A stretch of 64,000 nucleotides of DNA from Parcubacteria group bacterium. GTDB lineage: Bacteria > Patescibacteriota > Minisyncoccia > UBA10092. The notes under the pieces are model-generated. The model was not told the DNA's origin, searched no databases, and worked only from the letters and a program-made list of their open reading frames with translations. The position numbers and the translations under genes are program-made. Positions 1-64,000 of the stretch are shown here, piece after piece. Each line of letters starts with the position of its first letter. The first letter of the stretch is position 1. The stretch is taken from NCBI GenBank assembly GCA_016186325.1, contig JACPLW010000012.1, positions 18,644-82,643 of the forward strand, given 5' to 3'.

Positions 1-431
1 TAAATTTACAATACTTGAATCAGAAAGGGGAGAAAGAAAAAGTTACTATGGGATCATACGGAATCGGCTTGGGACGGACTATGGGAACTATAGTGGAAAT
101 TTATAACGATGAACGGGGTATAATCTGGCCGGAAGCGGTGGCGCCTTTTAAAATTCATCTTATTGAGATAAAAAGTGACGAGCCGGATGTTAAAAAAGAA
201 GCAGAAAAAACTTATAAATTATTAGTTGCCAAAGGCTTTGAGGTGCTATACGATGATCGCGACGATAAGAGTGCCGGCGAAAAATTTACCGACGCCGATT
301 TGATCGGAATACCTTGGAGGCTTGTCGTAAGCCAAAAAACACTCGAGAAGGAATCGATTGAGTTAAAACGCCGTGATCAGCAAGAAGTGAAAATTATAAA
401 AATTTTACAATTAATAAATTATAAATTTTGA
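1..431 (+). CDS. proS: prolyl-tRNA synthetase, C-terminal fragment (5' end upstream of window)
   Basis: 'GSYGIGLGRTMGTIVEIYNDERGIIWPEAVAPF...LIGIPWRLVV' matches class II ProRS C-terminal anticodon-binding domain; reading frame open to window start. Confidence 0.85.
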   Translation, partial: NLQYLNQKGEKEKVTMGSYGIGLGRTMGTIVEIYNDERGIIWPEAVAPFKIHLIEIKSDEPDVKKEAEKTYKLLVAKGFEVLYDDRDDKSAGEKFTDADLIGIPWRLVVSQKTLEKESIELKRRDQQEVKIIKILQLINYKF

Positions 432-440
432 ATTTATTTT

Positions 441-1472
441 ATGTTTGATCGGTTGTTTAAATTTTTTTCCCGCGATGTCGGAATTGACCTTGGCACGGCC
501 AATACTTTAATTTACGTAAGAGGTAGGGGCATAATTATTAACGAACCGTCAATCGTTGCCATTAATAAAAAAACTAATCAAGTTCTAAGCGTCGGGATTG
601 AGGCCAAAAAAATGGTCGGCCGGACGCCATCTCACATTGTCGCGGTAAGACCCTTAATAGAAGGAGTAATTTCTGACTTCGAAGTCACCGAACAAATGCT
701 CCGTTATTTTTTCAATAAAGTCCATAAAGATTCTTATAGTTTTTTGGTACGGCCGAGAATTGTTATCGGCATTCCTTCCGGCGTAACAGAAGTTGAACGC
801 CGGGCAGTGGAAGATGCCGCTCGCAATGCCGGCGCGAGAGAGGTTTATCTTGTCGAAGAGCCAATGGCGGCGGCTATCGGAGCCCGCCTCCCGATTTCTG
901 AAGCCGTGGGTAATATGATTGTGGATATTGGCGGCGGCACTACCGATATTGCCGTAATTTCTTTGGGAGGCATTGTTGCTTCGCGTAATTTAAGGATTGC
1001 CGGTGATAGAATGAATGAAGATATTGTTCAATATGTCCGCGATAAATTCCAACTTCTTTTAGGAGAAAAAAGCGCTGAAGAAATAAAAATTTTAATAGGT
1101 TCCGTTATCCCCTTGAAAGAACAGCTAACCGCTGTGGTCAGAGGTCGCGATCTTATAAGCGGCCTACCGAAAGAAATAGTAATTAACGACTCAGAGGTTA
1201 GAGAAGCCTTATTGTCATCTACCAATGCTATTATTTCAGAAATCCGCGATGTTGTTGAAGAAACCCCGCCGGAACTTGTAGCGGATTTAATGACAAGAGG
1301 CATAATTTTAGCCGGGGGCGGCACCTTGCTTCGGGGCTTGTCGGAACTTGTTTGCCAAACAGTAGGCATACCAACGAGACTTTCGGAAGATCCTCTTACT
1401 GCCGTTGTTCGCGGCTGCGGTATAATTCTTGAAGACGTGAACTCCTTAAAAGAAATTTTAGTGAACAGCTAA
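441..1472 (+). CDS. mreB: rod shape-determining actin homolog MreB
   Basis: 343 aa; 'GIDLGTANTLIYV', 'DIGGGTTDIAVISLGG', 'ILAGGGTLLRGL' actin/MreB motifs. Confidence 0.95.
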   Translation: MFDRLFKFFSRDVGIDLGTANTLIYVRGRGIIINEPSIVAINKKTNQVLSVGIEAKKMVGRTPSHIVAVRPLIEGVISDFEVTEQMLRYFFNKVHKDSYSFLVRPRIVIGIPSGVTEVERRAVEDAARNAGAREVYLVEEPMAAAIGARLPISEAVGNMIVDIGGGTTDIAVISLGGIVASRNLRIAGDRMNEDIVQYVRDKFQLLLGEKSAEEIKILIGSVIPLKEQLTAVVRGRDLISGLPKEIVINDSEVREALLSSTNAIISEIRDVVEETPPELVADLMTRGIILAGGGTLLRGLSELVCQTVGIPTRLSEDPLTAVVRGCGIILEDVNSLKEILVNS

Positions 1473-1477
1473 TAAAA

Positions 1478-2275
1478 ATGGCGAGAGAGATTTTTACATT
1501 ATTTTTAATTCTTTTTTTTATAAGCCTGGTAATTATTTTTGCCGGTCAAACCCCGGCAGTTTTATTTTTAAAACAAATTTTTAGCGAAACACTGCGCCCA
1601 CTTGAAGTAATTTTGAGTGGTTTTAAAAATACTTTGTCTTTTTGGCAAACCGCAGTACTAAACATAAAACAACTTAAAGAATCAAACACCTCTTTAACCA
1701 ACGAAAATATTGAACTTTACGGTAAATTGGCAACGCTAAAAGAACTTGAGGAAGAAAATATTTTTTTAAGAGCGGGGCTTGACATTTCTAAAAAATTCAC
1801 CGAAATACGTCCGGCAGCCGTAATTGGACGAGATTTTGAAAATAATCGTTCATTCTTAATAAATAAGGGAAGCGATGACGGCATAGAGATTGGAATGATT
1901 GTTATCGGAATTGGAAAAACCGCCATAGGCAAAATAATTTACAGGAGCCGCAATACCGCCAAAGTCCAGACAATTTTAGATACTCAAAGCCAAATCGGCG
2001 CCGTAACTCTTAATACTAAAATTTTCGGCCTGGTTAGAGGCCTCGGTTCGGATATTGTTCTCGACTTAATCGCCAAAGATAAAAAGCCGGAAATGGACGA
2101 ATTGGTTATATCTTCGGGTACTGACGGCGTTTGGCCGCGAGGGCTTGTACTAGGAAAGGTAAAAAAAATAAAATCCGCAGATAATCAAATATTCAACTCT
2201 GCCGATTTGAAATTACCGATTGATTTCCAAAACTTTAACGATGTTTTCATCATAGTTAACGGGGAAAACCAATAA
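1478..2275 (+). CDS. mreC: rod shape-determining protein MreC
   Basis: 265 aa; N-terminal TM then coiled-coil then beta domain, immediately 3' of mreB. Confidence 0.8.
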   Translation: MAREIFTLFLILFFISLVIIFAGQTPAVLFLKQIFSETLRPLEVILSGFKNTLSFWQTAVLNIKQLKESNTSLTNENIELYGKLATLKELEEENIFLRAGLDISKKFTEIRPAAVIGRDFENNRSFLINKGSDDGIEIGMIVIGIGKTAIGKIIYRSRNTAKVQTILDTQSQIGAVTLNTKIFGLVRGLGSDIVLDLIAKDKKPEMDELVISSGTDGVWPRGLVLGKVKKIKSADNQIFNSADLKLPIDFQNFNDVFIIVNGENQ

Positions 2276-2802
2276 TGATTCCTTCAAAAAATAATTCCAA
2301 AAGTTTAAGGTCATTACTTTTGATTATATTGGCCTTATTGTTTTTAACGGCATTGCAAATTGCTTTTTTCAATCCGTCATCCTTTGGTTTAAATATTTTT
2401 TTAATTTTAATATTGGTTTTAGTTCTTATTAAACATAATAAAAGCGCGCTTTTCATCGGTTGGATATCGGGCCTTTTAATCGATACCGCGCGCTTTTCAA
2501 ATTTTGGAGAAAGCAGTTTGGTTTTTTTGATAACTATCCTCGCTCTTATTATAATTTTTAGAACGGTTTTTTTTATTTTAAAAACAGAAAATATTATTTT
2601 TATGGCATTTTTAACTGTTTTTTTATACCGCTTGATAGACTGGATTGTTTTAAACAGTTTTGCTTTATTAAAGCTCGGCGGTTTTGAAAATTTTAGTTAC
2701 TATTTTGTTCGCTGGAATTTTCCGATTGAAATTATTACAACAATTACTCTGACATTACTTATTTTTAAATCTTTTAATTTTGAAAATGGGAAAAAAATCT
2801 AA
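2275..2802 (+). CDS. mreD: rod shape-determining protein MreD (polytopic membrane)
   Basis: 175 aa all-hydrophobic ORF overlapping mreC stop, between mreC and pbp2. Confidence 0.6.
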   Translation: MIPSKNNSKSLRSLLLIILALLFLTALQIAFFNPSSFGLNIFLILILVLVLIKHNKSALFIGWISGLLIDTARFSNFGESSLVFLITILALIIIFRTVFFILKTENIIFMAFLTVFLYRLIDWIVLNSFALLKLGGFENFSYYFVRWNFPIEIITTITLTLLIFKSFNFENGKKI

Positions 2803-4693
2803 AATTTCTATCGCTCAAATTGAACCGGAAGAAATTCTCCTGGACAAAGAGTCGGTATCAAAGTTAGAAACGCCTTTAGAAAAAACCCGTGGAGCTATAA
2901 TTTTTTTTGTCGCTTTCATTATTCTGTCATCGTTTTTAAGCAGGGCTTTTTGGTTGCAAATTTGGCAAGGCGATTATTATGCGAGTCGCGCAATTAGAAA
3001 CAATGTCCGTCTTTATCCCATTCAGGCGCCGCGCGGCCTTATTTACGATAGGAATAATAAACTGCTTTTGGATAACGCGGCTAATTTTAACCTGCTTCTT
3101 GTTCCAGCTGACATTCCAAAAAAAGACGAAGCCTTGAAAAATTGGGTAAAAAAACTTTCCGAAATTTCAAATAAACGTGAGGATGAAATTTTCGATTTTC
3201 TCAAAACAGTAAACGTCGGGTCAACGGAGCCGGTTTCATTTTCTTCAAATTTAAATAAAGATGAACTGATCGCAATAGAAACGAAATTGAGAGACGCTCC
3301 CGGTATTTTTATCAGACGAGAAACAAAGCGCGACTATTTTGAAAATTACTATTTTTCTCATTTACTGGGATTCTTGGGAAAAGTTTCTGGCGCCGACCTT
3401 AAGTCCGATTCTTTTTACACGCCGCTAAATTTTATCGGTAAAACCGGACTTGAACTGCAATATGAAAACGATTTAAGAGGAAAGCCCGGTAAAACTGCCG
3501 TCATTGTGGATTCCGATAACACGGTCTTAAATATCTTAACCGCCGAAGAACCGATGCCGGGCAATAATTTAATTTTAAGCATAGATAAGGACCTTCAAAA
3601 ACTTTTAACCGACGCTTTGACGGAAAAAATGGCGGATACGATTTCGCCAGCCGCTGCCGCCGTTATAATAAATCCGAAATCCGGAGAAATTTTATCGCTT
3701 GTCAGCCTGCCTTCGTTTGACAGCAATCTTTTCAATAGCGGTCTAAGCGATAAAACATATGGCGCTTTGGCAAGCGATAAAAAGCAGCCGTTTTTTAATC
3801 GCGCTATCGGCGGTACCTACGCTTCCGGTTCAACGATAAAACCGTTTATGGCCGCCGCGGCTTTAAACGAAAATATTGTTTCTCCAGAATATAAAATTGA
3901 CGACACCTTAGGCTACATAACTATTCCCAACCAATATGACCCCGATATATCTTATATCTTTCGTGACTGGAAAGCGCACGGATTTGTTGATATGCGCCGC
4001 GCCATTGCCGTATCGGCCAATGTTTATTTTTATGTAATCGGCGGCGGTTATAAAAATATAAAAGGACTGGGAATTGACAGGATTGATAAATATTTTAAGC
4101 TTTTTGGATTTGGATCGTCTCTTGGCATTGATCTGCCGGGTGAAACTAATGGGCTAGTGCCAAATCCTGCTTGGAAAAAATCCTCAAAAAATGAAAGCTG
4201 GTTTACCGGCGATACTTACAATGTTTCCATCGGACAAGGCGATGTTTTAATAACACCTCTTCAGCTTGCTGCGGCGATTTCGGTAATTGCAAATAACGGA
4301 ACGCTTTACAAGCCAAAAATTGTTTCAAAAATAACCGATAATAATGGAAATACTATAGGAAAATTTGAGCCGGAAATAATAAGAAACGTTAATATCGATA
4401 AGGAGAAGCTTCAAATCGTAAGAGAGGGAATGAGAGGAGCCGTAACAGAAGGTTCGGCATATCTTTTAAACGATCTGTTAATTGAGGTGGCGGGAAAAAC
4501 CGGTACCGCCCAAGTAACCAATACGTTTAGAAAAACCAACGCTTGGTTTACCGGTTTTGCTCCTTATGACAACCCGGAAATTGCTCTGGCTATAGTTATT
4601 GAAGGCGCCGGCGAAGGCTCGTCGGCAGCCGTTCCGGTTGCTAAGAGAGTTTTTGAGTGGTATTACAACCAGAATTATGATAAACTAAAATGA
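2780..4693 (+). CDS. mrdA: penicillin-binding protein 2 (peptidoglycan D,D-transpeptidase)
   Basis: 637 aa; N-terminal TM, dimerisation domain, transpeptidase motifs 'ASGSTIKPF' (SxxK), 'SAN', 'KTGTAQ'. Confidence 0.9.
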   Translation: MKMGKKSKISIAQIEPEEILLDKESVSKLETPLEKTRGAIIFFVAFIILSSFLSRAFWLQIWQGDYYASRAIRNNVRLYPIQAPRGLIYDRNNKLLLDNAANFNLLLVPADIPKKDEALKNWVKKLSEISNKREDEIFDFLKTVNVGSTEPVSFSSNLNKDELIAIETKLRDAPGIFIRRETKRDYFENYYFSHLLGFLGKVSGADLKSDSFYTPLNFIGKTGLELQYENDLRGKPGKTAVIVDSDNTVLNILTAEEPMPGNNLILSIDKDLQKLLTDALTEKMADTISPAAAAVIINPKSGEILSLVSLPSFDSNLFNSGLSDKTYGALASDKKQPFFNRAIGGTYASGSTIKPFMAAAALNENIVSPEYKIDDTLGYITIPNQYDPDISYIFRDWKAHGFVDMRRAIAVSANVYFYVIGGGYKNIKGLGIDRIDKYFKLFGFGSSLGIDLPGETNGLVPNPAWKKSSKNESWFTGDTYNVSIGQGDVLITPLQLAAAISVIANNGTLYKPKIVSKITDNNGNTIGKFEPEIIRNVNIDKEKLQIVREGMRGAVTEGSAYLLNDLLIEVAGKTGTAQVTNTFRKTNAWFTGFAPYDNPEIALAIVIEGAGEGSSAAVPVAKRVFEWYYNQNYDKLK

Positions 4694-4712
4694 CGAATAT
4701 GTGGGCTGTCCC

Positions 4713-4750
4713 GCAGTTGCCTGCCTACCGCAGGCAGGCGGGATGCTCAT
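4713..4750 (+). terminator. GC-rich nested hairpin downstream of pbp2 (GTCCCGC..GCCTGCCtaccgcaGGCAGGC..GCGGGAT), weak T tract
   Basis: Inverted repeats read directly from sequence; shares the CCTGCC..GGCAGG and CCCGCAGTTG motifs repeated elsewhere in the window. Confidence 0.4.
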
Positions 4751-4797
4751 AAATTTAGCTAAAATTTATTCACTTCGTTCTAAATTATTAGAAATTT

Positions 4798-5265
4798 ATG
4801 GCAAATCAAACTTACTTAAGCCTTGAAGGCATTGAGACGCTTAAAAAAGAGCTTCAAGAACTAAAAACAAAAAAACGGCAAGAAATTGCCAAGCGCCTTC
4901 AGGAAGCTAAAGACTTGGGCGATCTTTCTGAAAACGCGGAATATTTTGAGGCCAAGGAAGCACAATCGTTAAATGAGTCGCGAATTGGAGAACTGGAAGA
5001 ACTTTTAAAAAACGCGGTTATTATTGAAGAACCCAGTGAAGAGAACACTGTTAATATTGGCTCAACAATTGAGGTAAAATCTACTACCAACGGCATAGAA
5101 CGTTTTAGTATTGTCGGTTCTGCCGAAGCCAGGCCACAAGAAGGAAAAATTTCAAATGAATCGCCGTTGGGACGCTCTTTTTTAAATCGGAAAATAGGTG
5201 AGGAAGTAGAAGTTAAAAGCCCCGGCGGAACTACGAAATATAAAATAATTAAAATTGAGAAATAA
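4798..5265 (+). CDS. greA: transcription elongation factor GreA
   Basis: 155 aa; N-terminal coiled coil 'LTLEGIETLKKELQELKTKKRQEIAKRLQEAKDLGDLSENAEY' and FKBP-like C-terminus typical of GreA. Confidence 0.9.
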   Translation: MANQTYLSLEGIETLKKELQELKTKKRQEIAKRLQEAKDLGDLSENAEYFEAKEAQSLNESRIGELEELLKNAVIIEEPSEENTVNIGSTIEVKSTTNGIERFSIVGSAEARPQEGKISNESPLGRSFLNRKIGEEVEVKSPGGTTKYKIIKIEK

Positions 5266-5270
5266 TCAGC

Positions 5271-6632
5271 ATGCCGACATTAGAAGAGCTTCGACAAACA
5301 AGAATCCAAAAGCTTGAAAACATCAGAGATGAAAAGAAAAATCCATATCCGTCACAGATTAAGCGCGATTATCGAATCAAGGAAGTTATTAATAAATTCT
5401 GGATTTGGCGTCTAACCAAAAAAGAATTTTATTTAACGGGAAGGATAAAAACTCAGCGTATTCACGGTCGGGTGGCATTTTTCGACCTTGAAGACGGTAG
5501 CGGGAAAATCCAAGGCCTTTTAAGCCCTGCCGACCTGGCCGATAAAAAATCTTACGATGAGTTTATTAGTGATTATGATATTGGCGATTTTGTTGAAATT
5601 AAAGGATCTCTTTTTAAAACTAAAAAATGTGAAAAAACAATCCGGATAAAAGAAATAAGAATGATCGCCAAGTCCCTACGGCCTTTGCCTGAAAAATGGC
5701 ATGGTCTGAAAGATACCGAGGAGCGCTACCGAAAAAGATATCTGGACCTCTTGATGAGTAGTGAGATAAGAGAAAAATTTTTAAAACGCTCTGAAATTAT
5801 CAGAGAAATTAGGAATTTTTTGGGTGAACGAGATTTTAATGAATTTGAAACCCCTATGCTCCAAATAATTCCCGGAGGCGCCTCGGCCAGGCCTTTTAAA
5901 ACACATTTAAACGCGCTTGATATGGACCTATATTTACGAATAGCGCCGGAACTTTATTTAAAACGGCTTTTAGTCGGAGGTTTTGAAAAAGTTTATGAAA
6001 TAGGCCGTAATTTCCGAAACGAAGGAATGGATGCCGCCCACAATCCCGAATTCACAATGCTTGAGACCTATATCGCCTACAAAGATTCTCGCTATTTAGA
6101 GTATTTTATTCAGGAATTATTTGAATACCTGATTAAAAAATTAAATAACGGCAATTTGGTCATAGAATATGAAAACAATCGTATTGATTTCAGTAAACCT
6201 TGGCACCAAAAAAATTACGATAAACTGATAAAAGAATACGGCGATTTTGACATCGCCAAGAAAAATCTTATCCAGCCAACTTTTGTTGTTGGCTTTCCGG
6301 CCGAACTTTTACCGCTTTCCAAAACAACGGAAAAAGATAGCTCCAAGGCCGACGCTTTTCAAGTTTTTATCGGAGGTTTAGAGTTGGTTAAGGGATACAG
6401 CGAGCTAAATGATCCTATAAAACAACAAAAAAGATTTGAAGAACAAGAAAACCTAAGATTAAATAACGAAGAAGCCCAACGACTTGATGAAGATTTTTTA
6501 GAATCTCTAGAATACGGAATGCCGCCGGCCGCTGGATTTGGAATGGGTATTGACAGATTGGCGATGCTACTCACAAATTCCCACACCGCGAGAGAAATCA
6601 TATTATTTCCAACAATGAAACCTAAGGAATAA
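5271..6632 (+). CDS. lysS: lysyl-tRNA synthetase (class II)
   Basis: 453 aa; OB-fold N-domain, motif 2 'FRNEGMDAAHNPEFTMLE', motif 3 'GMGIDRLAMLL'. Confidence 0.95.
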   Translation: MPTLEELRQTRIQKLENIRDEKKNPYPSQIKRDYRIKEVINKFWIWRLTKKEFYLTGRIKTQRIHGRVAFFDLEDGSGKIQGLLSPADLADKKSYDEFISDYDIGDFVEIKGSLFKTKKCEKTIRIKEIRMIAKSLRPLPEKWHGLKDTEERYRKRYLDLLMSSEIREKFLKRSEIIREIRNFLGERDFNEFETPMLQIIPGGASARPFKTHLNALDMDLYLRIAPELYLKRLLVGGFEKVYEIGRNFRNEGMDAAHNPEFTMLETYIAYKDSRYLEYFIQELFEYLIKKLNNGNLVIEYENNRIDFSKPWHQKNYDKLIKEYGDFDIAKKNLIQPTFVVGFPAELLPLSKTTEKDSSKADAFQVFIGGLELVKGYSELNDPIKQQKRFEEQENLRLNNEEAQRLDEDFLESLEYGMPPAAGFGMGIDRLAMLLTNSHTAREIILFPTMKPKE

Positions 6633-6637
6633 AATTT

Positions 6638-7852
6638 ATGCTTGATATAAAATACATAAAAGAAAATAAAAAGGAAACTATAAAAGGCATAAAAGCCAAA
6701 GGTTTTGATGCCGATATTGATTTGCTTTTGGAACTTAATGAAGAAAGGGGGATTTTTAGGAAAAAAATGGAAGAATTAAACACAGAGCGCAAAAAAGCCG
6801 CGGAAGTCAAAGGTATTGAACAAGGAAAACAAATTAAAATTTCGCTCGCGAAAATTGAGAGTGAAGAGAAAATTATTGATAAAAAAATTAATGACATTTT
6901 GAAAAAATTGCCTAATTTACCGTTGTCAGAAGTTCCGGTCGGTAAAGATGAAAGCGATAATATAGTTTTAAGAGAAATATGGGAAAAGACGGAATTTAAT
7001 TTTCCGGTCAAAGATTATATGGCTCTTAACGAAAAACTTGGTTGGATAGACACGGAACGGGCCGGTAAGGCCATCGGCAGTCGATTCGGGTATCTTTTGC
7101 GTGATGCCGTAGATTTAGAATTCGCCCTTATACGTTTTGCTTTTGACGTTTTAAAAAAAGAAAACTTTATTCCAATAGTGCCGCCGGTATTTCTAAAGCC
7201 GGAAGCAATGCGGGGGATGGGATATCTGGATTATAACGAAGACGAAGTTTATCACCTTGAAAAAGACGGTTTGTATTTAATAGGCACCTCGGAGCAAGCC
7301 ATCGGCGCGATGCATATGAATGAAATTTTTAGCGAAAAAGAATTACCTCTACGCTATGCCGGATTTTCTTCCTGTTTTAGGCGTGAAGCCGGTTCGTATG
7401 GCAAAGATACTAAGGGAATTTTGCGCGTCCATCAGTTTGATAAGATTGAAATGTTTAGTTTCACAAAACCGGAAGATTCGCGAAAAGAACACGAATTTCT
7501 TCTTTCAATGGAAGAGAAATTAATGCAGGCGCTCCAAATTCCTTATCGCGTGCTTCAGATTTGCACAGGCGATTTAGGTGTTCAGGCGGCTAATAAATAT
7601 GATATAGAAGCATGGCTTCCGGGCCAAAATCAGTATCGCGAAACTCATTCGACTTCAAATGACACAGATTTCCAATCGCGCCGTCTGGGAATAAAATATA
7701 AAAATTACGAAACGGGAAAGAATGAATTTGTCCACACTCTTAATGGCACGGCTTTTGCCATCGGCCGAATGATTATCGCCATAATGGAAAATTATCAGCA
7801 AGAAGACGGCAGTATAAAGATCCCGACGGTTCTGGAAGGATATATCAAATAA
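6638..7852 (+). CDS. serS: seryl-tRNA synthetase
   Basis: 404 aa; N-terminal coiled-coil arm, 'FRREAGSYGKDTKGILRVHQFDKIEMF', 'TLNGTAFAIGRMIIAIMENYQ'. Confidence 0.95.
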   Translation: MLDIKYIKENKKETIKGIKAKGFDADIDLLLELNEERGIFRKKMEELNTERKKAAEVKGIEQGKQIKISLAKIESEEKIIDKKINDILKKLPNLPLSEVPVGKDESDNIVLREIWEKTEFNFPVKDYMALNEKLGWIDTERAGKAIGSRFGYLLRDAVDLEFALIRFAFDVLKKENFIPIVPPVFLKPEAMRGMGYLDYNEDEVYHLEKDGLYLIGTSEQAIGAMHMNEIFSEKELPLRYAGFSSCFRREAGSYGKDTKGILRVHQFDKIEMFSFTKPEDSRKEHEFLLSMEEKLMQALQIPYRVLQICTGDLGVQAANKYDIEAWLPGQNQYRETHSTSNDTDFQSRRLGIKYKNYETGKNEFVHTLNGTAFAIGRMIIAIMENYQQEDGSIKIPTVLEGYIK

Positions 7853-7877
7853 ACTTCTCCATTAAAAGTACAAGCAC

Positions 7878-8669
7878 ATGCCTTCAAGCCGATACTACCG
7901 TTTCAAAACAGCAGACGAACAAGAAAAGAAAGAGAAATCTAAAACAAGGCTTTTTTGGAGCGCTTTTACGATTGCGTTACTTACAATAATCTGGTCGTTC
8001 TTCATGTCGCCATTTTTAAAAATTACCGAAATCCATATTCCCGAAAACGATGTTGTGACAAAAGAAGACATTAACAGATTAATAGCCGATAGTTTGCCGC
8101 TTAAAATCGGAATAAATATTTTACTTCTTCCGGGCGGCCGCCTTAAGGCGGATATGGCCGCTGCTTTTCCCACCATCACTAACTTAAAGATTAACAAAAA
8201 ATTATTCCACACTGTTGTAATCGGGTTCGAAAAAAGAGTGCAAATCGGATTCTGGTGTAATGAATTAAATTGCTATTCTTTTGATAAAGACGGAATTATT
8301 TTTAAAGAAGCGCCGATAAGCGAGGGATCGCTAATACTTAAAATAAAAGACTTCGAAAAAAAATCTGTTTCGATAGGCGATAAAATTTTGGATGATAGCA
8401 GTTTGAAATTCATTCTTTCTTTCAACGATACGGTGGAAAAATCCGGTCTTTTTAAAATTGGTGAATTTAAAATCAAACCGGCTTCCAATATTGATTTAGA
8501 AGCCGTAGTTGATGGCAATTGGTCTATTTATCTAGACTCGGCGCAAAGTCCGGAAATAGAGGCGTCAAACCTCTTCACGGTTGTAAACGAAGCGCTGAAA
8601 AATAAGTTAAATAGTTTATCCTACATTGACCTAAGAGTTCCCAGCCGGATTTTTTACAAATTAAAATAG
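7878..8669 (+). CDS. ftsQ: cell division protein FtsQ/DivIB-like (POTRA domain)
   Basis: 263 aa; basic N-terminus, single TM, then POTRA-like 'ITEIHIPENDVVTKEDINRLI...IGFEKRVQIGFWCNELNCYSFDKDGIIF'. Confidence 0.55.
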   Translation: MPSSRYYRFKTADEQEKKEKSKTRLFWSAFTIALLTIIWSFFMSPFLKITEIHIPENDVVTKEDINRLIADSLPLKIGINILLLPGGRLKADMAAAFPTITNLKINKKLFHTVVIGFEKRVQIGFWCNELNCYSFDKDGIIFKEAPISEGSLILKIKDFEKKSVSIGDKILDDSSLKFILSFNDTVEKSGLFKIGEFKIKPASNIDLEAVVDGNWSIYLDSAQSPEIEASNLFTVVNEALKNKLNSLSYIDLRVPSRIFYKLK

Positions 8670-8672
8670 CAT

Positions 8673-8700
8673 TTGACAAATCCTGTGGGTTTGATATAAT
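8673..8700 (+). promoter_or_regulatory. consensus sigma70-type promoter TTGACA-N16-TATAAT
   Basis: TTGACA 8673-8678, TATAAT 8695-8700, read directly; no downstream protein gene on this strand. Confidence 0.7.
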
Positions 8701-8706
8701 GAATAA

Positions 8707-8863
8707 TACCGGTTCGGGATGGTCTCGGCCGGATAGAAAAACCTCAGACTCAGAGGAGATCGCTATGAGGGCTCCGCCTTCGTTCGCGTTCGACGCGTCC
8801 CTTTCGTAACACACGTCGGCGCCGTCGGCTACACCCCGTCCCGCAACTGCGGGACGGGGCACT
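8707..8863 (+). ncRNA. candidate small RNA (unknown family), GC-rich, with embedded SD plus 14-codon sORF
   Basis: Bounded by consensus promoter and intrinsic terminator; ~55% GC in ~35% GC genome; GAGGAG then ATG (MRAPPSFAFDASLS*). Confidence 0.4.
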
Positions 8864-8870
8864 TTTTTTA
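8834..8870 (+). terminator. intrinsic terminator (CCCCGTCCCGC aact GCGGGACGGGG + T7)
   Basis: 11-bp perfect stem followed by TTTTTTT read directly. Confidence 0.8.
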
Positions 8871-10697
8871 TTTTAAATTATAAACAAAAATTGAATACCC
8901 AATTTTTACTACCGGCTTATACTGGTCAAGCCACGTATAAGAGCGTTCATTGTAAGAACAGGGGATTTTGTCGGCTTTGCAGGCGCCGCTGTAAATTGTC
9001 GCTGAAACTGCGAGCCACCCGGTTTGCGGCGCTTCGCGGTTGTAAGATTCAATCTTAACATTTTTAATATAATACTCCGCCGGAGCGCCGGAAAAATAAT
9101 CCATCTTAATTTCTTTGATATTATTTTTTTCTATAAAATCCGCTAGGCGCAAAATATCTTGCCCCCAATCTAAATTTGAATCAACAACCCATTTATGGCC
9201 ATTATTCGGTCCGCCGGCAATCTCGTTAAAGTAAGCAAGAAATGACGGATAAATAAAAAACACCGACAGAATCGCCCACGCGAAAAAAACTAAAATAACG
9301 AAGCTCCTCTTTATTCTTTTCCAATATAGACCGAATAGTTGCCAAAACCCGGAATAATTAGGAATTCTTTCGGTTATTCCTCCCTTAATCCAATTAGTAA
9401 TTTGACGCGCCGTGAGAGCGTAAATAAAAGGCAGTGTCGGCAGAATATGGCGTACGCCGATATTTAGCCGCGAATTTATTGAAAAAGCCCAATAAACTAT
9501 AATAATGGAAATCATTCCCGTTTCCACGGGGTTATTTTTTATTAAATCAATAAAATCCCGCCACCAGTGTTTTACCGATCGTTCACGGCAATGTCGAAAG
9601 CAGTGGTTTAACGCTAAAAGTAATCCAAAAACAACCATTAAAATATAAGCGAGCGGTTCTTTAATCAGATAAACGACGGGAAAATACGAGCGCGCTCCTT
9701 CCGCTGAAACTTCGCCAAGATAATAAGTCGTATTACCTCCTTCAGAACGCTGTAAAACCATCAAAAATCCTAAGAGATAGTGGCCCCAAGCTCTTAAATA
9801 TTGATTTGATGAAAGCCAAATATTAAAATCAGCAAGTGGCTTAATACCGAATGTGCTTAGTATAAATGTTGTGTCAACGGTTTGTTTTGAAGGCGGGTAA
9901 TTATAAATATGGAAGGCGTACACGGCGCCCACAAGTAAGAAAGATATAATCAAAGCAAAAATAAAACCTCCGACATACTTTTTTATCCAAAACCATTTTT
10001 TGTTTTGAATAAAAGCGTAAATTAAAGCAATCAACCCAAAAATCGGCATTAAAAGAAAGGTTGAAAATTTTGTAAGAAGCGCCAAACCAAGAACAACCCC
10101 GAAAACCCACAGATTTCTTTTTGTCGGCGTTTTAAGCCAGTGATATAAATAGTAAAAACTGATGAAAAACGCGGCTGCGGCGGCAACATCGGTGGTCACA
10201 AGCCGCGTATGCGCCAAAACGGTAGGGGAGAGAGAATAAAAGGCTAAAGCGATAATGCCGGCTAAATTACCCCACAATTCTTTGGTAAATCGCCAAATAT
10301 AAAATCCTAAAAGTAGCCCTATTAAAATTATAGGAATCCTCCCGTATCTCATCATTTTTTGCGCGTCGTTTCCGGAGTAATACAATAGATCGTTGCCAAA
10401 AGTAACATCTGTCTGCCAAGCCGGCGTTCTATTGATGTCCGACATCAATAGTGTGTTCCAGCCGGGACTTTGGTATGGAAATTTGATGTTTAAAAGTAAA
10501 AGCGGCAAGGCCGACAAATCTTTTACGAGAGGCGGATGTTCCGGATTTAGGCGCATATCTTGTTGCGTCAAATAAGAATAACCCGCCGGCAAGTGGATTC
10601 TTTCATCGTAATTGGCATTGTCATTCCACATGCTGGTTACGGCCAGCGCAGCAAAAACCACTAAAAGAATAAAAGCAATAATGTTGACAATTTTCAT
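8868..10697 (-). CDS. glycosyltransferase family 39 (PMT/ArnT-like) polytopic membrane protein
   Basis: 609 aa from ATG at 10697 (ORF-track N-terminal extension to 10844 overlaps tRNA-Leu on opposite strand and is rejected); 'DERIHLPAGYSYL' DE-motif after first TM, >10 TM, soluble C-terminal domain. Confidence 0.7.
   Translation of the reverse strand: MKIVNIIAFILLVVFAALAVTSMWNDNANYDERIHLPAGYSYLTQQDMRLNPEHPPLVKDLSALPLLLLNIKFPYQSPGWNTLLMSDINRTPAWQTDVTFGNDLLYYSGNDAQKMMRYGRIPIILIGLLLGFYIWRFTKELWGNLAGIIALAFYSLSPTVLAHTRLVTTDVAAAAAFFISFYYLYHWLKTPTKRNLWVFGVVLGLALLTKFSTFLLMPIFGLIALIYAFIQNKKWFWIKKYVGGFIFALIISFLLVGAVYAFHIYNYPPSKQTVDTTFILSTFGIKPLADFNIWLSSNQYLRAWGHYLLGFLMVLQRSEGGNTTYYLGEVSAEGARSYFPVVYLIKEPLAYILMVVFGLLLALNHCFRHCRERSVKHWWRDFIDLIKNNPVETGMISIIIVYWAFSINSRLNIGVRHILPTLPFIYALTARQITNWIKGGITERIPNYSGFWQLFGLYWKRIKRSFVILVFFAWAILSVFFIYPSFLAYFNEIAGGPNNGHKWVVDSNLDWGQDILRLADFIEKNNIKEIKMDYFSGAPAEYYIKNVKIESYNREAPQTGWLAVSATIYSGACKADKIPCSYNERSYTWLDQYKPVVKIGYSIFVYNLK
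10429..10451. repeat. 23-bp perfect palindrome CTATTGATGTC-C-GACATCAATAG inside GT39 gene, encodes 'LLMSDINR' in frame
   Basis: Read directly; same palindrome core recurs twice in the second GT39 gene at 12161-12213. Confidence 0.8.
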
Positions 10698-10712
10698 AAA
10701 ATATGATAAATT
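10684..10712 (+). promoter_or_regulatory. promoter of tRNA cluster: TTGACA-N17-TAAATT
   Basis: TTGACA 10684-10689, TAAATT 10707-10712, 11 nt upstream of tRNA-Leu. Confidence 0.55.
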
Positions 10713-10723
10713 AATAATGAGGT

Positions 10724-10808
10724 GCCGGCGTGGCGAAATGGCAGACGCGCTCCGCTTAAGATGGAGTGGGCAACTCCCGTGTCGGTTCAAGTCCGACCGC
10801 CGGTACCA
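10724..10808 (+). tRNA. tRNA-Leu (anticodon TAA), long variable arm, CCA encoded
   Basis: Acceptor GCCGGCG/CGCCGGT, anticodon loop CU-UAA-GA, T-arm GTCGGTTCAAGTCCGAC, 3' ACCA; folded by hand. Confidence 0.85.
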
Positions 10809-10829
10809 ATCTTTAAAAAACCAAGTGGC

Positions 10830-10904
10830 GCCGCCGTGACGCAATGGTAGCGTAGCGGCCTTTTAAGCCGAGAGTTGGAGGTTCAAGTCCTCCCGGCGGC
10901 ACCA
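10830..10904 (+). tRNA. tRNA-Lys (anticodon TTT), CCA encoded
   Basis: Acceptor GCCGCCG/CGGCGGC, anticodon loop CU-UUU-AA, T-arm GGAGGTTCAAGTCCTCC. Confidence 0.8.
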
Positions 10905-10916
10905 TCTTCGAATAGT

Positions 10917-10991
10917 GGGCCCGTAGCTCAACGGTAGAGCAGCCGGCTCATAACCGGTAGAGCGGAGGTTCAAATCCTCCCGGGCCCACCA
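10917..10991 (+). tRNA. tRNA-Met (anticodon CAT; elongator or tRNA-Ile2, not initiator)
   Basis: Acceptor GGGCCCG/CGGGCCC with paired 1:72, anticodon loop CU-CAU-AA, no GGG/CCC in anticodon stem, T-arm GGAGGTTCAAATCCTCC. Confidence 0.8.
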
Positions 10992-11023
10992 CTCCTTCGC
11001 TCAATGAGCTGCGGAGTGCAAGC

Positions 11024-11060
11024 ACCCCCCAACGCGAATGCGGTGGGGGACTTTATTTTT
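11024..11060 (+). terminator. intrinsic terminator after tRNA cluster (CCCCCCAACGC gaat GCGGTGGGGG + TTTATTTTT)
   Basis: Hairpin plus T-rich tract read directly. Confidence 0.7.
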
Positions 11061-12684
11061 ATGGAACTATTAAAATCGGGGTGTTTAAATAAATAAATTC
11101 AATTTTACCTTCCGATAATTTTTTATTTAATTCGTGAAGAAACGTTAAATCAAAATAAAGGGGAACAATAACGACATTATTTCTCTCTAATTTTATTTTA
11201 TCAACCCCGTTAGAAGTCGACAAGTCGTCAGACGCTGTCGGCGTCTTACTTCTAACGGGGTCAAATTCATCTGCTTTTACATAATTTACATTAGATTTTC
11301 CATAACTAAGAAAATATACCGTTTGCGCTGAAACTGGTAATCCGTTGCTTGTCTCTTTATCATCAGCGTGCCAAATAACATATTTAAAAACACTGTCCGG
11401 CAAACTATTTAAGTAGTTTGCGATTTCAATCTGGCCTTTGGAAAAAGCATCGGCAGTGCGAATATTTGAAGCCCACCTGATAAAATATTTGTTATATTCC
11501 GCGAATCCTATAAATAATAAAAAAACGATTAGCAATACAAAAATCTTTTTTTTAGTTCTTAAAAGCTGATGGTGATTCAAATATTTTTGGATTTTTTCCC
11601 AAACCCAAACTAATCCGATACCGGCAAAAACCATTGCCGCCGGCATAGAGCCTAAAGCTCGCAAAGCGTGAGGGTTGCCCTCGGTTGATAAAACATTTGG
11701 TAAAAGAAAAATCAAAAGCCATGCCAAAAGGAATTTTTCACCAAACCCCAAACGCTTAACACTAATACAGAATCCTATAAGAAACAGAATACCGACCAGC
11801 CAAAATAATTGCGGCGAACCGGCAAAATTATGCCGCCAGTTCAGGTCGCCGACAATATTAAACATTCCTATGGTTGCCACAGTGCTTATGGCCGCTGATT
11901 TGAGAGGACTATCTGCCGAAAAAATTGAAACTTGGCCGCTTCTTCCAAAAAAATCGCCCGGATTATTCAGAAAGTAAATTCCTATTGGCAGAGCAACAAT
12001 AAAAGCCGTAATCGTGAAAATCGCAAATCCCGGCCACATATTTTTTGCTCGGTGTTTTGTAAGATAAAGTATAAAAAATACCGCGGCTAAAACGGGCGCA
12101 AAGCGATATGAAATATAGGTATAAAACCCAAGACCAAACAAAGCTCCCGCTAAAACCAACATAATTATCGATGTCCGACATCGATAATTATTGATGTCCG
12201 ACATCGATAATTTAAATCCGCGTATTAAAAAATAGAAAGACCAGATTAAAAATGGCAGCATCAGGCCGGCGCGAAAACCCATACGGCTGAAATTTACGGC
12301 CCAAAAACCAACGGCCATAAAAAAACTTGAGGCCAGCGCTATTTCAACGCTAAATAGCAACTTAGTTAGAAAAAATAGCCCCAAAACTGCTAAAACGCCC
12401 GCTATAGCAGGGAATAGTCTTAGAACCCAGGATTCTATGCCAAAAAATTTTATTGCTAAAGCGTCAAGCCATATTATCATTCCTTCGCGGCCATTGTTAT
12501 TGGTATAAAAAACCTTAAATTCCCCGGTTTTAAGCGACAATAAGGCGTCGGCGCCATTCATCGCCTCATCTTGATAAAGGCCCGGCGGTATAACGTCAAA
12601 TTGCCAGAATCTGAAAAAAACCGCGATAGCGATAATTAACAATAAAATCGCCGCGTGCCTATGTTTATAAAATAATTTTGTCAT
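11059..12684 (-). CDS. glycosyltransferase family 39/83 (ArnT/PMT-like) polytopic membrane protein, paralog of 8868-10697
   Basis: 541 aa; 'YQDEAMNGADAL' after first TM, many TM helices; carries three in-frame repeat insertions (see repeats). Confidence 0.7.
   Translation of the reverse strand: MTKLFYKHRHAAILLLIIAIAVFFRFWQFDVIPPGLYQDEAMNGADALLSLKTGEFKVFYTNNNGREGMIIWLDALAIKFFGIESWVLRLFPAIAGVLAVLGLFFLTKLLFSVEIALASSFFMAVGFWAVNFSRMGFRAGLMLPFLIWSFYFLIRGFKLSMSDINNYRCRTSIIMLVLAGALFGLGFYTYISYRFAPVLAAVFFILYLTKHRAKNMWPGFAIFTITAFIVALPIGIYFLNNPGDFFGRSGQVSIFSADSPLKSAAISTVATIGMFNIVGDLNWRHNFAGSPQLFWLVGILFLIGFCISVKRLGFGEKFLLAWLLIFLLPNVLSTEGNPHALRALGSMPAAMVFAGIGLVWVWEKIQKYLNHHQLLRTKKKIFVLLIVFLLFIGFAEYNKYFIRWASNIRTADAFSKGQIEIANYLNSLPDSVFKYVIWHADDKETSNGLPVSAQTVYFLSYGKSNVNYVKADEFDPVRSKTPTASDDLSTSNGVDKIKLERNNVVIVPLYFDLTFLHELNKKLSEGKIEFIYLNTPILIVP
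11206..11260. repeat. 55-bp GC-rich palindromic element with CCCCGTTAGAAGT/ACTTCTAACGGGG termini, in frame in GT39 gene (encodes 'PVRSKTPTASDDLSTSNGV')
   Basis: Near-identical to tandem copies at 24924-25041; flanked by TCAA direct repeat. Confidence 0.8.
12161..12213. repeat. tandem 23-bp duplication of palindrome ATCGATGTCCGACATCGAT inside GT39 gene (encodes 'SMSDINNYRCRTSIIM')
   Basis: Units 12161-12183 and 12184-12206 differ at one base; period 23. Confidence 0.8.
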
Positions 12685-12713
12685 AATATGAGATGCTGGT
12701 ATAATGTTAACAT

Positions 12714-12911
12714 ATGAATACTGAACAAGAAAAACAACATGCCCCGGAAATCGAAGCTTTGGTCCAAATTGCTTTTGATAAGGGCATTGCCAAAGCTATT
12801 GAAGAGGCGAAAGCCAAAAATGATCCGCATCTCTTTGATGACTTTCACGACGCTTTGATTGACCGCTTTTATCAGAAGCTGGTTGAAGCGGGGAAAATAA
12901 CTAATAATTAA
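12714..12911 (+). CDS. hypothetical small protein (65 aa)
   Basis: ORF with TGgTATAAT extended -10 immediately upstream; no recognisable domain. Confidence 0.4.
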   Translation: MNTEQEKQHAPEIEALVQIAFDKGIAKAIEEAKAKNDPHLFDDFHDALIDRFYQKLVEAGKITNN

Positions 12912-12942
12912 CAGCTGGTAGTTTTATAGCTTACGGAATAAA

Positions 12943-15363
12943 ATGCTTTACTTATTTTTATTATTTATTTTCACAATCACCTTAATTTTGTGGCTGATTT
13001 GGTTTGTATGGAACAGAGCCTGGCAAAAGGGCATGATTTTTAGTTCATTAAACTATGTTTTGCTTGAAGTGCGCCTCCCAAAAATAATAGAAACTATTGA
13101 CAGCGCGAAAGAAAAAGAAAAATTGGCCGTAATGGAGCAATTCTATAATTCTTTAAACGCCATTCTGCCGCGAAAAAAAGGCTTTCTAAAGCCGAGGCCT
13201 TATTTGGTTTTTGAAATCGCGGTGCCGGAAAACGGCGAAGAAATCTTTTTTCACTTGGCAGTTCCCAAAAAATTCCTAAACACGATTCAAAGACAGCTTC
13301 AAGGATTCTTCCCGGAAGCAGAAATTAATGCCGTAAACGATTACAACATTTTTAACCGCAATGGGAAAAGCGTAGGATCAATCCTTAGGTTAAAACGGAA
13401 TTACGTTTTACCGTTTCAAACCTACAAAAAACTGGAAACCAGCACTTTGGGATTAATCACCAACGCCATTTCTCTGCTTGAGGCGAAAGGCGAGGGGGTT
13501 GCGATTCAAATTTTAGTGAGGCCGACAAGCGCTTCTTCAAAAAGCGATGCCTCAAAAATCATAAAACATTTATATTCCGGAAAACACCTGGACTCCGCTA
13601 TAGGCGAGTTGGATGACCCTCTCTCGTTTATAGACGCTATAAGAAATTTTTTTAATATAAAAAATTCCAAAGAAAAAGAAAAAAAACAAATACCGGAATC
13701 TCAAACTCCTTTAACGCCTCTTGCCAAGGATTTGATTGACGCCGTAGACAGCAAGGCAAAGCAACAGCTATTTGAAACTAATATCCGAGTTTTGGCGTCA
13801 GCCGAAACTGAAGAACGGGCCTTGCAGATTCTGTCAAACATAGAAAGCGCCTTTGCTCAATTTGAGGCGCCGGATTTAAATTATTTTTACAGTTACCGGC
13901 CCCAAAAAAATATATTAAAAAAATTAATTTATAACTTTTCATTCCGTTTATTCAACCCTCCGGAAACCGATTGGCTTTCCGGCGAGGAGTTAACCAGCGT
14001 ATTTCATCTGCCGATTGTAAAAATCGAAACTCCAAAAGTGAGGTTTCTTAAATCAAAAGCCGCGCCTCCGCCGGCAATTTTGCCGTCTGCCGGAGTAACT
14101 TTGGGCAAAAATGAATTCAGAGGCCAGGAGACGCTTATCAAATTAAGCCCGCTCGATAGAAGACGGCATTTATACGTTATCGGCCAGACCGGCACCGGCA
14201 AAAGCTATCTGTTAAGAAACCTCATCAAGCAAGACATCGACAGCGGTGCCGGCGTTGGCATAATCGACCCGCATGGCGATTTAGTAGAAGCAATTTTGGG
14301 GCTCGTGCCGCAATCGCGTCTTAATGATGTTATCCTGTTTGATCCTGCTGATACGGAATGGCCGATAGGTTTAAATCTTCTTGAAGCGTCTACGGCAACA
14401 GAAAAAGATTTCGCGATTCAGGAAATTATTGCCATTTTCCAAAAGCTTTTTTTGGCAGAACACCTGGGCCCTATTTTTGAACATTCAATGAGAAACGCGA
14501 TGCTTACTTTGATGGCCGATGGAGAAAATCCGGGCACTTTGGTTGATATCCCCAGAATTTTTACAGATCCGATTTTTGTCCGCCAGCTTCTTATAAAAGT
14601 AACCGATCCGTTGGTTCGCGATTACTGGGAAAAAGAAATGCTTAAAATGACGGAACAATATAAATCAGAGATGCTGGGATACTTAATTTCCAAAATCGGC
14701 CGTTTTGTTGAAAATTCAATGATGAGAAATATTATCGGCCAAACCCGGTCGGGTATTGATTTTGATGACGTGATAAATAACGGTAAAATTCTCCTGATTA
14801 ACCTTTCCAAAGGAAGATTGGGAGAAATAAATAGCGCGCTTTTGGGACTCATCATCACCGCCAAACTTCAAATGGCAGCATTTAAACGTGCCGAAGAAAA
14901 GAATGAGGAGATGAGGCGCGACTTCTACCTTTATATGGACGAATTCCAAAATTTCGCGACCGATTCTATTGCCACCACTCTTTCGGAAGCTCGAAAATAT
15001 CGCTTAAACCTTATTTTGGCGCATCAGTTCATTGCCCAGCTTACGGAAAAAATCCGCGATTCCGTATTTGGAAACGTAGGTTCAACCGTGTCTTTTCGAA
15101 TCGGACCCGATGACGCCAAATTTTTGGTCAAACAATTTGAGCCGGTATTTAACGAGTCAGATTTAATAAATATTGATAACCGCCATGCTTATGCCAAACT
15201 TCTTATCGGCGGCGCCACGACCACTCCCTTCAACTTTACAACCGAAACTGTCAAAGAAGGAAGTTTAGACGAAGCCGAGAAACTTAGGGAATTAAACCGG
15301 CAAAAATATGCCCGGCCTAGAACGGAAGTTGAAGAAATTATAAATAAGCGATTTAAACAATAG
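12943..15363 (+). CDS. VirD4/TraG/TraD-like type IV coupling-protein family ATPase (DUF87/TraM-recognition type)
   Basis: 806 aa; N-terminal TM, Walker A 'VIGQTGTGKSYLL', 'IIDPHGDL', Walker B 'FYLYMDEFQNF'. Confidence 0.6.
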   Translation: MLYLFLLFIFTITLILWLIWFVWNRAWQKGMIFSSLNYVLLEVRLPKIIETIDSAKEKEKLAVMEQFYNSLNAILPRKKGFLKPRPYLVFEIAVPENGEEIFFHLAVPKKFLNTIQRQLQGFFPEAEINAVNDYNIFNRNGKSVGSILRLKRNYVLPFQTYKKLETSTLGLITNAISLLEAKGEGVAIQILVRPTSASSKSDASKIIKHLYSGKHLDSAIGELDDPLSFIDAIRNFFNIKNSKEKEKKQIPESQTPLTPLAKDLIDAVDSKAKQQLFETNIRVLASAETEERALQILSNIESAFAQFEAPDLNYFYSYRPQKNILKKLIYNFSFRLFNPPETDWLSGEELTSVFHLPIVKIETPKVRFLKSKAAPPPAILPSAGVTLGKNEFRGQETLIKLSPLDRRRHLYVIGQTGTGKSYLLRNLIKQDIDSGAGVGIIDPHGDLVEAILGLVPQSRLNDVILFDPADTEWPIGLNLLEASTATEKDFAIQEIIAIFQKLFLAEHLGPIFEHSMRNAMLTLMADGENPGTLVDIPRIFTDPIFVRQLLIKVTDPLVRDYWEKEMLKMTEQYKSEMLGYLISKIGRFVENSMMRNIIGQTRSGIDFDDVINNGKILLINLSKGRLGEINSALLGLIITAKLQMAAFKRAEEKNEEMRRDFYLYMDEFQNFATDSIATTLSEARKYRLNLILAHQFIAQLTEKIRDSVFGNVGSTVSFRIGPDDAKFLVKQFEPVFNESDLINIDNRHAYAKLLIGGATTTPFNFTTETVKEGSLDEAEKLRELNRQKYARPRTEVEEIINKRFKQ

Positions 15364-15365
15364 AA

Positions 15366-16001
15366 ATGTTTTTTTCAAAAAAAGACTTTTGGTTAGCGGT
15401 TTTAGCCGGTGAAATTGTTGCCTGGCTCTCTTTACCAACTTTAAAAAATCTAAAAATTTTAGGCCTTCTTGCGGAGCGAGGAATTGGTTTAACCGGTTTT
15501 GTTTTTTTCTGGGCGATATTTATTCCGCTCTGTGCCATTGCCGGACTTGGCGCGTTTTATTTTTTAGCAAAATACAAAGAGCGGGTTGGTTTTTTTCAAC
15601 TTGGGAAATACGGCGTGATTGGGGTTTTAAACACTTTTCTTAACGCCGGAGTTTATAACCTTTTAATATTTATTACCGATACTTCAACCGGCATTACGGT
15701 TGATTTGTTTTTTGTGGCCGCCTTTATTGTCACCGTTATAAATAGTTTTATTTGGAACAAATACTGGTCATTTGAAGAACGGGGAACGGAAACAATTGCA
15801 AGTGAGGCATTAAGATTTTTTAGTGTTTCTGCCACCGTGGCGGTTATAAATATTGCCATTCTTCATGTGATTATAAACATTATTGGCACGCCAGCCGGAC
15901 TAGACTCCAAAATTTGGGCTAATATAGCGCTCGCTTTCACAATTGTTACGGCCTTCTTCGGCAACTTTTTCGGCTATAAATTCATCGTTTTTAAAAAATA
16001 A
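15366..16001 (+). CDS. GtrA-family membrane protein
   Basis: 211 aa, 4-6 TM; C-terminal half 'KYGVIGVLNTFLNAGVYNLLIF...SFIWNKYWSFEE...FGYKFIVFKK' resembles GtrA family. Confidence 0.55.
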   Translation: MFFSKKDFWLAVLAGEIVAWLSLPTLKNLKILGLLAERGIGLTGFVFFWAIFIPLCAIAGLGAFYFLAKYKERVGFFQLGKYGVIGVLNTFLNAGVYNLLIFITDTSTGITVDLFFVAAFIVTVINSFIWNKYWSFEERGTETIASEALRFFSVSATVAVINIAILHVIINIIGTPAGLDSKIWANIALAFTIVTAFFGNFFGYKFIVFKK

Positions 16002-16013
16002 CCCTAATAACCC

Positions 16014-17123
16014 TTGAACCAATCTTCTGATTTTTATAACCTCGGAATTGCGCCTAATATTTTAGAGGTGCTTAATAAACTTAACTTCAAGATTCCCACG
16101 CCTATCCAGGAAAAATCAATCCCCCTTGCAATAGAGGGAAAAGACATGATAGGTATTGCCCAAACAGGTACCGGGAAAACACTTGCTTTTGGCGTGCCAA
16201 TGATTCAAGCGGCCCTGCGCGGCAAAGAGGGACTCGTTGTACTGCCAACGCGAGAGCTGGCCTTCCAAGTAAATGAGGTCTTTCAAAAAATTGGGTTGCA
16301 TCTTGGTGTACGAACGGCAGTTTTAATCGGCGGCGAGTCAATCAACCGCCAGATTCAATCACTTCGCAAAAACCCGCAAATCGTAATCGGCACTCCGGGA
16401 CGGATTATTGACCATCTGGAACAAAAAACAATTTCGCTTGGATCGGTCGCTGTTTTGGTGTTAGACGAGGCAGACCGGATGCTTGATATGGGTTTTGCGC
16501 CGCAATTGAAACAGATACTTCAAACATTGCCGCAAAATCGGCAAACCATGCTTTTTTCGGCGACAATGCCCCAGGATATTTTTACTATAGCGCGAGCATA
16601 CATGAAACTTCCTGTTCGCGTTGAAGTGGCTCCGTCAGGCACTCCACCGGCAAAAATCACCCAAGAGCTTTTCTTTTTAGAGAAACAGGATAAACCGCGG
16701 CTTCTTAAAAAAATTCTTGATGAATATCGCGGATCAATACTGGTATTCGCACGCACAAAACACGGCGCCAGGAAAATTACGCAAGGTATTCGAACGCTTG
16801 GCCATACCGTGGCCGAAATTCATTCCAATAGATCGCTAAACCAACGCAGAGAGGCACTTAATGGATTTAGGAATGGGAAATATAGGATTCTTATCGCTAC
16901 CGACATTGCCGCCCGCGGCATAGATGTGAAGGGGATTGAACTTGTTTTAAACTATGACCTTCCTCAACATCCCGAAAATTATGTCCATCGCATCGGACGG
17001 ACCGGACGAGTAGGCGGCATCGGACATGCCATATCTTTCGCCACTCCAGATCAGAAAAATGACGTGAGGGGAATTGAGCGTCTCATTCGCGCAACACTGC
17101 CTGTCTCCAAACGCTACTCGTAA
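16014..17123 (+). CDS. DEAD-box ATP-dependent RNA helicase
   Basis: 369 aa; Q-motif 'FKIPTPIQ', 'AQTGTGKT', 'PTRELA', 'DEAD', 'SAT', 'ARGID', 'HRIGRTGR'. Confidence 0.9.
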   Translation: MNQSSDFYNLGIAPNILEVLNKLNFKIPTPIQEKSIPLAIEGKDMIGIAQTGTGKTLAFGVPMIQAALRGKEGLVVLPTRELAFQVNEVFQKIGLHLGVRTAVLIGGESINRQIQSLRKNPQIVIGTPGRIIDHLEQKTISLGSVAVLVLDEADRMLDMGFAPQLKQILQTLPQNRQTMLFSATMPQDIFTIARAYMKLPVRVEVAPSGTPPAKITQELFFLEKQDKPRLLKKILDEYRGSILVFARTKHGARKITQGIRTLGHTVAEIHSNRSLNQRREALNGFRNGKYRILIATDIAARGIDVKGIELVLNYDLPQHPENYVHRIGRTGRVGGIGHAISFATPDQKNDVRGIERLIRATLPVSKRYS

Positions 17124-17344
17124 GCAAACCTTAAATTGCCATCTTTGTTCAATCGAAAAAATAAGGTAATCGTAACCTTATTTTTATTTTTAAAAACTAA
17201 GCGAGAATTTCCAGCCAAGTTGGCTTTTTTACTGACAAACTTAACAATGCCTTCTTCTTTTGCCAGAACGAGACGTTTTGCTTCTACATCCAGTTTTTGA
17301 TTTAGCTCTTTTAGAGAAACGGGTAGAAACTTAGGTTTGTTCAT
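17114..17344 (-). CDS. hypothetical small protein (76 aa)
   Basis: ORF convergent with helicase; no recognisable domain. Confidence 0.35.
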   Translation of the reverse strand: MNKPKFLPVSLKELNQKLDVEAKRLVLAKEEGIVKFVSKKANLAGNSRLVFKNKNKVTITLFFRLNKDGNLRFAYE

Positions 17345-17399
17345 ATTGAAGCAATTTTACCACGCATTCATTAATAAAACAATTCCAAGGGCCTAATTT

Positions 17400-18362
17400 T
17401 TATTTCTTATTCTTAATGTCATTTAGGATCTTTTCTATATTTTTTATGCTTTTTTGGTCATTGATAGAGATCGCTATTGCATGAGGATCTATTTTTTTAA
17501 GCGCCAGTAATTTTTTATCAAGTTCTTCTGGTGTTACCAGGTCGCTCTTGGTAAGAAAAATGCGTTCTGGTTTTTTAAGAAGGGCCTTGTTCCAGGCGCC
17601 TAATTCTTTGCGGATTACCCTGTAGTCTTTTAAAGGAGCGGGGGATTCTGCTCTAATAAAATGGAAAAGAATATGTGTTCGCTCAATATGGCGCAGAAAC
17701 TTGATACCCAAGCCCCGGCCACTTGATGATCCCTCTATTAGCCCCGGAATATCCGCTAAGATAAGTTCGTAATATGCGCCTAAACTGGGTTCAAGCGTAG
17801 TAAATGGATAATTTGCTACTTTGCTTCTGGCATTAGTAAGCTTATTGAGCAGGCTTGATTTGCCGACATTTGGAAGCCCTATAAAACCGATATCGGCAAT
17901 GAACTTAAGCTCGAATCTGAACGCAAAACTCTCTCCCGGCGTACCCGGTTGAAATTGTGTCGGTGAAGTGTTGGTTGAAGAACGAAAATAAAAATTACCG
18001 TTTCCTCCAATTCCGCCTTTCGCGAGGATAATCCGCTCGCCGATCTTTTTAAAGTTAATTTCTTTGCCGCTTGTAAGATTGTGGGCCACGGTTCCTACCG
18101 GAAGTTTTAGGATGAGATCGCTTCCGTCGCGACCAACGCGAAATTGGTCACGGCCGGGACTGCCGTTTTCCGCGGAAAATTCTTTTTTAAAACGAAATTG
18201 CTGGAGCGCGGTAAGATCGGAGACGCCCATGCCCAAGACACTGCCGCCTTTACCGCCTCTGCCGCCAACCGGTCCCAAATTCATCTTATTTTTATTAAAC
18301 GCCACGGCGCCCTTCCCGCCATGTCCGGCGTTTATTTTTATTTCAACGTCATCAATAAGCAT
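17400..18362 (-). CDS. obg: GTPase Obg/CgtA
   Basis: 320 aa; Gly-rich Obg fold 'GGKGGSVLGMG...GGIGGNGN', G-domain 'GLPNVGKSSL', 'DIPGLIEG'. Confidence 0.95.
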   Translation of the reverse strand: MLIDDVEIKINAGHGGKGAVAFNKNKMNLGPVGGRGGKGGSVLGMGVSDLTALQQFRFKKEFSAENGSPGRDQFRVGRDGSDLILKLPVGTVAHNLTSGKEINFKKIGERIILAKGGIGGNGNFYFRSSTNTSPTQFQPGTPGESFAFRFELKFIADIGFIGLPNVGKSSLLNKLTNARSKVANYPFTTLEPSLGAYYELILADIPGLIEGSSSGRGLGIKFLRHIERTHILFHFIRAESPAPLKDYRVIRKELGAWNKALLKKPERIFLTKSDLVTPEELDKKLLALKKIDPHAIAISINDQKSIKNIEKILNDIKNKK

Positions 18363-18378
18363 TGATTTTAAATTCTAC

Positions 18379-18500
18379 AAAAAAACGGCGCGCCGGAAAC
18401 CGCTCGATGCGGTTTCCCGGCGCGCCTTGTTGCCGCGTTGCGCAGCGTTAGGAACTTTCCGGCATCATTATGGACAAGTCACCATGACCAGCCATTGATA
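18379..18500 (-). promoter_or_regulatory. GC-rich 5' leader of obg ending in a strong intrinsic terminator (candidate attenuator/riboswitch or sRNA)
   Basis: On minus strand: GGCGCGCCGGGAAACCGC aucgag GCGGUUUCCGGCGCGCC + U7 (plus 18379-18426) ~17 nt upstream of obg ATG; upstream CCGGAAAG can alternatively pair with terminator arm. Confidence 0.45.
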
Positions 18501-18536
18501 CCATCACTTATGATAAGTTAACATACACTATTATTT

Positions 18537-18565
18537 TTGTCAATATTTTCTTACTATGATATAGT
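18537..18565 (+). promoter_or_regulatory. promoter TTGTCA-N17-TATAGT for 18613 gene
   Basis: Hexamers at 18537-18542 and 18560-18565; GGGAGG SD precedes ATG. Confidence 0.5.
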
Positions 18566-18612
18566 ATGTATTAAAAAAAACAGCTCATTGAAATAGTTAT
18601 TGGGAGGCGACA

Positions 18613-19224
18613 ATGCGCGCAACCGTTTTCATTTTTGCTGTATTTATTTTTCTTGTAATCCCGCCTGTTTTCAGGCCTGAAATAGAAAATGCCGCCGATA
18701 TGCCGTATCGGCTTGACCAAAAATTTATTGAAGATATTTGGAAAAAAGTTATTCGGTTAACAAACGAAGAGGCAATAATTTTAAAAGTTGAGCCGGACAT
18801 TAAAGCGCCAAAAATAATATACATTAGCGAGCAACCGAGAGTTTCGAGACGGGGCCTACTTATTGCCGCAAAAATTACATATTATGTTGACAAAAAAATC
18901 TTGGATGAAGAAAAGATTCAAAAAGTGCTTCTGGACTATCCGAGGGTGATACGGATATATCCAGCGGCGTTTCTGCCGCTGGAAATGGCTGGCGAGCTGG
19001 TATATGGATTTATCGCTCAGGAATTCTTTCACGAAACATTGCTTCAACAATACGTTCTTCCGGATTATCACCATTGCGCGATGATTTATCGCGGCACGCT
19101 TCTTAAAGCGCTAATGTTTATAGACGGGCGCCTTGGTACGGGAAAGCGAATTACCGATACGGTTATCAAACATACCAAAGCTCAATGCGAAGAAGATTCC
19201 GGCGGCCGTATCCGTTTTAAATAA
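18613..19224 (+). CDS. hypothetical protein with N-terminal signal/TM
   Basis: 203 aa, hydrophobic N-terminus, good SD; no domain recognised. Confidence 0.5.
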   Translation: MRATVFIFAVFIFLVIPPVFRPEIENAADMPYRLDQKFIEDIWKKVIRLTNEEAIILKVEPDIKAPKIIYISEQPRVSRRGLLIAAKITYYVDKKILDEEKIQKVLLDYPRVIRIYPAAFLPLEMAGELVYGFIAQEFFHETLLQQYVLPDYHHCAMIYRGTLLKALMFIDGRLGTGKRITDTVIKHTKAQCEEDSGGRIRFK

Positions 19225-19284
19225 GCCCCAAATAATTTATATTTAGGGGATTTTTTTATATATAAATTATATTACTTAATTTAT

Positions 19285-19749
19285 TTATCTTCTAACGGGC
19301 CCCGGTTCTGAATAGGGGATTCTTTTTTCTGAATTCTCTAACGCGGTCTTAACATGATGCATCATGTTTTCAGGTAATTTTTTTATCGGGAACCATCGAA
19401 GGTCGTCGCATTTATCCGGCTCGTTTATTCTAACTTCTCCAAACCATTTTTTACACTTAAAAAATAAATCCAACCTTTCTCCGGTTTCATCGTGTTTTGT
19501 GCGATACATAGTATGAACCAGTATTAGATCTTTTGGGTTAATATCAATCCCTAATTCTTCTTTCATTTCCCTTACTAATCCACCGATAGGCAATTCTCCG
19601 GCTTCCACATGGCCAGCCGGAACAGAATACCAGCCATCATAGTAACCAGAACCTCGCCGTCGTCCAAGCAAAATTTCTTTTCCTTTTCGAAGGAACAAAT
19701 AAACCGCCGGCACTGCTTTATTTCTTTCTTTTGATATTTTTAAATCCAT
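19285..19749 (-). CDS. NUDIX hydrolase
   Basis: 154 aa; Nudix box 'GHVEAGELPIGGLVREMKEELGI'. Confidence 0.85.
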   Translation of the reverse strand: MDLKISKERNKAVPAVYLFLRKGKEILLGRRRGSGYYDGWYSVPAGHVEAGELPIGGLVREMKEELGIDINPKDLILVHTMYRTKHDETGERLDLFFKCKKWFGEVRINEPDKCDDLRWFPIKKLPENMMHHVKTALENSEKRIPYSEPGPVRR

Positions 19750-20348
19750 TGATTTTTAATTAAAAAATCCTTTACTTGAACAAAAACTTTTTCATGACCG
19801 GATGCATTAGGATGCAGGCCATCATCAAAATCCTCGTTTTCTAACAACTTGATATCTAAGAAAAGTATATTATTTTTATTGCAAACTTCTTTCATAATTT
19901 CGCTATATTTCTTTATATTTTCGTTAGTGTAGTAAATATCAATCCAGGGGACAGGCATTGTTTTAGATTCGTCACAATTCTTTAAATCCACAAAAACAAC
20001 ATTATTGGTTATTTTCTTAGCCCGCTTGATAATTTCTTCCAGGTTTTCTCTGAATTTTTCCGGAGTAACCAAGTAATTACCCGGTTTGTTTTCATAAGAT
20101 GCATCGTTTCCGCCTGTTTGGAATATTAAAGCATCTGCTTCTCTGATTTTTGCCTCATTTTCAAATCGTTCTAAAATTGTTTTGGTTGTTCCGCCGGAAA
20201 TACTGCAATTATAAACTTCTACATACTCGTCGCCGTCTCTTTTAGCGACATGAAACCATAGACGGTTTACCCAGCCGCCTTTTTCCAAATCCCACGCACC
20301 CCAAGCAGTGCTATCTCCGAATATACAAATTGATTTTGGTTTAGGCAT
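19740..20348 (-). CDS. SGNH/GDSL hydrolase family protein
   Basis: 202 aa; 'IFGDSTA' (GDS), 'QTGGND', 'DGLHPN' blocks. Confidence 0.8.
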   Translation of the reverse strand: MPKPKSICIFGDSTAWGAWDLEKGGWVNRLWFHVAKRDGDEYVEVYNCSISGGTTKTILERFENEAKIREADALIFQTGGNDASYENKPGNYLVTPEKFRENLEEIIKRAKKITNNVVFVDLKNCDESKTMPVPWIDIYYTNENIKKYSEIMKEVCNKNNILFLDIKLLENEDFDDGLHPNASGHEKVFVQVKDFLIKNQWI

Positions 20349-20373
20349 TGTTTTACGAGCTCAATTTTTATAT

Positions 20374-20781
20374 TTAAATTTTTGATAAATCGCCATTGAT
20401 TACACTTGGATTCATGCCGAGTAACTCATCAGTAAATATACAATCGGGAATTGGGTTAAAAAGAAAAATTTTTTTTCCACTATCAAAAGCCCGGAATACC
20501 TCAAGAAAAGTCGCGCCGCCAATATAATTTGATTGATTATTTTTATCAAAATTAAGCACTAAAATCGCATCATTTGCCAAAACTTTAGTATCTTGGTTTT
20601 TCAACATGTCGGCTTTCCATTTTTGATGCGCGTCGGGTCCGATTTCTTTCATTTCGTTTTCTTTCATAGGGTTGTCGTAACTGTTCGGTAATGTAACAAA
20701 GTGTCCTAGAGCTTCCAGTTTTTGTTTAATCAACCCAACCTTGTCGTAATTGTGTTTGCTGGCACAAATAAAAATTTTCAT
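20374..20781 (-). CDS. hypothetical protein (possibly nucleoside 2-deoxyribosyltransferase-like fold)
   Basis: 135 aa, overlaps SET gene stop by 4 nt; weak resemblance only. Confidence 0.4.
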   Translation of the reverse strand: MKIFICASKHNYDKVGLIKQKLEALGHFVTLPNSYDNPMKENEMKEIGPDAHQKWKADMLKNQDTKVLANDAILVLNFDKNNQSNYIGGATFLEVFRAFDSGKKIFLFNPIPDCIFTDELLGMNPSVINGDLSKI

Positions 20782-21311
20782 AGTTTATTGTTCATAATCA
20801 TTTTTTGAATTAGGGGATGAAAATGACCTTTGTATTTTTCTTGAACGCCAGGAATTTTCCAATCGTTTTCTGTTAGAATTTTTCGGCAATCTTTCGCACC
20901 GCAAAAACACGGCTCTTTATCGTCAGTGTATTCGCTATCTTCAAAATTCCAGGTACCTTGGTCTAAAGTTATTTCTTCTCCCGCTTCTATATCTCTTTTC
21001 GCGACAATTGTAACTTCGTCAATAAGCCAGGTATTGGCGTCGCAAGAATGATTAAGATTTTCGTCTAGGCTTTCTTGCGTATCGCTTTTTGGCAAAGCCA
21101 AATAGCTATTTTCATCCACTATCCAAACGGAACGGCTTCTGTAATTTCCAGAAAGTGCTTCTTCTTTTGAAATCAGCTCGCCTCCAAACTCCATAACCTT
21201 TTCTCCTTCCGAAATTTTTTCACCGGTAAAAACACCCTCGCCGTGAATAGGAGATTTGCCAGCTTTAAGTTTCGGATTGACCCAAGTGCGTGATAGATAT
21301 TGTTTTTTCAC
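20778..21311 (-). CDS. SET-domain protein (putative protein-lysine methyltransferase)
   Basis: 177 aa; 'NHSCDAN' (NHSCxPN motif), 'GEEITLDQG', post-SET Cys cluster 'CFCGAKDCR'. Confidence 0.8.
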   Translation of the reverse strand: MKKQYLSRTWVNPKLKAGKSPIHGEGVFTGEKISEGEKVMEFGGELISKEEALSGNYRSRSVWIVDENSYLALPKSDTQESLDENLNHSCDANTWLIDEVTIVAKRDIEAGEEITLDQGTWNFEDSEYTDDKEPCFCGAKDCRKILTENDWKIPGVQEKYKGHFHPLIQKMIMNNKL

Positions 21312-21721
21312 ATTTGTCGATTAATCATATCCGAATAATGTTCTATCATAAAATCGTGATAAAACTTATTATCGGAAATGTATTTGTAAACATTAGCCGT
21401 TTTTTCTGGCGATTCGTTGTTGAATTCGGCGCATAACTTATCAATTTCCTGCTCATTTTCAGGAGATAATCTATACTCTTTAATATTGCCGTCTTGGAAC
21501 TTAAATAAGAATATTATTTCCTTTTCGCCGATAATTTCGTTCCAAAAGCCATTTGTGAGTTTATTTTTTACAAGTTCAATATATTGAGGTAGTTTGTCCT
21601 CAGGAATTTTAAGCGAGCGATCGCCGTCAGTATCTATGTCTTCAATTTTAATATCCAAATCTTCCAATTCCTTATCTTCAATTTTTTCCGCTCCCATTAG
21701 ATAACTTAAATAATAAGACAT
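21308..21721 (-). CDS. hypothetical acidic protein (137 aa), first gene of the SET operon
   Basis: ORF overlapping SET gene by 4 nt. Confidence 0.45.
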   Translation of the reverse strand: MSYYLSYLMGAEKIEDKELEDLDIKIEDIDTDGDRSLKIPEDKLPQYIELVKNKLTNGFWNEIIGEKEIIFLFKFQDGNIKEYRLSPENEQEIDKLCAEFNNESPEKTANVYKYISDNKFYHDFMIEHYSDMINRQM

Positions 21722-21779
21722 GGTTTATTTTTTAATTTTATTACTAGGCATCTCAGTCATTTGACTTAGCATATGTTTG

Positions 21780-21850
21780 CTCGGGGACAGGGAATCGAAC
21801 CCCAATTAACGGCTTCAAAGGCCGCTGTCCGACCATTAGACGATCCCCGA
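21780..21850 (-). tRNA. tRNA-Gln (anticodon TTG)
   Basis: Minus-strand fold: acceptor TCGGGGA/TCCCCGA, anticodon loop CU-UUG-AA, T-loop TTCGATT, discriminator G; T-stem has two G-U pairs. Confidence 0.7.
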
Positions 21851-21884
21851 ATATTTATAAATTTTCAAACTTGTCTCTTATTTC

Positions 21885-22946
21885 TTACTTGCCCTCCGTA
21901 GCCTTGGCGAAGGAGAGTTCCTTACTACTTATTATCTCCACCGCCGCGAGTTCTATCGGCAAAGAGGGGATTGGTGAGCGCTTTATATCCTGCTGGGCGA
22001 TAAAAAGAATCTTAATCGCTTGGGCGGTTTTATCAAGCGGCCACGCTTCGGATTGTTTTTTTACCGTTTCAATTTGGTCCGGAGTGAGTTCTTGCACCAT
22101 TAGCTCTACAAGAGAAGAATCAACTTTAACAAGAAGAATTTTTCGGAAATGGTTTATTAACGATTTAGTAAATTCCTGAAGATCCGTTCCATCTTCGCAC
22201 AATTTTCCGACATAATCTATCGCTTCTTTGGGATTAACAGAGCAAAGGTGATCGGCCATTATTTTTACTTTTTCAAAATCAACCGCGCCTAAAAGTTCTT
22301 CTATATCTTGTTTCGTGATACTTTTTTCGCTCCAGTTTCTTAACTGTTCAAGCATTGATTCGGCATCACGATAGCTTCCTCCGGCATAATTGGCAATTAA
22401 CCTTATGGCATCATCATTAATTTTTATTTTTTCCGCTTCAATAATTTTTGAAAGTTTTTTCATGATTTCCAAAACCGTAAGCCGTCTGAAAGCAAACTGC
22501 TGGACGCGTGATAAAATGGTTTCCGGTACTTTGTGAGCTTCGGTTGTCGCCAGAACAAAAATTGCGTGAGCCGGCGGTTCTTCCAATGTCTTTAAAAGAG
22601 CGTTAAACGCTTCCTTAGTAAGCTGATGAACCTCATCAATAATAAAAACCTTATATTTTCCAGCAGTCGGCGCGAATTTTATTCCCTCCCGCAATTCTCT
22701 TATCTCATCAATGCCCCTGTTTGAAGCGGCATCAATTTCTATGAGGTCAAGGTCGGAACATTCAAGCGACTTTGCCAGAAGCCGGGCTATGGTGGTTTTC
22801 CCCGTGCCGCGCGGCCCGGAAAATAAATAAGCGTGGCCAACGCGATTAAGTTTCAAGGCATTGGTCAGAGTCCTTACGACATGCTCCTGCCCGATAACTT
22901 CACTCCATTCCTGCGGCCGATATTTTCTATATAAAACAAGATTCAT
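21885..22946 (-). CDS. dnaX: DNA polymerase III subunit gamma/tau (short form)
   Basis: 353 aa; 'YRPQEWSEVIGQEHV', Walker A 'GPRGTGKTT', 'IDEVHQL'; C-terminal tail 'SFAKATEGK' encoded by repeat element. Confidence 0.9.
   Translation of the reverse strand: MNLVLYRKYRPQEWSEVIGQEHVVRTLTNALKLNRVGHAYLFSGPRGTGKTTIARLLAKSLECSDLDLIEIDAASNRGIDEIRELREGIKFAPTAGKYKVFIIDEVHQLTKEAFNALLKTLEEPPAHAIFVLATTEAHKVPETILSRVQQFAFRRLTVLEIMKKLSKIIEAEKIKINDDAIRLIANYAGGSYRDAESMLEQLRNWSEKSITKQDIEELLGAVDFEKVKIMADHLCSVNPKEAIDYVGKLCEDGTDLQEFTKSLINHFRKILLVKVDSSLVELMVQELTPDQIETVKKQSEAWPLDKTAQAIKILFIAQQDIKRSPIPSLPIELAAVEIISSKELSFAKATEGK
21891..21917. repeat. GC-rich element GCCCTCCGTAGC..GCGAAGGAG(G) at 3' end of dnaX (encodes C-terminal 'FAKATEGK')
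   Basis: Family also at 25595-25630, 27070-27130, 36684-36710, 53349-53428. Confidence 0.7.
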
Positions 22947-22989
22947 ACGCGGTTTACTTTATCACAAAATTAGTATAAAGTAAAAAATA

Positions 22990-23283
22990 ATCCCCCACCC
23001 TTAAAGCATAGATTATGTTTTATGTTTATATATTAAAATCTAAAAAAGATGATAGTATCTATATTGGCTTTGCCCCAGATTTGAAAGCCAGATTTATAAA
23101 ACATAATCAAGGACTGGTTCAATCAACTAAAAATCTAAGACCATTGGAATTAGCATATTATGAAGCTTACAAATCTAAAAAAGACACTCTCATGAGAGAA
23201 AAAAGACTTAAACAATTTAAAAAAGGATATGCTTCGCTTAAAGGTCGAATAATAAACTCTTTAATGCTTTAAGGGTGGGGGAT
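22990..23283. mobile_element. 294-bp cassette: 20-bp perfect terminal inverted repeats (ATCCCCCACCCTTAAAGCAT / ATGCTTTAAGGGTGGGGGAT) flanking a GIY-YIG nuclease gene
   Basis: IRs at 22990-23009 and 23264-23283 read directly; miniature relative at 53936-54069 shares the outer 13 bp. Confidence 0.55.
23015..23272 (+). CDS. GIY-YIG nuclease family protein (YhbQ-like)
   Basis: 85 aa; 'FYVYILKSKKDDSIYIGFAPDLKARFIKH' GIY-YIG motif. Confidence 0.8.
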   Translation: MFYVYILKSKKDDSIYIGFAPDLKARFIKHNQGLVQSTKNLRPLELAYYEAYKSKKDTLMREKRLKQFKKGYASLKGRIINSLML

Positions 23284-23431
23284 GAAAAATTATTCGCGAA
23301 ACAACGCTGGAAAAGGCAAAACCGCTTTTAGGACAGGAGACAAATGGCGAGCAAGAAAAAATATAGTGGTAAGAGATATAAAAAGCATGCATAGAAGCAA
23401 GTCTCGACTGCCGCAATTAAAATCACAATAA
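23282..23431 (+). CDS. hypothetical very basic 49-aa protein; start codon overlaps right TIR (GGGTGGGGG acts as SD)
   Basis: MKNYSRNNAGKGKTAFRTGDKWRARKN...; below the ORF-track length cutoff. Confidence 0.3.
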   Translation: MKNYSRNNAGKGKTAFRTGDKWRARKNIVVRDIKSMHRSKSRLPQLKSQ

Positions 23432-23438
23432 AAATACC

Positions 23439-24290
23439 ATGGCTATCAAAAAAATAGGCCTAGCTTTAGGCGGCGGGGGAGCAAAAGGGTTTGCTCATAT
23501 TGGCGTTATTAAAGCGCTTGAAGCGGCAGGAATTAATATTGATTATATTGCCGGCACCAGTATGGGGGCTCTTATCGGAGGTTATTACGCCGCGACTAAA
23601 GATATTAAGACGCTTGAAGAATTGTCGCTCGGTATTAAAAAAAGCGACATTTTTCCCATCAGTGAAGTAATCCGCAGAAAAGACGGATCGCTGTTCCGGG
23701 GCGAATCAATAGTAAAACTCCTTGATCATCGCCTGTCTGGCATAAAAATTGAAGATTGTAAAATTCCTTTTACAGCCGTGGCTACTGATTTAAAAACTGG
23801 AGACGAAATAAAACTTAAAAGCGGAAGTTTAACAGACGCGATACGCGCAAGCATTGCCATACCTGTAGTTTTCAGTCCTGTAGAAATAGACGGGAGATTT
23901 CTTATGGACGGCGGCTTTTCAAATCCCGTTCCGGCCGATATCGTTAGAGAAATGGGGGCTGATATTGTAATCGCTGTTGATGTTTCCAGCCGTTGGATTA
24001 TGGCGCCTGACGAAATATTAAACACTCATGATATTTACTCTTTATTCAGTAATGCTTTATCGGTAATCGAGTATCAGCTTGCAAAAAACATTCTTAAAGA
24101 CGCGGATATTGTTATTCGCCCGCCGGTTTTAACCTACGACTGGATGGCATTTGATAAATCGGCCGAGATAATAAAAACCGGCCAAAAAGAACTGGAACTT
24201 AATCTTAAAGAAATAAGAAAAAAAACCGGTCATCATACCCCGCGCCGCACTACCCTTGAAAAGTTTTTTGACTTTATTATAAATAAATAA
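23439..24290 (+). CDS. patatin-like phospholipase
   Basis: 283 aa; 'GGGGAKG', 'GTSMG' (GxSxG), 'DGG'. Confidence 0.9.
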   Translation: MAIKKIGLALGGGGAKGFAHIGVIKALEAAGINIDYIAGTSMGALIGGYYAATKDIKTLEELSLGIKKSDIFPISEVIRRKDGSLFRGESIVKLLDHRLSGIKIEDCKIPFTAVATDLKTGDEIKLKSGSLTDAIRASIAIPVVFSPVEIDGRFLMDGGFSNPVPADIVREMGADIVIAVDVSSRWIMAPDEILNTHDIYSLFSNALSVIEYQLAKNILKDADIVIRPPVLTYDWMAFDKSAEIIKTGQKELELNLKEIRKKTGHHTPRRTTLEKFFDFIINK

Positions 24291-24302
24291 ATAACAATAA
24301 CT

Positions 24303-24917
24303 ATGAAATACGAACTGCCAAAACTGCCATATTCTTACGATGCACTAGAACCTTACATTGACACTAAGACAATGGAAATCCACCATGGAAAACACCATCA
24401 GTTTTATATTGATAAGCTCAACGCTGCTTTGGAAAAATATCCCGATTTAGCCGATAACCCCGCCCTTAAGCTTAAGAGCGGGGATAAAAAACTGGAGGAG
24501 CTTATAAAAGACCTGCCCAATTTAACTATGGTAGACGAAGCCGACAAAAAAGCGATTCATAACAACGGCGGGGGACACATAAACCATTCGTTTTTCTGGC
24601 AAATTATGGCGCCGCAAAAAGAAGTTGATGAAGCATTGTTTGAAGAGATTAAATCAACTTTCGGTTCGCCGGAAGAATTTAAAAAAATATTCAGCAACAC
24701 CGCCGCCACCCACTTTGGCAGCGGATGGGCTTGGCTGGCGCGCGACGAACAAAATAAACTTCAAATATATTCATTGCCAAATCATGATTTTCCTTATTTG
24801 AAAGGCCATCAGCCTCTTATAGTACTTGATCTCTGGGAACACGCCTATTATCTAAAATACCAGAACCGCCGGGCCGAATATATAGAAAATTGGTGGAATG
24901 TTTTGAAGTTATTATAG
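24303..24917 (+). CDS. sodA: Fe/Mn superoxide dismutase
   Basis: 204 aa; 'LPYSYDALEPYID..MEIHHGKHH', 'DLWEHAYY'. Confidence 0.95.
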   Translation: MKYELPKLPYSYDALEPYIDTKTMEIHHGKHHQFYIDKLNAALEKYPDLADNPALKLKSGDKKLEELIKDLPNLTMVDEADKKAIHNNGGGHINHSFFWQIMAPQKEVDEALFEEIKSTFGSPEEFKKIFSNTAATHFGSGWAWLARDEQNKLQIYSLPNHDFPYLKGHQPLIVLDLWEHAYYLKYQNRRAEYIENWWNVLKLL

Positions 24918-24923
24918 GGTTGG

Positions 24924-25041
24924 CCCCGTTAGAAGTCCGACAAGTCGGCAGACGTCGTCGGCGTCTTACTTCTAACGGGGTTGACCCCGTTAGAAGTCCG
25001 ACAAGTCGGCAGACGCCGTCGGCGTCTTACTTCTAACGGGG
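24924..25041. repeat. two tandem 57-bp GC-rich palindromic elements (CCCCGTTAGAAGT..ACTTCTAACGGGG) separated by TTGA
   Basis: Copies 24924-24980 and 24985-25041 differ at one base; second copy abuts the -35 TTGACA of the downstream promoter. Confidence 0.85.
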
Positions 25042-25069
25042 TTGACAGATTATGTAGATTTGATATAAT
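25042..25069 (+). promoter_or_regulatory. consensus promoter TTGACA-N16-TATAAT (near-twin of promoter at 8673)
   Basis: TTGACA 25042-25047, TATAAT 25064-25069; both promoters share 'tttgaTATAATg'. Confidence 0.7.
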
Positions 25070-25075
25070 GTAGGT

Positions 25076-25573
25076 AATGCTGGGAAACAGGCCGAATCCT
25101 GGTTGTAAGACAAGTTTCAGGTGCCTCGAAGAGCATGGACCTATCCCAGCAGCACATTTTTCCTTAACAAAGCCAAAAATCGGCGCGACAGTTCTGTAAC
25201 TGTCCAAATGTGCCGGAGACTAACCTTTGCGGTTTTGCCTCTGTCGCGCCGAACAAAATCCCGTTGCCACTGTCGCTGTCGCGACAGGGGAGACGCCTTC
25301 TTACCTAGCGTCTCGTGAAGCAACGGAACTAAAGTCCTGGCCACATGTCCATGCGGGGTTGGTGGTCCAGGAGCGGTGCCCTATCGCCACAAGTGAGATG
25401 GGCAAACCGATGGTAGTGAGCCTCTCGGTTAGTAATTCAACTCCTTCGCTGTTGACCTATGGTCCACGGTGAATGCGCCTCTTGGCACACCCGTGTAAAG
25501 GATGGCCGCCATGTGCCGTCTAACAGCGAAGATCGTTCCTGCCTGCGCGAGCTCACCGCGCAGGCCTTTTTTT
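25076..25573 (+). ncRNA. candidate ~500-nt structured non-coding RNA of unknown family
   Basis: GC-rich (~55%) island with multiple long-range complementary segments (TCGGCGCGACAG/CTGTCGCGCCGA, CCGTTGC/GCAACGG, GAGACGC/GCGTCTC), no convincing ORF, promoter and terminator on + strand. Confidence 0.5.
25541..25573 (+). terminator. intrinsic terminator GCCTGCGCG agctcacc GCGCAGGC + T7
   Basis: Read directly. Confidence 0.8.
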
Positions 25574-25633
25574 ATTCTTCTTAAAGAAGAATAACCCTTC
25601 CGTAGCCCCGCTTTTCGGGGCGAAGGAGGGTAC

Positions 25634-26491
25634 TCAACTATTTAATATACTTCCAACAAAATCTCTGTGGCCGTTTAGAAATTCTTCGGCAGTCAATATT
25701 TTTCCGCCCTCAAGTTGAAGTTTTTTTATAATTAAAATATTTTTGCCACATTTAATTATGATGTCGCTATTTTTCAGAAAAATTTCACCCTGCCTGCCGG
25801 CAGGCAGGCGATTTTTATTGTTACTATCATAAAAAATATCCGCTTCTATTATTTTTAAACTTTTACCATTCCACATTGTCCAAGCGCTTGGCCACGGATA
25901 ATAGCCCCTGGTCATTCTTTCAATCTCGCCTGCGCTTTTTGTCCAATCAATTTTTCCGTCTTCTTTTTTTATAATTTTAGTATAAGTCGCTTTCGAATGC
26001 TCTTGTTCAATCGGCTTAATTTTTCCTGAAATATAATCGGGAATAGTTTTTATCAAAAGCTCCGCCCCTATTTCGGCAAGTTTTTTAGAAAGAGTTTCAT
26101 AACTATCTGATTTAGAAATTAGAAATTTGGACTTAGAAATTATCGCCCCGTGGTCCATTTCTTCATCAATTTTTATTATAGTTACGCCCGTTTCTTTTTC
26201 ACCGTTTAAAATAGCCGACTGAATCGGCGAAGCGCCGCGGTATTTTGGAAGTAGCGATGGATGAACATTAATAAAACCATAGCGGGGGATATCTAAAATT
26301 TCTTTTGGCAAAATCTTTCCGTAAGCCGCTATTAAGCCCAGATCCGGCTTTAAATCTTTTAGTTTTTCTATTAAAACAGAAACCGATTCCTTAGGGTCGC
26401 GAAACATGGCTTGCGGTTCAAGCCCTGATTTTATTAACTTTTCCAAAATTATCGTCGCAAATTCCGGCGTCCCAAAAAATATAAATTTCAT
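25634..26491 (-). CDS. fmt: methionyl-tRNA formyltransferase
   Basis: 285 aa; 'FFGTPEFA', 'NVHPSLLPKYRGASPIQ'; contains 20-bp perfect palindrome CCTGCCTGCCGGCAGGCAGG at 25789-25808 (encodes 'LPAGRQG'). Confidence 0.9.
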   Translation of the reverse strand: MKFIFFGTPEFATIILEKLIKSGLEPQAMFRDPKESVSVLIEKLKDLKPDLGLIAAYGKILPKEILDIPRYGFINVHPSLLPKYRGASPIQSAILNGEKETGVTIIKIDEEMDHGAIISKSKFLISKSDSYETLSKKLAEIGAELLIKTIPDYISGKIKPIEQEHSKATYTKIIKKEDGKIDWTKSAGEIERMTRGYYPWPSAWTMWNGKSLKIIEADIFYDSNNKNRLPAGRQGEIFLKNSDIIIKCGKNILIIKKLQLEGGKILTAEEFLNGHRDFVGSILNS

Positions 26492-26586
26492 CCCGTTAGA
26501 AATCTATCTAGATTTTTCTTAATTATAAATACAATAGTAGTTGCTAATCTTAATTTAGTTTTATCTAATATAAAATTTCTAACGGG
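26492..26586. mobile_element. 95-bp AT-rich cassette with 12-bp TIRs CCCGTTAGAAAT/ATTTCTAACGGG between def stop and fmt start; flanking direct repeat ATGAA (start codon duplicated)
   Basis: TIRs read directly; same architecture at 29372-29471, 46605-46702, 49122-49218. Confidence 0.6.
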
Positions 26587-26591
26587 ATTCA

Positions 26592-27062
26592 TTATTTCTC
26601 CTCAACTACGTTAATCTTTTCCGCTTTATCAATAAACAAAATGCCGTTCAAATGGTCCATTTCATGCTGAATTACGCGAGCCAATAGTCCCTTGGCATGA
26701 ATTTTTATCGGCCTGCCGTTTTCATCCAGCGCTTTTATAGTTAGTTTTTTAGGACGAATTACCGGTCCCCAGGTTTTTTGAACCGACAAACAACCCTCTT
26801 CAAAAGGAACCAGCTCTTTTGAAAAATCCCTTATTTCCGGGTTGATGAAAACAAAAATACTACCCTCTATATCCGCGGTAAAAACCCGTAAAGAAACACC
26901 CACTTGAGGCGCCGCAAGGCCGAGGCCTTTAGCGCCTTTCATAGTTGCGACCATGTCTTTAATTAATTTCTGGATTTCCGGACTTTTTGGGTCTTTTACG
27001 ATTTCCGATTTTTTTCTTAGAACCGGATCGCCCTCTTGAATTATTTTTAACACTTTTGCCAT
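26592..27062 (-). CDS. def: peptide deformylase
   Basis: Start taken at ATG 27062 ('MAKVLKIIQEGDPVLRKKSE'); 'GLAAPQVG', 'EGCLS', 'HEMDHLNG'; the ORF-track extension to 27122 is translation through a repeat element. Confidence 0.85.
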   Translation of the reverse strand: MAKVLKIIQEGDPVLRKKSEIVKDPKSPEIQKLIKDMVATMKGAKGLGLAAPQVGVSLRVFTADIEGSIFVFINPEIRDFSKELVPFEEGCLSVQKTWGPVIRPKKLTIKALDENGRPIKIHAKGLLARVIQHEMDHLNGILFIDKAEKINVVEEK

Positions 27063-27345
27063 AGATTTGCTTGCCCTCCGTAGCTTTCTTGCCCGCCGAA
27101 GCTTTAGCGTAGGCGGGAGCAAAGGAGGATAATTCCTTTTTTAAAATCCCCATGAAATACTTGCCGCGGTCTTCGCTTTTGATTTTCCCTTGACGCCAGA
27201 CATCTTTTACCAAGCTTAGTATCCGCCTTAAAAATGATTCGTCATAGGTTTTTGCCAGACGAAAATATACCCCCTTATGCTTTTCGTCATCCAAACCCTC
27301 AACCAAATCCCACGCTAAAACTTGATGTTTTGTCGTTAAAGGCAT
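26959..27345 (-). CDS. hypothetical small protein; 3' end uncertain (reading frame runs through a GC-rich repeat and ~100 nt into def)
   Basis: Start at internal ATG 27345 ('MPLTTKHQVLAWDLVEGL...'); upstream part of track ORF overlaps ctpA start. Confidence 0.3.
   Translation of the reverse strand: MPLTTKHQVLAWDLVEGLDDEKHKGVYFRLAKTYDESFLRRILSLVKDVWRQGKIKSEDRGKYFMGILKKELSSFAPAYAKASAGKKATEGKQIYGKSVKNNSRGRSGSKKKIGNRKRPKKSGNPEIN
27070..27130. repeat. GC-rich composite hairpin element (TTGCCCTCCGTAGC..TGCCCGCC..GGCGGGAG..AAGGAGGA) immediately upstream of def
   Basis: Same family as 21891-21917; in the upstream ORF frame it encodes 'SSFAPAYAKASAGKKATEGK'. Confidence 0.7.
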
Positions 27346-27361
27346 AATATTAAAATACCAT

Positions 27362-28588
27362 ATGTTTGAGGAAAATAAAAAATATATATATTTAGCGGTT
27401 GTTACTATTGCCATAGTCGTGGCATTTGGGGCTGGTTTTGTTTTTGGATCGGTAGAGCGACTTCCTCGGCCGGTGCAGGGGATTATAAATAAAGAATTCG
27501 GCCAACCGAAAGAATTTGATTTTGGCTTATTTTGGGAAACTTTAGATAAACTTAATGAAAAGTACGTTGATAATGGCAAACTAAAAGACGACGAATTGCT
27601 TTACGGCGCTATTTCCGGATTGGTTAAAGGTGCCGGCGATCCTTACACGGTATTCTTTCCTCCGGTTGAATCAAAAAGTTTTAAGCAGGATGTTGGCGGC
27701 AGTTTTGGCGGTATCGGAGCCGAAATAGGTAAAAGAAATGGATTTTTGGTTATTATAGCGCCCCTTGAAGATACGCCTGCCCAAAAATCCGGGCTGCTCG
27801 CGGGTGATAAAATTTTAAAGATAAATAATGAACCGACCGACGATATAACCGTTGAAAAAGCGGTTACGAAAATACGCGGCGAGGTAGGCACCAAAGTAAC
27901 TCTAGCTATTTTAAGAGGTAATGACGGCACAAAAACGAAAGATATTGTCATTGAAAGAGCAATAATTAAAATCCCGATAACAAAACTTGAGGCGTTAGAA
28001 GATAACGCGATCGCTCATTTATCATTTTACAGCTTCACTTCAACAGCCCCATTTGAATTTCAAAAAGAGGCATCAAAAATTCTTGCCACTTCCGGCTATA
28101 AGGGTATAATTTTAGATTTGAGAAATAACCCAGGAGGTTACTTGGAAGTTGCGGTTGATATTGCCGGCTGGTTCCTTAATGCCGGAGATCTTGTTGCGAT
28201 TGAGGATTTCGGGAAAACCAGCGCAAAAACTGAATTTCGAGCAAGCGGCGTAGCCGCTCTTAAAAATTATCCGATGGTGGTTTTAGTTAATCAAGGCACG
28301 GCTTCGGCAGGCGAAATTTTAGCCGGCGCCCTAAGAGATAACCTAGGCATCAAATTAATAGGCGAAAAAACCTTCGGCAAGGGATCGGTGCAAGAACTGG
28401 TAAATTTTAAAGACGGCTCATCGCTCAAGGTTACCGTTGCCAAATGGCTCACGCCAAAAGGGATCTCAATTTCGGAACAAGGTTTGGAGCCAGACTTTAA
28501 GGTAGCTCCTACCGAAAAAGAACTAACAAACAAAAAAGATCCCCAGCTTGATAAAGCGGTGGAGATTCTCTTAAAAATGCTGAAATAA
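27362..28588 (+). CDS. ctpA: carboxyl-terminal processing protease (S41 family)
   Basis: 408 aa; TM anchor, PDZ, '[13 protein letters not shown]', '[11 protein letters not shown]'. Confidence 0.85.
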
Positions 28589-28610
28589 GAACGCGATACC
28601 AATATATTTT

Positions 28611-29066
28611 ATGAAAATAGTTTTACTTCAAGATGTTGATGGTTTGGGTAAAAAAGGAGACATTAAAAATGTCAGCGATGGCTACGGCCGTAATTTTCTT
28701 TTAAGAAAAGGGCTTGCTGAAATTTTAACGCCGGAAATAGAAAATCGGATAAAACTTGGGAAAGAAAAACAGGAAAAAGATGCAGTCAAACTAAAATCTC
28801 AAACAGCAATTTTAAAAGAAAATATTGAAAAACTAAAACTGGTAATTAAAACCAAAATAGGAAAAACAGGACAAGCATTTGGCTCAATAACTCCGGTAAA
28901 AATAGCAGCAGAACTTGAAAAACAGGGGATAGGGCTTCAAAAAGAGCAGATATTGTCTTCGCCGGTAAAAACCCTAGGCGAACATAAAATAAAAATAAAA
29001 CTGCCCCAAGGAATTGAGGCAGAATTGACAATTCTTATTGAATCGGAAGATACTAAAACTAAATAA
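28611..29066 (+). CDS. rplI: 50S ribosomal protein L9
   Basis: 151 aa; '[31 protein letters not shown]'. Confidence 0.9.
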
Positions 29067-29331
29067 CGTTTATTACTTTAAAAACTCTTCTGGAATTATC
29101 GTAACGTTTTGTCTTTTTATCGGTAAATTTTATGATTCCGGGACGCATGGCGTAAAGCGTGTCATCGCTGCCTTTTTTAACATTCTTTCCGGGAACCCAT
29201 TTAGTGCCCCTTTGACGCACCAAAATATTGCCCGCTTTTACCCGTTCGCCGTCAAAAAGTTTTATGCCTAATCGTTTTGATGCTGATTCTCGGCCTAATC
29301 TTGTTGAACCGGCCGATTTAGTAGTCGCCAT
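29059..29331 (-). CDS. rpmA: 50S ribosomal protein L27
   Basis: 90 aa; '[22 protein letters not shown]...[12 protein letters not shown]'. Confidence 0.9.
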
Positions 29332-29371
29332 AGATTTCTAATAGAATAACAAATTATGAATTATAAATCAA

Positions 29372-29471
29372 CCCCGTTAGAAATCTAATAAATCTTATGA
29401 GATTTAGCAGCATGTTTATATTTTATATTTAAACTATGTTTGATTGGTTAAAAAATAAATTTCTAACGGGG
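29372..29471. mobile_element. 100-bp AT-rich cassette with TIRs CCCCGTTAGAAAT/ATTTCTAACGGGG upstream of rpmA; flanking direct repeat TTGA
   Basis: Read directly; member of the CCCGTTAGAAAT TIR family. Confidence 0.6.
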
Positions 29472-29855
29472 TCAAGATACTCATACTTAATAAGGTGGGG
29501 GAAGGGGCATGAAAAAAACCTTTTAATCGGCTTAGTTTTAACGCTAGGATTTTTAATCGGACTGGGGACCGGTTTGCTTATGAATTCAAACCAAGTTTCA
29601 CCTATTATTATTGATAAAAATATCAAAGTCGGCCTGTTGGAGCCTGAAAATTACGGAACGGGGGATACAAATTCATCTAAAATAAACGCGAGTTTCGGCA
29701 ATTTTGTGGCTTCAATTAACGGCAAGGCTTATTACCCTAAAGATTGCAAATCCGCAAATGTAATTAAAGAAGAAAACAGGATCTGGTTTGAAAATGCAGA
29801 GGAAGCCGAAGCCGATGGTTATAGGCCGGCTCAAAATTGCCCTGTGAATAAATAA
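29436..29855 (+). CDS. small secreted/lipoprotein-like hypothetical; true start probably ATG 29509 with a +1 frame discrepancy in an A7 run
   Basis: Strong SD AAGGTGGGGGAAGGGG then ATG at 29509 is out of frame by one base with the long ORF; adding one A gives MKKNLLIGLVLTLGFLIGLGTGLL signal peptide. Confidence 0.4.
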   Translation: MFDWLKNKFLTGSRYSYLIRWGKGHEKNLLIGLVLTLGFLIGLGTGLLMNSNQVSPIIIDKNIKVGLLEPENYGTGDTNSSKINASFGNFVASINGKAYYPKDCKSANVIKEENRIWFENAEEAEADGYRPAQNCPVNK

Positions 29856-29913
29856 AGTGTTAAAATTATAATAGAAAAGTTAATATAGAAATATCTCAAA
29901 ATAATTTTTCACT

Positions 29914-30576
29914 ATGAAATTTTTATTTGACCTTTTGGCATCAATTTCAAGCTTGTTTGTTTTACAGGCAAATAAACCTGAAAATATCCATGTTCCGCCA
30001 TTAAATACGGCAATTATTTCTTTCCAAGACACTTATTATGCGTCTGCCGTAGCCGATCCCGATAACTTTCCGAAAACAAATTCTGTAACTATAGTTAAAA
30101 AATCGACGCCGGTTGTTGTTCCGCCGCCGGTTGCCCAACCAACGCCGCCGCCGCCTCCGCCACCGCCGCCAGCTCCAGTCGTTGTTTTACCGCCGGAAGA
30201 TCCGTATGTAGTAAAGACGGAACCTATAATTACCTGGCTTAATACGAATTTTGGTTTTACGGGAACAAGTTCCGAAGGCGATCGCACTCTTCCGGAACTT
30301 ACATTTGACAGAGAATATTGGCGAATAGAAATTTTTACGTACTGGGCTCCAACTGTGGTGCCGCCAAAACCGGCTTTAGAAAAAGATTATGTCAAAATAG
30401 AAGTTTATGAAGCGGGGACAAACAAACTTATCCATACAATAACATCGGGTAATGAAGAATCGTCTCATAAATTTCAAACATTTAGAAAACCGGGGAAATA
30501 CTACTTAAAAGTATATTCCAAATCGCCAAGCCAGTGGGAAATAGCTTTCACCGTTTCATCAAAAATTGCGCAATAA
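29914..30576 (+). CDS. secreted proline-rich hypothetical protein
   Basis: 220 aa; signal/TM, 'PTPPPPPPPPPAPVVVLPPE' linker, beta-rich C-domain; architecture like 62828-63568. Confidence 0.5.
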   Translation: MKFLFDLLASISSLFVLQANKPENIHVPPLNTAIISFQDTYYASAVADPDNFPKTNSVTIVKKSTPVVVPPPVAQPTPPPPPPPPPAPVVVLPPEDPYVVKTEPIITWLNTNFGFTGTSSEGDRTLPELTFDREYWRIEIFTYWAPTVVPPKPALEKDYVKIEVYEAGTNKLIHTITSGNEESSHKFQTFRKPGKYYLKVYSKSPSQWEIAFTVSSKIAQ

Positions 30577-30654
30577 ATAAGAAGGGGAGAAGAAGTTTTT
30601 AAATCAATACAACGTCGGACAAGATACCTTTTGCGACGTATCCCTTATTAAATA

Positions 30655-30690
30655 CCGGCCGGGCACTACCCTGGCCGGTATTTTTAATTT
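30655..30690 (+). terminator. intrinsic terminator ATACCGGCC gggcactaccct GGCCGGTAT + TTTTT
   Basis: Read directly. Confidence 0.65.
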
Positions 30691-31047
30691 TCACTTTACG
30701 GGGCAAAAAGTCTCAACAAGTTTATTTTCTACAGATCCTTTAATTAACCCCTTGGCTTTATCAATAACTATCGGAATTAGTTTGCTGGCCTCTGATCCAA
30801 CTGTTTCGGCCCCTGTTTTTATTTTATCCGTTATTTCCGAATAAGACGTATCCCCTATTTTTTCACCTGAAAGTTGGGGAAGACTATCAGTTTTAAAATT
30901 ATTAACCTTATTTAAAATAAATTTTGCGATATCGGTTCCTACCGGTAAAACCTCGCTTCCTTTTATAGTAAAGGATCTATCGGCATTTACGACAAAGTAG
31001 AGAGATAAAACCGCTAATATGATACCAATTATAATTAACGTTTTCAT
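30691..31047 (-). CDS. hypothetical membrane-anchored protein (118 aa)
   Basis: N-terminal TM helix; no domain recognised. Confidence 0.45.
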   Translation of the reverse strand: MKTLIIIGIILAVLSLYFVVNADRSFTIKGSEVLPVGTDIAKFILNKVNNFKTDSLPQLSGEKIGDTSYSEITDKIKTGAETVGSEASKLIPIVIDKAKGLIKGSVENKLVETFCPVK

Positions 31048-31081
31048 TAATTTAATAATACCACGCGCGGTGTTTTAACGC

Positions 31082-32312
31082 CTAAAATCCCATAGACAGA
31101 TAGTCGAAAGGATTAACCGAACCGCCAAACGGCAAAAGCCCGTACCAGCGATTTTCCACTCGGAAAGTGTTTGTTGAATACACCGTAAAATGCAGATGCG
31201 GGCCGGTGGTAAAACCGCTTGAGCCGACATAGCCGATAACTTGTCCCTGATTGACCGTTTCGCCTTTAGAAGCCGATTTTGACGATAAATGAGTATAAAG
31301 AGTAGTTAAACCGTTACTATGGCGAATAGATAGCCAAGAACCATAGGCGTACCGCCCATCATCGGCCGATGCCGACACAACGCCGCCTAAAGCCGCGTGA
31401 ACAGGTGTTCCATAATAAGCCGCAATATCAATGCCGTTATGAAACTTATAAGAATGATTGTAGAAACCGGTCACGGATGTCGGGCCGTAACCTTGGGTTA
31501 TCCGCCCCAATACGGGCCACATTAAAGCGCCGGGTTTGGGCTTGGGCAGTCCCCCCCACCTGCCCTCTTAATTTTTCTTCCAGATCAAAAATTTCTTTCT
31601 GAATTTCTGCCTGACGAATTTGAATTTTTGATATTATTTTCTGATACTCTATTTCCTGATTATTGGTCTGATTCAGTAATTCTTTTTTCTCGTTGTTTTG
31701 ATTTTTAACAAGCTGGTTTTTTACCAGAAGCTCTTTTTTAAGATTATTTAAATCTCCCTTTAATGTTTCCTGTGATTTAAGAAGGTCTTTAAGCTCTGCT
31801 TTTTCTTGAGCCAAAATTTTAAAATCCCTATAAAGACCGTTTTCAATATTTATAAGATACTCGCTCTGGTTAAGAAAATCCGAGAGTTGTTTACTTTCCA
31901 AAATCGCCGTAATAAAGCCCCGATTATCGGCATAGGCCAAAAATCTCAAAGATCTCGCCATTGCCGTTTGCCGCTCGGAAATTTTTTTGTCTTTTTCAAC
32001 TATCTGTTTTGAGGCCAATTTTATATTGAATTCTGTTTTTGAAATTTTTGCCTGGGTAATTTTTAAATCCGCGTTTAATTGCTTAAGCTGGGTTTCTATT
32101 TTTATAATTTGGCTTTTAAGGGTTTTTGATTCAAATTGCGTAGATTCTAGCGCCGTTTTATATTTATTTAACTCTGTTTCCAGTTTTTTTATCTCCTCTT
32201 CTTTTGTTTTTATTTGCGAAAATAGAACGTCATTCTCTGACTGCGCCAAAACAACCTGTTGCGCGTTAAGCAAAAGAACAAGCCCTGAAATTACAAAAAG
32301 GCAAAATTTCAT
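31082..32312 (-). pseudogene. M23 (LytM) peptidase with N-terminal coiled-coil (EnvC-like), split by 1-bp frameshift in a C7/G7 homopolymer (31551-31557)
   Basis: Upstream ORF (31446-32312) has signal peptide plus coiled coil; downstream ORF (31082-31522) has 'HNGIDIAA...GSSGFTTGPHLHF'; removing one G restores continuous '..GQVGGLPKPKPGALMWPVLGRITQGYGP..'. Confidence 0.6.
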
Positions 32313-32333
32313 GCTAATTAAATAATACCAGTT

Positions 32334-33824
32334 TTACACCAGGTTTTTTAGAGCGGCTTCAATTCGTTTAATGCTCTCTTTTTTGCCTAAAATCTCAAGA
32401 ATTTCAAATGGGCTTGGCGATGTTTGAAGGCCGGTCAGGGCAACTCGAAGCGGCCACAACAAGCGTCCCCTATCATTGTTTTTGGCTCTTGAAGCTTCTT
32501 TTAATAAAATATTTTCTAAATTACTGCGAGTAAAATCTTCTTCGCCAATTTCTATTAATGAATCTCGGGAAATTTTTAAAGAGATTCTTATATCTTTAAA
32601 CATCATATCGCGCCAAATTAAAAGATTAGAATCATATTTTGGAACCTGGAAAAAATAAGCTACCCTATCCCCTATCTCACCAAACTTCTTAAGTCGCGGC
32701 TGTTCTAGCGCCAATATTTTTTTAACATATCCCGAATCATAATTATTTTTTTCTACTAAATTGTCTTTTATTAAAAACGGAACGGCGTATTCTTTTAGTT
32801 TATCGAGCGATAATTGCTTTATATAATGGCCGTTCAGCCAATCCAGTTTTTCTATATTAAAAATCGCACCGGCTTTGTGAACTTTTTCAAGCGAAAAATC
32901 TTTAAGCAATTCTTTCATTGAATAAACCTCTTTTTCCCCGCCGGGGTTCCATCCCAAAAAAGCAAGAAAATTTACCATTGCTTCGGGAAGATAGCCCTTT
33001 TTTATATAATCATCAACAGAAACGTCCCCTTTGCGCTTGCTCATTTTCGTTTTATCGGGATTTAGCAAAAGAGGCAAATGAGCCCAGTAAGGTGCTTTCC
33101 AGCCAAAAAATTCATATAACAAAATATGTTTTGGCGTTGACGGCAACCATTCTTCCGAACGTATAACATGAGAAATTTCCATTAAATGATCGTCCACAAC
33201 TACCGCCAGATGATAGGTCGGATAGCCGTCTGATTTTAAAAGCACCTGATCGTCAAGTTCGCCAGAATTATATAAAATCTTTCCACGGACAATATCGTTT
33301 ATTTCTATAACCCGATTATCAGGAATTTTCATTCTTATTACGTAAGATTCGCCGGCATTAAGTTTTTTACCGATTTCTTCTTCGCTTAAAGAGCAGCACC
33401 GCCTGTCATATTTGGAAATCTGTTTTTTAGACGTTTGTTCTTGACGCATTTTTTCAAGCGTCTCTTCGGTGCAAAAGCAATAGTATGCATTATTGTTTTT
33501 AACTAATTCATCAGCATATTTTTTATAAATATCCAATCTTTCCGACTGAATATACGGGCCATATTGGCCATCGGCATCGGGGCCTTCGTCGTATTCCAAT
33601 CCGGCCCATTTTAAACCCGAATAAATTGCTTGCGCCGCTTTTTCAACATATCTTTCCTGGTCGGTATCTTCCAGGCGCAAAATAAATTTTCCGCCGTGTT
33701 GCTTGGCAAAAAGATAAGAATAAAGCGCAGTGCGCAAACCGCCGACGTGCAAAAAACCGGTCGGGCTTGGCGCAAACCGCGTTCTTATTTTTTCTTTTTT
33801 AAATAAGAATTTTAAAAATGTCAT
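32334..33824 (-). CDS. gltX: glutamyl-tRNA synthetase
   Basis: 496 aa; 'RFAPSPTGFLHVGGLRTAL' (HIGH-class), 'KMSKR'. Confidence 0.95.
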   Translation of the reverse strand: MTFLKFLFKKEKIRTRFAPSPTGFLHVGGLRTALYSYLFAKQHGGKFILRLEDTDQERYVEKAAQAIYSGLKWAGLEYDEGPDADGQYGPYIQSERLDIYKKYADELVKNNNAYYCFCTEETLEKMRQEQTSKKQISKYDRRCCSLSEEEIGKKLNAGESYVIRMKIPDNRVIEINDIVRGKILYNSGELDDQVLLKSDGYPTYHLAVVVDDHLMEISHVIRSEEWLPSTPKHILLYEFFGWKAPYWAHLPLLLNPDKTKMSKRKGDVSVDDYIKKGYLPEAMVNFLAFLGWNPGGEKEVYSMKELLKDFSLEKVHKAGAIFNIEKLDWLNGHYIKQLSLDKLKEYAVPFLIKDNLVEKNNYDSGYVKKILALEQPRLKKFGEIGDRVAYFFQVPKYDSNLLIWRDMMFKDIRISLKISRDSLIEIGEEDFTRSNLENILLKEASRAKNNDRGRLLWPLRVALTGLQTSPSPFEILEILGKKESIKRIEAALKNLV

Positions 33825-33825
33825 T

Positions 33826-34965
33826 TTATCGGGGGATTAAATTTAATAACGCTTGCGCGATTAATTTTGCCGCGTCGGGAGTGGCGAATTTTCTGGCTTT
33901 TTCCTCCATATTCTTCTTTTTTTCCGGATTACTCAATATAGCGCTGATTACCGACATCAGTAAGCGCGGCGTAAGATTGGACTCCTCAATTACTTCCGCT
34001 CTGCCGTCACCCCCGAAAATATAAGCGTTTTTGCGCTGGTGATTATTCGCCGAATCGGTTATCGGAATAATAATACTCGCTTTTCCCGATGCCGCTATTT
34101 CAAAAATACTGCCGGCGCCGGACCTTGAAATTATTAAATCAGCGCTGTGATAAGCCGCGATATATTCCGGTTCAACCAAAAAATTAACCGGATGATAAGA
34201 AGCAAACAGTTCGCCCGAAAGACCGGCAAGAGCTACTTTTGATTCACTAAGAACGCTCGAGTAATTTTCGTCTCCAGTTTGATGGATAACTTCGGCCGTG
34301 ATAAGTAAATCCGGTAAAATATCAAGAATCATGTCATTTATTTTTTGAGCGCCCTGCGAACCGCCAAGTATCAGCACCACCGGCTTTTGGGATGCTAAGT
34401 GAAGCATGGGCCGTTCTATTTCCGGATTGGGCGGCGCGAAAAACGCATCGCGTATCGCTTCGCCGGTAAAATAAGTTTTATTTTTCGGAAAATAATCTAC
34501 CGCTTCATTAAAAGATATGGCAACCAGCGAAGCAAAACGCGCTAAAATTTTATTGGTTAAACCCGGAATTGAATCTGAATCGTGAAGAATAATCGGGATT
34601 CTGTAAACCCAGCCGGCAATCACTACGCCAAAACTGCCGTAACCTCCTTTACTAAAAATTACGTCCGGCATAATTCGCCAAACCTCGTAAAGCGCCTGAA
34701 GAAGGCCGGCTCCGATTTTGAAAAGATCGGCAAAGTTTTGAAAAGAAAAATAACGGCGCCATTTGCCGGTTATAATAATTTTGTAATGAAAATTCATTTC
34801 TTCCCGCTCCAAACTTGATTCCAAAAAAAGTCCGGGACCCAAATAATAAATTTCCGGTTCTCCCATATCTGAAAATTGCGCCAGTTCGTTAAGTTTTCTT
34901 GAGACGGCAACTAAAGGAAACAGATGTCCTCCCGTCCCACCTCCAGTTAACACAATCTTTATCAT
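33826..34965 (-). CDS. murG: undecaprenyldiphospho-muramoylpentapeptide beta-N-acetylglucosaminyltransferase MurG
   Basis: 379 aa; 'LTGGGTGGHLFP', C-terminal 'GGSQGA' block. Confidence 0.9.
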   Translation of the reverse strand: MIKIVLTGGGTGGHLFPLVAVSRKLNELAQFSDMGEPEIYYLGPGLFLESSLEREEMNFHYKIIITGKWRRYFSFQNFADLFKIGAGLLQALYEVWRIMPDVIFSKGGYGSFGVVIAGWVYRIPIILHDSDSIPGLTNKILARFASLVAISFNEAVDYFPKNKTYFTGEAIRDAFFAPPNPEIERPMLHLASQKPVVLILGGSQGAQKINDMILDILPDLLITAEVIHQTGDENYSSVLSESKVALAGLSGELFASYHPVNFLVEPEYIAAYHSADLIISRSGAGSIFEIAASGKASIIIPITDSANNHQRKNAYIFGGDGRAEVIEESNLTPRLLMSVISAILSNPEKKKNMEEKARKFATPDAAKLIAQALLNLIPR

Positions 34966-34992
34966 TTGTTTAAAAATTTAAAATTTAAAATT

Positions 34993-36099
34993 TCAAGTAG
35001 TGTATCTTGAAATATTAGCCACAATCCCCGCTCCAATCATGTTAATAACAAGCCCGGAACTGCCATAGCTAACAAACGGCAAAGGCATGCCGGTAAGCGG
35101 CACTAATCCGGAAATTGCCGCGATGTTAGTGAAACTTTGAATTAAAATCCAGGAAGTTATACCAACAGCAAGAAGTTTGTTAAAAGAATTCTGACTTCTA
35201 ATAGCAATACTATAACCGAAAATCGCAAATAAAATATAAAGCGCTAACGCAAAACTAATGCCAAAAAGCCCCATTTTTTCGCCTAAAACCGCAAAAATTG
35301 AATCCCCTATCGGTTCCGGTAAATAAGCCGAATGTAAATTTTGATTTAGCCCAATGCCCGTAAGCCCTCCGACGCCGATTGAAGAAACTGCCTGATTTAT
35401 TTGGTAACCGGAACCGGCGGTGTCCATTCCGCCATTCAAAAATGCTTTAAATCTTTCCGCTCCGTAAGGCTTTAAAAATATAAAAATAAAAAATGTCGCC
35501 ACTCCTATAAAAGCAATTAAAGCGAGATGGCTTATTTTTCCGCCGGCTACAAAATAAACCGCCGCCGCGGAAAGCGCTATTACGGCAAATGTTCCAAAGT
35601 TCGGCTGCATTAAAAGTAGTAAGCCGATAATTCCGATTATCATAAGAAAAGGCAAAAAACCTCCGGAAAAATCTTTTAACTCTTTTTGCCTAGACTCAAA
35701 CCATGAAGCCAGATAAATTAAAAATGAAATTTTTAAAATTTCGCTAGGTTGAAAACTAACAGGTCCGATTGCAAGCCAGCGCGTTGAACCGGCGTGCGAA
35801 AGACCAAGTTGTGGAATAAAAACAAGCGTTAAAATGCCGATTGAAAAAATTAAGAACAAAAAGCTGTATTTTTTAAGAAAACCTAACGGCACTTTTAAAA
35901 AAACAAAAAAACCGGCAATTCCGATTAATACCCCCTTTAAAAGCTGCTCCCGCAAATAGTAGTTTTGATCGTTAAATTTTTTTTGCCCGGCAATAAATGA
36001 AGCGGAGGAAAGGATAAAAAGTCCAAACACCAAAAGAATGCCTACGATAACAACAAATTTGAAGTCAATACTTTTAAGTTTTACATTTTTAATTCCCAT
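34993..36099 (-). CDS. ftsW: SEDS-family peptidoglycan glycosyltransferase FtsW
   Basis: 368 aa, 10 TM, SEDS signature; adjacent to murG. Confidence 0.8.
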   Translation of the reverse strand: MGIKNVKLKSIDFKFVVIVGILLVFGLFILSSASFIAGQKKFNDQNYYLREQLLKGVLIGIAGFFVFLKVPLGFLKKYSFLFLIFSIGILTLVFIPQLGLSHAGSTRWLAIGPVSFQPSEILKISFLIYLASWFESRQKELKDFSGGFLPFLMIIGIIGLLLLMQPNFGTFAVIALSAAAVYFVAGGKISHLALIAFIGVATFFIFIFLKPYGAERFKAFLNGGMDTAGSGYQINQAVSSIGVGGLTGIGLNQNLHSAYLPEPIGDSIFAVLGEKMGLFGISFALALYILFAIFGYSIAIRSQNSFNKLLAVGITSWILIQSFTNIAAISGLVPLTGMPLPFVSYGSSGLVINMIGAGIVANISRYTT

Positions 36100-37688
36100 T
36101 ATAGTAGCCGGCCAAGGCCCTGGTTTTGTATTTTTCCTTCAGAAAAAGCCATTTTCCCGTTAATAATAACCGAATGAATTCCTCCGGAATACTGAAAAGG
36201 GTTTTCGTAAGTCGCCAGGTCTTTTACGGTCTCCGGGTTAAAAACGGTAATATCGGCAAAATACCCGTCTTTAATAACGCCGCAGTTTTTTAGGCCCATT
36301 TTAAGCGCCGGCAAAGCCGTCATTTTCTTTATCGCCTCTTCCCAGCTCAAAATGTTTTTTTCACGAACATAGCGGCCCAAAACTCTGGTAAAAGAGCCGA
36401 AAGAGCGGGGATGAAAAAGCTGATTTGATTGCGCGTCATCCAAATTGGCGGCAACGCCGTCGGAAACAATGATAGAAAACGGACTTTTTAACGATTCAAT
36501 TAAATTTTCTTCACTAAGAGAATTCCAAAAAACCATTAATCTTCCTTCCGCGGAAATCAAAAGATTAATTATCGCTTCGCAAACTCCTACGCCTTGATTC
36601 TTGGCGATATTGCCGATAGTTTTCCCGATATAAATTTTATCAATGTCTCCGGACGCGATTACAATATCTTTAAATTCATCCTTGCCCTCCATAGCTTTAG
36701 CGACGGAGGGTTGTTTCATCTCCGAAATAGCGCGAGCCCGCAGTTGTTGATTTTTTAAGTTTTCTACAAGTTTTGTTCTGCCGCCAACGGCAATCCAGTC
36801 GGGCAAAAGAGTATACAAAATGGTTGCGGTTGAAGCATACGGATAGACATCAAAATTAATATTCATCCCCGTTTCGGCCGCTTGGTGAATCTCGTCCAAG
36901 CTTTTTTTAAACAGCGGCCAATTATTTTTTCCGACAGCTTTAAAATGAGAAATCTCAAGATTTGTTTTATTTTTTCTTGCCGTTTCAATAGCCTCAACAA
37001 CACTTTCGTAAAGCTTGGCGCCTTCGTCTCTTAAATGCGTCGCGTAAATTTTTCCGGAATCTAAAATCGACAAAAGGCCGGATATTTCTTCGGACAAGAC
37101 TATCTTAGCGTGCGAATAGCTTAGTCCGGTTGAAAATCCAATCGCCCCGTCGTTTATAGAGGCCTCAAGCAGATGTTTCATTTGAGAAAATTCCTTTGAG
37201 TCCAAATCCCGAAATTCATCCTTTATAATCCCCCGCCGCAAGGTAGAATGACCAACTAAAGTACCGAAATTCAAAAGTAGTTTTCTTTTTTTTATTTCTT
37301 CAAAAAATTCACGGGTCGTCTGCCAGTTAACGTTAATTTTTTTGACATCGGCCCATTTTTGGATGCTTAAAATAATGTTGCCGGAGGTTAGCGGTGATAA
37401 AGAAGAACCGCAGTTTCCTCCGATAATCGTGGTAATCCCCTGGCGCACCAAACTTTCCGCGTTCGGATGGCTAAAAAGCGTCCAGTACCGGTCTGAGGCA
37501 TTGTTTATATCAATAAATCCGGGAGCAACAAAAAGACCGGTGGCATCAATGGTGGTTTTCGCGCTTGGCGTGCCTAAAAAACCGATTTTCTCTATCTTTC
37601 CGTCTTTTATTGCGATATCAGCATGATACGCCGGCGTCCCCACGCCATCTATCACCGTTCCGTTTTTAATTAAAATATCTAAGGCCAT
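36099..37688 (-). CDS. amidohydrolase, N-acyl-D-amino-acid deacylase (D-aminoacylase) family
   Basis: 529 aa; 'ILIKNGTVIDGVG..DIAIKDGKI', 'APGFID'; contains in-frame GC-rich repeat (36684-36710) encoding 'SVAKAMEGK'. Confidence 0.6.
   Translation of the reverse strand: MALDILIKNGTVIDGVGTPAYHADIAIKDGKIEKIGFLGTPSAKTTIDATGLFVAPGFIDINNASDRYWTLFSHPNAESLVRQGITTIIGGNCGSSLSPLTSGNIILSIQKWADVKKINVNWQTTREFFEEIKKRKLLLNFGTLVGHSTLRRGIIKDEFRDLDSKEFSQMKHLLEASINDGAIGFSTGLSYSHAKIVLSEEISGLLSILDSGKIYATHLRDEGAKLYESVVEAIETARKNKTNLEISHFKAVGKNNWPLFKKSLDEIHQAAETGMNINFDVYPYASTATILYTLLPDWIAVGGRTKLVENLKNQQLRARAISEMKQPSVAKAMEGKDEFKDIVIASGDIDKIYIGKTIGNIAKNQGVGVCEAIINLLISAEGRLMVFWNSLSEENLIESLKSPFSIIVSDGVAANLDDAQSNQLFHPRSFGSFTRVLGRYVREKNILSWEEAIKKMTALPALKMGLKNCGVIKDGYFADITVFNPETVKDLATYENPFQYSGGIHSVIINGKMAFSEGKIQNQGLGRLL
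36684..36710. repeat. GC-rich element GCCCTCCATAGCTTTAGCGACGGAGGG in frame inside amidohydrolase gene
   Basis: Same family as 21891-21917 and 27070-27130. Confidence 0.65.
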
Positions 37689-37854
37689 TACTCATATTAT
37701 ACAACAATGATAGTCAAAAACAAAAAACCGCTAAGGAGGCGAGCAATTTTGTGGCTGTGGACAACCTATTGACTTTTTATAAGCGCTTATGCTATACTTT
37801 TTCTATTCATAAGAAGAAGCACCTCCTTGGGTTTTGTCCCTCGGCGGTGCTTTT

Positions 37855-38343
37855 TCATTTATATTCAAGCTTTTTTCGCAAATTATCCATAAATACAACT
37901 CTCTCTTTTGCTTCCTTTTTCAGTAAAGTTGAACAGGTTTTAACATACGGACTCATCACAAATCGCAATTTATTATTTTGATAAAGATGTTTTACCAGAG
38001 AATAAAAATCTCCATCACTCGAAACAATGATTGCCTGATTATAGTTTGGAAAATCAATCATGGCCTGTAAAACGAGATCGGCATCTATATTGCCCTTTAC
38101 ATTCCCATCATCGTCCGGAATAGTTGGCTTAAAAACCAATACATAGCCAGCTTTTTGCAGCTCAGAATAAAGCGGCTGATTGCCAGCCACATAACCGATA
38201 AAGTAATACGCTGTTGCTACAGAATATTTTTCCGCAAGGTATTTTCTAAAACGCCAATAATTTAATTTCCAGCCCAAGCTTTGAATACCTAGATTAAGAT
38301 TCTGACCATCTATAAACGCAAAATTGTTTTCGTCTTTTTTCAT
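37855..38343 (-). CDS. NYN-domain (LabA/DUF88-like, PIN-fold) putative ribonuclease
   Basis: Start at internal ATG 38343 ('MKKDENNFAFIDGQNL'); 'IVSSDGDF'; the track N-terminal extension overlaps the upstream gene. Confidence 0.65.
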   Translation of the reverse strand: MKKDENNFAFIDGQNLNLGIQSLGWKLNYWRFRKYLAEKYSVATAYYFIGYVAGNQPLYSELQKAGYVLVFKPTIPDDDGNVKGNIDADLVLQAMIDFPNYNQAIIVSSDGDFYSLVKHLYQNNKLRFVMSPYVKTCSTLLKKEAKERVVFMDNLRKKLEYK

Positions 38344-38356
38344 AAATTTACCATGC

Positions 38357-38557
38357 CTAATTTTTTGTTGGCCAGTATTCAAATAATTCACCGCATTTAT
38401 TACATTCGTATTGATAAAAAACATTAGTAAATTTAGGATATTCTTGCATTAATCTTGGTCTAACTATTGCGTCTCCATTTTCAATTTTAGTAATTTCGTG
38501 AATGTTAGAACTTTTACATTTAAGATTAGGGCATTCCTTTTCATTAGTTTTTTTCAT
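38357..38557 (-). CDS. small zinc-ribbon protein (two CxxC pairs)
   Basis: 66 aa; 'CPNLKC' ... 'CNKCG'; 13 nt upstream of NYN gene. Confidence 0.45.
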   Translation of the reverse strand: MKKTNEKECPNLKCKSSNIHEITKIENGDAIVRPRLMQEYPKFTNVFYQYECNKCGELFEYWPTKN

Positions 38558-38602
38558 AAATTTATTTTTAATAATTTAAGTTGATCATATAACTAAAAAC
38601 GA

Positions 38603-39913
38603 CTACTTATCTGACAGGTCTTCGATAGCGCCCTCTTTAATACCTCTAGCAGCCTTCACTGATTGAATTATCTTGTCCAACATAGTTTCATCCTTCCCAT
38701 AGACTTGCCCTGGGTGGCGCGCTATTACCTTTATCAGTTGAACGTCAAGTTCTTTTCTTGCTCCGGGTGAAATTGGATACGAGCCTTGTGTCTCTCTTGA
38801 AGAGAAATTTAGATACATTTTAGTTACTTGTGCTTTGTGGTTATATTCTTCAGCCAATCGTCTTTTGTGCGAGATACTTCTTTGTCCAAACCATGAGATC
38901 CACCATAAAGGTAAGCTAATAATTAGGCGGCCGTAAAAATTTAATCCACTTAGGTGACTTGCAATAATACTACTCGGATCTTGAGAACCCACTGCCCGAG
39001 CAAACCATTCAGGCTGAATAAAAATAGAGACAGAAATTAAGAGTGGCAATACAAAAAATACATAATCAAGAAGAACCATTATTATACTAATCACAAACAT
39101 TAAGATATTGGAAAAAATCGAGCCTACATTTTGGCCCAGTGTTCCATCTAATTTTTTGTATTCAGGTTCTTGTTTGTACTCTTTTTTTGATTTTAAAAAA
39201 CCTTCAACCAAAGAACCTCCAGAAGCCCCGACTAGCAACGCCTTAACATCCTTCGCCTTATTTACTATGTCGTCCTTAGTTTCTTTTAGAAATGGTGAGA
39301 TATCATTGTCGACATTAGCTCGAAAAGTTCTTATACGCTCAATATCCTTATTTAGTTTAGAAACCTTATTGTCTCCCTGCTCATCTTTAGCATATAGATC
39401 CTCATGAGATTTAATAACCTCTGCATGAGCAGACTCAATGGCTTTTGCGTACCCACCATCTTTCGTAAGATCAGAGTGGAATTTAGTAATATCCTCTATT
39501 ACTGTCTTTATTTTCTTCTCTTCTCCCTCTCCTTCTGTTCCACCAAAAAGATAAACATAAAAATCCGTAATATTATCTTGAGACTCCCGTATATCAGATT
39601 TAATAGACTCATCGCCTTCGAGTAAATCTTTATGATACTTTCGTATATCATCTAATTTTGTATTTAGTTCTGAAATCTTTGAAACACCAGATTCATTACT
39701 AACAAACAAATCACTGTATAGCTTTATAATATCTTCTAGGTGTGTTTCTACCTCGACAATAAGAGATTTCTTACCATCCTCACTTTCAAATAGCTTTTTA
39801 TAAGCTTCATTTATTTTTTTAATTTGAGATAAAGCATCTTTAACAAAGTTATCAAACTCTTTTTTACTAAAAGAATCTTCCGATTGAATATTTTGATTAT
39901 TTACATCTTCCAT
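38603..39913 (-). CDS. hypothetical protein: ~230-aa acidic cytoplasmic domain with internal ~45-aa repeats, then C-terminal membrane domain
   Basis: Repeated 'K(Y/F)H.DL..G' / 'DLYAKDEQG' units; TM segments 'ILMFVISIIMVLLDYVFFVLPLLI' and 'LIISLPLWWISWF'. Confidence 0.5.
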   Translation of the reverse strand: MEDVNNQNIQSEDSFSKKEFDNFVKDALSQIKKINEAYKKLFESEDGKKSLIVEVETHLEDIIKLYSDLFVSNESGVSKISELNTKLDDIRKYHKDLLEGDESIKSDIRESQDNITDFYVYLFGGTEGEGEEKKIKTVIEDITKFHSDLTKDGGYAKAIESAHAEVIKSHEDLYAKDEQGDNKVSKLNKDIERIRTFRANVDNDISPFLKETKDDIVNKAKDVKALLVGASGGSLVEGFLKSKKEYKQEPEYKKLDGTLGQNVGSIFSNILMFVISIIMVLLDYVFFVLPLLISVSIFIQPEWFARAVGSQDPSSIIASHLSGLNFYGRLIISLPLWWISWFGQRSISHKRRLAEEYNHKAQVTKMYLNFSSRETQGSYPISPGARKELDVQLIKVIARHPGQVYGKDETMLDKIIQSVKAARGIKEGAIEDLSDK

Positions 39914-40058
39914 AAATTTAATATTTTAATTCTGGCAAATATTTGGAGACTGATTTAAGACTAATTTTCCGGCTACATTTTATCTCTTTTATACTTTTTT
40001 GGCAAATTAAAAACTACCTCCGCCTGAATGGAGTCGGATTGGTAATTTGTAACTATTT

Positions 40059-40277
40059 TCATTTCGTATGTTTTTCTAGCGCTTCTCTTATAGACTCGAC
40101 TTCGTATTCTCTCTTGAACGTATCCCAACGCATATCTTTGCGCACGTTGAAATCAACGTTGTAGCGTTTCTCTAGTGTTTCTATCTTAGTATCACCGCGA
40201 ATTTTTTTAAGACGACCTCCTTGTGTCCTTGCTGCATGACCGGGCATATTTGGTGCGTTAGTATCTAGTTTTGGCAT
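40059..40277 (-). CDS. hypothetical small basic protein (72 aa)
   Basis: ORF preceded by GC-rich leader with terminator (40322-40342). Confidence 0.4.
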   Translation of the reverse strand: MPKLDTNAPNMPGHAARTQGGRLKKIRGDTKIETLEKRYNVDFNVRKDMRWDTFKREYEVESIREALEKHTK

Positions 40278-40321
40278 GATATCTTTTAATACTTAATTTT
40301 TATATTCGACCTTTAAGCAAC

Positions 40322-40420
40322 AAAAAACGCGGCTTTCCCGCGATTCATTTCTGAAACACCACCGAACAGCGGAGCTGTCGGGAAAGTATTTTTATGTGAA
40401 TCGGGGCGATAATGATTGAG
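40322..40420 (-). promoter_or_regulatory. candidate attenuator leader: CCGACAGC-ucc-GCUGUUCGG hairpin then CGCGG-gaaag-CCGCG + U6 terminator upstream of 40059-40277
   Basis: Upstream CUUUCCCG can pair with the terminator 5' arm CGGGAAAG (alternative antiterminator). Confidence 0.35.
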
Positions 40421-40573
40421 ATTTAATAAATTTAAAATTTTATAAATCCCCGATTGATGGATGCCGATTTTTAGTTGTTATTTAGATTTTAACAAATGTA
40501 TTACGTATGTCAATACAATATGTGGATAACTTTCGGTTTATTTTCGGTATCAGAAGTTTTATAATTAATATAT

Positions 40574-41167
40574 ATGTTAACAAAACGCCAAAAACAAATT
40601 TTAGATTTTTATAACAAGTTTTCTAAGAAACATGAATATTCCCCTTCTCTAGAAGAAACGGCAAAACACTTTCACCTATCGTCGGTTTCTGGTATCCACC
40701 AACATATTCAGGCACTTATAGAAAAGGGATGCTTAAGTAGGCAAAAAAATAAGCCGCGAGGAATTGAAATAGAAAAATCGGAAAAGCTTGTAAAAATTCC
40801 CTTGCTTGGCACAATCGCGGCTGGTGGCCCCATTGAAGCAATTAGAAGCCCCGAGATTATAGAAGTTATGCGCAGCATGCTCTCAAGTGGCGCTAATCAC
40901 TATGCCCTAAAAGTGTTGGGAGTAAGTATGATAGAAGAAGGTATTTCTGACGGCGATATTGTGATTGTTCGTGAACAATCGGCCGTCAATGACGGTGAAA
41001 AAGCAGTTGCGTATCTTCCCGACAAAAATACGGTTACTTTAAAAAAGATTTATAGAGAGCAAAATCGTATAAAACTTGTTCCGACAAATAAAACGATGAA
41101 GCCGTTTTACGAAAAAAATATTGAAGTTCAGGGCAAGGTAGTTGGAGTTTTAAGAAAGGAAATTTAG
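40574..41167 (+). CDS. lexA: LexA-family repressor (wHTH + S24 peptidase)
   Basis: 197 aa; 'GTIAAGGPIEA', catalytic Ser in 'LGVSMIEEGI', Lys in 'VTLKKI'. Confidence 0.8.
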   Translation: MLTKRQKQILDFYNKFSKKHEYSPSLEETAKHFHLSSVSGIHQHIQALIEKGCLSRQKNKPRGIEIEKSEKLVKIPLLGTIAAGGPIEAIRSPEIIEVMRSMLSSGANHYALKVLGVSMIEEGISDGDIVIVREQSAVNDGEKAVAYLPDKNTVTLKKIYREQNRIKLVPTNKTMKPFYEKNIEVQGKVVGVLRKEI

Positions 41168-41179
41168 TAAAATTACATT

Positions 41180-42721
41180 ATGAGTGGAAGCAAATCAATA
41201 ATAAATAATCTGCCAATACAAGATTTTAATTTAGTGCTTGACCGCCTTGGATTAGAAAAGGCATGGTATTCAATTTTAGCGACTAACTTAAGTAAAAATA
41301 ACAGAGACGACTTAAGATACATTTTTGACGAAAAAGAATTTAGAAATAACGAAATTCAAAACTTTGATTTTATTGGAGGCCTTACCATTGGTGAAATTTC
41401 GGTACTTTATGAATATTCTCTTGCTTATACAGATCGCGACAAGCGAAAACAAGAGGGACAATATTTTACTCCGGACGACGTTGCACAAATCATGGCAAAA
41501 AAGGTCTCCTCTTTTCCAAAAAATAAATTATGGATAGACCCGTGTTCTGGTGTCGGAAATTTGTCTTATTGGCTTATTCAACATCAAGAAAATAAGGAGA
41601 ATTTTTTAAAAAATAATATATTTCTTATTGATCGTGATAAATTAGCCTTATTTATTGCGCGATTTGTTTTAACAGTTAATTTTCAGAAAAAAGATAAAAA
41701 ATTATTTAAAAATATAAAATCCCGCTTTATCGTTTCTGACTTCTTGCTTTCTGATAATATACCAAAATATGATTATGCAATTCTTAACCCGCCCTATGTA
41801 GTTGTAGAACCCGATATGCGATTTGAAACAAGTACAACAAGAGATCTTTATGCTTATTTTTTAGAAAAAGTTATAAAAACTTCTATCGGTTTTGTTTCAA
41901 TCACGCCGCAAACATTTACAAATGGTCAAAAATTTAATCCTTTAAGGAAACTACTTCTAAATAACTTCGGTGACATTAGTGTTTATTGTTTTGACAATGT
42001 ACCTGATAACATTTTTCGCGGGATCAAATTTGGTTCAAAGAATACAAACAAAGCGAATAGTACAAGAGCAGGTATTATAGTTGCAAAACAAAATGATAAG
42101 GAACAAATTTTTAGAATAACCCCACTTCTCCGATGGCGTGTTAAAGATAGACAAAAACTTCTTAACTCTGTTGATGAATTTTTGGTTCAAATTAAACCAA
42201 AGGAAGATATTTTCCCGAAACTACAAAAGAATTTATTACCTCTTTACGATTTCGCGAAGAGACAAGAAAAAGTATTGGCCCACTTTGTGTCACAACGGCC
42301 AACACAATATAAGTTGATCGTTCCATCTACGCCAAGATACTTTATCTCCGCCCTCAAAAGGTCAGTGGAGCGATCTTCGTTCAAAACACTTTATTTTTAT
42401 AGCGAACAAGAAAGAGACACTGCGTATCTATTACTAAATAGCAGTTATATGTACTGGTGGTGGCGAGTTAATGATGGAGGAATGACGATATCAGAAAGAA
42501 CATTACTGACATTACCTATCATTAATAAAATTTCAATTGATAAAAACCTTTTGTTAAAAATCGAGCAATCAGAACGAACAAATTGTGTAGTTAAAAGAAA
42601 TGCAGGTAAAGATAATGAAAATGTAAAACATGACCCGTCATTAATAAAAGAAATTAACCAATGCCTTTTCCCGCGCTTTGCAAATGCACTAGAAATGTTA
42701 CATAATAATTCTGTAATTTAA
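41180..42721 (+). CDS. N6-adenine DNA methyltransferase (gamma-class), type II R-M
   Basis: 513 aa; 'GQYFTPDDVAQIM', motif I 'IDPCSGVGNL', motif IV 'AILNPPYVV', ~280-aa C-terminal putative TRD. Confidence 0.75.
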   Translation: MSGSKSIINNLPIQDFNLVLDRLGLEKAWYSILATNLSKNNRDDLRYIFDEKEFRNNEIQNFDFIGGLTIGEISVLYEYSLAYTDRDKRKQEGQYFTPDDVAQIMAKKVSSFPKNKLWIDPCSGVGNLSYWLIQHQENKENFLKNNIFLIDRDKLALFIARFVLTVNFQKKDKKLFKNIKSRFIVSDFLLSDNIPKYDYAILNPPYVVVEPDMRFETSTTRDLYAYFLEKVIKTSIGFVSITPQTFTNGQKFNPLRKLLLNNFGDISVYCFDNVPDNIFRGIKFGSKNTNKANSTRAGIIVAKQNDKEQIFRITPLLRWRVKDRQKLLNSVDEFLVQIKPKEDIFPKLQKNLLPLYDFAKRQEKVLAHFVSQRPTQYKLIVPSTPRYFISALKRSVERSSFKTLYFYSEQERDTAYLLLNSSYMYWWWRVNDGGMTISERTLLTLPIINKISIDKNLLLKIEQSERTNCVVKRNAGKDNENVKHDPSLIKEINQCLFPRFANALEMLHNNSVI

Positions 42722-42726
42722 TCCTT

Positions 42727-43383
42727 ATGATCTCAAAAGGTTTAGCTATACAATTAGAAAAATTGCTTAAAAAAATACCGGCCTTTTGGGACGGCCGCAA
42801 AGCAATCCTTGAAATGAAAGGGACGGGTTATTCGCACTGGAAACAAATGGAGTGGATAGGTTTCTATTTTCAATTTCTTTGTGATACAAAATTATCTCCG
42901 TTGGTAAAAATACCCGGTCCCAAGTACAATAGAGTAGAGTTTGATGGATTTGCCGAAATACCTTGGGATTTTAAAGCACACCCGAACAAAAACGCTACTG
43001 GTCAGGAGAACAAAAGTATTATTATCAATGATCGATTGGCCACCATAAAAGCAATTAAGCAATTCGGAGAAGCCGGACTTATACTAGCAATTGGGGATGC
43101 AGAATATAATGATGAAAATAGAAGCTTCCAAATTTGGCATAAAAAATTAAAGGGTGGGTTGTCTAATTACGAGAAACAAAGAATTTTGCGTAAAGCGCCT
43201 TCACGCTTGAGAAAAACCGCCTTCAAGTTGAAAGAAATTAAATTGGTTTTGATGAATAATAATATGATTCGAAAACTAAGTTCATTTCAAGAAGGTTTTA
43301 GAAATTCTGATGGAAGCCCAAGAAACGCGAAGTTACTTTTGGACTTAGATAAGATTGTTGCTGCCAAAACAATCCGATTTTAA
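42727..43383 (+). CDS. putative restriction endonuclease partner (PD-(D/E)xK-like)
   Basis: 218 aa directly 3' of MTase; 'VEFDGFAEIPWDFKAH' fits D...E.K spacing; weak. Confidence 0.4.
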   Translation: MISKGLAIQLEKLLKKIPAFWDGRKAILEMKGTGYSHWKQMEWIGFYFQFLCDTKLSPLVKIPGPKYNRVEFDGFAEIPWDFKAHPNKNATGQENKSIIINDRLATIKAIKQFGEAGLILAIGDAEYNDENRSFQIWHKKLKGGLSNYEKQRILRKAPSRLRKTAFKLKEIKLVLMNNNMIRKLSSFQEGFRNSDGSPRNAKLLLDLDKIVAAKTIRF

Positions 43384-43577
43384 AAAATTTTATTCTAATC
43401 TTCTTTTTCAAAATTAAGGCAAACGGAGTTTATGCAATACCTTTTTCCTTGCATTTGTACACCCCCTTTTCATGAGTATCCCAATATTTCCCGGAAAAAG
43501 GCGCTTCCGTATTATTTAAATCTTTATCTTTTTGATCGTAGGGCATTTAATCAATTAATGCATATTTTATTAAATAT

Positions 43578-43937
43578 TTATTGTCGTTTTTTATACTCTC
43601 CGAAAACGTGTACCCAGCCTTTTCTTTTGCGCTGCGTTTTTTCCGTTAATTCTCTTGTCTCGGCATCGTAGTATATGTTTTTTACTTCTTCGTCGGTTAT
43701 TGTTTCTTGAATTCGATCAAGCGCATCAACATTCACGTCATATTTTTTAACCAACTCAAAATCGCCTAAGTTTAATTGCGCCGTCTCGTTGTTATTAAGA
43801 TAGTTTACAGATATATATTCGGGGCCACTGCTATATGCTTGCGCCCAGCGACCATCAATTTTAATAATATCAAGCGTTGGCGGATATTCCGCTTTCTGTT
43901 CAGTTTCTCTTTTTATACTTTCTTCATTTTTCATTTC
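43578..43937 (-). CDS. hypothetical protein (start at internal ATG 43937)
   Basis: 'MKNEESIKRETEQ...'; the longer track ORF overlaps mraY. Confidence 0.4.
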   Translation of the reverse strand, partial: EMKNEESIKRETEQKAEYPPTLDIIKIDGRWAQAYSSGPEYISVNYLNNNETAQLNLGDFELVKKYDVNVDALDRIQETITDEEVKNIYYDAETRELTEKTQRKRKGWVHVFGEYKKRQ

Positions 43938-44964
43938 ATTTACCAAGTAGACCGATGACAAGGCCGATGGTGGCGGTAACGGCGGAAATAATCCAAAAGC
44001 GCATTGTAACTTTTGTTTCCGGCCAGCCCATTGCCTCAAAATGGTGATGAATGGGCGTTGAAAGAAAGATTTTTTTTCCGCGGAATTTTTTTGAAATCAT
44101 CTGAACGATTACCGAACCGGATTCCAAAACAAGAATAAAAGCGATAAGCGGCAAAAGAAGCGCGGCGTTAGTAAGCATGGCAACAATGCCAAGCGTTACT
44201 CCAAGCGACATCGCACCAGTGTCCCCCATAAAAAACCGCGCCGGATGAATATTAAACCACAAAAATGCCAATAGGGCGCCCACGATAACGCCGGTAAATG
44301 CCGCCAAATCATAATGTTCTTGAGTGAAGGCTAGGGCGCCCAAAGCGGCAAAAGCGAATAAAAGAACTCCGCCCGCAAGGCCGTCCAAACCGTCGGTTTC
44401 ATTGGTAGAAAAAGCAGTGGCAACAATTATAAAAATAAAAATCGGCAAATACCAAAAGCCGACACTAAAATCCCCTAAAAATGGAATATAAAAAACATCA
44501 AAGCCAAGTTTGAAATAAAACCACCACGCGCCTATGGCCGCCACGGCAGTATAAAGAAAAATCTTATGTTTCATTGACAATCCCCCGCCCTTTGGACCTA
44601 TCCGAAAAATACCAAGTAAATCATCGGCAAATCCTAAGATTGCCGAAAAAACTAAGGCGCCTAGCGGCAAAAATGTCTGTGAACGGCTTAAAAAATTAAA
44701 ACGGTTGAAAATGCCGTCAAAAAACAAAGAAAATAACCAGAAGCCGATAGCTAAAACCAGGGTTGTCCCCCAAACCAAGATTCCACCCATAGTCGGCGTG
44801 CCTTCTTTGCTTCCATGAATTTTGGCAAAAATTGGAGCGCCCTCGGTTCTTATCTGCTTTCCAAGCCTATATTTAAACAAAAAATGCGTTAAAAGCGGAG
44901 TTAAAGAAAACGCCACCAAAAACGAAACTGAAGTTAAAATTAAAAGTCGTGTTATCTCGCTCAT
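43936..44964 (-). CDS. mraY: phospho-N-acetylmuramoyl-pentapeptide transferase MraY
   Basis: Start at ATG 44964 ('MSEITRLLILTSV'); 'DDLLGIF', 'NETDGLDGLAGG', 'MGDTGA'. Confidence 0.9.
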   Translation of the reverse strand: MSEITRLLILTSVSFLVAFSLTPLLTHFLFKYRLGKQIRTEGAPIFAKIHGSKEGTPTMGGILVWGTTLVLAIGFWLFSLFFDGIFNRFNFLSRSQTFLPLGALVFSAILGFADDLLGIFRIGPKGGGLSMKHKIFLYTAVAAIGAWWFYFKLGFDVFYIPFLGDFSVGFWYLPIFIFIIVATAFSTNETDGLDGLAGGVLLFAFAALGALAFTQEHYDLAAFTGVIVGALLAFLWFNIHPARFFMGDTGAMSLGVTLGIVAMLTNAALLLPLIAFILVLESGSVIVQMISKKFRGKKIFLSTPIHHHFEAMGWPETKVTMRFWIISAVTATIGLVIGLLGK

Positions 44965-44983
44965 ATGAATATTAGCATCGCAC

Positions 44984-45949
44984 TTACCAGATATATGCCT
45001 CTCGTAACCAATTAATAAGTTTTTCCGATTCGCCAAAACGATCGGGAGATCCCAAAATTACCGTTATTACATTTTCTTCACTTCCAAAGTTTAGGCTGGA
45101 AATCAAAAGCATCAGCGAGCCGCCAGCGTTGTCGGTATAGCCAGTCTTACCGGCCACTACTTCGCTTATGTGTCTCAAAAGTTCATTGGTATTTTTAAGA
45201 CGGTGTTCAATTTTTCCGTTATTAGAATAAACTACCATATTTTGGGTTTTTAAAATATCCAATATTTCCGGATAAGTATTTATTAGATAACTAAAAATTT
45301 TGGCCATATCAAGCGCGGAAGAATAATTTCCATCTTCATCTAGTCCGTCGGCATTTACAAAATTAGTATTTTTGAGGCCAAGATTGCTAGCCTTTTTATT
45401 CATCAGCAAAATGAAATCTATTCTATATTCGGCCAGCGCTGAAGCGGCATCATTTGAGGAACTAATAAGCATTATGGCTAGAAGAGATCTTACTGTTATT
45501 TCTTCGTTTAAATATAAGCCGCCTTGCGATCCTTCTCTTTTTATATTATCTTCGGAGATTTTAATTATATCGTTTAAATTGTAATTTTCCAAAACAACTA
45601 TCGCCGTCATCAGTTTAGTAAGAGAGGCAATCGGCCGCCGAACTTCCATATTTTTATTGTAATAGATTCTTAGGGCATCAGGTCTCATAGCAACAGCCGC
45701 TTCCGCTTGGATTTCTAATGCCTGTATTGACCAATTTCTTTTTGGCAAAACGTTTTCCGAATCATCAAAAACAACTAGCTTCGGCGGCGCGAAATTTGTA
45801 AATGCCAATGGCGTTCCTTTAAGCTGAAATTTCGGCCCTTCGTCAGCGGTTGTTGGCCTGTCTTTAAACGGCGCGCCAAAAACCCAAATCAAAAAAGCGA
45901 TACCCAAAACGGCAGACATTTTAAAATAAAAATTTTCAGTGGAGTCCAT
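44984..45949 (-). CDS. dacA: D-alanyl-D-alanine carboxypeptidase (S11, PBP5-like)
   Basis: 321 aa; 'IASLTKLMT' (SxxK), 'SSNDAA' (SxN), 'AGKTGYT' (KTG). Confidence 0.8.
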   Translation of the reverse strand: MDSTENFYFKMSAVLGIAFLIWVFGAPFKDRPTTADEGPKFQLKGTPLAFTNFAPPKLVVFDDSENVLPKRNWSIQALEIQAEAAVAMRPDALRIYYNKNMEVRRPIASLTKLMTAIVVLENYNLNDIIKISEDNIKREGSQGGLYLNEEITVRSLLAIMLISSSNDAASALAEYRIDFILLMNKKASNLGLKNTNFVNADGLDEDGNYSSALDMAKIFSYLINTYPEILDILKTQNMVVYSNNGKIEHRLKNTNELLRHISEVVAGKTGYTDNAGGSLMLLISSLNFGSEENVITVILGSPDRFGESEKLINWLREAYIW

Positions 45950-45985
45950 GTAGTATAAAAATAAATATAAATTATTTTCCGAAGC

Positions 45986-46047
45986 TTATGAAAGCGTTTT
46001 AGCATGGTTCCCCCGCAACTGCGGGGAATAAAACGCTTTCATCGGAC
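45986..46047. repeat. compound hairpin ATGAAAGCGTTTTA-[..CCCCCGCAACTGCGGGG..]-TAAAACGCTTTCAT then GTCCCGCgctgGCGGGACGAGCGCGCGAG
   Basis: 14-bp IR flanking the recurrent CCCGCAACTGCGGG core; related GTCCCGCG..GCGGGACGAGCG motif at 47585-47625. Confidence 0.6.
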
Positions 46048-46097
46048 AATGAGTCCCGCGCTGGCGGGACGAGCGCGCGAGAAAAATGATTTAAATT

Positions 46098-46604
46098 TTA
46101 ATTTTTTAATTCGTTATAATTCGGCAAATCTTCTAACTTATTTAAACCCAAATGTTTTAAAAAATCAAAAGATACCTTGTAAATATAAGAGCGGCCGTCT
46201 TCCGGATTATTTTTTTTCTCTACAAGGCCGCGAATGGCCAAGTTCTGTAAAATAAAGCTGCAATTGACGCCGCGTAAATTTTCAATTACCGCGCGGCTTA
46301 CTGGGCCGCGATAAGCAATAATCGCCAAAGTTTCCAAAGCGGCTTGGGATAGGTCTTCCTCAAAATCGCTCTTAATCAATTTTTTAACCGCTTCTTCCGA
46401 TTCCGGCGCCGTTACCAGCTGAACTTTATTATCGGAAAAAACCAAACGAAAGCCGCGATTGTTTGTTTCGTAATCGCTTGCTAATATGTTTAATTCATTT
46501 TCCAGTTCTTTTTCAGGAATCTCTAAAATTTCTGATAATTTTTTAAAACCGATAGGATGTCCGGAAGTAAACAACAAACTTTCTATTATTGAAATAAGAT
46601 TCAT
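46098..46604 (-). CDS. scpB: segregation and condensation protein B
   Basis: 168 aa; 'IIESLLF', 'AALETLAIIAYRGPVSRAVIENLRGV'. Confidence 0.85.
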   Translation of the reverse strand: MNLISIIESLLFTSGHPIGFKKLSEILEIPEKELENELNILASDYETNNRGFRLVFSDNKVQLVTAPESEEAVKKLIKSDFEEDLSQAALETLAIIAYRGPVSRAVIENLRGVNCSFILQNLAIRGLVEKKNNPEDGRSYIYKVSFDFLKHLGLNKLEDLPNYNELKN

Positions 46605-46702
46605 CCCGTTAGAAATTTAATAAAATTATAATTAACTAAATTATTATTAAGCAATTGTTTTTGCAATGCGATATTAAATGAGAAAAATAGATTTCTAACG
46701 GG
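46605..46702. mobile_element. 98-bp AT-rich cassette with TIRs CCCGTTAGAAAT/ATTTCTAACGGG between scpA stop and scpB start; ATGAAT duplicated on both sides
   Basis: Upstream ATGAAT contains scpA TGA stop; downstream ATGAAT is scpB M-N. Confidence 0.65.
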
Positions 46703-46704
46703 AT

Positions 46705-47508
46705 TCATAAATTATCGCTGACTTTTTTTACTTTAATCTCTCCGAATAATTTATCTTGGGAAATTTCTAAAACTCTTTTTCTAAAAAGCATTAAAATCGC
46801 AATAAACGCCAAAACAACATTAATCTTTTCTGCTTTTGAGGTCGAACCACTTGTGGTGAGCAAAGTCGAACCACTTGTGGTGAGCAAAGTCGAACCACTT
46901 GTGGTGAGCAAAGTCGAACCAGAAATTTCGTTAAATGACGCTTCGGCCGCCGTACTTACTCTGCCCATAAGTTCTTCAATTTTTTCTTCCAAACTCATTA
47001 TTCTAACAAGGCCTTTTTCTTCCAATTTTTCAATCTGGGGCAGAGTCTTTAAAAATAGTTCGTAGATGTTTTTGAGATCTTCTATCGTAATACTTTTAGG
47101 CGGATAGAAGGTGGTTTGTAGGTTTAAAAAGTATTCTCTTGAAAAATAAGAATTGCGGCCCTTTGTCCATTTTCCCAGCATCTTCGCCATTGTTTTGATT
47201 TCCTGATACGCCTTTAACCGATTTTGCAGGTCTTTTATATCATCTTCTTCTTCAACGCTTAAAACAAGATTGGGCAAAAGCGAACGCGATTTTATAAGAA
47301 TCAGGCGGCTTGCAACAACCAAAAAATCAGCAAGTATTCTTTGATACTCGCTAGATACATCGCTTTTTATTTTTTTTAGATATTCCAAAAACTGATCCGT
47401 AACCTGTGCCAAAGAAATTTCGCCTATGGCCATCTTTTTTTCTTCTATTAAAGAAATTAGAAGATCTAACGGACCGGTAAATTTTTCTAAACTGACTTTA
47501 TATTCCAT
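46705..47508 (-). CDS. scpA: segregation and condensation protein A
   Basis: 267 aa; 'FTGPLDLLISLIEEKK'; C-terminal region contains a tandem octapeptide repeat. Confidence 0.85.
   Translation of the reverse strand: MEYKVSLEKFTGPLDLLISLIEEKKMAIGEISLAQVTDQFLEYLKKIKSDVSSEYQRILADFLVVASRLILIKSRSLLPNLVLSVEEEDDIKDLQNRLKAYQEIKTMAKMLGKWTKGRNSYFSREYFLNLQTTFYPPKSITIEDLKNIYELFLKTLPQIEKLEEKGLVRIMSLEEKIEELMGRVSTAAEASFNEISGSTLLTTSGSTLLTTSGSTLLTTSGSTSKAEKINVVLAFIAILMLFRKRVLEISQDKLFGEIKVKKVSDNL
46841..46922. repeat. 24-bp tandem repeat x3.4 (GTCGAACCACTTGTGGTGAGCAAA) inside scpA, encoding (TTSGSTLL)x3
   Basis: Perfect copies at 46841, 46865, 46889 read directly. Confidence 0.85.
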
Positions 47509-47539
47509 AATTTATTGCTAGAAAAAATAATTACATATT

Positions 47540-47655
47540 TATTCTCTAAGCGGGTTATGAGCGCGAAGCGGGCATGGTGTCCCGCGAAGCGGGACGAGCG
47601 AGCGCGAATCCCTGAGCGAGCACGCTGGGCGAGCGAGGAAAGCGAGAGAATAAAT
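47540..47655. repeat. GC-rich repeat-laden intergenic block (GCGCGAAGCGGG, GTCCCGCgaaGCGGGACGAGCGAGCGCGAA, GAGCGAG repeats) bounded by IR TATTCTCT/AGAGAATA
   Basis: Between aspS stop and scpA start. Confidence 0.5.
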
Positions 47656-47678
47656 ATGGAATTATTGTTGTATTTTGA

Positions 47679-49121
47679 TTATTTTTTTACAGAAATATGT
47701 AATTCTTTTAACTGTTTTTCGTTAACTTCTGATGGTGCGCCCATCAGCAAATCTCTATCATCGCCGGTTTTGGGAAACGCAATAACTTCCCTAATTGACT
47801 GCTCATTCATTAAAATCATCATGAGCCGATCAAGCCCAAGCGCAATGCCCCCATGCGGTGGAGCGCCATATTCAAAAGCGCGAAGCATATGGCCAAAACG
47901 CGCCTCAATGTCTTTTTTCTCAACTCCTAAAACTTCAAACATTTTATTTTGCAATTCTCTTTTATGGATTCTGATGCTTCCACCGCCTATTTCACTGCCA
48001 TTCAAAACCAAGTCATATGCTTTTGCTTTTAATTTTTCCGGATGAGTCATGTCGATATCAGCGGGTTTGCCCGCCAAAATTTCTTCGAAATTTCCGGCGG
48101 GCGCAGTAAACGGATGGTGCGATGAAACCCATTTTTTTTCGGTTTTGGAATATTCCAATAACGGCATATTCACTACCCAGGCGAAAGCCAATTCATCGGG
48201 ATTATTTTTACCTGCCCCGTAGGGTCGCGAAGCGACTCCTTCGGGGTCTTCGCGCAAATCCGGTTTATCGGAATTATATCTTGCCATTACTTCATCATAA
48301 TCCATTCTCGGAAACGGCTTCTTCCAAATTTTCTTTTCTGGAAAAATTGTTTCAACAAGTTTAATCATCATTCCTTCAATCAAATCCAAGACGTCGTCTT
48401 CCTCAACAAAACTCATTTCAACATCAAGCTGGGTAAATTCCGGCTGGCGGTCTCCCCTGCTATCTTCATCTCTAAAACAGCGAGCAATTTGAAAATATCT
48501 CTCCAAACCGGCGACCATTAAAAGCTGTTTGAATTGCTGGGGCGACTGGGGTAAAACATAAAAATTACCCGGGTGCTTTCTGGAAGGCACAACAAATTCC
48601 CGCGCTCCTTCGGGCGTGCCCTTGGTTAAATCCGGTGTTTCAACTTCTATAAATTTTTGTTCTTTTAGATAATTATTTAAAAATCTTAAAACTTCAGAGC
48701 GCTTCGTTAAGTTTTTCTGCATTTTTGGGTCGCGCAAATCAAGATAGCGATATTCCATCCGCAACTCCTCCCCTACTTTATCTTTTTCTCCAATTTCAAA
48801 AGGTGGAGTTTTGGCCTCATTTAAAACTTCCAGTTCTTCGGCGGCAAGTTCAATTTCGCCGGTTTCCAGTTTTGGGTTTTTCAGATTTTCCGGCCGCTCT
48901 TTTACCGTGCCTTCAATTGAAACAACCCACTCGGAGCGAAGCTGGTCGGCTTGTTTTCGCAAATCTTCGTTTCCTGCAAAAACAACCTGGAGCAAGCCGG
49001 AGCGGTCTCTTAAATCAATAAAAATAATCTTGCCGTGGTCGCGGCGCACATGAACCCAGCCGGAAACCTTAACCTTCTCTCCCACTTTTGAAATTGTTTC
49101 GTTTATAAATATGCGTTTCAT
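47679..49121 (-). CDS. aspS: aspartyl-tRNA synthetase (short, non-GAD type)
   Basis: 480 aa; OB fold, motif 2 'FRDEDSRGDRQPEFTQLDVEMSF', motif 3 'GGIALGLDRLMMIL'. Confidence 0.9.
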   Translation of the reverse strand: MKRIFINETISKVGEKVKVSGWVHVRRDHGKIIFIDLRDRSGLLQVVFAGNEDLRKQADQLRSEWVVSIEGTVKERPENLKNPKLETGEIELAAEELEVLNEAKTPPFEIGEKDKVGEELRMEYRYLDLRDPKMQKNLTKRSEVLRFLNNYLKEQKFIEVETPDLTKGTPEGAREFVVPSRKHPGNFYVLPQSPQQFKQLLMVAGLERYFQIARCFRDEDSRGDRQPEFTQLDVEMSFVEEDDVLDLIEGMMIKLVETIFPEKKIWKKPFPRMDYDEVMARYNSDKPDLREDPEGVASRPYGAGKNNPDELAFAWVVNMPLLEYSKTEKKWVSSHHPFTAPAGNFEEILAGKPADIDMTHPEKLKAKAYDLVLNGSEIGGGSIRIHKRELQNKMFEVLGVEKKDIEARFGHMLRAFEYGAPPHGGIALGLDRLMMILMNEQSIREVIAFPKTGDDRDLLMGAPSEVNEKQLKELHISVKK

Positions 49122-49218
49122 CCCGTTAGAAATTTATTTAAATAAATAATGTTAATTTTTAATCAATATCCGACATTTGGCATATCCCGCAGACTAATAT
49201 TTATAGATTTCTAACGGG
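49122..49218. mobile_element. 97-bp AT-rich cassette with TIRs CCCGTTAGAAAT/ATTTCTAACGGG abutting aspS start; ATGAA duplicated
   Basis: Read directly. Confidence 0.6.
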
Positions 49219-49268
49219 ATTCATAATAGACAAATTCTACCATATCAAATAATAAAAATTCAAATCGC

Positions 49269-49296
49269 TTGACAAAAAACCAAAAGATTGTAACAT
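49269..49296 (+). promoter_or_regulatory. promoter TTGACA-N16-TAACAT then SD TAAGGAGG for 49347 gene
   Basis: Read directly. Confidence 0.5.
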
Positions 49297-49346
49297 AGAA
49301 CCCGTCGATAGTAGGTCCCTTCACAATTAAAGTTAAGGAGGCGGTA

Positions 49347-50318
49347 ATGAATAAATTCACAGCGTATTTCTTTCTGTTTGTTACCCTACTTCTGCCAAAT
49401 CTCACGCAAGCCAGCTCTTTTGATGCAAAAATCGAGTTTAGCAACGCTAAAAAACTTTGTCTCGCAAAGCTCGGGGAAGATAACCTAAATCAATGGGAAA
49501 AAATCACCCTTGAGGACGGTACAATCATTGTCTGTGGAAAAGGTGAGAAAACGCCGTGGAGTGAGACAACCGGCCCAGAAATTACGGTACTTACTGAAAC
49601 CGGAGGTCGTACCTGCGCCTCAACGGCTTATAACCTCTCTGGAAATTTGCAGACCCTTGGCATATCTGCCGGAGAAACCGCGAGAACACTCATTGTCATT
49701 ATGGGTAGTGTTCTTGAAAAGATGAAGGAAACCGGTAGGTATGATTACGAAATTACTGACGCGCTTTTCCGCCAAATAAACGAACTTCTGCCGTCTCTTG
49801 ATTGGATAGTCAAAGACAGCGGCTGGTATATTTTGGGTGAAGCAGATAGTGCGCTCTCGCGGCTCTCATACATGGGACGTCTTTACGGCAAGCGTTACGG
49901 CATGCAAGTCATATCACTTTTCAACCAACTCATAGTAGATGGCAATGCGCGCTACCGAGATAACGAAGCGTGGTCGTTGTATTATAGAAAAGAAATCCTA
50001 AAGAATTTATACTATGCGATTAACGGCCTGATTCTTATTTCGGATACATTGCCGGACTGGGAAAAACCCACAAAACAGGAAATGAAAGAACTTGCCAAGA
50101 CATACCTTGAGTTTATAAAAGCTTACCCAGAAAAACACGGCTGGCTTTCAAAAAAAGAAATAGAAGTATTGGCCGATACCGACCCAGACATTCTTGCGGA
50201 AATTAGGAAGCTGGAAACGAAACGTGAAGAGACGGCTAACCTGAAAAACGTTACGGAAGAAGCAGAAAAAGAGTGGCAGAAAAAACAACCGGACATCATT
50301 GATACCGTTGAAAATTAA
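49347..50318 (+). CDS. secreted hypothetical protein (323 aa), visibly higher GC than neighbours
   Basis: Signal peptide 'MNKFTAYFFLFVTLLLPNLTQASS'; canonical SD; terminator hairpin AACCGCCTCGCAAGGCGGTT follows. Confidence 0.55.
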   Translation: MNKFTAYFFLFVTLLLPNLTQASSFDAKIEFSNAKKLCLAKLGEDNLNQWEKITLEDGTIIVCGKGEKTPWSETTGPEITVLTETGGRTCASTAYNLSGNLQTLGISAGETARTLIVIMGSVLEKMKETGRYDYEITDALFRQINELLPSLDWIVKDSGWYILGEADSALSRLSYMGRLYGKRYGMQVISLFNQLIVDGNARYRDNEAWSLYYRKEILKNLYYAINGLILISDTLPDWEKPTKQEMKELAKTYLEFIKAYPEKHGWLSKKEIEVLADTDPDILAEIRKLETKREETANLKNVTEEAEKEWQKKQPDIIDTVEN

Positions 50319-50326
50319 ATTTAAAA

Positions 50327-50352
50327 AAATAACCGCCTCGCAAGGCGGTTTA
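50327..50352 (+). terminator. hairpin AACCGCCTCGCAAGGCGGTT + TATCTT
   Basis: Read directly; weak T tract. Confidence 0.45.
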
Positions 50353-50521
50353 TCTTATGTACCTAAACTATCAAGAAGCTTTCTTAACCAGCTCTCATCT
50401 TCGGCCTTCTTTTTGTTAAACAGTAGTTACTTCACCCTCTGTAAATTTTCTATCACAATTATCGCAAGCGGTTTTATCGCCCCCATATCCTTCCAAGTCC
50501 TCGTAGTCCATTTTTTCCTCC

Positions 50522-51022
50522 TTACCGCTCCTCAAACTGTCTGCCAACGATATTTTCCGGATGCTCTTTATTAAAAAGCTTTTCACTGTCACAAAGTAAA
50601 TAAACATTCGCTATCCCAGCTTCAATCATCTTATCCCAACAATCCTTACAACACCACCAATGGCCCCAGAGATAAAGATCGGCATCGATCGTTTCATCAA
50701 CTCTTTGTCGCTTAACATCTGCGATCGCCTTTGCTTCGCTGTGATTTTTAGGATGACAACCTTCACATAATTCGTAACCCTCGCCGCTCTTACAACCCAA
50801 AAGTACTCTCTGGCATTGATGCTTTTTATGATAATCGCTGCCGTTTGCTCCCATGCCAATCATTACATTGTTTTTAACAATAACCGCCGCTCCGGGCATC
50901 GTTTTATCCAGCGAATACCTTTTAGCAAACATCCGCACACACGCCATATATTTGTCATCGTCGGACACGTATCTTATTTCTTTTCCTTCAGGTAAATATG
51001 GATATTGAATTTTATTTTCCAT
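50522..51022 (-). CDS. CMP/dCMP deaminase family zinc-binding protein
   Basis: 166 aa; 'HSEAKAI' (H.E), 'CKDCWDKM' (C..C). Confidence 0.75.
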   Translation of the reverse strand: MENKIQYPYLPEGKEIRYVSDDDKYMACVRMFAKRYSLDKTMPGAAVIVKNNVMIGMGANGSDYHKKHQCQRVLLGCKSGEGYELCEGCHPKNHSEAKAIADVKRQRVDETIDADLYLWGHWWCCKDCWDKMIEAGIANVYLLCDSEKLFNKEHPENIVGRQFEER

Positions 51023-51112
51023 TAGCTGATCCTTCTCATTGAAATAAAAAAGAACTAGTATTAAAATACTACAATATGACGACGTCTTGACACAATAAGA
51101 AATTTTGTGTCT

Positions 51113-52199
51113 TTATTTTTTTAACTCTGCTTCTATAAATTCGTCTAAATCGCCGTCTAAAACTTTTTCAACTTGGGAAGTTTCATAATCGGTGCGATGG
51201 TCTTTTACCATTTGATAAGGATGAAACACATAGGAACGGATTTGGGCACCCCATTCGGCTGATTTTTTAATTTTTTTAACTTTAGCTAATTCCACTTCTT
51301 CTTTCTTTATTTGTAGCGCGTGAAGCTTGGAAGCTAAAAGCTGCATGGCTTTATCGTGATTTTTCGATTGGGAACGTTCTGTTTGGACAGCCACGGCAAT
51401 TCCGGTTGGTAAATGAGTAATTCTGACCGCTGTCTCGCGCTTATTTACGTTTTGCCCGCCGGCACCGGAAGATCGGAATGTATCAACTCTTAAGTCCTCT
51501 GTCTTTATATTAATATCTTTAGATTCAATTTCAGGCACTACTTCCAAAGCGGCAAAAGAAGTGTGGCGCAATTTATTTGGTGAAAATGGAGAAATCCTCA
51601 CGAGGCGATGAACACCGGCTTCATTTTTTAAATACCCGTAAGCGTAAGAACCGCGCACTTCAATAGTGGCGCTTTTTACTCCGCCTTCTTCACCTAAAGA
51701 TTCGCTAAGAATGCCGGATTCCCATCCTCGAGATTCCACAAACCGGCTGTACATTCTTAGTAACATCGATGCCCAATCTTGGGCATCGCGGCCTCCAACT
51801 CCTGCCGAAATTGTTAGAATGGCGTTATTTTTATCGTATTTTCCAGAAAGAAAAACTTGAAGTTCCGCTTTAGAAAATCTTGCTTCAAGAGCGGCAAATT
51901 TTTCCGCAGTTTCGTTTAAAAGTTTTTTGTCGGATTCTTTTTCTCCCAAAGTGGCAAGTTCCAAAATTTCAACGGCTTCGGTTTCAAAATCGCTCCAAGC
52001 GTGGATTTCTTTTTCAAGTTCCGAAATTTCTTTTTGAACCAATTTGGCTTTATCCTGATTTTTCCAAAAATCAGATTTTTCGGTTTCTTTTTTTAATTCT
52101 TCAATCCTGGATTTCTTTCCGGGTAAATCAAAGACGGTCCGCAGTAATGCGGGATTTAGTGAGTAATCCTTGAATTTTTTCTTTTAAGTTCTCTATCAT
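51113..52199 (-). CDS. prfB: peptide chain release factor 2 with programmed +1 frameshift
   Basis: Frame 0: MIENLKEKIQGLLTKSRITADRL then CTT-TGA-T (plus 52128-52133); +1 frame continues DLPGKKSRIEELKKE.. into the 309-aa ORF containing 'GGQNVNK'. Confidence 0.85.
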
Positions 52200-52295
52200 A
52201 TTGCAATTATATTATCACAAAATTGATAAAATTACAAATAATGGTTCGGCTTCTTTCAACTCCACTCAGAACAAGTTACTCACCACAAATAAAAT

Positions 52296-52330
52296 CCCTC
52301 CCGCAATGCGGGAGGGATTTTATTTAAAAT
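52296..52330. terminator. bidirectional terminator TCCCTCCCGC aat GCGGGAGGGA flanked by A/T runs
   Basis: Read directly. Confidence 0.7.
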
Positions 52331-52339
52331 ATCTTGTTA

Positions 52340-53128
52340 TTACTTTGCCCAAATGACAAATGTGAAGAGTTTTTCACCGTTGCCGAGATTTCGCTCGTAT
52401 AGAGAATTATTGCCTCGCGCGTCTTGTTTCACTGCCTTGCCCCAAGCTGACGGGTCGTTAAGGTCTATATCCTGACCGACAGTTGCGGGCTTACCATTGC
52501 CTCCGCCGTCAACTGAAAAAAGAGCTGTATCAAAGCCGTCTAGATGGGCGTAGATTTCTGCGAGCTCATCATAATCGTGCTGATTCGGATGTTGGTTGGT
52601 TGACGGATCACTGGTGTAATCCATGCAAGTGCCGAGATTGGGATTGTCAAAAATTTCATCCTGATGGTCAAGCCCCAAAGTGTGGCCGACTTCCTGGCAC
52701 ATGACTAAATTTCTCCATTCCGGAGTATTGTAGGTGGCAGTATTAAAATAAGAATCATTTACTTTTACCGCACCTTTAGTTATATGCTCGCCATTTACCC
52801 AAATCTGGGCAACGCCGAGCCAGCCATTAAATCCATATTTTTCACTGCACACTTCTACCCTGCCGGTGGTTGCCTTGCAGGTGCGCGGCTTTGTTTTGCC
52901 CAAATCAACAACGGTATCAAGAACGTCAGAAATACTCCAATCGCTTGCAGTTGTTGCAAGATAGCTGTCCCATGCCAAAGAAACATTATCGCCGAGTTTC
53001 AATGTGAACGGATTTGAAGTGCGCGCCCAGTGGTATCCATTCCAAGAATGAGTTGCGCTTACAACTGACACCGCAACAAAAACTGCCACAAGAACCGAAA
53101 AGACTATTACATATTTTCTTATATTCAT
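52340..53128 (-). CDS. secreted zinc metalloprotease (metzincin-type HExxHxxGxxH)
   Basis: 262 aa; signal peptide; 'MCQEVGHTLGLDHQDE'; higher GC than genome. Confidence 0.7.
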   Translation of the reverse strand: MNIRKYVIVFSVLVAVFVAVSVVSATHSWNGYHWARTSNPFTLKLGDNVSLAWDSYLATTASDWSISDVLDTVVDLGKTKPRTCKATTGRVEVCSEKYGFNGWLGVAQIWVNGEHITKGAVKVNDSYFNTATYNTPEWRNLVMCQEVGHTLGLDHQDEIFDNPNLGTCMDYTSDPSTNQHPNQHDYDELAEIYAHLDGFDTALFSVDGGGNGKPATVGQDIDLNDPSAWGKAVKQDARGNNSLYERNLGNGEKLFTFVIWAK

Positions 53129-53202
53129 AATAATTTATTTAATTTAATTACATAATAATATTAAAAAGAAAGACTGTCAAAAATGGGAAAGTCTAATCTT
53201 AG

Positions 53203-53274
53203 AGCCGCCCCTCGGAATCGAACCGAGGACCTACTGTTTACGAAACAGTTGCTCTACCACTGAGCTAGGGCGGC
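53203..53274 (-). tRNA. tRNA-Thr (anticodon CGT)
   Basis: Minus fold: GCCGCCC/GGGCGGC acceptor, D-arm GCTCAGTGGTAGAGC, anticodon loop UU-CGU-AA, T-arm CTCGGTTCGATTCCGAG. Confidence 0.85.
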
Positions 53275-53277
53275 ATA

Positions 53278-53348
53278 AGCGGGTAAGGAGAATCGGACTC
53301 CTGTCTCAACCTTGGGAAGGTCGTATACTACCATTGTACTATACCCGC
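53278..53348 (-). tRNA. tRNA-Gly (anticodon CCC)
   Basis: Minus fold: GCGGGTA/TACCCGC acceptor, anticodon loop UU-CCC-AA, T-arm AGGAGTCCGATTCTCCT. Confidence 0.8.
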
Positions 53349-53520
53349 CTTCGCCCTCCGAAGCTAAAGCTTCTGCGGGCTACGGCGGGCAAAGCCCGCT
53401 ATAACCCATTTTAGCGAAGGAGGGTTCGTCCCGCCTCGGCGGGGCTTCGGTCGCACGCCGCCATAGCTTTGGCGACGGCGCGCGGACAAGCCCGCTAAGA
53501 TCACGAAGGCGAGATTTTCA
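53349..53520. repeat. GC-rich block of nested hairpins upstream of tRNA-Gly/Thr (GCCCTCCGAAGC..GCGAAGGAGGG, GGGCTACGGCGGGCAAAGCCC, CCCGCCTCGGCGGGG)
   Basis: Shares motifs with 27070-27130 family. Confidence 0.5.
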
Positions 53521-53523
53521 ATT

Positions 53524-53934
53524 TTATTTACCGAAAAAATAATACCACCATTGTTTGTAATTAGGTAAGTTTGTGTTGCTAACGGGCGATGCGGAGATTG
53601 TTTCACTGCCCGACGACGTTGCGGCGGTCGGCAAAATGACAACAACTTTCTCACCTTCTTTTTTATAATTTAACCTCACCCGCGCTTCTTTTTCTAAATT
53701 TGAAGAGCTCTTATAATAATCGAGTAATTTATCCATATCTTCTTTTTGTTTATTAAGACTCATAATTTCCGCGTTGAGCCGATCCAGGTCTATTTTAACT
53801 TGATAGCGGTGATAAAGGTTCTGAAAAATACCGATAATTAACGCGATTGAAATCGGAACAAGAAAAATAAAAAATATCTTTGATTTTATAAGACGCTTAT
53901 AAATTGAAATATTGTCTTTTTCTATTATTTTCAT
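53524..53934 (-). CDS. septum formation initiator FtsB/DivIC-like
   Basis: 136 aa; TM, coiled coil, 'EKEARVRLNYKKEGEKVVVI'. Confidence 0.6.
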   Translation of the reverse strand: MKIIEKDNISIYKRLIKSKIFFIFLVPISIALIIGIFQNLYHRYQVKIDLDRLNAEIMSLNKQKEDMDKLLDYYKSSSNLEKEARVRLNYKKEGEKVVVILPTAATSSGSETISASPVSNTNLPNYKQWWYYFFGK

Positions 53935-53935
53935 T

Positions 53936-54069
53936 ATCCCCCACCCTTTGTGGATTTGCTTTATTAATTATAAATTTGTATAATTCAAGTCAACCGTTTT
54001 ATTTATTAGATTTTTTAAGAGATAGTATAACTACTAAGCAATTATAATTATCCACAAAGGGTGGGGGAT
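53936..54069. mobile_element. 134-bp miniature element: 20-bp perfect TIRs ATCCCCCACCCTTTGTGGAT/ATCCACAAAGGGTGGGGGAT around ~95 bp AT-rich core; outer 13 bp identical to the GIY-YIG cassette TIR
   Basis: Read directly; abuts the ftsB-like start codon. Confidence 0.55.
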
Positions 54070-54175
54070 GGGCAATAAAAACAAAAAAATAGTTAATATG
54101 CTGTGGCTTATAATCACTATTTTAGCCGTTATTTCAATGGTGGCGTTTATGTTTATTCCTCTATTGAGATTTTAG
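54068..54175 (+). CDS. 35-aa single-TM micro-ORF whose SD/ATG is formed by the right TIR (GGGTGGGGGATG)
   Basis: MGNKNKKIVNMLWLIITILAVISMVAFMFIPLLRF*. Confidence 0.3.
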   Translation: MGNKNKKIVNMLWLIITILAVISMVAFMFIPLLRF

Positions 54176-54291
54176 CATTGAAATTGAACTGTTGACAAAG
54201 TTGTTATTTGTTGTTATTCTATTAAAGTAAATCGGGCCTTTTCAAGCACGGCCCATCATCAAGCAATGGGCCGTCTACGGACGGCCTGTTT

Positions 54292-56184
54292 CTATTCTCC
54301 GCTTCTAAACATTTTCAAATAAACATCGCTATCAAGCTCAACATGGCCGAAAACGCCTCTTTTTTTCTTACCCTTTTTCTGTTTTTCTAATAACTTCTTT
54401 TTTCTTGTTACGTCGCCGCCGTAAAGATATCCGGTTACATCTTTTCTCATAGCAGGAATGGTTTCCCGCGCGATTACTTTTCCGCCTATTGCCGCCTGAA
54501 GCGCCACGGCAAAATTTTGTTTTGGGACAATTTCCTTAAGTTTTTTTACTAATTCGCTTCCCTCACGATAAGCCCTTTCTTTTGGCACAATTTTTGAAAA
54601 AGCTTCAACCGGCTTATCGGCGATAAGAATCTGCAGTTTAATTAAGTTACCCTTCTTAAATCCCAAAAGTTCATAATTCATTGAAGCATAACCCTCGGAA
54701 ACACTCTTCAGCCGGTCATGAAAATCAACAAGAATCTCCGAAAGAGGCATTTCAAAGTTCAACATTAAATGGTCTAAGCCCAAATAATCGGTGTGGTTGT
54801 AAATACTGCGAAAATTCCCCGTAAGTTTCATCACATTTCCCAAATATTTTGTCGGCAAAAGTATTCCCAATTTAACCCACGGCTCTTCAACTGACTCAAT
54901 AAATGAAGAGTCGGGCCAATCGGCTGGTGTGAAGATTTCTTTAACTCCGCCTTTCCTGTCTATTATCCTATAAGAAACAGTAGGGGTAGTTATCACCACG
55001 CTTATGCTATGTTCCCGTTTAAGCCGCTCGGCGGTAATATCAAGGTGAAGCATGCCCAAAAAACCGACTCGGAAACCGCGCCCTAGCGCTTCCTGCGTTT
55101 CCGGCTCATAGTGAAGCGCGGCGTCGTTTAACTTAAGTTTTGAGAGCGCGTCTTTTAATAAATCAAAATCGTCGGCAGATTCGGGATAAAAACTCGCCCA
55201 AACCATAGGTTGTGGTTCGGTGTATCCGGAAAGCGGCTCCGCACTGGCATCGGAAGCCAAAGTATCACCTACCCTGATAAGTTGGGTATTTTTAAGGCCC
55301 GTGGCGATATAGCCGATTTCTCCCGATAATAGCTTTTCCGATGGCGTAAGCTCCGGCTTAAATATGCCGACTTCAATGATTTGGGCTTTAGACTTTGTCG
55401 CTAAAGCATGAATCAATTGTTGTTTTGAAATTTCGCCCTCAATCACTCTAATATAAGCGACAACTCCTTTATAAGCATCAAAATGGGAATCAAAAACCAA
55501 TGCCCTGAAAGGTTTTACTGAATTAATTTCTGGCGCAGGAAATTCTGTAACAACTTTTTCTAAGATTTTATCAACATTACGGCCGGTTTTTGCCGAAACC
55601 ATTAAAATCTCCTCCGGTTTTTGATCTGTTAGTTTGGCGACTTCTTGTTTTAAACTTTCCAACTTTTCCGTATCGTTCACAAGGTCAACTTTATTTATTA
55701 CGCCGATAATTTTTAAATTTTCTTTCTTAGCCAAATGAAGGTTGGCCAATGTCTGTGCTTGAATGCCTTGGGTTGCGTCAACTAAAAGAATCGCGCCTTC
55801 AACAGCCGCGAGCGCTCTTGAAACTTCGTAAGTAAAATCAATATGGCCCGGAGTATCAATCAAATTCAAAACAAATTCTTGTTCTGAATTTGCAATTTCT
55901 AATTTCGAATTTCTAATTTCTAAACCGTTTTGGTTATTAGAATTTGAGATTTGGGATTTGTTTAGAGATTCGGATTTAGGATTTATAGATTTCGCATGGT
56001 ATATCATGCGGACCGGCTGCATTTTTATGGTGATTCCTCTTTCCCTTTCCAGATCCATTTGGTCTAAAAATTGCTCTCTCATTTTTCTTTGCGTAATAGT
56101 TTGGGTCAATTCCAAAAGCCGATCCGCAAGAGTGGACTTTCCGTGATCTATATGCGCGATAATGACAAAATTACGTATATTCAT
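54292..56184 (-). CDS. lepA: elongation factor 4 (LepA) with ~40-aa low-complexity insertion in the G domain
   Basis: 630 aa; 'AHIDHGKST', 'DTPGH', 'NKVD'; insertion 'SINPKSESLNKSQISNSNNQNGLEIRNSKLEIANSEQ' from repetitive DNA 55868-55995. Confidence 0.95.
   Translation of the reverse strand: MNIRNFVIIAHIDHGKSTLADRLLELTQTITQRKMREQFLDQMDLERERGITIKMQPVRMIYHAKSINPKSESLNKSQISNSNNQNGLEIRNSKLEIANSEQEFVLNLIDTPGHIDFTYEVSRALAAVEGAILLVDATQGIQAQTLANLHLAKKENLKIIGVINKVDLVNDTEKLESLKQEVAKLTDQKPEEILMVSAKTGRNVDKILEKVVTEFPAPEINSVKPFRALVFDSHFDAYKGVVAYIRVIEGEISKQQLIHALATKSKAQIIEVGIFKPELTPSEKLLSGEIGYIATGLKNTQLIRVGDTLASDASAEPLSGYTEPQPMVWASFYPESADDFDLLKDALSKLKLNDAALHYEPETQEALGRGFRVGFLGMLHLDITAERLKREHSISVVITTPTVSYRIIDRKGGVKEIFTPADWPDSSFIESVEEPWVKLGILLPTKYLGNVMKLTGNFRSIYNHTDYLGLDHLMLNFEMPLSEILVDFHDRLKSVSEGYASMNYELLGFKKGNLIKLQILIADKPVEAFSKIVPKERAYREGSELVKKLKEIVPKQNFAVALQAAIGGKVIARETIPAMRKDVTGYLYGGDVTRKKKLLEKQKKGKKKRGVFGHVELDSDVYLKMFRSGE
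55868..55995. repeat. in-frame repetitive DNA inside lepA (ATTTCTAA x3; GATTTGGGATTTG/GATTCGGATTTAGGATTTATAGATTTCG)
   Basis: Read directly. Confidence 0.6.
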
Positions 56185-56247
56185 TAACTTTGGTATTCTT
56201 TCTTTATAGACTGTAATTCTTGCTATAGCAAGAATTAGTGACCTTAA

Positions 56248-56802
56248 TTAAATTAGGTCAAATTGTTTACGCAATTGATATTCTCTGTTTCCTACATTTT
56301 CTGTAATTATAACATCAAGCCAAAAATCTGAAAGGTTAAACGCACTTTTAATAAGAATAACTTCTTCTTCGCAAGGAAATGGCGTCACCCAAATGCTGTC
56401 TTGAAGTTTTATTAAACCCAAATCTTTTAATTTTTGGCGCAACGCTTCGCGTGCCAGTTTTTTACGTTCAGGGATATCAAAAATAACCAGGCGCCATTTT
56501 TTATCCCAAACATCGGGTTTTATCAGCGACAGGTTGTCAAAATCAAATTTTTTAAGATAATTTTTTCCTTTTTCGGTAATTTTGGCAACAATAACATTAT
56601 TCTTTTCTATATATTGAATTCTATCTTGTGTTTTCAGATACAACAAAGCGCGTCGTAATTTCAATCTTTTATATCGCTTTAATTCTTTTGGTATTTCTTT
56701 TAGAAACCTTCTTGTTCCGGATGGCGAAGATAAAATTAATAAAATTGCCCCGCCAATTACAAGGTATTTCAAAATGTCTTTTATAATTATCTCTTTTTTC
56801 AT
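56248..56802 (-). CDS. membrane-anchored protein with PaaX-like C-terminal domain
   Basis: 184 aa; TM; 'WDKKWRLVIFDIPERKKLAREALRQKLKDLGLIKLQDSIWV'. Confidence 0.5.
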   Translation of the reverse strand: MKKEIIIKDILKYLVIGGAILLILSSPSGTRRFLKEIPKELKRYKRLKLRRALLYLKTQDRIQYIEKNNVIVAKITEKGKNYLKKFDFDNLSLIKPDVWDKKWRLVIFDIPERKKLAREALRQKLKDLGLIKLQDSIWVTPFPCEEEVILIKSAFNLSDFWLDVIITENVGNREYQLRKQFDLI

Positions 56803-56982
56803 TATATTTTCTATTTTTATTATAGTATGTAGTTTTTGCTATAGCAAGTTTTAGTGTTCTTAGTAGTAACTACTAATTAAAAGGTAAAAATAAAAGCGCG
56901 TTGCCGCGCTGAAGAACAGATTTTGATAAAAAAAACCCCACACCTAATATGAGTGTGGGATACAAAAAATATTAAATTACTT

Positions 56983-57333
56983 TTATTCTTGATCGCTTGT
57001 TGATAGCCGTTGCCCGAAGATACAAACACAAGCCGATAGGATTAAAGTAAAAAGAGATATTGGCCAAACTAAGATATTAATCAAAAATAGCAAACCAAGT
57101 TTTAATTGGAAGATTACATTAAAACCATTAATCGCAAACTCATCGTCTACATCAGCTAATACGACGGTAATAGATGATAAACTAAAAATAAAAACTGATT
57201 TTTCACTAGTGATAATAATACTAATTTCGCCTTTATCCAATGACTTTTTTAAAACCAACATCTTTGTAAAGAAACAAGCAAAAATAAAAGCAATTACGAA
57301 TCCCACCGATAGATACCATTCTAAATAACCCAT
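56983..57333 (-). CDS. hypothetical membrane protein (116 aa)
   Basis: 3-4 TM segments. Confidence 0.4.
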   Translation of the reverse strand: MGYLEWYLSVGFVIAFIFACFFTKMLVLKKSLDKGEISIIITSEKSVFIFSLSSITVVLADVDDEFAINGFNVIFQLKLGLLFLINILVWPISLFTLILSACVCIFGQRLSTSDQE

Positions 57334-57391
57334 CTGCCCCTCCTTGGGTGCTTAAAAGTTATAGACAAGAATTAAGCTTAATGTACCATAT

Positions 57392-59092
57392 TTAATACTG
57401 ATCGTCAAGGGATTCGCCGGCCGGTACCAGTTCAGGCTTTTTAATGCCATGCCAATTTAAAAGCGTCGCGGGCATATTAAGCATCAGCATTTCTTCGGAT
57501 TTTAAAATAAACGCAGTTACTAAGTATCCAGATACCGCCATAATAAATGCCCCGAAAGTCTGAAAAAATAATCCGAAAACGGTACCGGTATTAAAAATAT
57601 TGTTAAAGATATTCAGCCCGGCATAAGCCAGAATAATGCTAACGGCGCTGGCAATAATAATTTTAAAAACCGATTTTTTTATTTCCGAAATTCCGAAATC
57701 GCCGACATGACGCTTTAAATCAATCCAGTGCCAAATAATATTTATAATCGAAGCGGTGGTAATTGCAAGCGGCAGTCCTAAAATAGCCGCGCCGCTAATA
57801 TTGCCCACTTTCAGAAAACTCGCCAAAATGTTGCCTAATAAGGGAATTTTTATAAAAGCGATTACGAATAAAAAACTTAAAAATACGCTTACTGCCATAG
57901 AAACAACATTTATAAAAACCGGGGTTTTGGTGTTGTGAAAAACAAAAAAAGCGCGGGTAAAAAGCGGTAATAGAGCCGCGGCAAAAATTCCAAAAGAAAA
58001 AAGTCCTAAAACCGCGGCGGTAAGCCGCGTCGCATCCCAGTCAAACTGTCCGGTGCCTAAAATTATCCTTACAATTTGAGCTCTAAAAACAAAAAATAAA
58101 AGAGAAAGAGGAATAATAATAAAAAGAGTTTGACGTACGGCAAGAGAAAATCTTTTTAAAAACAAATCTTTTTTGCCTTGCGCGTAGGCAATGCTCATCG
58201 CCGGAAAAGCGGCTGTAGAAAATGCTACTCCAAAAATCCCTATCGGAACAAAGCGGAGATTATCGGCAAAGTTAAATATCGCGATACTTCCGGTTGAAAT
58301 AACGGAGGCAATAGCCGTCATTACTATGCTGTTAACCTGCAAAGCCGCAAGACTTACGGTTCTGGGCAACCACAGTTTCGCGGTTTTAATTAAACCTGCA
58401 TCTTTAAGATTAAGACCCTTAAAAGGTCTAAAACCAATACTATAGAGAGACGGCAGTTGAATCAATAAATGTAATAATGCTCCCAAAACAACGCCGTAAG
58501 CCAGACCCCAAATCCCGAATTTTGGCGTTAAAAATACAATGCCAAAAATGATTCCTAAATTATAAAAAATAGGGGCAAGCGATGTAATAAGAAACCGGGA
58601 GAATGCCTGAAGAAGAGCCGAAGCAAATGCCGAAATTCCCAATAAGAGCGGGCTTAAAAACAATACGCGGCTTATTTTTACCGTAATATCATGAGAGGCT
58701 TTATCAAAGCCGGGCGCTACAAGATAAATCAGAAAAGGAGCAAATAAAACCAATAACGCGGAAAATAATATTAGCGCCATAAGCAAAACATTAAGAATGT
58801 TGCCGGAAAACCGCCAAGCCTCATCTTTATCTTTTGTTGAATATTCATAAAAAACCGGCAAAAAAACAGAGGAAATTATACCTACGATTAAAAGATTATA
58901 AACCAGGTCGGGAATTTTAAAAGCGGCATAATAAATATCAAGCGTTCTTGTCGCTCCGAATTGGCCGGCCAGCATCCGATCGCGCCAAAGGCCAAAAAGG
59001 CGGCTGACTAAGCCAAAAGCGGCAATCGTTAAGGCAGCCGAAGATATTTTTTCCGACCTATTATTTAAAAATTTTCCTATGACTGCAAACAT
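57392..59092 (-). CDS. murJ: lipid II flippase MurJ
   Basis: 566 aa, 14 TM, 'GLWRDRMLAGQFGATRTLDIYYAAFKIPDLVYNLL'. Confidence 0.9.
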   Translation of the reverse strand: MFAVIGKFLNNRSEKISSAALTIAAFGLVSRLFGLWRDRMLAGQFGATRTLDIYYAAFKIPDLVYNLLIVGIISSVFLPVFYEYSTKDKDEAWRFSGNILNVLLMALILFSALLVLFAPFLIYLVAPGFDKASHDITVKISRVLFLSPLLLGISAFASALLQAFSRFLITSLAPIFYNLGIIFGIVFLTPKFGIWGLAYGVVLGALLHLLIQLPSLYSIGFRPFKGLNLKDAGLIKTAKLWLPRTVSLAALQVNSIVMTAIASVISTGSIAIFNFADNLRFVPIGIFGVAFSTAAFPAMSIAYAQGKKDLFLKRFSLAVRQTLFIIIPLSLLFFVFRAQIVRIILGTGQFDWDATRLTAAVLGLFSFGIFAAALLPLFTRAFFVFHNTKTPVFINVVSMAVSVFLSFLFVIAFIKIPLLGNILASFLKVGNISGAAILGLPLAITTASIINIIWHWIDLKRHVGDFGISEIKKSVFKIIIASAVSIILAYAGLNIFNNIFNTGTVFGLFFQTFGAFIMAVSGYLVTAFILKSEEMLMLNMPATLLNWHGIKKPELVPAGESLDDQY

Positions 59093-59119
59093 TACCGCTA
59101 TATGATAACTTAAATAATA

Positions 59120-59158
59120 CTAAAAATGAACACCACCCTTGCATGCAAGGGTGGTGTT
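59120..59158 (-). terminator. terminator of rnpB: perfect palindrome AACACCACCCTTGCA|TGCAAGGGTGGTGTT then U-run on minus strand
   Basis: Read directly. Confidence 0.7.
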
Positions 59159-59204
59159 CTATTGATCTTATTTACCCGCCTAAATTTTGCGAAAGCAAAA
59201 CTTT

Positions 59205-59540
59205 GGCAGGTGAAAGGAAACTATAAGCCGGATTCTGTCCCCGCAACTGCGGGGGACGATTATCTATCTGAGCTCTGCATTGCTGCCGAGCTTTAGCCCT
59301 CATAACGAGGTTGCACCCAGTAAGGATTTAGCCGTTTCACTTCCATATTTCTATGGAATTCACCCTGCAAATGCGGGGTGCCTTGCGCCTTTCGGCGCCC
59401 GGCGTCGCTGTTCGCACCTCTCGCGTTATTTATTTCGCGGCGGGTCGTTAACCCGTACGCTTTTCCCCCGCAACTGCGGGGTGGTGTCCGGACTTTCCTC
59501 CCCTCGATAAACTCAGGGCAATCGTCCGTTTCCTTAATTA
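59205..59540 (-). ncRNA. rnpB: RNase P RNA (bacterial type A)
   Basis: Minus strand shows CR-I 'GGAGGAAAGUCCGGAC' and CR-V 'ACAGAAUCCGGCUUAUAG' (P4 halves complementary), 3' tail 'GUUUCCUUUCACCU' pairing with 5' 'AGGAAAC'. Confidence 0.85.
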
Positions 59541-59667
59541 AATTCTTAAGACCAACGCTTCCTTTAGGGAAGCGTTTTAATGCTATCAAATTTTTAGTGT
59601 TTTGTCAATATTATAAAAAATGAGCCGCGTCATAAAGACTGCGGCCCTAAAACTAAAGATTGAAATC

Positions 59668-59961
59668 TTATTTACGCTTACATAATGTAAGTACAGTCGT
59701 CAAAACGACTACAGCAACTAACTGAGACCATGAATTGTCTAGAGCCAAAACCCACCGTTCTTTTCCTGTGATTGCCTCATAAAGGAAGTTACTCGATATC
59801 ATTCCCAGAAAAACAACGATAGAAGTTACCCACAATTCACCTGTCTTAAACTTAACCATCGTCCACTCCCCTCTCGAATTGTGTGGAACAATTGGAAAAT
59901 GACCCCATGCCACTTCCCAAGTCTTAATTTTTATATTATCAATTTTCGGCGTAAAAGTCAA
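59668..59961 (-). CDS. hypothetical membrane protein (97 aa)
   Basis: ORF with TM segments. Confidence 0.35.
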   Translation of the reverse strand: MTFTPKIDNIKIKTWEVAWGHFPIVPHNSRGEWTMVKFKTGELWVTSIVVFLGMISSNFLYEAITGKERWVLALDNSWSQLVAVVVLTTVLTLCKRK

Positions 59962-59983
59962 TAGAGCGTTGCATTTCTAAAGT

Positions 59984-60586
59984 CTATCTTCTATGAAACC
60001 CCAGATCGGCAGGGTTGTCGTCGCCGGAAATATATTCTATTTTTCCGCCTTGTTCTTCAAATATTTTTCTTAAACGCGATACTGATTTTATCAACCTTTT
60101 AGTTTTTAACGGTAGCTTGTCTTTATTCATATATCCTTTGGACCAATAATTTATTACCAGTTTGCTGTCACCGAAAATTTTTTTAATTTCTTCCTTAGCC
60201 GCTATTTTTAAGGCGTGATAACAAGCCAATAGTTCGCCATAGTTATTGGAAACATCTTGCAATATAAAATGACCGGCTTTATCCAGGTGTTTCTTAAATT
60301 TCTTTTCTGATAGTAAATTACTGCCGTTTTCATCAGTAACGCTAATCTCAACGCCGAGCCCCCTTCCGGTACCGGAATCAAAATAAATACCGGATTTTAA
60401 TTTTTTCCTAAAACCATAAATAGCTCCCGCTTTTAGCCACTCTTCCGCTTCTTTAAGTGTTTTAAAACCTTTAAATCTTGAATTTATTTCTCCGTGAATT
60501 ATTTTTTCGCACTCTTTCCAATTTTCGGTTATTCCTTTTTTGTTGCTCCGAGGCACAAAATAAGCATAGTATTTGCGTTTTTCCAT
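59984..60586 (-). CDS. rnhA: ribonuclease HI with N-terminal hybrid-binding domain
   Basis: 200 aa; HBD-like 'YYAYFVPRSNKKGITENWKECEKIIHGEINSRFKGFKTLKEAEEWL'; RNase H DEDD 'YFDSG','GEL','GDSKLV','GDDNPADL'. Confidence 0.8.
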   Translation of the reverse strand: MEKRKYYAYFVPRSNKKGITENWKECEKIIHGEINSRFKGFKTLKEAEEWLKAGAIYGFRKKLKSGIYFDSGTGRGLGVEISVTDENGSNLLSEKKFKKHLDKAGHFILQDVSNNYGELLACYHALKIAAKEEIKKIFGDSKLVINYWSKGYMNKDKLPLKTKRLIKSVSRLRKIFEEQGGKIEYISGDDNPADLGFHRR

Positions 60587-60595
60587 AATCAGATA

Positions 60596-61144
60596 TTAGT
60601 AGGTTATCAGCTTAACAAAAAGTTCATAAGTAGCGCGGGCGTCGTCTAGAGCCCTGTGAGCGCGCGCCCGATTAATGCCAAAATATTTAGTAAGTTCGTC
60701 CAAACTAAATTTTTCTATTCCCGGGACATTTCGCAGTTTTGAGTAAGCTAAAGAAACCGTGTCAAAACCCTGATAATAAAACTTTCCCGATTCAAATTTC
60801 ATACTGGGCAATAAACCATTTTCAAAAAGCGACCGGTGGAGCCACAGCCAGTCAACACTCAAATTATGGCCGACTAAAACTTTATTGGAAGTTTTTTCCA
60901 AAAACATTTGAAGAGCCGGATTAATTTCTAAAGCGTCGGCCCATTCGACGTCGTTATATCCGTTAATCGCAAGAGACTCCGGATCGGCTTTATTCAAATA
61001 TTTAGGTTTTATTTTAACAGACCATTCTTCCAATACTTCCAGACTTTCATGACTTACCGTAATAACTGCCATTTCTATTATTTCGCTGTCAAAACCAAGG
61101 CCGGTCGTTTCAAAATCAATAAAAGCCAAATCAAAATTTCTCAT
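60596..61144 (-). CDS. DnaQ-like 3'-5' exonuclease (DEDDh)
   Basis: 182 aa; Exo I 'FIDFETTGL', Exo II 'VGHNLSVDW', Exo III 'HRALDDA'. Confidence 0.8.
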   Translation of the reverse strand: MRNFDLAFIDFETTGLGFDSEIIEMAVITVSHESLEVLEEWSVKIKPKYLNKADPESLAINGYNDVEWADALEINPALQMFLEKTSNKVLVGHNLSVDWLWLHRSLFENGLLPSMKFESGKFYYQGFDTVSLAYSKLRNVPGIEKFSLDELTKYFGINRARAHRALDDARATYELFVKLITY

Positions 61145-61153
61145 TTGTTATGT

Positions 61154-61723
61154 TTAATTTTTTTCCGTACTGCCACAGCCAATCTTTACTTTAAATTTGC
61201 CCGTTTGGGGTTCTAACTCCATTTCCAGAAAAATTTCTTTACCTATTGGATCGCACTCGGCGCCTTGCTGTTTGTTAAAAAAATTTATTAAAGCCCCTCC
61301 ATCGTATTTATCCGGAATAATGGCAATTTTATAAGCATTTTTAATTCCGATTAATGATTTTATGCGCACCACTGTTTCCGCCGGCGTCGTAATTCCTTGA
61401 ATAATAAAATCATCAACATTCATTTTTTGAGCCAACTCTTGATCTTCCGGCCGACCCCTATGGGAGTTGATCGCTACCGGAATTTTAGCCAGCTCTTCGT
61501 CCGCCTGCATTTTGGCAATAAGCTCAAAGCCGGTCATTTTAGGCATAGTGATACCGGTGAAAACTACGTCGGGAGTATTACCGGATTTTATAATATCCCA
61601 CGCCTCTTGACCATCATGTGCCGTAAAAACTTCAAATCCTTCATCTCTAAAATTTTTTGCATAAATCCCTAGAATAAACTCATCGTCATCAACTATTAAA
61701 ATCTTCTTTGATTGGTTGTTCAT
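61154..61723 (-). CDS. response regulator (CheY-like receiver + ~60-aa C-terminal domain of unknown type)
   Basis: 189 aa; 'KKILIVDDDEF', phospho-acceptor Asp region 'VFTGITMPKMTG', conserved K in 'PVAINS'. Confidence 0.7.
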   Translation of the reverse strand: MNNQSKKILIVDDDEFILGIYAKNFRDEGFEVFTAHDGQEAWDIIKSGNTPDVVFTGITMPKMTGFELIAKMQADEELAKIPVAINSHRGRPEDQELAQKMNVDDFIIQGITTPAETVVRIKSLIGIKNAYKIAIIPDKYDGGALINFFNKQQGAECDPIGKEIFLEMELEPQTGKFKVKIGCGSTEKN

Positions 61724-62826
61724 ATATCTTGAGAGCTAATTTTAATGTTTTGAATAACTCCGAAAGCAATAAATGTTGTAATTAAATTTGAGCCGCCGTA
61801 ACTTAAAAACGGCAAGGGAATACCGGTTACCGGTATAAAACCTATGTTCATTCCAATGTTAATAGATATGTGACTTAAAAGCAAAATCATAAATCCCGCG
61901 ATAAAAAGGCGGGCAAAATTAGTTTCGGCATTAAATCCAATAATAAAAAGCCGCCAAAAAATTATCGTCCACAGGATTAATAAAAAAGATACGCCAAGAA
62001 ACCCCCATTCCTCGGCAATGGTAGCGAAAATAAAGTCTGTATGCTGTTCCGGCAAAAAATTCAGCTGCGACTGGCTGCCATGCCCCAACCCTTTGCCCCA
62101 AAATCCTCCCGATCCGACGGCAATAATGGATTGTAAAACATTATAGCCGCTTCCCAAGGGATCGTTTTGGGGTTTTAAAAAAGTTGTAATCCGCGATTTT
62201 TGATAATCTTCCAAAAAAAATTGCCAAGCCGAACCTGTCAAAATCAAAAAAATTAAAAATAACGCCAGAAGATGCCGCACTCTTATTCCGGAAACAAACA
62301 TAATGCCGGCCCATATCGCGATCATCAAAACCGCCGATCCCAAATCCGGCTGAAGCAAAACTAAAATTACGGGAATTAAAACATAAATACCGGAAATGAT
62401 AATGTGCCTAAAAAGTCCGAAATCAACATGCCGGCTTGAAAAATATTTCGCCAAAAGCGCGATTAAAATAAATTTTGTTATTTCTACGGGTTCAAAACCT
62501 AATTTGCCGCCTTCGCCGAACCTAAACCATGAGGTTGAACCCCTGATTTGGCTTCCAAAAAAAAGAAGTAGAATTAAAAGTGCAACGGACAAAGCATAAA
62601 GAGACAAGACCACAACCGGATAATTTCTTAAAAAACGGTAATCCGTAAAACCGAATAAAAAAAGCAAAGATAAACCGAGAAAACTAAAAATTAGCTGTTT
62701 TTTAAAAACACTGAAGGTGCCCGTTCTGGCTTGAGAAGTAGAGGCAATGCTTAAAAGGCCGATGGCTAAAAGCAGGATAATGGCACCGATTAAAATCCAA
62801 TCGAATTTTTTTAAAGCCTGAAACAT
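61720..62826 (-). CDS. rodA: SEDS-family protein RodA
   Basis: 368 aa, 10 TM; second SEDS paralog. Confidence 0.75.
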   Translation of the reverse strand: MFQALKKFDWILIGAIILLLAIGLLSIASTSQARTGTFSVFKKQLIFSFLGLSLLFLFGFTDYRFLRNYPVVVLSLYALSVALLILLLFFGSQIRGSTSWFRFGEGGKLGFEPVEITKFILIALLAKYFSSRHVDFGLFRHIIISGIYVLIPVILVLLQPDLGSAVLMIAIWAGIMFVSGIRVRHLLALFLIFLILTGSAWQFFLEDYQKSRITTFLKPQNDPLGSGYNVLQSIIAVGSGGFWGKGLGHGSQSQLNFLPEQHTDFIFATIAEEWGFLGVSFLLILWTIIFWRLFIIGFNAETNFARLFIAGFMILLLSHISINIGMNIGFIPVTGIPLPFLSYGGSNLITTFIAFGVIQNIKISSQDI

Positions 62827-62827
62827 G

Positions 62828-63568
62828 TCATTGTCCGAGCAGTTCCGGCCGATTAAAAAGATTAGTTGAAATGCTCAGGTCAACCGAAGTTGGAATGCCG
62901 GAAAATGGAGAAAACCAAGGCATGCTAAAAGGCCGACGTTCTTTTGATTTGAGATTCTCAAAAATTGTTGAATTAACTGCAATGGGAAGATTGCCCCTGC
63001 CAAAAAGTACGGCTGAAACATAAACTTTACTTAGGTCGTAAGAAGTGCCATTAAATGCCGTAGCATTAACTTCATAAAATTTTCCGGAACCGGCCTTTCC
63101 TTGGCCGTAAAAAATGTTGCTAACCGTCAAATCAATGCTTTTAAAATCTTTAACTTCCCGCCATGTCGGCTCGCCGAGTTGAAGTTTAACTGAAACTGGC
63201 GCCTTTAAAAGTTCAATTCCGGCTTCTATAAGGTACTTTGACTCCCCCGGCCAAATAAACGACTCGCCGGGTTTGTTTGAGAGCAAATTTCCGCTGGCAT
63301 CGTATAAATAAAAAGTATAAGTGAAAAAACTCGCGCCGAAACCGGTGTTAGGATTGCGTATTTTAGCTCCGATGGAATACAGGTCTTGGCCCGAAACAAA
63401 CACTTGTGACCAAATTATTTCAACCGGATCTACGACAGGTGCAGGTGGCGGAGGCGGCACGGGTGTGGGCCGCACTAAAAAATAAATCCCCGTTCCGACA
63501 CCGGAAAAAATCGCTAAGTAAATAACAGCAATAAATATTCTTTTAAATATTCGTCGACGATCGTTCAT
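62828..63568 (-). CDS. membrane-anchored proline-rich hypothetical
   Basis: 246 aa; TM, 'PTPVPPPPPAPVVDP' linker, beta-rich domain; architecture like 29914-30576. Confidence 0.5.
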   Translation of the reverse strand: MNDRRRIFKRIFIAVIYLAIFSGVGTGIYFLVRPTPVPPPPPAPVVDPVEIIWSQVFVSGQDLYSIGAKIRNPNTGFGASFFTYTFYLYDASGNLLSNKPGESFIWPGESKYLIEAGIELLKAPVSVKLQLGEPTWREVKDFKSIDLTVSNIFYGQGKAGSGKFYEVNATAFNGTSYDLSKVYVSAVLFGRGNLPIAVNSTIFENLKSKERRPFSMPWFSPFSGIPTSVDLSISTNLFNRPELLGQ

Positions 63569-63607
63569 ATAATTATATTATAGCAATATTAAAGAAAAAT
63601 TAAAACT

Positions 63608-63644
63608 AAACCCCGCCCTTCAGCTGAAGGGCGGGGTTTTTATT
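63608..63644. terminator. palindromic terminator CCCCGCCCTTCAGCTGAAGGGCGGGG with T/A runs both sides (ends rRNA operon)
   Basis: Read directly. Confidence 0.8.
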
Positions 63645-63651
63645 AACCCCA

Positions 63652-63774
63652 TTGTCCCGGCGATAACTACTTTCCCCGACCATCGAGGGCCGAGTATCAT
63701 CGTCGACACGGTGTTTCACTTCTCTGTTCGGAATGGGAAGAGGTGGTACCACCGCGCTGTTGTCACCAGGACAA
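63652..63774 (-). rRNA. rrf: 5S ribosomal RNA
   Basis: Minus strand 'GUCCUGGUGACAACAGCGCGGUGGUACCACCUCUUCCCAUUCCGAACAGAGAAGUGAAAC..' matches 5S consensus. Confidence 0.9.
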
Positions 63775-63847
63775 CGGGGTTAATGGTGAGCTTTGTCGAA
63801 CCATTAATTTCAGGTTTCAAAATTAAAAACTCATGCTCATATAAGGG

Positions 63848-64000
63848 ATGAGTAGATTTCGCTTTATTAGTACGACTTGGCTCAACGCGTTACCGCGCTT
63901 ACACCTGTCGCCTATCAACCTCGTAATCTTCGAGGAAGCTCTTGGGACTTTCGTCCCATCGATACCTAATCTTGGAGATTGCTTCGCGCTTAGATGCTTT
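63848..64000 (-). rRNA. rrl: 23S ribosomal RNA, 3'-terminal fragment (continues beyond window)
   Basis: Minus strand 'AAAGCAUCUAAGCGCGAAGC..GGUUGAUAGGCGACAGGUGUAAGCGCGGUAACGCGUUGAGCCAAGUCGUACUAAUAAAGCG' matches 23S domain VI/3' end. Confidence 0.85.

What the first reader, a model, noticed from the sequence alone, without database searches (positions are those of the whole stretch)
21891..53428. GC-rich hairpin element encoding '(S)FAKA(T/M)EGK' read in frame in three unrelated proteins, and intergenic near def, fmt and the tRNA-Gly/Thr pair
GCCCTCCGTAGC(Y)TTRGCGA(A/C)GGAGGG-type hairpins occur at the last codons of dnaX ('ELSFAKATEGK*', 21891-21917), inside the D-aminoacylase-family gene ('QPSVAKAMEGKDEF', 36684-36710), and between a small ORF and def (27070-27130). 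In the def copy the upstream frame reads 'SSFAPAYAKASAGKKATEGKQ' and then runs ~100 nt into def with no stop. Further copies sit 3 nt after the fmt stop (25595-25630) and in the block upstream of the tRNAs (53349-53428). This is a second family of in-frame insertions.
Basis: seen in the sequence. Interest (0 to 1): 0.6.

Follow-up and report, generated by a model that had tools for sequence, protein, structure and literature searches.

The report
Mobile GC-rich hairpins inserted into genes
A 30-base GC-rich hairpin repeat, resembling the REP elements of E. coli but with a different sequence tag, has recently inserted itself in frame into several essential genes of this tiny-genome (Parcubacteria) bacterium, and the same hairpin design turns up in many bacterial phyla and in viral contigs.

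Summary
The window, from a Parcubacteria/Azambacteria-like genome of about 40% GC, holds 9-10 copies of an imperfect palindrome: 5'-CTT-GCCCKCC-RWA-GC-YTYR-GC-GWM-GGMGGG-3'. Chance predicts about 0.5 copies.

The copies are insertions:
- The 8-residue segment in the amidohydrolase is missing from all 77 closest orthologues.
- The DnaX tail is missing from 95 orthologues.
- Upstream of def, a relative carries one unit. The window carries exactly 30 extra bases, a second unit, inside that unit's loop, with no target duplication.

Unit lengths are multiples of three (30, 36, net 24) and contain no stop codons. Eleven of 17 intragenic copies are read in the frame that gives P-S/A-F-A-K-A-T/S-E/A-G-K.

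The same architecture, with covarying positions, occurs in at least ten phyla and in viral contigs, including inverted doublets. It is rare in the closest relatives.

My best reading is a REP-like non-autonomous hairpin element mobilised in trans. It lacks the GTAG tag, and no RAYT gene was found. Intragenic REPs are already known, so this is a new variant of a known kind.

The parts
21888..21917 (+). 30-nt unit CTTGCCCTCCGTAGCCTTGGCGAAGGAGAG. Read on the minus strand it supplies the last 10 codons of dnaX (LSFAKATEGK), immediately before the TAA stop. It lies 38 nt upstream of tRNA-Gln.
   Evidence: Sequence. Covariance-model hit at E = 5.8e-8. The tail is absent from 95 orthologues. Removing the 30 nt leaves ...EIISSKE-TAA.
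25596..25630 (+). Copy with a longer apical stem (CCTTCC-GTAGC-CCCGCTTTTCGGG-GCGAA-GGAGGG), ending 3 nt from the fmt stop codon. In the sense orientation it is followed by TTATTCTTCTTT.
   Evidence: folding energy -22 to -24 kcal/mol. A copy at the orthologous site in relative L123 has a different apex inside otherwise identical flanks.
27070..27129 (+). Two nested units between the small ORF and def. The outer unit is 27070-27087 plus 27118-27129. The inner 30-nt unit is 27088-27117 (CTTGCCCGCCGAAGCTTTAGCGTAGGCGGG), inserted between loop bases 3 and 4 of the outer unit. On the minus strand the pair reads SSFA-PAYAKASAGK-KATEGK. Its GGAGG lies 12 nt upstream of the def ATG.
   Evidence: Inner unit covariance-model hit at E = 4.6e-10. 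Relative L123 has only the outer unit (TCCTCCTTCGCT|AAAGCTACGGAGGACAAG).
36681..36710 (+). Unit CTTGCCCTCCATAGCTTTAGCGACGGAGGG inside the D-aminoacylase-family amidohydrolase gene, which is on the minus strand. It reads PSVAKAMEGK and adds a net 24 nt (8 codons).
   Evidence: Covariance-model hit at E = 7.9e-10. Absent from 77 orthologues. DNA comparison with L001. Residues 330-336 have pLDDT below 50 and lie between a helix and a strand.
48066..48101 (+). 36-nt unit TTTGCCCGCC-AAAATTTCTTCGAAATTTCC-GGCGGG inside AspRS, which is on the minus strand. It reads PAGNFEEILAGK. It has the family's outer stem and tail but a different, AT-rich palindromic interior.
   Evidence: Covariance-model hit at E = 0.003. 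Sequence. Exactly 12 codons are absent from the 81%-identical orthologue L001:60-1436.
53342..53500 (.). Composite block of nested copies in both orientations, directly upstream of tRNA-Gly/tRNA-Thr (which are on the minus strand). It contains an outer copy at 53353-53424 on the plus strand, a minus-strand copy at 53342-53391 whose 3' arm overlaps the tRNA-Gly 5' end, a CGCC-stem variant at 53455-53482, and other GC hairpins.
   Evidence: about -37 to -40 kcal/mol for each half. No Rfam family matches even at E <= 10.
10989..11023 (-). Diverged copy (GCTT-GCACTCC-GCAGC-TCATTGA-GCGAA-GGAGTG) that starts at the CCA end of tRNA-Met, with the same orientation relative to the gene as the other copies.
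   Evidence: Covariance-model hit at E = 0.005. Sequence.

Best explanation
These are copies of a short, non-autonomous, REP-like hairpin element. The unit is a conserved CTT (CYT) followed by a 27-nt imperfect palindrome. The palindrome has four parts:
- a 6-7 bp GC stem (CCCKCC/GGMGGG)
- a conserved 3x3 non-pairing zone that is purine-rich on one strand (RWA/GWM)
- two G-C pairs
- a YTYR loop whose first and last bases pair

I propose that a trans-acting enzyme copies or moves it as single-stranded DNA. The enzyme would recognise the folded, strand-asymmetric hairpin, in the way HUH/Y1 (RAYT, IS200-type) transposases act on REPs. Insertion leaves no target-site duplication. It lands preferentially at gene 3' ends, next to tRNA genes and in the loops of resident copies.

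Units are 30 or 36 nt and contain no stop codons, so insertions into coding DNA survive when they fall in a surface loop or a C-terminal tail. There they are translated as about 10 extra residues, most often P-S/A-F-A-K-A-T/S-E/A-G-K.

**Shown:** the repeat family, its conserved architecture and covariation, the insertion polymorphisms, one exact 30-nt nested insertion without duplication, and expansion specific to this lineage.

**Inferred:** the single-stranded DNA mechanism and the identity of the enzyme.

**Possible secondary roles, not shown:** a 3'-end or terminator hairpin after fmt, and supply or masking of the def ribosome-binding site.
For: **Repeat family**
- The window holds 9-10 copies against about 0.5 expected.

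**Insertions**
- Amidohydrolase: +8 aa, absent from 77 of 77 orthologues. The net gain is 24 nt relative to L001.
- DnaX: the tail is absent from 95 of 95 orthologues.
- AspRS: +12 aa relative to an 81%-identical orthologue.
- def leader: the relative has one unit and the window has an exact 30-nt second unit in its loop. The junctions are unambiguous and there is no duplication.

**Different ages**
- The fmt and outer def copies are shared with L123.
- The nested copy and the DnaX, amidohydrolase and AspRS copies are private to this genome.

**Expansion specific to this lineage**
- The window has 8 model hits at E < 0.05 in 64 kb.
- Eighty Parcubacteria dnaX loci (680 kb) have only 9 hits at E <= 0.1.
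- The closest relative's 42 kb has none.

**REP-like anatomy conserved far beyond the search pattern**
- The free 4-nt loop is YTYR, with its first and last bases paired, in 52 of 56 sequences.
- K9-M28 covaries (GC 27, UA 20).
- In the internal loop G.A alternates with A.C, and the G-C pair that would close it is avoided.
- The 5' flank is g-C-Y-T.

**Organisation**
- Inverted doublets of a short and a long subtype, and clusters, resemble BIMEs.

**DNA-level rather than RNA-level signature**
- Stems show no strand-specific wobble excess: 14 G.T against 13 A.C.

**Tolerance in proteins**
- The amidohydrolase insert lies in a low-confidence loop.

**Precedent**
- Intragenic REPs are documented, notably in replication/repair genes and tRNA synthetase genes (PMC3733652).
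- REPs with a required irregular zone, processed by TnpA_REP as single-stranded DNA, are described (PMC8266576).
Against: - **No transposase found.** No HUH/RAYT or IS200-type motif occurs in the window, in 120 genome loci, in the dnaX loci or in 120 viral loci. This was a crude regex scan, and complete genomes were not available.
- **No recurring neighbour gene**.
- **Wrong tag.** The defining REP tag GTAG (or CGTC) is not at the head of the element. The head is gCYT.
- **Variants within one window.** Copies in this 64-kb window differ at the covarying positions instead of being near-identical, as they would be after a recent burst from one master copy. Several coexisting subtypes are needed to explain this, as with the E. 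coli y, z1 and z2 REPs.
- **Unusual conservation.** Near-identical sequence across phyla is atypical for REPs, which are normally specific to a species or genus.
- **Untidy junctions.** The amidohydrolase gain is 24 nt, not 30. The AspRS junction has a 5-nt direct repeat (CCCGC). Both could point to microhomology-mediated copying rather than site-specific transposition.
Confidence: 0.6

Rival explanations
1. The hairpin is mainly a functional nucleic-acid motif. It could be a transcript 3'-end, stabiliser or terminator hairpin, or a binding site for a conserved host protein. Selection on that partner, not the needs of a mobilising enzyme, would explain its conservation across phyla. Copies would spread by recombination, and the coding copies would be by-products.
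For: - The architecture and the non-canonical 3x3 loop are conserved across phyla. The G.A to A.C change there is consistent with RNA isostericity, and the loop is of the CUUG type.
- In several phyla the hairpin plus a T-run sits 2-3 nt after tRNA-Met, which is the form of an intrinsic terminator.
- Within the window every scored copy has the same orientation relative to its gene, including the one plus-strand case.
- Twenty-three of 32 copies in AT-rich genomes are intergenic, and many lie at gene ends.
- The fmt copy is followed by a T-rich tract.
- GGAGG of the def copy could serve as a ribosome-binding site.
Against: - Only 3 of 144 viral copies, and a minority of genome copies, are followed by a T-run.
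- Both orientations occur relative to genes in other genomes.
- Stems show no strand-specific G.U excess.
- Recent insertions inside an enzyme loop and at protein C-termini have no obvious regulatory logic.
- Density varies by more than tenfold between close relatives.
- No Rfam family matches.
Confidence: 0.2
2. The hairpins arise through replication errors: template switching or microhomology-mediated copying from existing copies or from foreign (phage) DNA. No dedicated enzyme would be involved. The recurring sequence would reflect what folds stably and is tolerated.
For: - There is microhomology at two junctions: a CCCGC direct repeat at the AspRS insert, and a GGAG-like target in the amidohydrolase with a net gain of 24 rather than 30 nt.
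- No transposase was found.
- The apex of the fmt copy changed between relatives while about 100 nt of flanking sequence stayed identical.
Against: - The nested insertion is exactly one unit, with no microhomology and no duplication.
- The same head (CYT), the same internal-loop rules and the same loop class in at least ten phyla and in viruses are hard to obtain by convergence.
- The control pattern is rare.
Confidence: 0.1
3. The decapeptide (P-S-F-A-K-A-T-E-G-K) is a selected protein module, and the DNA palindrome is secondary.
For: - Eleven of 17 intragenic copies in AT-rich genomes use the same reading frame. That is about 1e-5 by chance for six frames and about 5e-4 for four.
- The tail codon is Lys or Arg.
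Against: - Most copies are intergenic, and other frames and both orientations occur.
- The covarying changes (F..T, V..M, Y..S) make sense as base-pair or mismatch partners, not as residue contacts.
- The peptide is absent from all orthologues and is predicted to be disordered.
Confidence: 0.04

Closest known systems
REP/BIME elements and their TnpA_REP (RAYT) transposases, especially the enterobacterial 'group 2' REPs that have a bulge in the stem
   Same: - A 20-50 nt GC-rich imperfect palindrome with a conserved irregular zone in the stem.
- A conserved short motif at the head of the element.
- Several coexisting subtypes.
- Inverted doublets and clusters.
- Location mostly at gene 3' ends.
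- A TTCA/YTYR-type short loop flanked by G-C pairs.

   Evidence: PMC8266576; PMC3733652.
   Different: - The head motif is gCYT/CTT, not GTAG or CGTC. A GTAG/GAAG/ATAG sequence lies inside the hairpin instead.
- No RAYT gene was detected nearby.
- The same sequence class spans many phyla and viral contigs instead of one genus.
- The host here is a reduced Parcubacteria genome.
- The family is absent from E. coli, from cultured-phage records and, in practice, from plasmid records.
Intragenic REPs (Di Nocera et al. 2013, PMC3733652) and Rickettsia palindromic elements (RPE-4 and RPE-6 are CGTC REPs; RPE-1 is longer)
   Same: - Palindromic repeats inserted in frame into essential genes and translated as extra residues.
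- Over-representation of replication/repair genes and tRNA-related genes. Here the hosts are DnaX and AspRS; in relatives they are RecR, a class-I tRNA synthetase, a CCA-adding-type enzyme and HsdM.
- Some copies lie at the ends of ORFs.
   Different: - The sequence and tag are unrelated. None of the published REP-encoded peptides matched ours.
- The unit is a fixed 30 nt.
- There is a strong bias towards one reading frame.
- One insertion is nested within a resident hairpin loop and was caught against an unfilled orthologous site.
MITEs (miniature inverted-repeat transposable elements)
   Same: Short, non-autonomous, multi-copy and able to fold. They occasionally insert in frame.
   Different: - No terminal inverted repeats matching a parent insertion sequence.
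- No target-site duplication.
- Only 30 nt long.
Rho-independent terminator hairpins
   Same: A GC-rich stem with a tetraloop. Some copies are followed by a T-run after tRNA-Met or after fmt.
   Different: - Most copies lack a T-run.
- The internal loop and the head motif are conserved.
- Copies lie inside ORFs.

Membership tests
REP (repetitive extragenic palindrome) / REPtron | Short (20-50 nt) palindromic unit that folds as a GC-rich stem-loop | tested here: met
   A 27-nt imperfect palindrome. It folds at -8 to -24 kcal/mol per unit. Stem cells are 97% paired.
REP (repetitive extragenic palindrome) / REPtron | Conserved tetranucleotide GTAG (or CGTC) at one end of the palindrome | tested here: not met
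   The 5' flank is g(53%)-C(63%)-Y(89%)-T(69%) and the 3' flank is not conserved. A GTAG/GAAG/ATAG sequence is internal, within the irregular zone.
REP (repetitive extragenic palindrome) / REPtron | High copy number, mostly intergenic and near gene 3' ends | tested here: inconclusive
   The window has 9-10 copies in 64 kb. In AT-rich genomes 23 of 32 copies are intergenic. No complete genome was available for a full count.
REP (repetitive extragenic palindrome) / REPtron | Organisation as inverted doublets or clusters (BIME/REPIN-like) | tested here: met
   Inverted short/long doublets 2-4 nt apart occur in L281 and L314. Many 5' flanks are ...GGMGGGC-YT. The tRNA-leader block in the window is a cluster.
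REP (repetitive extragenic palindrome) / REPtron | A cognate tnpA_REP (RAYT, HUH/Y1) gene flanked by REPs | tested here: inconclusive
   A regex scan for the HUH and WQxRF motifs found nothing in any sequence held. The scan is crude and covers only fragments of each genome.
MITE | Terminal inverted repeats and a target-site duplication | tested here: not met
   Comparing filled and unfilled sites shows an exact 30-nt insert with no duplicated bases.
Rickettsia palindromic elements (RPE) | Sequence membership in the RPE/CGTC families: AT pairs at the foot of the stem, 8-9 bp stems and a CCA tail | tested here: not met
   The stem is CCCKCC with no AT foot, and there is no CCA tail. Family descriptions are in PMC3733652.
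Intrinsic terminator | GC-rich hairpin immediately followed by a U-run on the transcribed strand | tested here: not met
   Only 3 of 144 viral copies are followed by a T-run. The dnaX and amidohydrolase copies have none. The feature is met only for a subset: after tRNA-Met in L012, L021 and L016, and partly after fmt.
Any Rfam RNA family | Match to a curated covariance model | tested here: not met
   There was no match over the elements at gathering thresholds across the whole window. There was none at E <= 10 over 53150-53650 or at E <= 1 over 24900-25640.

The most novel reading that the evidence does not exclude
This may be an undescribed hairpin-element superfamily spread across bacteria. 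Its features are a CYT head, a 6-bp CCCNCC stem, a 3x3 purine zone and a YTYR loop. It is present in at least ten phyla, in CPR bacteria and in environmental viral contigs. It would be maintained or mobilised by machinery that is not a classical RAYT, would insert into hairpin loops and gene ends without duplication, and would be biased towards one reading frame. The def-leader site would then be a captured de novo insertion event, of a kind that has been lacking for REP-type elements.
Probability: 0.3. Interest if true: 0.8.

Novelty: new variant of a known kind. Interest (0 to 1): 0.6.

Why it matters
How REP-type hairpins spread is still unsettled. [quoted passage not shown] PMC3733652 asks whether de novo formation of such repeats still occurs.

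This window offers three things that bear on those questions:
1. A clean pair of unfilled and filled sites, showing that one 30-nt unit entered the loop of another with no duplication.
2. Several very recent insertions into essential genes (DnaX, AspRS, an amidohydrolase) in a genome otherwise known for extreme streamlining.
3. A hairpin design, with covarying positions, shared across distant phyla and viral contigs.

There are practical consequences too:
- The elements lengthen proteins and fuse or extend ORFs. The small ORF now overlaps def, and the relative's def was called 36 residues short.
- They generate peptides such as FAKATEGK, SFSEGG and FGGQA. These can contaminate protein families and hypothetical-protein annotation in metagenome-assembled genomes.

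Tried and rejected
- **Rfam.** Searches at gathering thresholds and at relaxed E-values matched nothing on the elements.
- **Literature, exact sequences.** Full-text search for exact 12-mers gave only coincidental primers and probes.
- **Literature, REPs in CPR.** A search linking REPs to CPR bacteria found nothing.
- **Published REP peptides.** Published intragenic REP peptides did not contain ours.
- **RAYT/IS200 motifs.** Motif scans of all sequences held found nothing.
- **Neighbouring genes.** All-against-all clustering of about 3,300 neighbouring ORFs returned only response regulators and short-chain dehydrogenases, the families that are common everywhere.
- **BLAST of consensus units.** Plasmids gave only weak partial hits. 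Cultured phages and 5,426 E. coli genomes gave none.
- **Strand-specific wobble test for an RNA role.** The counts were symmetric, 14 against 13.
- **Terminator test.** A T-run follows the hairpin only rarely.
- **Ideas considered and dropped.**
  - tRNA minihelix or tRNA-fragment origin. The element lacks the acceptor and T-arm features. Its closeness to tRNA genes may simply reflect how little intergenic space these genomes have.
  - Sarcin-ricin/loop-E and k-turn assignments for the internal loop. The strand lengths and the observed variants do not fit.
  - Group II intron domain V, integron attC sites and CRISPR repeats. No shared features.
  - Assembly artefact. Copies sit at orthologous sites in independent metagenomes and preserve reading frames.

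Full report
**What is there**

The window comes from a Parcubacteria-group bacterium close to Candidatus Azambacteria. Source names on identical proteins say so. GC content is about 40%.

On the plus strand it reads 5'-CTT-GCCCKCC-RWA-GC-YTYR-GC-GWM-GGMGGG-3'.

- Read on the minus strand, it supplies the last codons of dnaX (...ELSFAKATEGK*).
- It supplies an internal segment of a D-aminoacylase-family amidohydrolase (...QPSVAKAMEGKDEF...).
- It supplies the end of a small ORF that then runs about 105 nt into def without a stop.
- One copy ends 3 nt from the fmt stop.
- A block of nested copies lies directly upstream of tRNA-Gly/tRNA-Thr.

The arm sequences occur 6-7 times against 0.4-0.6 expected.

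I built a covariance model from independent copies in other genomes. It recovers the three best window copies at E = 5e-10 to 6e-8. It also finds five more at E = 0.003-0.03 and the fmt copy at E = 0.38. One lies inside AspRS (48066-48101). The other is a degenerate copy starting at the CCA end of tRNA-Met (10989-11023, minus strand).

**They are insertions**

- **Amidohydrolase.** An 8-residue segment (SVAKAMEG) is absent from all 77 closest orthologues, including one at 86% identity. At the DNA level the gain is a net 24 nt. In an AlphaFold model (mean pLDDT 85.7) residues 330-336 are one of only two stretches with pLDDT below 50. They lie between a helix and a strand, so the insert sits in a tolerant loop.
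- **DnaX.** None of 95 orthologues carries the tail; they end ...EIISSKENKI or similar. Removing the 30-nt unit leaves ...EIISSKE followed by the same TAA stop.
- **AspRS.** The closest relative, at 81% identity, lacks exactly 12 codons at the site of the model hit. It lacks another 12 codons at a second, related hairpin.
- **Small ORF upstream of def.** Distant homologues are 73-79 residues long and end shortly after the conserved YFMGI motif. A 74%-identical relative (L123) has one unit there: TCCTCCTTCGCT|AAAGCTACGGAGGACAAG. The window has the same unit with exactly 30 further bases (CCCGCCTACGCTAAAGCTTCGGCGGGCAAG) at the marked point. That point lies between loop bases 3 and 4 of the resident hairpin on the plus strand. 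The junctions are unambiguous, and no base is duplicated. This is a direct comparison of an unfilled and a filled site.
- **fmt.** This copy is shared with L123. Its apex differs between the two genomes while about 100 nt of flanking sequence is identical.

Insertions of different ages therefore coexist.

Density is specific to this lineage. The window has 8 hits at E < 0.05 in 64 kb. Eighty Parcubacteria dnaX loci totalling 680 kb have only 9 hits at E <= 0.1. The closest relative's 42 kb has none.

**Why they are 'in frame'**

The units are 30 nt (DnaX and both def units) or 36 nt (AspRS), and the amidohydrolase gain is a net 24 nt. All are multiples of three. The GC-rich palindrome has no stop codon in four to six of its six frames. 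These two properties explain most of the in-frame reading.

A real bias remains on top of that. Eleven of 17 intragenic copies use the one frame that reads P-S/A-F/V/Y-A-K-A-T/S/M-E/A-G-K. I counted copies in the window, in AT-rich genomes where ORFs can be trusted, and in the relatives' loci. Chance gives about 1e-5 for six frames and about 5e-4 for four.

In other Parcubacteria the same decapeptide sits inside five proteins:
- the RecR zinc finger
- HsdM
- a pyridine-nucleotide disulphide oxidoreductase
- a class-I aminoacyl-tRNA synthetase
- a CCA-adding/poly(A)-polymerase-type enzyme

**The family is much wider than this genome**

The hits came from CPR groups, Bacteroidota, the PVC group, Acidobacteriota, several classes of Proteobacteria, Ignavibacteria/Chlorobi and Omnitrophota. 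Locus GC content ranged from 0.33 to 0.71. A scan of IMG/VR viral contigs also hit its limit.

Features that the pattern left free are nevertheless conserved:
- The gap is 4 nt in 57 of 126 genome hits and 71 of 144 viral hits.
- The gap sequence is almost always YTYR (TTTA, CTTG, CTCG, TTCA). Its first and last bases are complementary in 52 of 56 distinct sequences.
- The flank at -4 to -1 is g-C-Y-T.
- The fourth stem pair covaries (GC 27, UA 20).
- In the 3x3 internal zone G.A alternates with A.C, and the G-C pair that would close it is almost never seen.

A control pattern of the same composition, with the 3' arm reversed, found only 14 viral stretches and none with a 4-nt gap.

Many loci carry extra copies, including inverted doublets of a short-loop and a long-loop subtype 2-4 nt apart. 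In AT-rich genomes 23 of 32 copies are intergenic. Several sit 2-3 nt after tRNA-Met and are followed by a T-run.

The family is absent from E. coli, from cultured-phage records and, apart from weak partial hits, from plasmid records. It matches no Rfam model.

**What it most resembles and how it probably works**

The anatomy has these features:
- a short GC-rich imperfect palindrome
- a conserved irregular zone in the stem
- a short conserved head motif
- several coexisting subtypes
- inverted doublets and clusters
- a preference for gene 3' ends
- occasional intragenic copies

This is the anatomy of REP/BIME elements. The closest match is the enterobacterial type, whose stem bulge is required for processing by TnpA_REP on single-stranded DNA (PMC8266576). 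Intragenic REPs are documented, with an excess in replication/repair and tRNA-related genes (PMC3733652). That matches the hosts seen here.

Three observations point to recognition at the DNA level rather than the RNA level:
- The nested insertion leaves no duplication.
- One strand is purine-rich in the internal zone, so the two strands are distinguishable.
- The stems show no strand-specific wobble excess, 14 G.T against 13 A.C.

I therefore favour a REP-like non-autonomous element mobilised in trans, probably as a folded single strand, with confidence 0.6.

Strict membership in the REP family fails on two counts:
- The head is gCYT, not GTAG or CGTC.
- No RAYT or IS200-type gene was found. 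This rests on crude motif scans over genome fragments only. No recurrent neighbouring gene was found either.

Three further points argue against a simple burst model:
- Copies within this one window differ at the covarying positions.
- Near-identical sequence across phyla is atypical of REPs.
- Two junctions show microhomology or a 24-nt rather than a 30-nt gain.

**Rival explanations**

- **Functional RNA/DNA motif, such as a 3'-end hairpin or a protein-binding site (0.2).** It would explain the conservation across phyla, the uniform orientation in the window and the terminator-like copies after tRNA-Met. It explains poorly the recent insertions inside enzymes, the tenfold density differences between relatives and the rarity of T-runs.
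- **Enzyme-free template switching (0.1).** It fits the microhomologies. It does not fit the exact nested unit or the conserved head.
- **Selected peptide module (0.04).** It is contradicted by the majority of intergenic copies, by the other frames and orientations seen, and by covariation that follows base-pair partners rather than residue contacts.

**Possible local effects (inferred only)**

- The fmt copy, with its following T-rich tract, may mark a transcript 3' end.
- GGAGG in the def-proximal arm lies 12 nt upstream of the def ATG. It is sequestered in the hairpin and would be opened by translation of the extended small ORF.
- The extension overlaps 35 codons of def. In the relative, it caused def to be called 121 residues long instead of 157.

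**Verdict**

In-frame insertion of palindromic repeats is already known. Three things are new here:
- the hairpin class itself: its tag, its architecture, its spread across phyla and viral contigs, and its presence in CPR bacteria
- the bias towards one reading frame
- a captured insertion of one unit into the loop of another

Noticed in passing
window 48210-48245 (AspRS, minus strand): A second 36-nt in-frame insertion (PEGVASRPYGAG) is absent from the 81%-identical orthologue. It is a related hairpin, ACCT-GCCCCGTAGG-GTCGCGAAGCGAC-TCCTTCGGG. It shares the CYT head and the GGGCAGG tail with the main family.
   Followed up: partly
window 25634-26491 (fmt), hairpin at 25785-25812: Fmt carries about 5 extra residues (RLPAG) from a different hairpin family, CCTGCCTGCCGGCAGGCAGG, which also occurs at 4718-4746. 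It lacks about 33 N-terminal residues that are present in the relative's Fmt. Pfam matches only the second two-thirds of Formyl_trans_N.
   Followed up: partly
window about 25210-25570, plus strand; L123 7780-8010: A GC-rich non-coding stretch ends in a strong terminator (CCTGCGCGAGCTCACCGCGCAGGCCTTTTTTT). It is partly conserved in the relative. It has no Rfam match and only spurious-looking ORFs, so it may be an unannotated RNA gene.
   Followed up: partly
Orthologues P0011, P0015, P0021, P0022, P0042, P0043, P0052 and P0058 of the amidohydrolase: Other Azambacteria carry a different short insert, S(A/T)RGGSAFGG, at another position in the same enzyme. Small GC-rich in-frame inserts are therefore recurrent in this clade.
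   Followed up: no
window 47561-47639; 46050-46083; 8812-8863; 59235-59258 and 59465-59491: Further GC-rich hairpin families are present: the GTCCCGCGAAGCGGGAC type downstream of AspRS, and the CCCCGCAACTGCGGGG type. The latter also lies within the RNase P RNA match (59208-59537).
   Followed up: no
L012 1908-1934; L021 202-228; L016 5456-5482: In unrelated phyla the same hairpin starts 2-3 nt after tRNA-Met or a tRNA 3' fragment. It is followed by a T-run, as in a terminator. In Bacteroidales the tRNA 3' fragment and the hairpin are repeated together.
   Followed up: partly
L123 6001-6727: In the relative, the element-extended small ORF (114 aa) overlaps def. The public gene call for def is consequently truncated to 121 residues, against about 157 expected.
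   Followed up: partly
L042 (class-I aaRS ORF): Besides the FAKATAGK insert, the same protein contains ...HCEEWSEAERRGNPENRASDSGLLRVARNDK.... This looks like translation of yet another GC-rich repeat family.
   Followed up: no
window 23015-23272: A small GIY-YIG-type ORF (85 aa, MFYVYILKS...IYIGF...) lies next to dnaX. I recognised it by eye only. No link to the hairpins was tested.
   Followed up: no

Follow-up and report, generated by a model that had tools for sequence, protein, structure and literature searches.

Why should a gene for an 85-aa GIY-YIG nuclease lie exactly between two perfect inverted repeats, and how is it related to a gene-less sequence with similar ends 31 kb away? Both features lie in the window analyzed here, 64,000 nucleotides of DNA from a Parcubacteria group bacterium (GCA_016186325.1, JACPLW010000012.1:18644-82643). 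The complete cassette occupies 22990..23283 on the plus strand (294 bp). It consists of a C-rich left arm (ATCCCCCACCCTTAAAGCAT, 22990..23009, plus strand), a 5-nt spacer, the nuclease ORF (23015..23272, plus strand) and a G-rich right arm (ATGCTTTAAGGGTGGGGGAT, 23264..23283, plus strand) lying over the stop codon. The arms are 254 nt apart and form perfect 20-bp inverted repeats, the right one being the exact reverse complement of the left. The right arm codes for the final nuclease residues (..ML*), with the TAA stop inside the arm, and its terminal AT forms a host ATG with the next G. The cassette was inserted at this ATG, which starts a host gene encoding a basic protein of 49 aa (23282..23431, plus strand). 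The GC content of the cassette is 30%, compared with 39% for the window. The cassette lies downstream of a putative host promoter, in the same orientation as the displaced gene. A host TATAAA (-10-like) box at 22974..22979 on the plus strand falls within a block that is conserved in the alignment with relatives. Expression of the micro-ORF/patatin operon, and by now also of the cassette, probably starts from this box; a promoter scan made no call there.

The gene-less miniature (53936..54069, 134 bp) occupies the entire divergent intergenic space between a DivIC/FtsB-like host gene (53524..53934, minus strand, Pfam PF04977) and a 35-aa ORF. Its left arm (ATCCCCCACCCTTTGTGGAT, 53936..53955, plus strand) and right arm (ATCCACAAAGGGTGGGGGAT, 54050..54069, plus strand) are exact complements separated by 94 nt of AT-rich sequence, and the outer 13 nt of the arms are identical in the cassette and the miniature. 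For both elements, the coordinates and sequences in the original prediction were correct. Again the terminal AT of the right arm and the next G make an ATG, that of a host gene for a 35-aa membrane peptide (54068..54175, plus strand), which has orthologs in L179, L181 and L182, with or without the miniature. Both right ends read AAGGGTGGGGGAT followed by the G that completes the start codon of the 49-aa or the 35-aa ORF. It had been overlooked that a start codon follows the left arm of the miniature as well: the minus strand reads ..GGGTGGGGGAT-A-ATG at DivIC (AAGGGTGGGGGATAATG, 53934), and the DivIC start is 1 nt beyond the left end and 4 nt from the C-run. An independent Logan assembly (L006) also contains the miniature, so that an assembly artifact can be excluded.

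In the window, the 13-mer was found at four exact sites and at one site with one mismatch. Shuffled sequences contained on average 1.07 matches at up to two mismatches, and none of the 100 shuffles reached five. The fifth site (44580) was rejected as an element, being inside the coding sequence (..GPKGGGLSMK..) of a gene that we take to be MraY-like from its translated sequence alone. The original prediction had also raised the question of whether other GIY-YIG genes are boxed in the same way. Repeats flanked the gene at 63 of 78 homolog loci (inverted-repeat score ≥10). The observed median was 15, whereas the best score in shuffled flanks never exceeded 10; the repeats of the cassette and the 134-bp miniature scored 20. 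Across loci, 98.9% of the arm cells were paired and 8 of the 20 pairs had compensatory changes, which was matched in none of 500 shuffles. By this comparison, the complementarity of the 20-bp cassette arms is maintained, and the conserved left arm covaries with the right. The arm stem was predicted in RNA and DNA folds, with z-scores of -8.3 and -6.1.

One alternative is that the arms act in RNA. A ~20-bp stem in the transcript would loop out the insert, and the arms would not be transposon ends. Such a stem might be processed by RNase III, as in rRNA intervening sequences, or might join the upstream stop to the downstream start; the units would spread by horizontal transfer and recombination only, and the nuclease would have its role elsewhere, for example in RNA/tRNA metabolism or repair. 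RNase III substrates are ~20 bp long, and many arms have exactly this size (~20 bp). The stem dominates the predicted RNA fold. Moreover, cassettes are situated inside transcription units and point the same way as the gene after them, and they border tRNA and RNase P RNA genes on the 5′ side. In the candidate phyla radiation (CPR), GIY-YIG ORFs are also known from rRNA genes, where they lie in insertions at stem-loops that belong to neither the group I nor the group II introns (PMC11270868). Fusion or linkage to tRNA methyltransferases has been described for Slx1-like proteins of prokaryotes (PMC1564403). However, a hand count of the arm mismatches gave ~16 of the G.U type and ~15 of the A.C type. 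There was no excess of G.U, and these numbers do not tell whether the arms act as DNA or as RNA. The arms of the 134-bp miniature flank divergent genes, and one transcript need not hold both of them. Action in RNA also leaves unexplained how identical arms arrive at new sites. We consider this alternative unlikely as the whole account; it is compatible with the mobile-element reading and does not exclude it.

The order dnaX, 49-aa ORF and patatin is kept without the cassette in three close relatives, L099, L100 and L101, where the dnaX and the 49-aa micro-ORF are 79-86% and 62-86% identical to those of the window. The junction reads ..AAAGAT followed directly by ATGAAAAAT in these three, and ..AAAATA[ATCCCCC..GGGGGAT]GAAAAAT in the window. 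The original prediction had suggested a comparison of the region upstream of the ftsB-like gene. At three DivIC loci of two relatives, the 35-aa ORF and DivIC remain neighbors without the miniature, and the two starts are 36 nt apart in L181 and 23 nt apart in L182-L184. L179 and L180 have an orthologous miniature; in L179, the DivIC is 89% identical, the arms are identical at 39 of 40 positions and the interior is ~80% identical. Conversely, the window is empty at two sites that are filled in L018, HisRS-MreB (by a cassette) and PBP-GreA (by a miniature). The cassette and the 134-bp miniature are thus real insertions relative to close relatives, and the insertion sits on a pre-existing ATG, which it preserves. 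It had been proposed that the right ends create the micro-ORFs. They did not, because element-free relatives have both ORFs in conserved form.

The empty sites also bear on the idea that the repeats are ordinary resident expression signals of non-mobile genes, namely a strong Shine-Dalgarno (SD) sequence and its complement, whose pairing is incidental. The G-rich arm does contain TAAGGG-N6-ATG, 10 nt past the nuclease stop codon, which is a plausible ribosome-binding arrangement. All three gene-abutting G-rich ends in the window adjoin a start codon (two form the ATG and one is 1 nt upstream). Yet this idea is contradicted by the empty sites and by the unit's occurrence in unrelated contexts. 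Complementarity is kept at 20 of 20 pairs with compensatory changes, other arm families have no SD-like sequence, and an SD is missing from most genes of the window. We find it hardly credible. The original prediction's reading of the right terminus as a strong SD and of the left one as an anti-SD mimic is tentative.

The same cassette with the same arms was found in unrelated gene contexts in L007, L008-17, L018 and L019-27. The homologous cassettes share 76-87% DNA identity and their flanks are random; close homologs occupy at least five unrelated junctions. In L008, L018, L022, L025 and L026, miniatures and cassettes are no more than 5 kb apart. The arm variant of the miniatures (CCCCCACCC or CCCTCACCC) is the one found in the resident cassette in 6 of 6 genomes, an agreement that arms acting in RNA would leave unexplained. 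The outer arm nucleotides are shared by a miniature and a gene-bearing element in the window and in five other genomes. These observations bear out one part of the proposed autonomous/non-autonomous pair: the empty sites, the unrelated contexts and the miniatures in five further genomes indicate one family of inserted, evolutionarily mobile DNA. The miniature is, however, not a simple internal-deletion derivative, as miniature interiors resemble neither one another nor the cassette. No relation between miniature interiors was found within the window or between genomes; only the orthologous pair of the window and L179 aligned. If the arms acted in RNA and the stem alone mattered, it would be easier to account for unrelated interiors. 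No near-identical copies were seen at two sites of one genome, and cassette homologs were essentially absent from phage collections.

The window also contains a second arm family, whose arms have no SD-like sequence. A miniature at 26490..26588 has the arms ATCCCGTTAGAAAT.../...ATTTCTAACGGGAT, and further miniatures with the same arms lie at 29371-29472, 46603-46704 and 49120-49220. Short hairpin forms are present at 11204-11261 and 24917-25042, so that this family has four ~100-nt miniatures and two hairpin sites in the window. Its arms box a GIY-YIG gene in L065 (2326-2609); inside the window, no cognate cassette was found.

It might be argued that the arm-only hairpins are the primary unit, moved by an unlinked host or element enzyme, and that the GIY-YIG gene is a homing-endonuclease-like passenger in their loop. 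Gene-less miniatures and loop-less palindromes do occur (L062 and window 11204-11261), the window has five miniatures and two hairpin sites against one cassette, and elements are nested or in tandem in L025 and L022. On the other hand, in most subfamilies the right arm includes the last ORF codons, with which the left arm covaries, so gene and arms evolved as one unit. Each arm family is paired with its own GIY-YIG subfamily, and no other candidate enzyme gene is associated with the elements. We therefore regard hairpins with a passenger gene as improbable.

Among 18 G-rich ends, 16 form an ATG (ending ...GGGAT+G). In other subfamilies, an arm overlaps the 5′ end of a tRNA gene at 13 loci and abuts an RNase P RNA gene at two. 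Candidate target-site duplications are possibly AT only in family 1, that of the cassette, ATGAA in family 2 and 10-19 nt in the tRNA type. Because these differ, the insertion footprint, as read from the flanks, is not uniform across families.

The cassette gene is intact and encodes a single-domain nuclease of the Slx1/YhbQ (UPF0213) type, matching Pfam PF01541 at E=2e-14 (54 bits, cutoff 22.6). Its Pfam and NCBIfam matches were of the GIY-YIG type only. A classical insertion sequence was rejected, since no DDE, HUH, serine or tyrosine recombinase gene was found with Pfam and NCBIfam. Y5, Y16, R26 and E62 do not vary among 20 homologs, and H30 is conserved in at least 90% of them. Mapped from I-TevI and Slx1, the four invariant residues would be the catalytic Tyr (GIY), Tyr (YIG), Arg and Glu. 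Profile comparison with PDB entries gave 1zg2 at 1e-9 and 1ywl at 3e-5. The AF2 model (pLDDT 87) matched 1zg2, Slx1 (6sei, 4xlg and 7cq2), I-TevI (1ln0) and UvrC (1yd6) in Foldseek, with 1zg2 and Slx1 on top. As modeled, the protein is a stand-alone single domain with the GIY-YIG fold (a three-stranded sheet and helices), nearest to UPF0213/Slx1. The catalytic domain takes up all 85 aa, leaving no linker or C-terminal DNA-binding domain. Small stand-alone GIY-YIG genes form 2,615 clusters at 50% identity (E≤1e-10).

Our preferred reading, to which we assign a probability of roughly 55%, is that both features are copies of one family of very small inserted elements, in which the nuclease mobilizes the element, the arms pair and the host ATG is rebuilt. 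It looks like an undescribed and very small kind of bacterial mobile element. We infer that the GIY-YIG protein is the mobilizing enzyme. The two arms would pair within one strand, placing the element in the loop of a long stem. The Slx1-type structure-selective nuclease would cut the base of the stem or a matching target, and host repair or recombination would copy the element to a new site; arm-only miniatures would be moved in trans. Because the G-rich arm (TAAGGG-N6-ATG) would keep the displaced host gene translated, only insertions in exact register would survive. Several observations speak against this reading. An 85-aa catalytic domain without a DNA-binding domain is unlike known GIY-YIG homing enzymes, copies made by whole-unit transposition should share their interior whereas the interiors are unrelated even within one genome, and the four family-2 miniatures have no cognate cassette in the window. 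The uneven insertion footprint, and the fact that near-identical copies were not seen at two sites of one genome, also count against it. That the elements form a new class of prokaryotic transposable elements, whose sole enzyme is an 85-aa Slx1-like GIY-YIG nuclease acting on the stem of its own arms, is a tentative proposal, to which we give somewhat less than even odds. The original prediction knew of no small element with terminal inverted repeats that uses a GIY-YIG nuclease for mobility, and our literature searches likewise found no description of one in bacteria.

One of the closest parallels is the RAYT/REPIN system of REP-associated tyrosine transposases and REP doublets. In both, a short repeat stands in inverted orientation on either side of a single small nuclease or transposase gene and also forms inverted doublets without a gene in intergenic DNA; every repeat family has its own enzyme subfamily, and the substrate is presumed to be a hairpin-forming single strand. 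However, the RAYT/REPIN enzyme is an HUH/Y1 transposase of the IS200/IS605 type rather than a GIY-YIG (Slx1/YhbQ-like) nuclease, and REPs are palindromic themselves, which the cassette arms are not. Unlike RAYT/REPIN, the cassette family sits in exact register on start codons or the 5′ ends of RNA genes, and the interiors of its miniatures are mutually unrelated. Free-standing GIY-YIG homing genes (phage T4 seg, I-TevI-type) share the catalytic domain and are likewise small selfish genes between host genes with presence/absence polymorphism. I-TevI-type enzymes have ~245 aa, compared with 85 aa for the cassette protein. An I-TevI-type homing endonuclease was rejected, given the lack of a C-terminal DNA-binding domain and the at least five unrelated junctions. 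Unlike homing endonuclease genes, the cassette has perfect inverted repeats and gene-less derivatives, and occurs at many unrelated sites rather than at one homing site. The GIY-YIG insertions in CPR rRNA genes come from the same bacterial group and also lie at structured RNA genes, but the paper deals with rRNA genes and makes no mention of boxing repeats or miniatures, nor of targets at start codons or tRNAs (PMC11270868).

By sequence profile and fold, the closest proteins are Slx1, YhbQ and YazA (UPF0213). Slx1 is a structure-selective nuclease whose family includes YhbQ and YazA (PMC7017083). Slx1 cuts branched and stem-loop DNA; unlike the cassette protein, it has a RING/PHD domain and needs Slx4. 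Proteins of the YhbQ type are regarded as products of chromosomal genes with no known function; to our knowledge, they are not described as repeat-boxed or mobile.

If our reading is true, no smaller self-contained mobile element than this one of ~290 bp would be known from bacteria, its arm-only non-autonomous partners would be the GIY-YIG counterpart of the RAYT/REPIN relationship, and widespread small UPF0213/YhbQ-type proteins would gain a function. Landing on start codons, or at the 5′ end of a tRNA or RNase P RNA gene, and rebuilding these would preserve the host gene; nature would here provide an insertion that is itself equipped to keep the displaced gene expressed. If the nuclease does move the element, transposition or homing would need only an 85-residue catalytic domain and two 20-bp arms, far below the assumed minimum, and GIY-YIG would join the DDE, HUH, tyrosine, serine and Cas1 mobility enzymes of DNA elements. 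This would explain the abundance and odd placement of small stand-alone GIY-YIG genes. Annotation of CPR genomes is affected by element-encoded C-termini on upstream genes, rebuilt start codons and tRNA 5′ ends, and leftover tRNA 5′ fragments.

The miniatures resemble Neisseria Correia elements and Rickettsia palindromic elements in being 100-150 bp long, with terminal inverted repeats, in or beside genes, and bacterial MITEs in being able to alter the expression of neighboring genes. In the Correia and Rickettsia MITEs, however, the interior sequence is shared and the cognate enzyme is DDE or none is known, whereas our miniatures share arms and length only and have a cognate arm-boxed nuclease gene. 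One copy in L008 (439-516) is read in frame within a gene, as Rickettsia palindromic elements are.

Alignment with related genomes indicates that the cassette and the miniature in the window are both insertions, and that the former lies on a start codon. The cassette covers 294 bp of the forward strand (22990-23283). Its left arm, ATCCCCCACCCTTAAAGCAT (22990-23009), is followed by an 85-aa GIY-YIG ORF (23015-23272; PF01541, E = 2e-14), and the TAA stop codon of this ORF falls within the right arm (23264-23283), the exact reverse complement of the left one. The GC content of the cassette was 30%, against 39% for the window. The miniature (53936-54069) has no gene; its arms, ATCCCCCACCCTTTGTGGAT (53936-53955) and the exact complement (54050-54069), form a perfect 20-bp pair around 94 nt of AT-rich DNA. 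The perfect repeats boxing the GIY-YIG gene, with their coordinates and arm sequences, and the 134-bp element with 20-bp terminal repeats sharing the outer 13 bp, both part of the original prediction, were borne out by the sequence check. These outer 13 nt were the same in all four arms, and matches to them with at most two mismatches occurred five times in the window (1.07 expected; none of 100 shuffles reached five). The match at 44580 (one mismatch, before an ATG) was rejected as a solo arm, being partnerless and inside a coding sequence, that of a gene we take to be MraY-like (PKGGGLSMK).

The right ends of both elements read AAGGGTGGGGGAT plus G, which gives the ATG of a 49-aa ORF (23282) after the cassette and of a 35-aa ORF (54068) after the miniature. 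Read on the minus strand, the left arm of the miniature gives AAGGGTGGGGGAT-A-ATG, the start of the DivIC gene, a point that the original prediction did not include. The miniature was unchanged in an independent Logan assembly. An exact look-up of the 85-aa protein sequence returned no record, and no gene for the exact product was on record in Logan assemblies of the same organism. One Logan contig of this organism (L005) begins at window position 23258, 6 nt before the right arm of the cassette, a start that may stem from low coverage or from strain variation here.

Metagenomes scanned with the patatin protein encoded nearby yielded three relatives for the cassette site (L099, L100 and L101; dnaX 79-86% and patatin 67-85% identical to those in the window). 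All three kept the gene order dnaX (minus strand), small basic ORF (plus strand) and patatin, and neither a GIY-YIG gene nor the arm motif was present at the dnaX-patatin locus in any of them. The empty site, which includes ..ATAATGAAA.., aligned as ..GTATAAAATAAAGAT then ATGAAAAATTATTC.., and the filled site in the window as ..GTATAAAGTAAAAAATA, ATCCCCC...GGGGGAT and GAAAAATTATTC... The aligned junctions thus place the 294-bp cassette exactly on the host start codon. The terminal AT at the junction would be either supplied by the element or a 2-bp duplication. For the miniature, the region upstream of the ftsB-like DivIC gene was compared. An orthologous miniature was found in an Azambacteria MAG (L179/L180; DivIC 89% identical), with 39 of 40 arm positions identical and an interior of about 80% identity. 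It was missing in L181 (DivIC 81%) and in L182-184 (68%), where the start codons of the 35-aa ORF and DivIC were 36 and 23 nt apart, respectively. The window was itself empty at two sites filled in another genome, L018, where HisRS and MreB flank a cassette and a miniature precedes GreA. The original prediction also held that the right ends create the two micro-ORFs. This was not the case: the 49-aa ORF was found at 62-86% identity in relatives without the cassette, and the 35-aa ORF was conserved in relatives without the miniature. Both are therefore pre-existing genes and not products of insertion.

Homologues at 79-91% protein identity each carried the arms of the window cassette at equal distance and lay in unrelated contexts: in L007 the cassette precedes a glycosyltransferase gene, in L008-L017 it separates a GH57 gene from a kinase-like gene, and in L018 it separates HisRS from MreB. 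The L007 cassette was 87% identical to that of the window across 294 bp, with random flanks. Arm changes were paired, as in L018 (CCCTCACCC/GGGTGAGGG) and L008 (AAAGTAT/ATACTTT). Scanning one genome for each species added 80 loci at 46-78% identity, mostly in Patescibacteria, with others in Omnitrophota, Elusimicrobia and further groups. Of these loci, 78 had an intact ORF, and 63 of them were boxed, with an inverted-repeat score of 10 or more (median 15; shuffle maximum 10). The outer core of the arms was conserved (CCCC[CT][AC]CAC.. / ..GTG[GT][AG]GGGG), and the inner part, beside the start and stop codons, varied among loci and covaried. In 14 window-type arm pairs, 98.9% of cells paired and both-sided changes were seen in 8 of 20 pairs, a covariation reached by none of 500 shuffles. 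Arm complementarity is maintained by selection or homogenisation. The family comprised 2,615 clusters (50% identity, E ≤ 1e-10). The collections searched did not point to a phage or plasmid as vector: phage collections contained two distant Staphylococcus phage matches and IMG/VR two weak viral matches, in neither case a close relative, and the plasmid collection contained no match.

Other genomes also had arm-only elements of 78-139 nt at most 5 kb from a cassette. They lay in front of GreA (L018, 9333-9471), next to the truncated right arm of a cassette (L022, 5264-5397; joint GGGTGA/TCCCTCACCC), between the left arm of a cassette and its ATG (L025, 4866-4995), at 2982-3120 in L026, and within the GH57 gene as a 78-nt in-frame read-through (L008, 439-516; also L009-L013). 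The composite arrangements span 5255-5400 in L022 and 4844-5000 in L025, and protein P0074 is N-terminally extended because of the miniature nested in the latter. In all six genomes, the window included, the miniature had the core variant of the resident cassette (CCCCCACCC in two, CCCTCACCC in four). A second arm family (ATCCCGTTAGAAAT.../...ATTTCTAACGGGAT) was more numerous in the window than the first, with four miniatures of 99-102 nt (26490-26588, 29371-29472, 46603-46704 and 49120-49220) and short hairpins at 11204-11261 and 24917-25042. In L065 (2326-2609), precisely these arms box another 85-aa GIY-YIG gene ahead of tRNA-Pro. There are thus two independent arm families, each with gene-bearing and gene-less forms. 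Even within the window genome, miniatures had unrelated interiors and nothing in common but the arms and an approximate length, which speaks against a simple MITE model; the elements differ from strict MITEs in having neither a common interior nor a uniform target duplication. For the 78-nt (26-codon) element of L008, neither the alignment to a paralogue nor that to PDB 1k1w ran past its left edge, which is suggestive of an in-frame insertion in the GH57 gene, read in frame as is a Rickettsia palindromic element.

Among 18 G-rich ends of window-type elements, 16 had a G next, so that GGGAT plus G makes an ATG, which was a real gene start reading away from the element wherever this was checked. 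In all 20 cases, T occupied the position 4 nt beyond the C-rich end, most often as part of TAAT. Where such cassettes lay in operons, the upstream gene read into the left arm and ended at the TAA of the arm. Three of the four family-2 miniatures lay at operon junctions and abutted the ATG of a minus-strand gene, and three of four were flanked, on the gene strand, by ATGAAT/CCCG...CGGG/ATGAA. The flanks look like a duplicated ATGA stop/start overlap that would leave both genes intact. A TATAAA box that is also conserved in the relatives stands just upstream of the window cassette, and in those relatives the distance from it to the ATG of the micro-ORF is 8 nt; to us, this spacing suggests a leaderless or short-leader mRNA. 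A promoter scan called none near the cassette, nor did it call the TTG-N17-TATAAT read by eye inside the miniature. Statements on promoters are therefore our own reading only. The upstream regions of 60 long ORFs in the window were mostly AT-rich and had no Shine-Dalgarno sequence.

At 13 loci of other subfamilies, a tRNA gene (Ala, Val or Tyr) had the right-arm G-run as its 5′ end. We inspected about 60 nt on either side of the GIY-YIG gene at tRNA-associated loci (L032, L034, L036, L038, L041, L056, L064, L065, L068, L079 and L092). At the Ala and Val loci inspected, 10-19 nt of the tRNA 5′ end were repeated directly upstream of the left arm, and the tRNA-Pro cassette of L065 had the same 10-nt duplication. 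The right arm of these Ala, Val or Pro cassettes ended in the first 3-5 nt of the tRNA, and the duplicated 5′ end, sometimes with part of the arm, formed a dead tRNA 5′ fragment. In L037 (5253-5703), a cassette stood directly ahead of an RNase P RNA gene, its G-run serving as the 5′ strand of P1/P2 by cmscan. A placement within the P3 loop was not supported, as cmscan aligns the arm as P1/P2 and P3 is missing. In L085, an arm directly adjoined the conserved AGGAAAGTCCG motif, with no RNase P match at threshold; from this motif alone, we infer a cassette adjacent to an RNase P RNA gene. In L071, L073 and L097, the right arm with the next 25 nt entered the 3′ end of an opposite-strand tRNA (..GCGCCCGCCTGGACTCGAACC..). 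A relative of the window organism (L182/L183/L184, 5950-6350) had an 80-aa GIY-YIG paralogue ahead of a complete tRNA gene, preceded by a 20-nt tRNA 5′ fragment and a GC-rich hairpin. An apparent presence/absence difference of GIY-YIG between L182/L183 and L184 was dismissed, the DNA being identical and only the gene calling different. In L062 (about 5260-5300), a duplicated tRNA-Ala 5′ fragment was separated from the tRNA by a 24-nt perfect loop-less palindrome (CCCCTCTGCTCG/CGAGCAGAGGGG), which resembles an arm-only element at minimum size.

Residues Y5, Y16, R26 and E62 were invariant in 20 homologues. Against the PDB, the family profile matched only the UPF0213 structures 1zg2 and 1ywl. 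The AlphaFold model (pLDDT 87) was nearest to 1zg2, followed by Slx1 (6sei, 4xlg, 7cq2), the I-TevI catalytic domain and the UvrC N-terminal domain. The family of Slx1, a structure-selective nuclease, includes YhbQ and YazA (PMC7017083), and fusion or linkage to tRNA methyltransferases has been noted for prokaryotic Slx1-like proteins (PMC1564403). The 85-aa protein has no room for a DNA-binding domain.

We conclude that gene-plus-arms units of about 290 bp, together with arm-only units, are gained precisely at start codons and RNA-gene 5′ ends. In the mechanism that we propose, the arms would pair within one strand to form a stem; stems dominated the predicted RNA and DNA folds (z-scores -8.3 and -6.1). 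The Slx1-like nuclease would act on this stem or on a matching target, repair would then copy the element, and arm-only units would use the nuclease in trans. The G-rich arm, with TAAGGG 6 nt and the nuclease stop codon 10 nt before the ATG, would keep the displaced gene translated, so that insertions in other registers would not persist. The main rival is that the arms may work at the RNA level by forming a stem, of RNase III type or insulating, as in the intervening sequences of rRNA. An arm length of about 20 bp suits such a role, as do the location in transcription units and the GIY-YIG ORFs in non-intron insertions of CPR rRNA genes (PMC11270868). By our count, arm mismatches were about 16 of G.U type and about 15 of A.C type, which speaks neither for nor against a role in RNA. 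The RNA stem and nuclease-mediated mobility are compatible.

We rated the cassette and miniature as a small inverted-repeat element with a non-autonomous partner. The original interpretation was partly supported, and the observation behind it was confirmed. The closest analogue is the relationship of RAYT to REPIN, although the enzyme of the cassette is not HUH/Y1. The cassette differs from I-TevI-type homing endonucleases in having neither a DNA-binding domain nor a single homing site, and from classical insertion sequences in having no DDE, HUH, serine or tyrosine recombinase. In the full-text literature, of which our coverage was incomplete, we found no repeat-bounded bacterial GIY-YIG element described. 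We put the probability that the family is a new class of mobile element at roughly two in five.

Two other repeats were seen in the window. Positions 12163-12212 form a 50-nt near-perfect palindrome (AATTATCGATGTCCGACATCGATAA/TTATTGATGTCCGACATCGATAATT), and 52287-52325 a perfect 19-bp hairpin (AAATAAAATCCCTCCCGCA/TGCGGGAGGGATTTTATTT) that looks like a bidirectional terminator.

Follow-up and report, generated by a model that had tools for sequence, protein, structure and literature searches.

In the 64-kb window (the whole stretch of DNA that was analysed), the + strand between sodA and fmt carries a GC-rich region with its own promoter and terminator. The next gene is fmt (25634–26491), which lies on the opposite strand and converges on the region only ~60 nt past the terminator, so that, as had been stated, no gene follows on the same strand. 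The signals at the locus are as follows.

24917–25038, + strand: two tandem 61-nt hairpin repeats (2 copies, 97% identical), inserted between sodA and the −35 box
25042–25069, + strand: promoter, with −35 TTGACA (25042–25047), a 16-nt spacer, TATAAT (25064–25069) and the extended −10 element TGATATAAT (25061–25069)
25076–25573, + strand: predicted transcript of ~498 nt, from promoter and terminator geometry
25541–25573, + strand: intrinsic terminator, hairpin GCCUGCGCG-AGCUCAC-CGCGCAGGC followed by a U-run (terminator scan)

Transcription signals, composition and non-coding nature

The original prediction described a consensus promoter at 25042–25069, a textbook terminator and, between them, ~500 nt at ~55% GC, all of which is borne out: the promoter reads TTGACA-16-TG-n-TATAAT, with 12/12 consensus matches; the terminator scan finds GCCTGCGCG-AGCTCAC-CGCGCAGGC at 25541–25565, with 9 bp that include 8 GC pairs, followed by CTTTTTTT; and the ~498 nt measure 54.6% GC. 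Only the assumed background of ~35% GC has to be corrected, the window being at 39.1%. In 200-nt windows, GC content is 0.52–0.575 within the RNA region versus 0.30–0.45 in the flanks, and the region is the most GC-rich 500-nt stretch in the whole window, followed by the tRNA clusters. In AT-rich genomes, structured RNA genes usually stand out by their high GC content.

The 12/12 promoter site is unique within 24000–26500, and a promoter block of 28–29 nt (TTGACAGATTMTGTRGRTTTGATATAATG), in which the spacer is likewise conserved, stands before every homologue of the RNA. The promoter and the terminator are nearly base-for-base identical across all homologues, yet the adjoining fmt proteins are 68–77% identical; the sequence 3' of the terminator cannot be aligned. 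The terminator stem is 100% paired in the 10-sequence alignment, with 2 compensatory pairs. Judging from the spacing to the −10 element, transcription would start at A25076/A25077, and with its own perfect and conserved promoter and terminator the RNA would form an independent transcription unit, its expression and ends being predicted from these signals. The tandem 61-nt repeats are specific to the window and lie outside the RNA family; in the relatives, the sodA stop codon is located ~5–8 nt before TTGACA. Across the 64 kb, two 12/12 promoter sites are present, versus 0.05 expected, the second ("twin") site being at window position 8673, ahead of a candidate RNA at 8701–8870.

The window RNA folds with an MFE z-score of −4.3. 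The reverse strand folds too (z = −5.1), so that folding energy alone cannot assign the strand. The + strand is favoured by the orientation of the promoter and of the U-run, as well as by the many G-U/U-G pair types, which would be A-C mismatches if read on the opposite strand. In agreement with the claim that there is no open reading frame, no convincing one was found at the locus and none is conserved among the homologues. The coding signature that was to be looked for is likewise absent, without codon periodicity and with compensatory base-pair changes present: in pairwise comparisons, 285 of the 339 indel runs are not multiples of three (54 are in-frame), and variable columns are spread over the codon phases as 41/43/43.

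Conserved 3' core and variable 5' half

Reading the region as an unidentified structured RNA is supported by comparison with its homologues, with the refinement that the 3' ~245 nt alone are the conserved core. The domains of the RNA are listed below.

25079–25150, + strand: D1, 'type A' stem-loop, closed by GCUGGGA/UCCCAGC (MFE fold)
25157–25181, + strand: linker UUUUUCCUUAACAAAGCCAAAAAUC, predicted single-stranded (no pairs in either the MFE or the centroid fold)
25180–25252, + strand: D2, inserted hairpin with base stem UCGGCGCGACAG/CUGUCGCGCCGA (12/12 inverted repeat; MFE fold)
25261–25326, + strand: D3, three-way junction, CCGUUGC/GCAACGG enclosing CUGUCGC/GCGACAG and GAGACGC/GCGUCUC (MFE fold)
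25328–25573, + strand: conserved family core, common to all homologues (covariance model R1)
25335–25372, + strand: P1 hairpin, UCCUGGCCAC ... GUGGUCCAGGA (A4 helices 1–2)
25378–25403, + strand: P2 hairpin, GCCC-UA-UCGCC ... GUGA-GAU-GGGC (A4 helices 3–4)
25406–25429, + strand: P3 hairpin (A4 helix 5), loop AGUGAGC at 25415–25421
25430–25443, + strand: J3/4 junction UAGUAAUUCAACUC, kept in most homologues, unpaired in the consensus
25444–25531, + strand: P4, CUUCGCUGUU (25444–25453) with AACAGCGAAG (25522–25531), 10/10 inverted repeat
25454–25464, + strand: P5 GACCUAUGGUC, enclosed by P4
25465–25521, + strand: window-specific insertion within P4

The core, ~245 nt in the window and ~200 consensus positions in the family, consists of hairpins P1–P3, the terminator hairpin and, in all homologues but L003, the P4/P5 domain; in the folds its hairpins follow one another, with no helix closing the whole. 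Model R1 scores 149.9 bits on the window core (E = 2e-38, model positions 1–200). In the 10-sequence alignment, 93.3% of the 464 pair cells hold standard pairs, and 20 of the 49 pairs show double (compensatory) changes, compared with 7.9±2.0 in shuffles (0/500 shuffles) and 1–7 in slid controls; given that these 10 sequences (of a sample of 10–11) come from one narrow clade and were aligned by fitting to the model, this covariation is supportive but falls short of R-scape-grade proof. The search for homologues and covariation that had been suggested yields homologues and supportive covariation.

P1 (A4 helices 1–2) is paired in 92% and 83% of the cells, with double changes in 6 pairs, P2 (A4 helices 3–4) in 100% and 90%, P3 (A4 helix 5) in 98.6%, with double changes in 6 of its 8 pairs, and P4/P5 (A4 helices 6–7) in 92% and 76%, with 5 such pairs and with CUCCGCCG/CGGCGGAG or CUCCCCCCGG/CCGGGAGGAG as counterparts, depending on the lineage. 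The invariant positions are found in loops, an internal loop and junctions, flanked by stems that covary freely: the UA/GAU internal loop of P2 is identical in 10/10 sequences and the P3 loop AGUGAGC is invariant across the homologues. The CUCCUUC of P4 was considered as a free anti-SD-like seed, but it forms the 5' side of a helix that covaries, and this reading was therefore rejected. A 5'-leader/J1-2 helix (GGCAC/GUGCC) in the MFE folds of L006 and L031, which may lie upstream of the transcription start, is inconsistent across lineages and was dropped.

The 5' ~250 nt are made up of the lineage-variable add-on domains D1–D3, which are absent, replaced or expanded depending on the lineage, the window copy being among the longest versions. 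The long-range complementary pairs noticed originally belong here and are real: TCGGCGCGACAG/CTGTCGCGCCGA match at 12/12 positions, and CCGTTGC/GCAACGG and GAGACGC/GCGTCTC form, together with CTGTCGC/GCGACAG, the three-way junction of the MFE fold. In the five homologues with a type-A D1, the closing helix UGCUG/CAGCA is invariant and the interior cannot be aligned; other lineages have an unrelated 'type B' domain (GGUGG...CCACC) or, in L006, none. The linker UUUUUCCUUAACAAAGCCAAAAAUC is kept in the window and in L005, L007, L020, L022, L023, L031 and L032. The D2 homologue in L022/L023 is built on the base stem UCUGCGCAACC/GGUUGCGCAGA, in which three pairs are compensatory, and D2 is missing from the medium and short forms. 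D3 is conserved in L022/L023 and L024, with 3 of 23 pairs compensatory (3 sequences).

Distribution and relationship to known RNA classes

Eleven distinct homologues were recovered, all from Azambacteria-like Parcubacteria metagenomes (nhmmer E-values from 1e-38 to 6e-07; covariance-model scores of 130–209 bits in 10 loci). All 11 lie in the gap that separates the stop codon of sodA from the 3' end of fmt, directly 3' of sodA, in the same orientation as sodA and convergent on fmt, and the neighbours at every locus are patatin, sodA, fmt, def, a PDZ protease, L9 and L27. A pattern scan of genome contigs (GCTCACT..TYRCCCRTCYC..GCGRTAG) gave 1 true match, identical to L005, and a relaxed pattern gave 6 true matches and 1 chance match in metagenomes; these patterns require three conserved blocks, so that more diverged relatives would be missed. 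Six further genome-contig matches, in unrelated phyla, are attributed to chance because no Rfam RNA is present at the site and model R1 is negative. The scan of viral contigs with the pattern gave 0 matches, blastn against phage and plasmid collections found no match to the RNA, and the covariance-model search found no second copy in the window or at the homologue loci.

The family thus appears restricted to a narrow group of ultra-small groundwater bacteria, the Azambacteria-like Parcubacteria (Patescibacteria). Within and around this group, the RNA is deleted in L025/L026, which retain sodA (the terminator is kept in L025), it is truncated in L024, where sodA is lost as well, and in the more distant relatives L010–L012 the syntenic site lacks it. 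These observations show that the RNA is dispensable in some close relatives and that its function is not an indispensable one.

The claims on known classes in the original prediction withstand the searches made here. A cmscan of the whole window with all 4227 Rfam 15 families left the RNA unmatched at gathering thresholds, and at E≤10 the window copy, the short L006 and the medium L031 versions match no family, the matches at this level (≤22.6 bits) being terminator look-alikes (OmrA-B, isrK) and chance miRNA. ARAGORN reports no tmRNA in the window and finds neither a tRNA-like domain nor a tag in the RNA, which does not match a tmRNA family at E≤10 either. Neither RF00013 (6S RNA) nor, at E≤10, any SRP model matches, and the 206-, 372- and 500-nt variants adopt multi-hairpin MFE and centroid folds, without an end-to-end rod with a central bubble. 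As stated, rnpB is elsewhere, at 59208–59537, where RNase P RNA scores barely above threshold (106 versus 100 bits); 6S RNA, tmRNA and SRP RNA were not detected in this window. For a riboswitch, neither a downstream same-strand ORF nor a match to a known class was found, and for RNAs of mobile or guide systems (omega-RNA, bridge RNA, retron, CRISPR/TIGR) no adjacent TnpB/IscB, IS110 recombinase, RT or Cas/Tas was seen, nor a repeat-spacer array at the locus. The RNA is a member of a genuine new, narrow-range ncRNA family absent from the Rfam 15 catalogue. The suggestion of a large ornate or lineage-specific RNA accordingly holds in its second part, for a narrow lineage, whereas the first part finds no match among the Rfam models of OLE, GOLLD, ROOL, raiA and HEARO.

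The raiA motif, OLE, ROOL, GOLLD and HEARO are orphan structured ncRNA classes that were found as GC-rich intergenic regions. The RNA described here similarly stands alone, is much richer in GC than its genome and combines covarying helices with invariant loops and junctions, but its core is smaller (~200 nt), it is a hairpin string rather than a large multi-junction fold, it is spread over a far narrower range of organisms, none of their covariance models matches it, and it shows no association with phages, tRNAs or mobile elements. Type-I 3'UTR sRNAs such as DapZ and MicL are driven by a promoter of their own close to where the upstream coding sequence ends, are ~80–300 nt long and Hfq-dependent, and possess a clear seed. 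As in these, the promoter abuts the upstream stop codon (~5–8 nt in the relatives) and the terminator is shared with the upstream gene; unlike them, the RNA is 180–500 nt long, is highly structured and gave no sign of a seed or target. With 6S RNA it shares a size of ~200 nt, a strong sigma70 promoter, non-essentiality and probable abundance, but it lacks the defining rod and central bubble of that RNA, as well as an RF00013 match.

Possible functions of the RNA

The comparative evidence establishes a structured non-coding RNA gene on the + strand, of an uncatalogued family and, to judge from its signals, independently transcribed; taken as a whole, the explanation given here is the one that we consider probable. 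For the mechanism, we propose, tentatively and as a possibility rather than a probability, an abundant and stable trans-acting protein-binding, scaffold or sponge RNA with a kissing loop, and not an antisense regulator. A protein-binding or tertiary role is supported by the location of the invariant positions in loops, an internal loop and junctions between covarying stems, by the hairpin string without a closing helix, and by the failure to find a linker target in the 64 kb or in the sodA translation-initiation regions; the gene neighbourhood suggests no partner protein. The invariant loops and junctions would be the working parts that bind a protein or act as a scaffold or sponge, and the 5' domains would be peripheral additions that adjust stability or provide further binding sites. 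The terminator loop GCUCAC (25551–25556) is complementary to the P3 loop GUGAGC over 6 bp, invariably so in 9/9 complete sequences, and the two may engage in a kissing interaction that would compact the core and shield the 3' end. Both loops being invariant, this contact shows no covariation, and the terminator loop of L006 has an additional U, so that pairing there would have to include a bulge.

A stronger version of this idea, which we regard as unlikely, is a new modular RNA class, confined to Azambacteria-like CPR bacteria, in which an invariant core fold (the P2 UA/GAU loop, the kiss between the P3 and terminator loops, and J3/4) has a biochemical job of its own, either in an RNP with a CPR-specific protein or as a sensor or catalyst connected with oxidative stress or metal handling beside sodA. 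The swappable 5' domains would then be lineage-specific adaptor modules, and unannotated stable RNAs of these reduced genomes would make up a small regulon, of which the twin promoter at 8673 would be the sign.

About equally doubtful is a long sRNA that regulates by base pairing in the manner of RsaC or of type-I 3'UTR sRNAs, produced from its own promoter and by sodA read-through, in which the linkers UUCCUUAACAAAGCC and AGUAAUUCAACUC would pair with oxidative-stress or metal-response mRNAs, possibly sodA itself. RsaC of Staphylococcus aureus is reported to be an unusually long RNA tied to superoxide dismutase and oxidative stress that is processed out of the mntABC 3'UTR and pairs with the sodA RBS (PMC6765141). 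The RNA of the window resembles RsaC in its unusual length, its sodA association, its place at the end of a protein-coding unit and its layout of a variable 5' and a conserved 3' part (PMC6765141), although the 5' variation lies in different structured domains here and in repeat copy number in RsaC. The constant position of the RNA, co-oriented with and directly 3' of sodA, the lack of a terminator from the sodA stop codon to the −35 box in the relatives, the conservation of pyrimidine/A-rich linkers that are predicted to be unpaired, and the coincidence of sodA loss with RNA truncation in L024 all fit such a regulator. However, there is no sequence or structure homology to RsaC (no Rfam match), and here the RNA has a dedicated consensus promoter, is sited 3' of sodA itself and shows no sodA complementarity. 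The conserved linkers have no complementary site in the 64-kb window at ≤4 mismatches, and duplex energies against the sodA translation-initiation region (−40 to +30) are shuffle-like in 6 of 7 lineages, L007 being the exception; this target search covered the window and the sodA initiation regions, a scope that puts short seeds outside its reach. Moreover, the predicted sodA pairing sites are not conserved, the invariant bases lie mostly within structured loops rather than in one seed, L025/L026 carry sodA without the RNA, and a C/U-rich seed would find no Shine-Dalgarno sequence to cover at sodA or the neighbouring genes. Less probable still is a cis-acting element, either a structured 3'UTR/terminator module of sodA or a riboswitch-like sensor, in which the fold, including the loop contact, would set the efficiency of termination, with consequences for how stable the sodA mRNA is or for antisense transcription running on into fmt-def. 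Such an element would be in keeping with the terminator being shared with sodA and kept in L025 despite the deletion of the RNA, with the core being immediately before the terminator and containing a loop that could pair with that of the terminator, and with the proximity of the convergent fmt gene. Nevertheless, the near-invariant consensus promoter that separates sodA from the RNA in all lineages argues for independent expression, the folds and the consensus show neither a closing P1 helix nor an obvious aptamer or anti-terminator pairing, nothing downstream on the + strand is available for regulation, no riboswitch family matches, and the loop-loop contact is possible only once the terminator hairpin has formed.

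The two remaining explanations are both very improbable. A diverged 6S RNA, tmRNA or SRP RNA missed by covariance models in CPR bacteria would account for the strong, constitutive-looking promoter, which is typical of stable RNAs, and would fit the failure to detect any of these three RNAs in the window, and the marginal score of RNase P RNA indicates that CPR RNAs can be divergent; the window is a fraction of the genome, however, so that the absence of these RNAs from it means little, and the lack of Rfam matches in three length variants at E≤10, of a tRNA-like domain or tag and of an end-to-end rod all speak against a housekeeping RNA, as do deletion or truncation in close relatives and syntenic absence elsewhere, a misfit for SRP RNA or tmRNA. 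The alternative that no functional RNA is encoded, and that the region is either a gene for a small protein or what is left of GC-rich foreign or mobile DNA, could draw on the automatic ORF calls (86 aa in L034–L036, 107 aa in L005 and 91 aa in L004), on a composition unlike that of the host and on local duplication, deletion and domain swapping. Yet the called ORFs change strand, frame and length from one lineage to another, most indels are out of frame and there is no third-position pattern, the helices are upheld by compensatory changes, the promoter and terminator are strongly conserved, phage, plasmid and viral contig matches are missing, and high GC is usual for structured RNA genes, with the tRNA clusters next in the window.

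The genomes of CPR bacteria, or Patescibacteria, are extremely reduced, and the organisms are almost entirely uncultured. To our knowledge, descriptions of CPR ncRNAs other than rRNA, tRNA and RNase P are very few, and we know of no RNA-based regulation in such organisms; a search of the literature on structured ncRNAs of CPR, Patescibacteria or Parcubacteria returned nothing relevant. If the sodA link or an RNA at the 8673 twin promoter proved functional, a view onto RNA-based regulation in these bacteria would open. The narrow range and dispensability of the RNA limit its general importance. The new family supplies a usable covariance model, and public records need an annotation fix because 'hypothetical protein' calls overlap the RNA in them. 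Furthermore, the family offers a tractable case of the gain, swap and loss of peripheral RNA domains over short evolutionary distances.

Gene signals and family membership

The predicted RNA of ~498 nt lies between sodA and fmt, and its surroundings in the window are organized as follows.

24303-24917, same strand as the RNA: sodA, upstream
24917-25038, plus strand: two tandem 61-nt copies of a long imperfect hairpin, 97% identical
25042-25069, plus strand: promoter
25076-25573, plus strand: the RNA
25598-25630: hairpin CCCUUCCGUAGCCCCGCUUUUCGGGGCGAAGGAGGG, between the RNA terminator and the fmt stop codon
25634-26491, opposite strand: fmt

The promoter originally claimed for this gene, TTGACA-16 nt-TATAAT, matches the consensus at 12 of 12 positions and has a TG extended -10; there are two such perfect sites in the 64 kb, against 0.05 expected. 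The claimed terminator (25541-25573) is likewise present, with a hairpin of 9 bp (8 of them GC) followed by CTTTTTTT. The stated GC content of ~55% holds for the RNA (54.6%) but the ~35% given for its background does not, the window being 39.1% GC; in GC content, the RNA region is the top 500-nt stretch of the window, and the tRNA clusters rank below it. The complementary pairs named in the original prediction are real, and in the MFE fold they build hairpin D2 and three-way junction D3 of the 5' half. The MFE z-score is -4.3 for the plus strand and -5.1 for the reverse strand, so that folding energy alone is silent on the strand. Also as predicted, only short ORFs without initiation signals are found; fmt and def converge on the RNA from the opposite strand. 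The consensus promoter suggests that expression would be high and constitutive.

A cmscan search of the window with all 4227 Rfam 15 families at gathering thresholds, which recovers rRNA, RNase P RNA and tRNAs elsewhere, gives no match at the RNA site. When the filters were relaxed and E≤10 was allowed, the RNA gave no more than terminator look-alikes and chance matches (at most 22.6 bits); ARAGORN found no tmRNA, and blastn against phage and plasmid collections gave no match. Because the large insertions of the window copy could break a model alignment, the relaxed scan was rerun on the copies from two loci of relatives, L006 (206 nt) and L031 (372 nt), again with no match. The suggested large ornate class is not borne out by the Rfam models: the RNA matches none for raiA, OLE, ROOL or GOLLD; it resembles these orphan GC-rich structured RNAs in the way of discovery, but is smaller and far more restricted. 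Literature searches turned up no account of an RNA like this from CPR bacteria. The RNA is a new family, a lineage-specific structured ncRNA gene that belongs to no named family, and the original reading was essentially right, with the refinements described here.

Several features of the window deserve mention in their own right. The two inserted 61-nt copies separate the sodA stop codon from the -35 box and each recreate GGGTTGAC; the repeat has no further copy in the window and is absent from all relatives. Tandem duplication or the insertion of a small element could account for them, and they might serve as a sodA terminator or insulator. The A/T-rich regions upstream of sodA and of a patatin-like gene (24263-24302 and 23399-23438) contain no recognisable Shine-Dalgarno. 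The hairpin at 25598-25630, kept in both L002 and L005, probably terminates fmt-def, given the U-rich run that follows it on the minus strand; its GCGAAGGAG arm is complementary to the 5' strand CUCCUUCGC of helix P4 of the RNA. RNase P RNA (class A) was found by cmscan at 59208-59537 (minus strand), in line with the claim that rnpB is elsewhere in the window. It scores 106.2 bits against a gathering score of 100 and has several non-canonical or missing elements, illustrating the divergence of the stable RNAs of this lineage.

Distribution, loss and duplication

The fmt homologues place the host in the Parcubacteria group, close to Candidatus Azambacteria. From the contigs on which relatives of fmt and sodA lie, and from two DNA-pattern scans, 11 distinct versions of the RNA were obtained.

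Versions of the RNA and the contig loci that carry them
Version 1: the window; identical to L001
Version 2: L003; identical to L004 and L029
Version 3: L005; identical to L018
Version 4: L006
Version 5: L007; identical to L008, L009 and L028
Version 6: L020
Version 7: L022
Version 8: L023; identical to L030
Version 9: L027
Version 10: L031; identical to L034-L036; genome Azambacteria RIFCSPHIGHO2_01_FULL_40_24
Version 11: L032; 3' end cut by the contig edge

The homologues were detected with nhmmer E-values from 1e-38 to 6e-07. All copies have the sodA stop codon on one side and the fmt 3' end on the other, start with the nearly invariant TTGACAGATTMTGTRGRTTTGATATAATG and end in GCCTGCGCGAGCTCACCGCGCAGGCC-T(n). 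Given only 68-77% identity among the adjoining fmt proteins and unalignable DNA directly past the terminator, the promoter and terminator are, by this comparison, kept by selection rather than by recency. The pattern scans gave one true match in genome contigs (185,579 species representatives), six in metagenomes and none in viral sequences; the patterns demand three conserved blocks, so that more distant relatives were possibly missed. The family is narrow in range.

The RNA is also dispensable. In L025 and L026 (3840-4005 each), the promoter runs straight into the last ~18 nt and the terminator, and sodA is retained; in L024 (3895-4335), sodA is gone save for its last codons, and the RNA is truncated by a fusion that joins CCCUA of P2 to the loop of the terminator. 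In L010-L012 (fmt 58-61% identity), the site has neither sodA nor the RNA, and a search of the fetched flanks with R1, the 200-position covariance model of the RNA core, found no copy. The L024-L026 deletion variants would make useful natural knock-outs for comparative work. L027 (1-900, reverse strand) contains a local duplication in the order sodA 3' end, promoter, D1-only RNA, fmt 3' remnant, second promoter, full-length RNA, fmt. The D1-only copy has its own promoter and a different terminator, GCCCGCGCGGAATATTGCGCGGGC; the second promoter is slightly degenerate (TTGATA...TAATATAAT).

The versions lack a coding signature: of the 339 indel runs counted between pairs, 285 have a length not divisible by three, the variable columns fall evenly on the three phases (41/43/43), and the longest ORFs differ among lineages in strand and frame. 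This lack and the shifting strand and frame indicate that the following public hypothetical ORFs, inside or antisense to the RNA gene, are almost certainly spurious.

L034 3614-3874: 86 aa
L005 10867-11190: 107 aa
L004 10334-10609: 91 aa

Conserved 3' core and modular 5' half

The length of the RNA varies from ~180-206 nt (L006) and ~290 nt (L003) through 340-400 nt (L020, L007, L031, L032) to 430-510 nt (L005, L023, the window, L022). Only the 3' portion is universal (25328-25573 in the window, 149.9 bits with model R1), and it consists of the following elements.

25335-25372, plus strand: hairpin P1
25378-25403, plus strand: P2, with an invariant 2x3 internal loop UA/GAU
25406-25429, plus strand: P3, with an invariant AGUGAGC loop and a freely covarying stem
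Conserved junction of the core: AGUAAUUCAAC
25444-25453 / 25522-25531, plus strand: P4, which encloses hairpin P5
25541-25573, plus strand: terminator hairpin, the last element

The P4/P5 domain is missing from L003 and present in all other full-length copies; the window copy alone has a 57-nt insertion enclosed by P4. In the alignment made with the model (10 sequences), standard pairs fill 93.3% of the 464 pair cells, and both sides change in 20 of 49 pairs. Shuffled columns give 7.9±2.0 such pairs, with none of 500 shuffles reaching 20, and sliding the partners by 1-3 columns gives 1-7; P3 has double changes in six of its eight pairs. RNAalifold, run independently on a MAFFT alignment, predicts the same helices. 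With so few sequences, all of them related, and an alignment that was fitted to the model, we regard the covariation as good support, not formal proof. The many G-U/U-G pair types, the promoter and the U-run fix the plus strand as that of the RNA.

The remaining half of the originally flagged stretch (25076-25327) is outside the universal core and comprises three domains.

25079-25150: stem-loop D1, closing helix UGCUG/CAGCA common to five lineages, interior unalignable
25180-25252: D2, inserted in the A-rich linker
25261-25326: D3, inserted in the same A-rich linker

Other lineages have an unlike "type B" D1 (GGUGG...CCACC), and L006 has none. A copy of AAAAUC stands before D2 and another before D3. 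In L022 and L023, D2 is found again, with three compensatory changes in its base stem; D3 recurs in L022, L023 and L024, with three compensatory pairs. Where present, the 5' half is thus structured and under selection, though the family can do without it. L022 (1425-2080) and L023 (1375-1990) come from co-occurring strains of the same Hainich groundwater well with identical fmt proteins. Their RNAs are identical from the linker to the terminator, whereas D1 (type B in L022, type A in L023), the sodA 3' ends and the -10 box (TACAAT vs. TATACT) differ. The conserved linker thus appears to be a recombination joint, with the breakpoint inside the RNA gene.

Possible mode of action

Together, these comparisons show what we take to be an independently promoted, terminator-ended, structurally constrained non-coding gene. 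Its invariant nucleotides lie in loops, the internal loop and junctions, bracketed by covarying stems, and its architecture is a row of hairpins without a closing helix. The conserved linkers have no complement in the 64 kb, and in six of seven lineages the predicted pairing with the sodA initiation region does not exceed that of shuffled controls, the sites not being conserved in position. These observations suggest an RNA that would act in trans and be recognized by its shape, by a protein partner or as a scaffold or sponge, rather than as an antisense RNA; we tentatively propose a protein-binding or scaffold RNA. The same pairing results speak against a base-pairing sRNA of the RsaC type, which we consider unlikely, even though RsaC of S. 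aureus is the nearest functional analogy: it is a long sRNA that controls sodA, with a 5' part that varies among isolates and an independent, conserved 3' part (PMC6765141). There is no homology between the two, and RsaC arises by 3'UTR processing and is defined by its sodA pairing, whereas the window RNA has its own promoter and the tested pairing was not found. A cis-acting 3'UTR, terminator or riboswitch-like module is more doubtful still. We find a diverged housekeeping RNA hardly credible, as the RNA fails the defining features of tmRNA, 6S and SRP RNA, and have as little confidence in a non-functional or coding stretch, the protein-coding reading being rejected on the mostly out-of-frame indels, even phases and unshared ORFs. 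The neighbours include none of the effector genes that define guide or mobile-element RNAs. The rest of the probability goes to something not yet considered.

For the shape-recognized RNA, we propose one possible tertiary contact. In all nine complete sequences, the P3 loop (GUGAGC) and the terminator loop (GCUCAC) are exactly complementary, and both are invariant, hence without covariation. By a rough estimate, the chance of a 6-bp match among a handful of conserved loops is ~1%; in L006, the contact would need a one-base bulge. If real, the contact would leave the 3' end folded back against the core and protected. The RNA is a clean, previously uncatalogued structured RNA from bacteria that have reduced genomes and are little explored. 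Its modular evolution is instructive and a link to sodA is possible, but its range is narrow and it is dispensable.

The second perfect promoter of the window, TTGACAAATCCTGTGGGTTTGATATAAT, opens a unit at 8673-8870 (plus strand) right behind the stop codon of an ORF at 7878-8669 and has a spacer much like that of the RNA promoter; in the window, the motif TGTRGRTTTGATATAAT occurs only in these two promoters. Downstream of it come ~165 GC-rich nucleotides and then a strong terminator (CCCCGTCCCGCAACTGCGGGACGGGG + T7). The unit has an MFE z of -3.9, no Rfam match at E≤10, and GGAG-N7-AUG with a 14-codon ORF (MRAPPSFAFDASLS). The unit is probably a further unannotated gene, for a small RNA or a micro-ORF, with a promoter type common to both.
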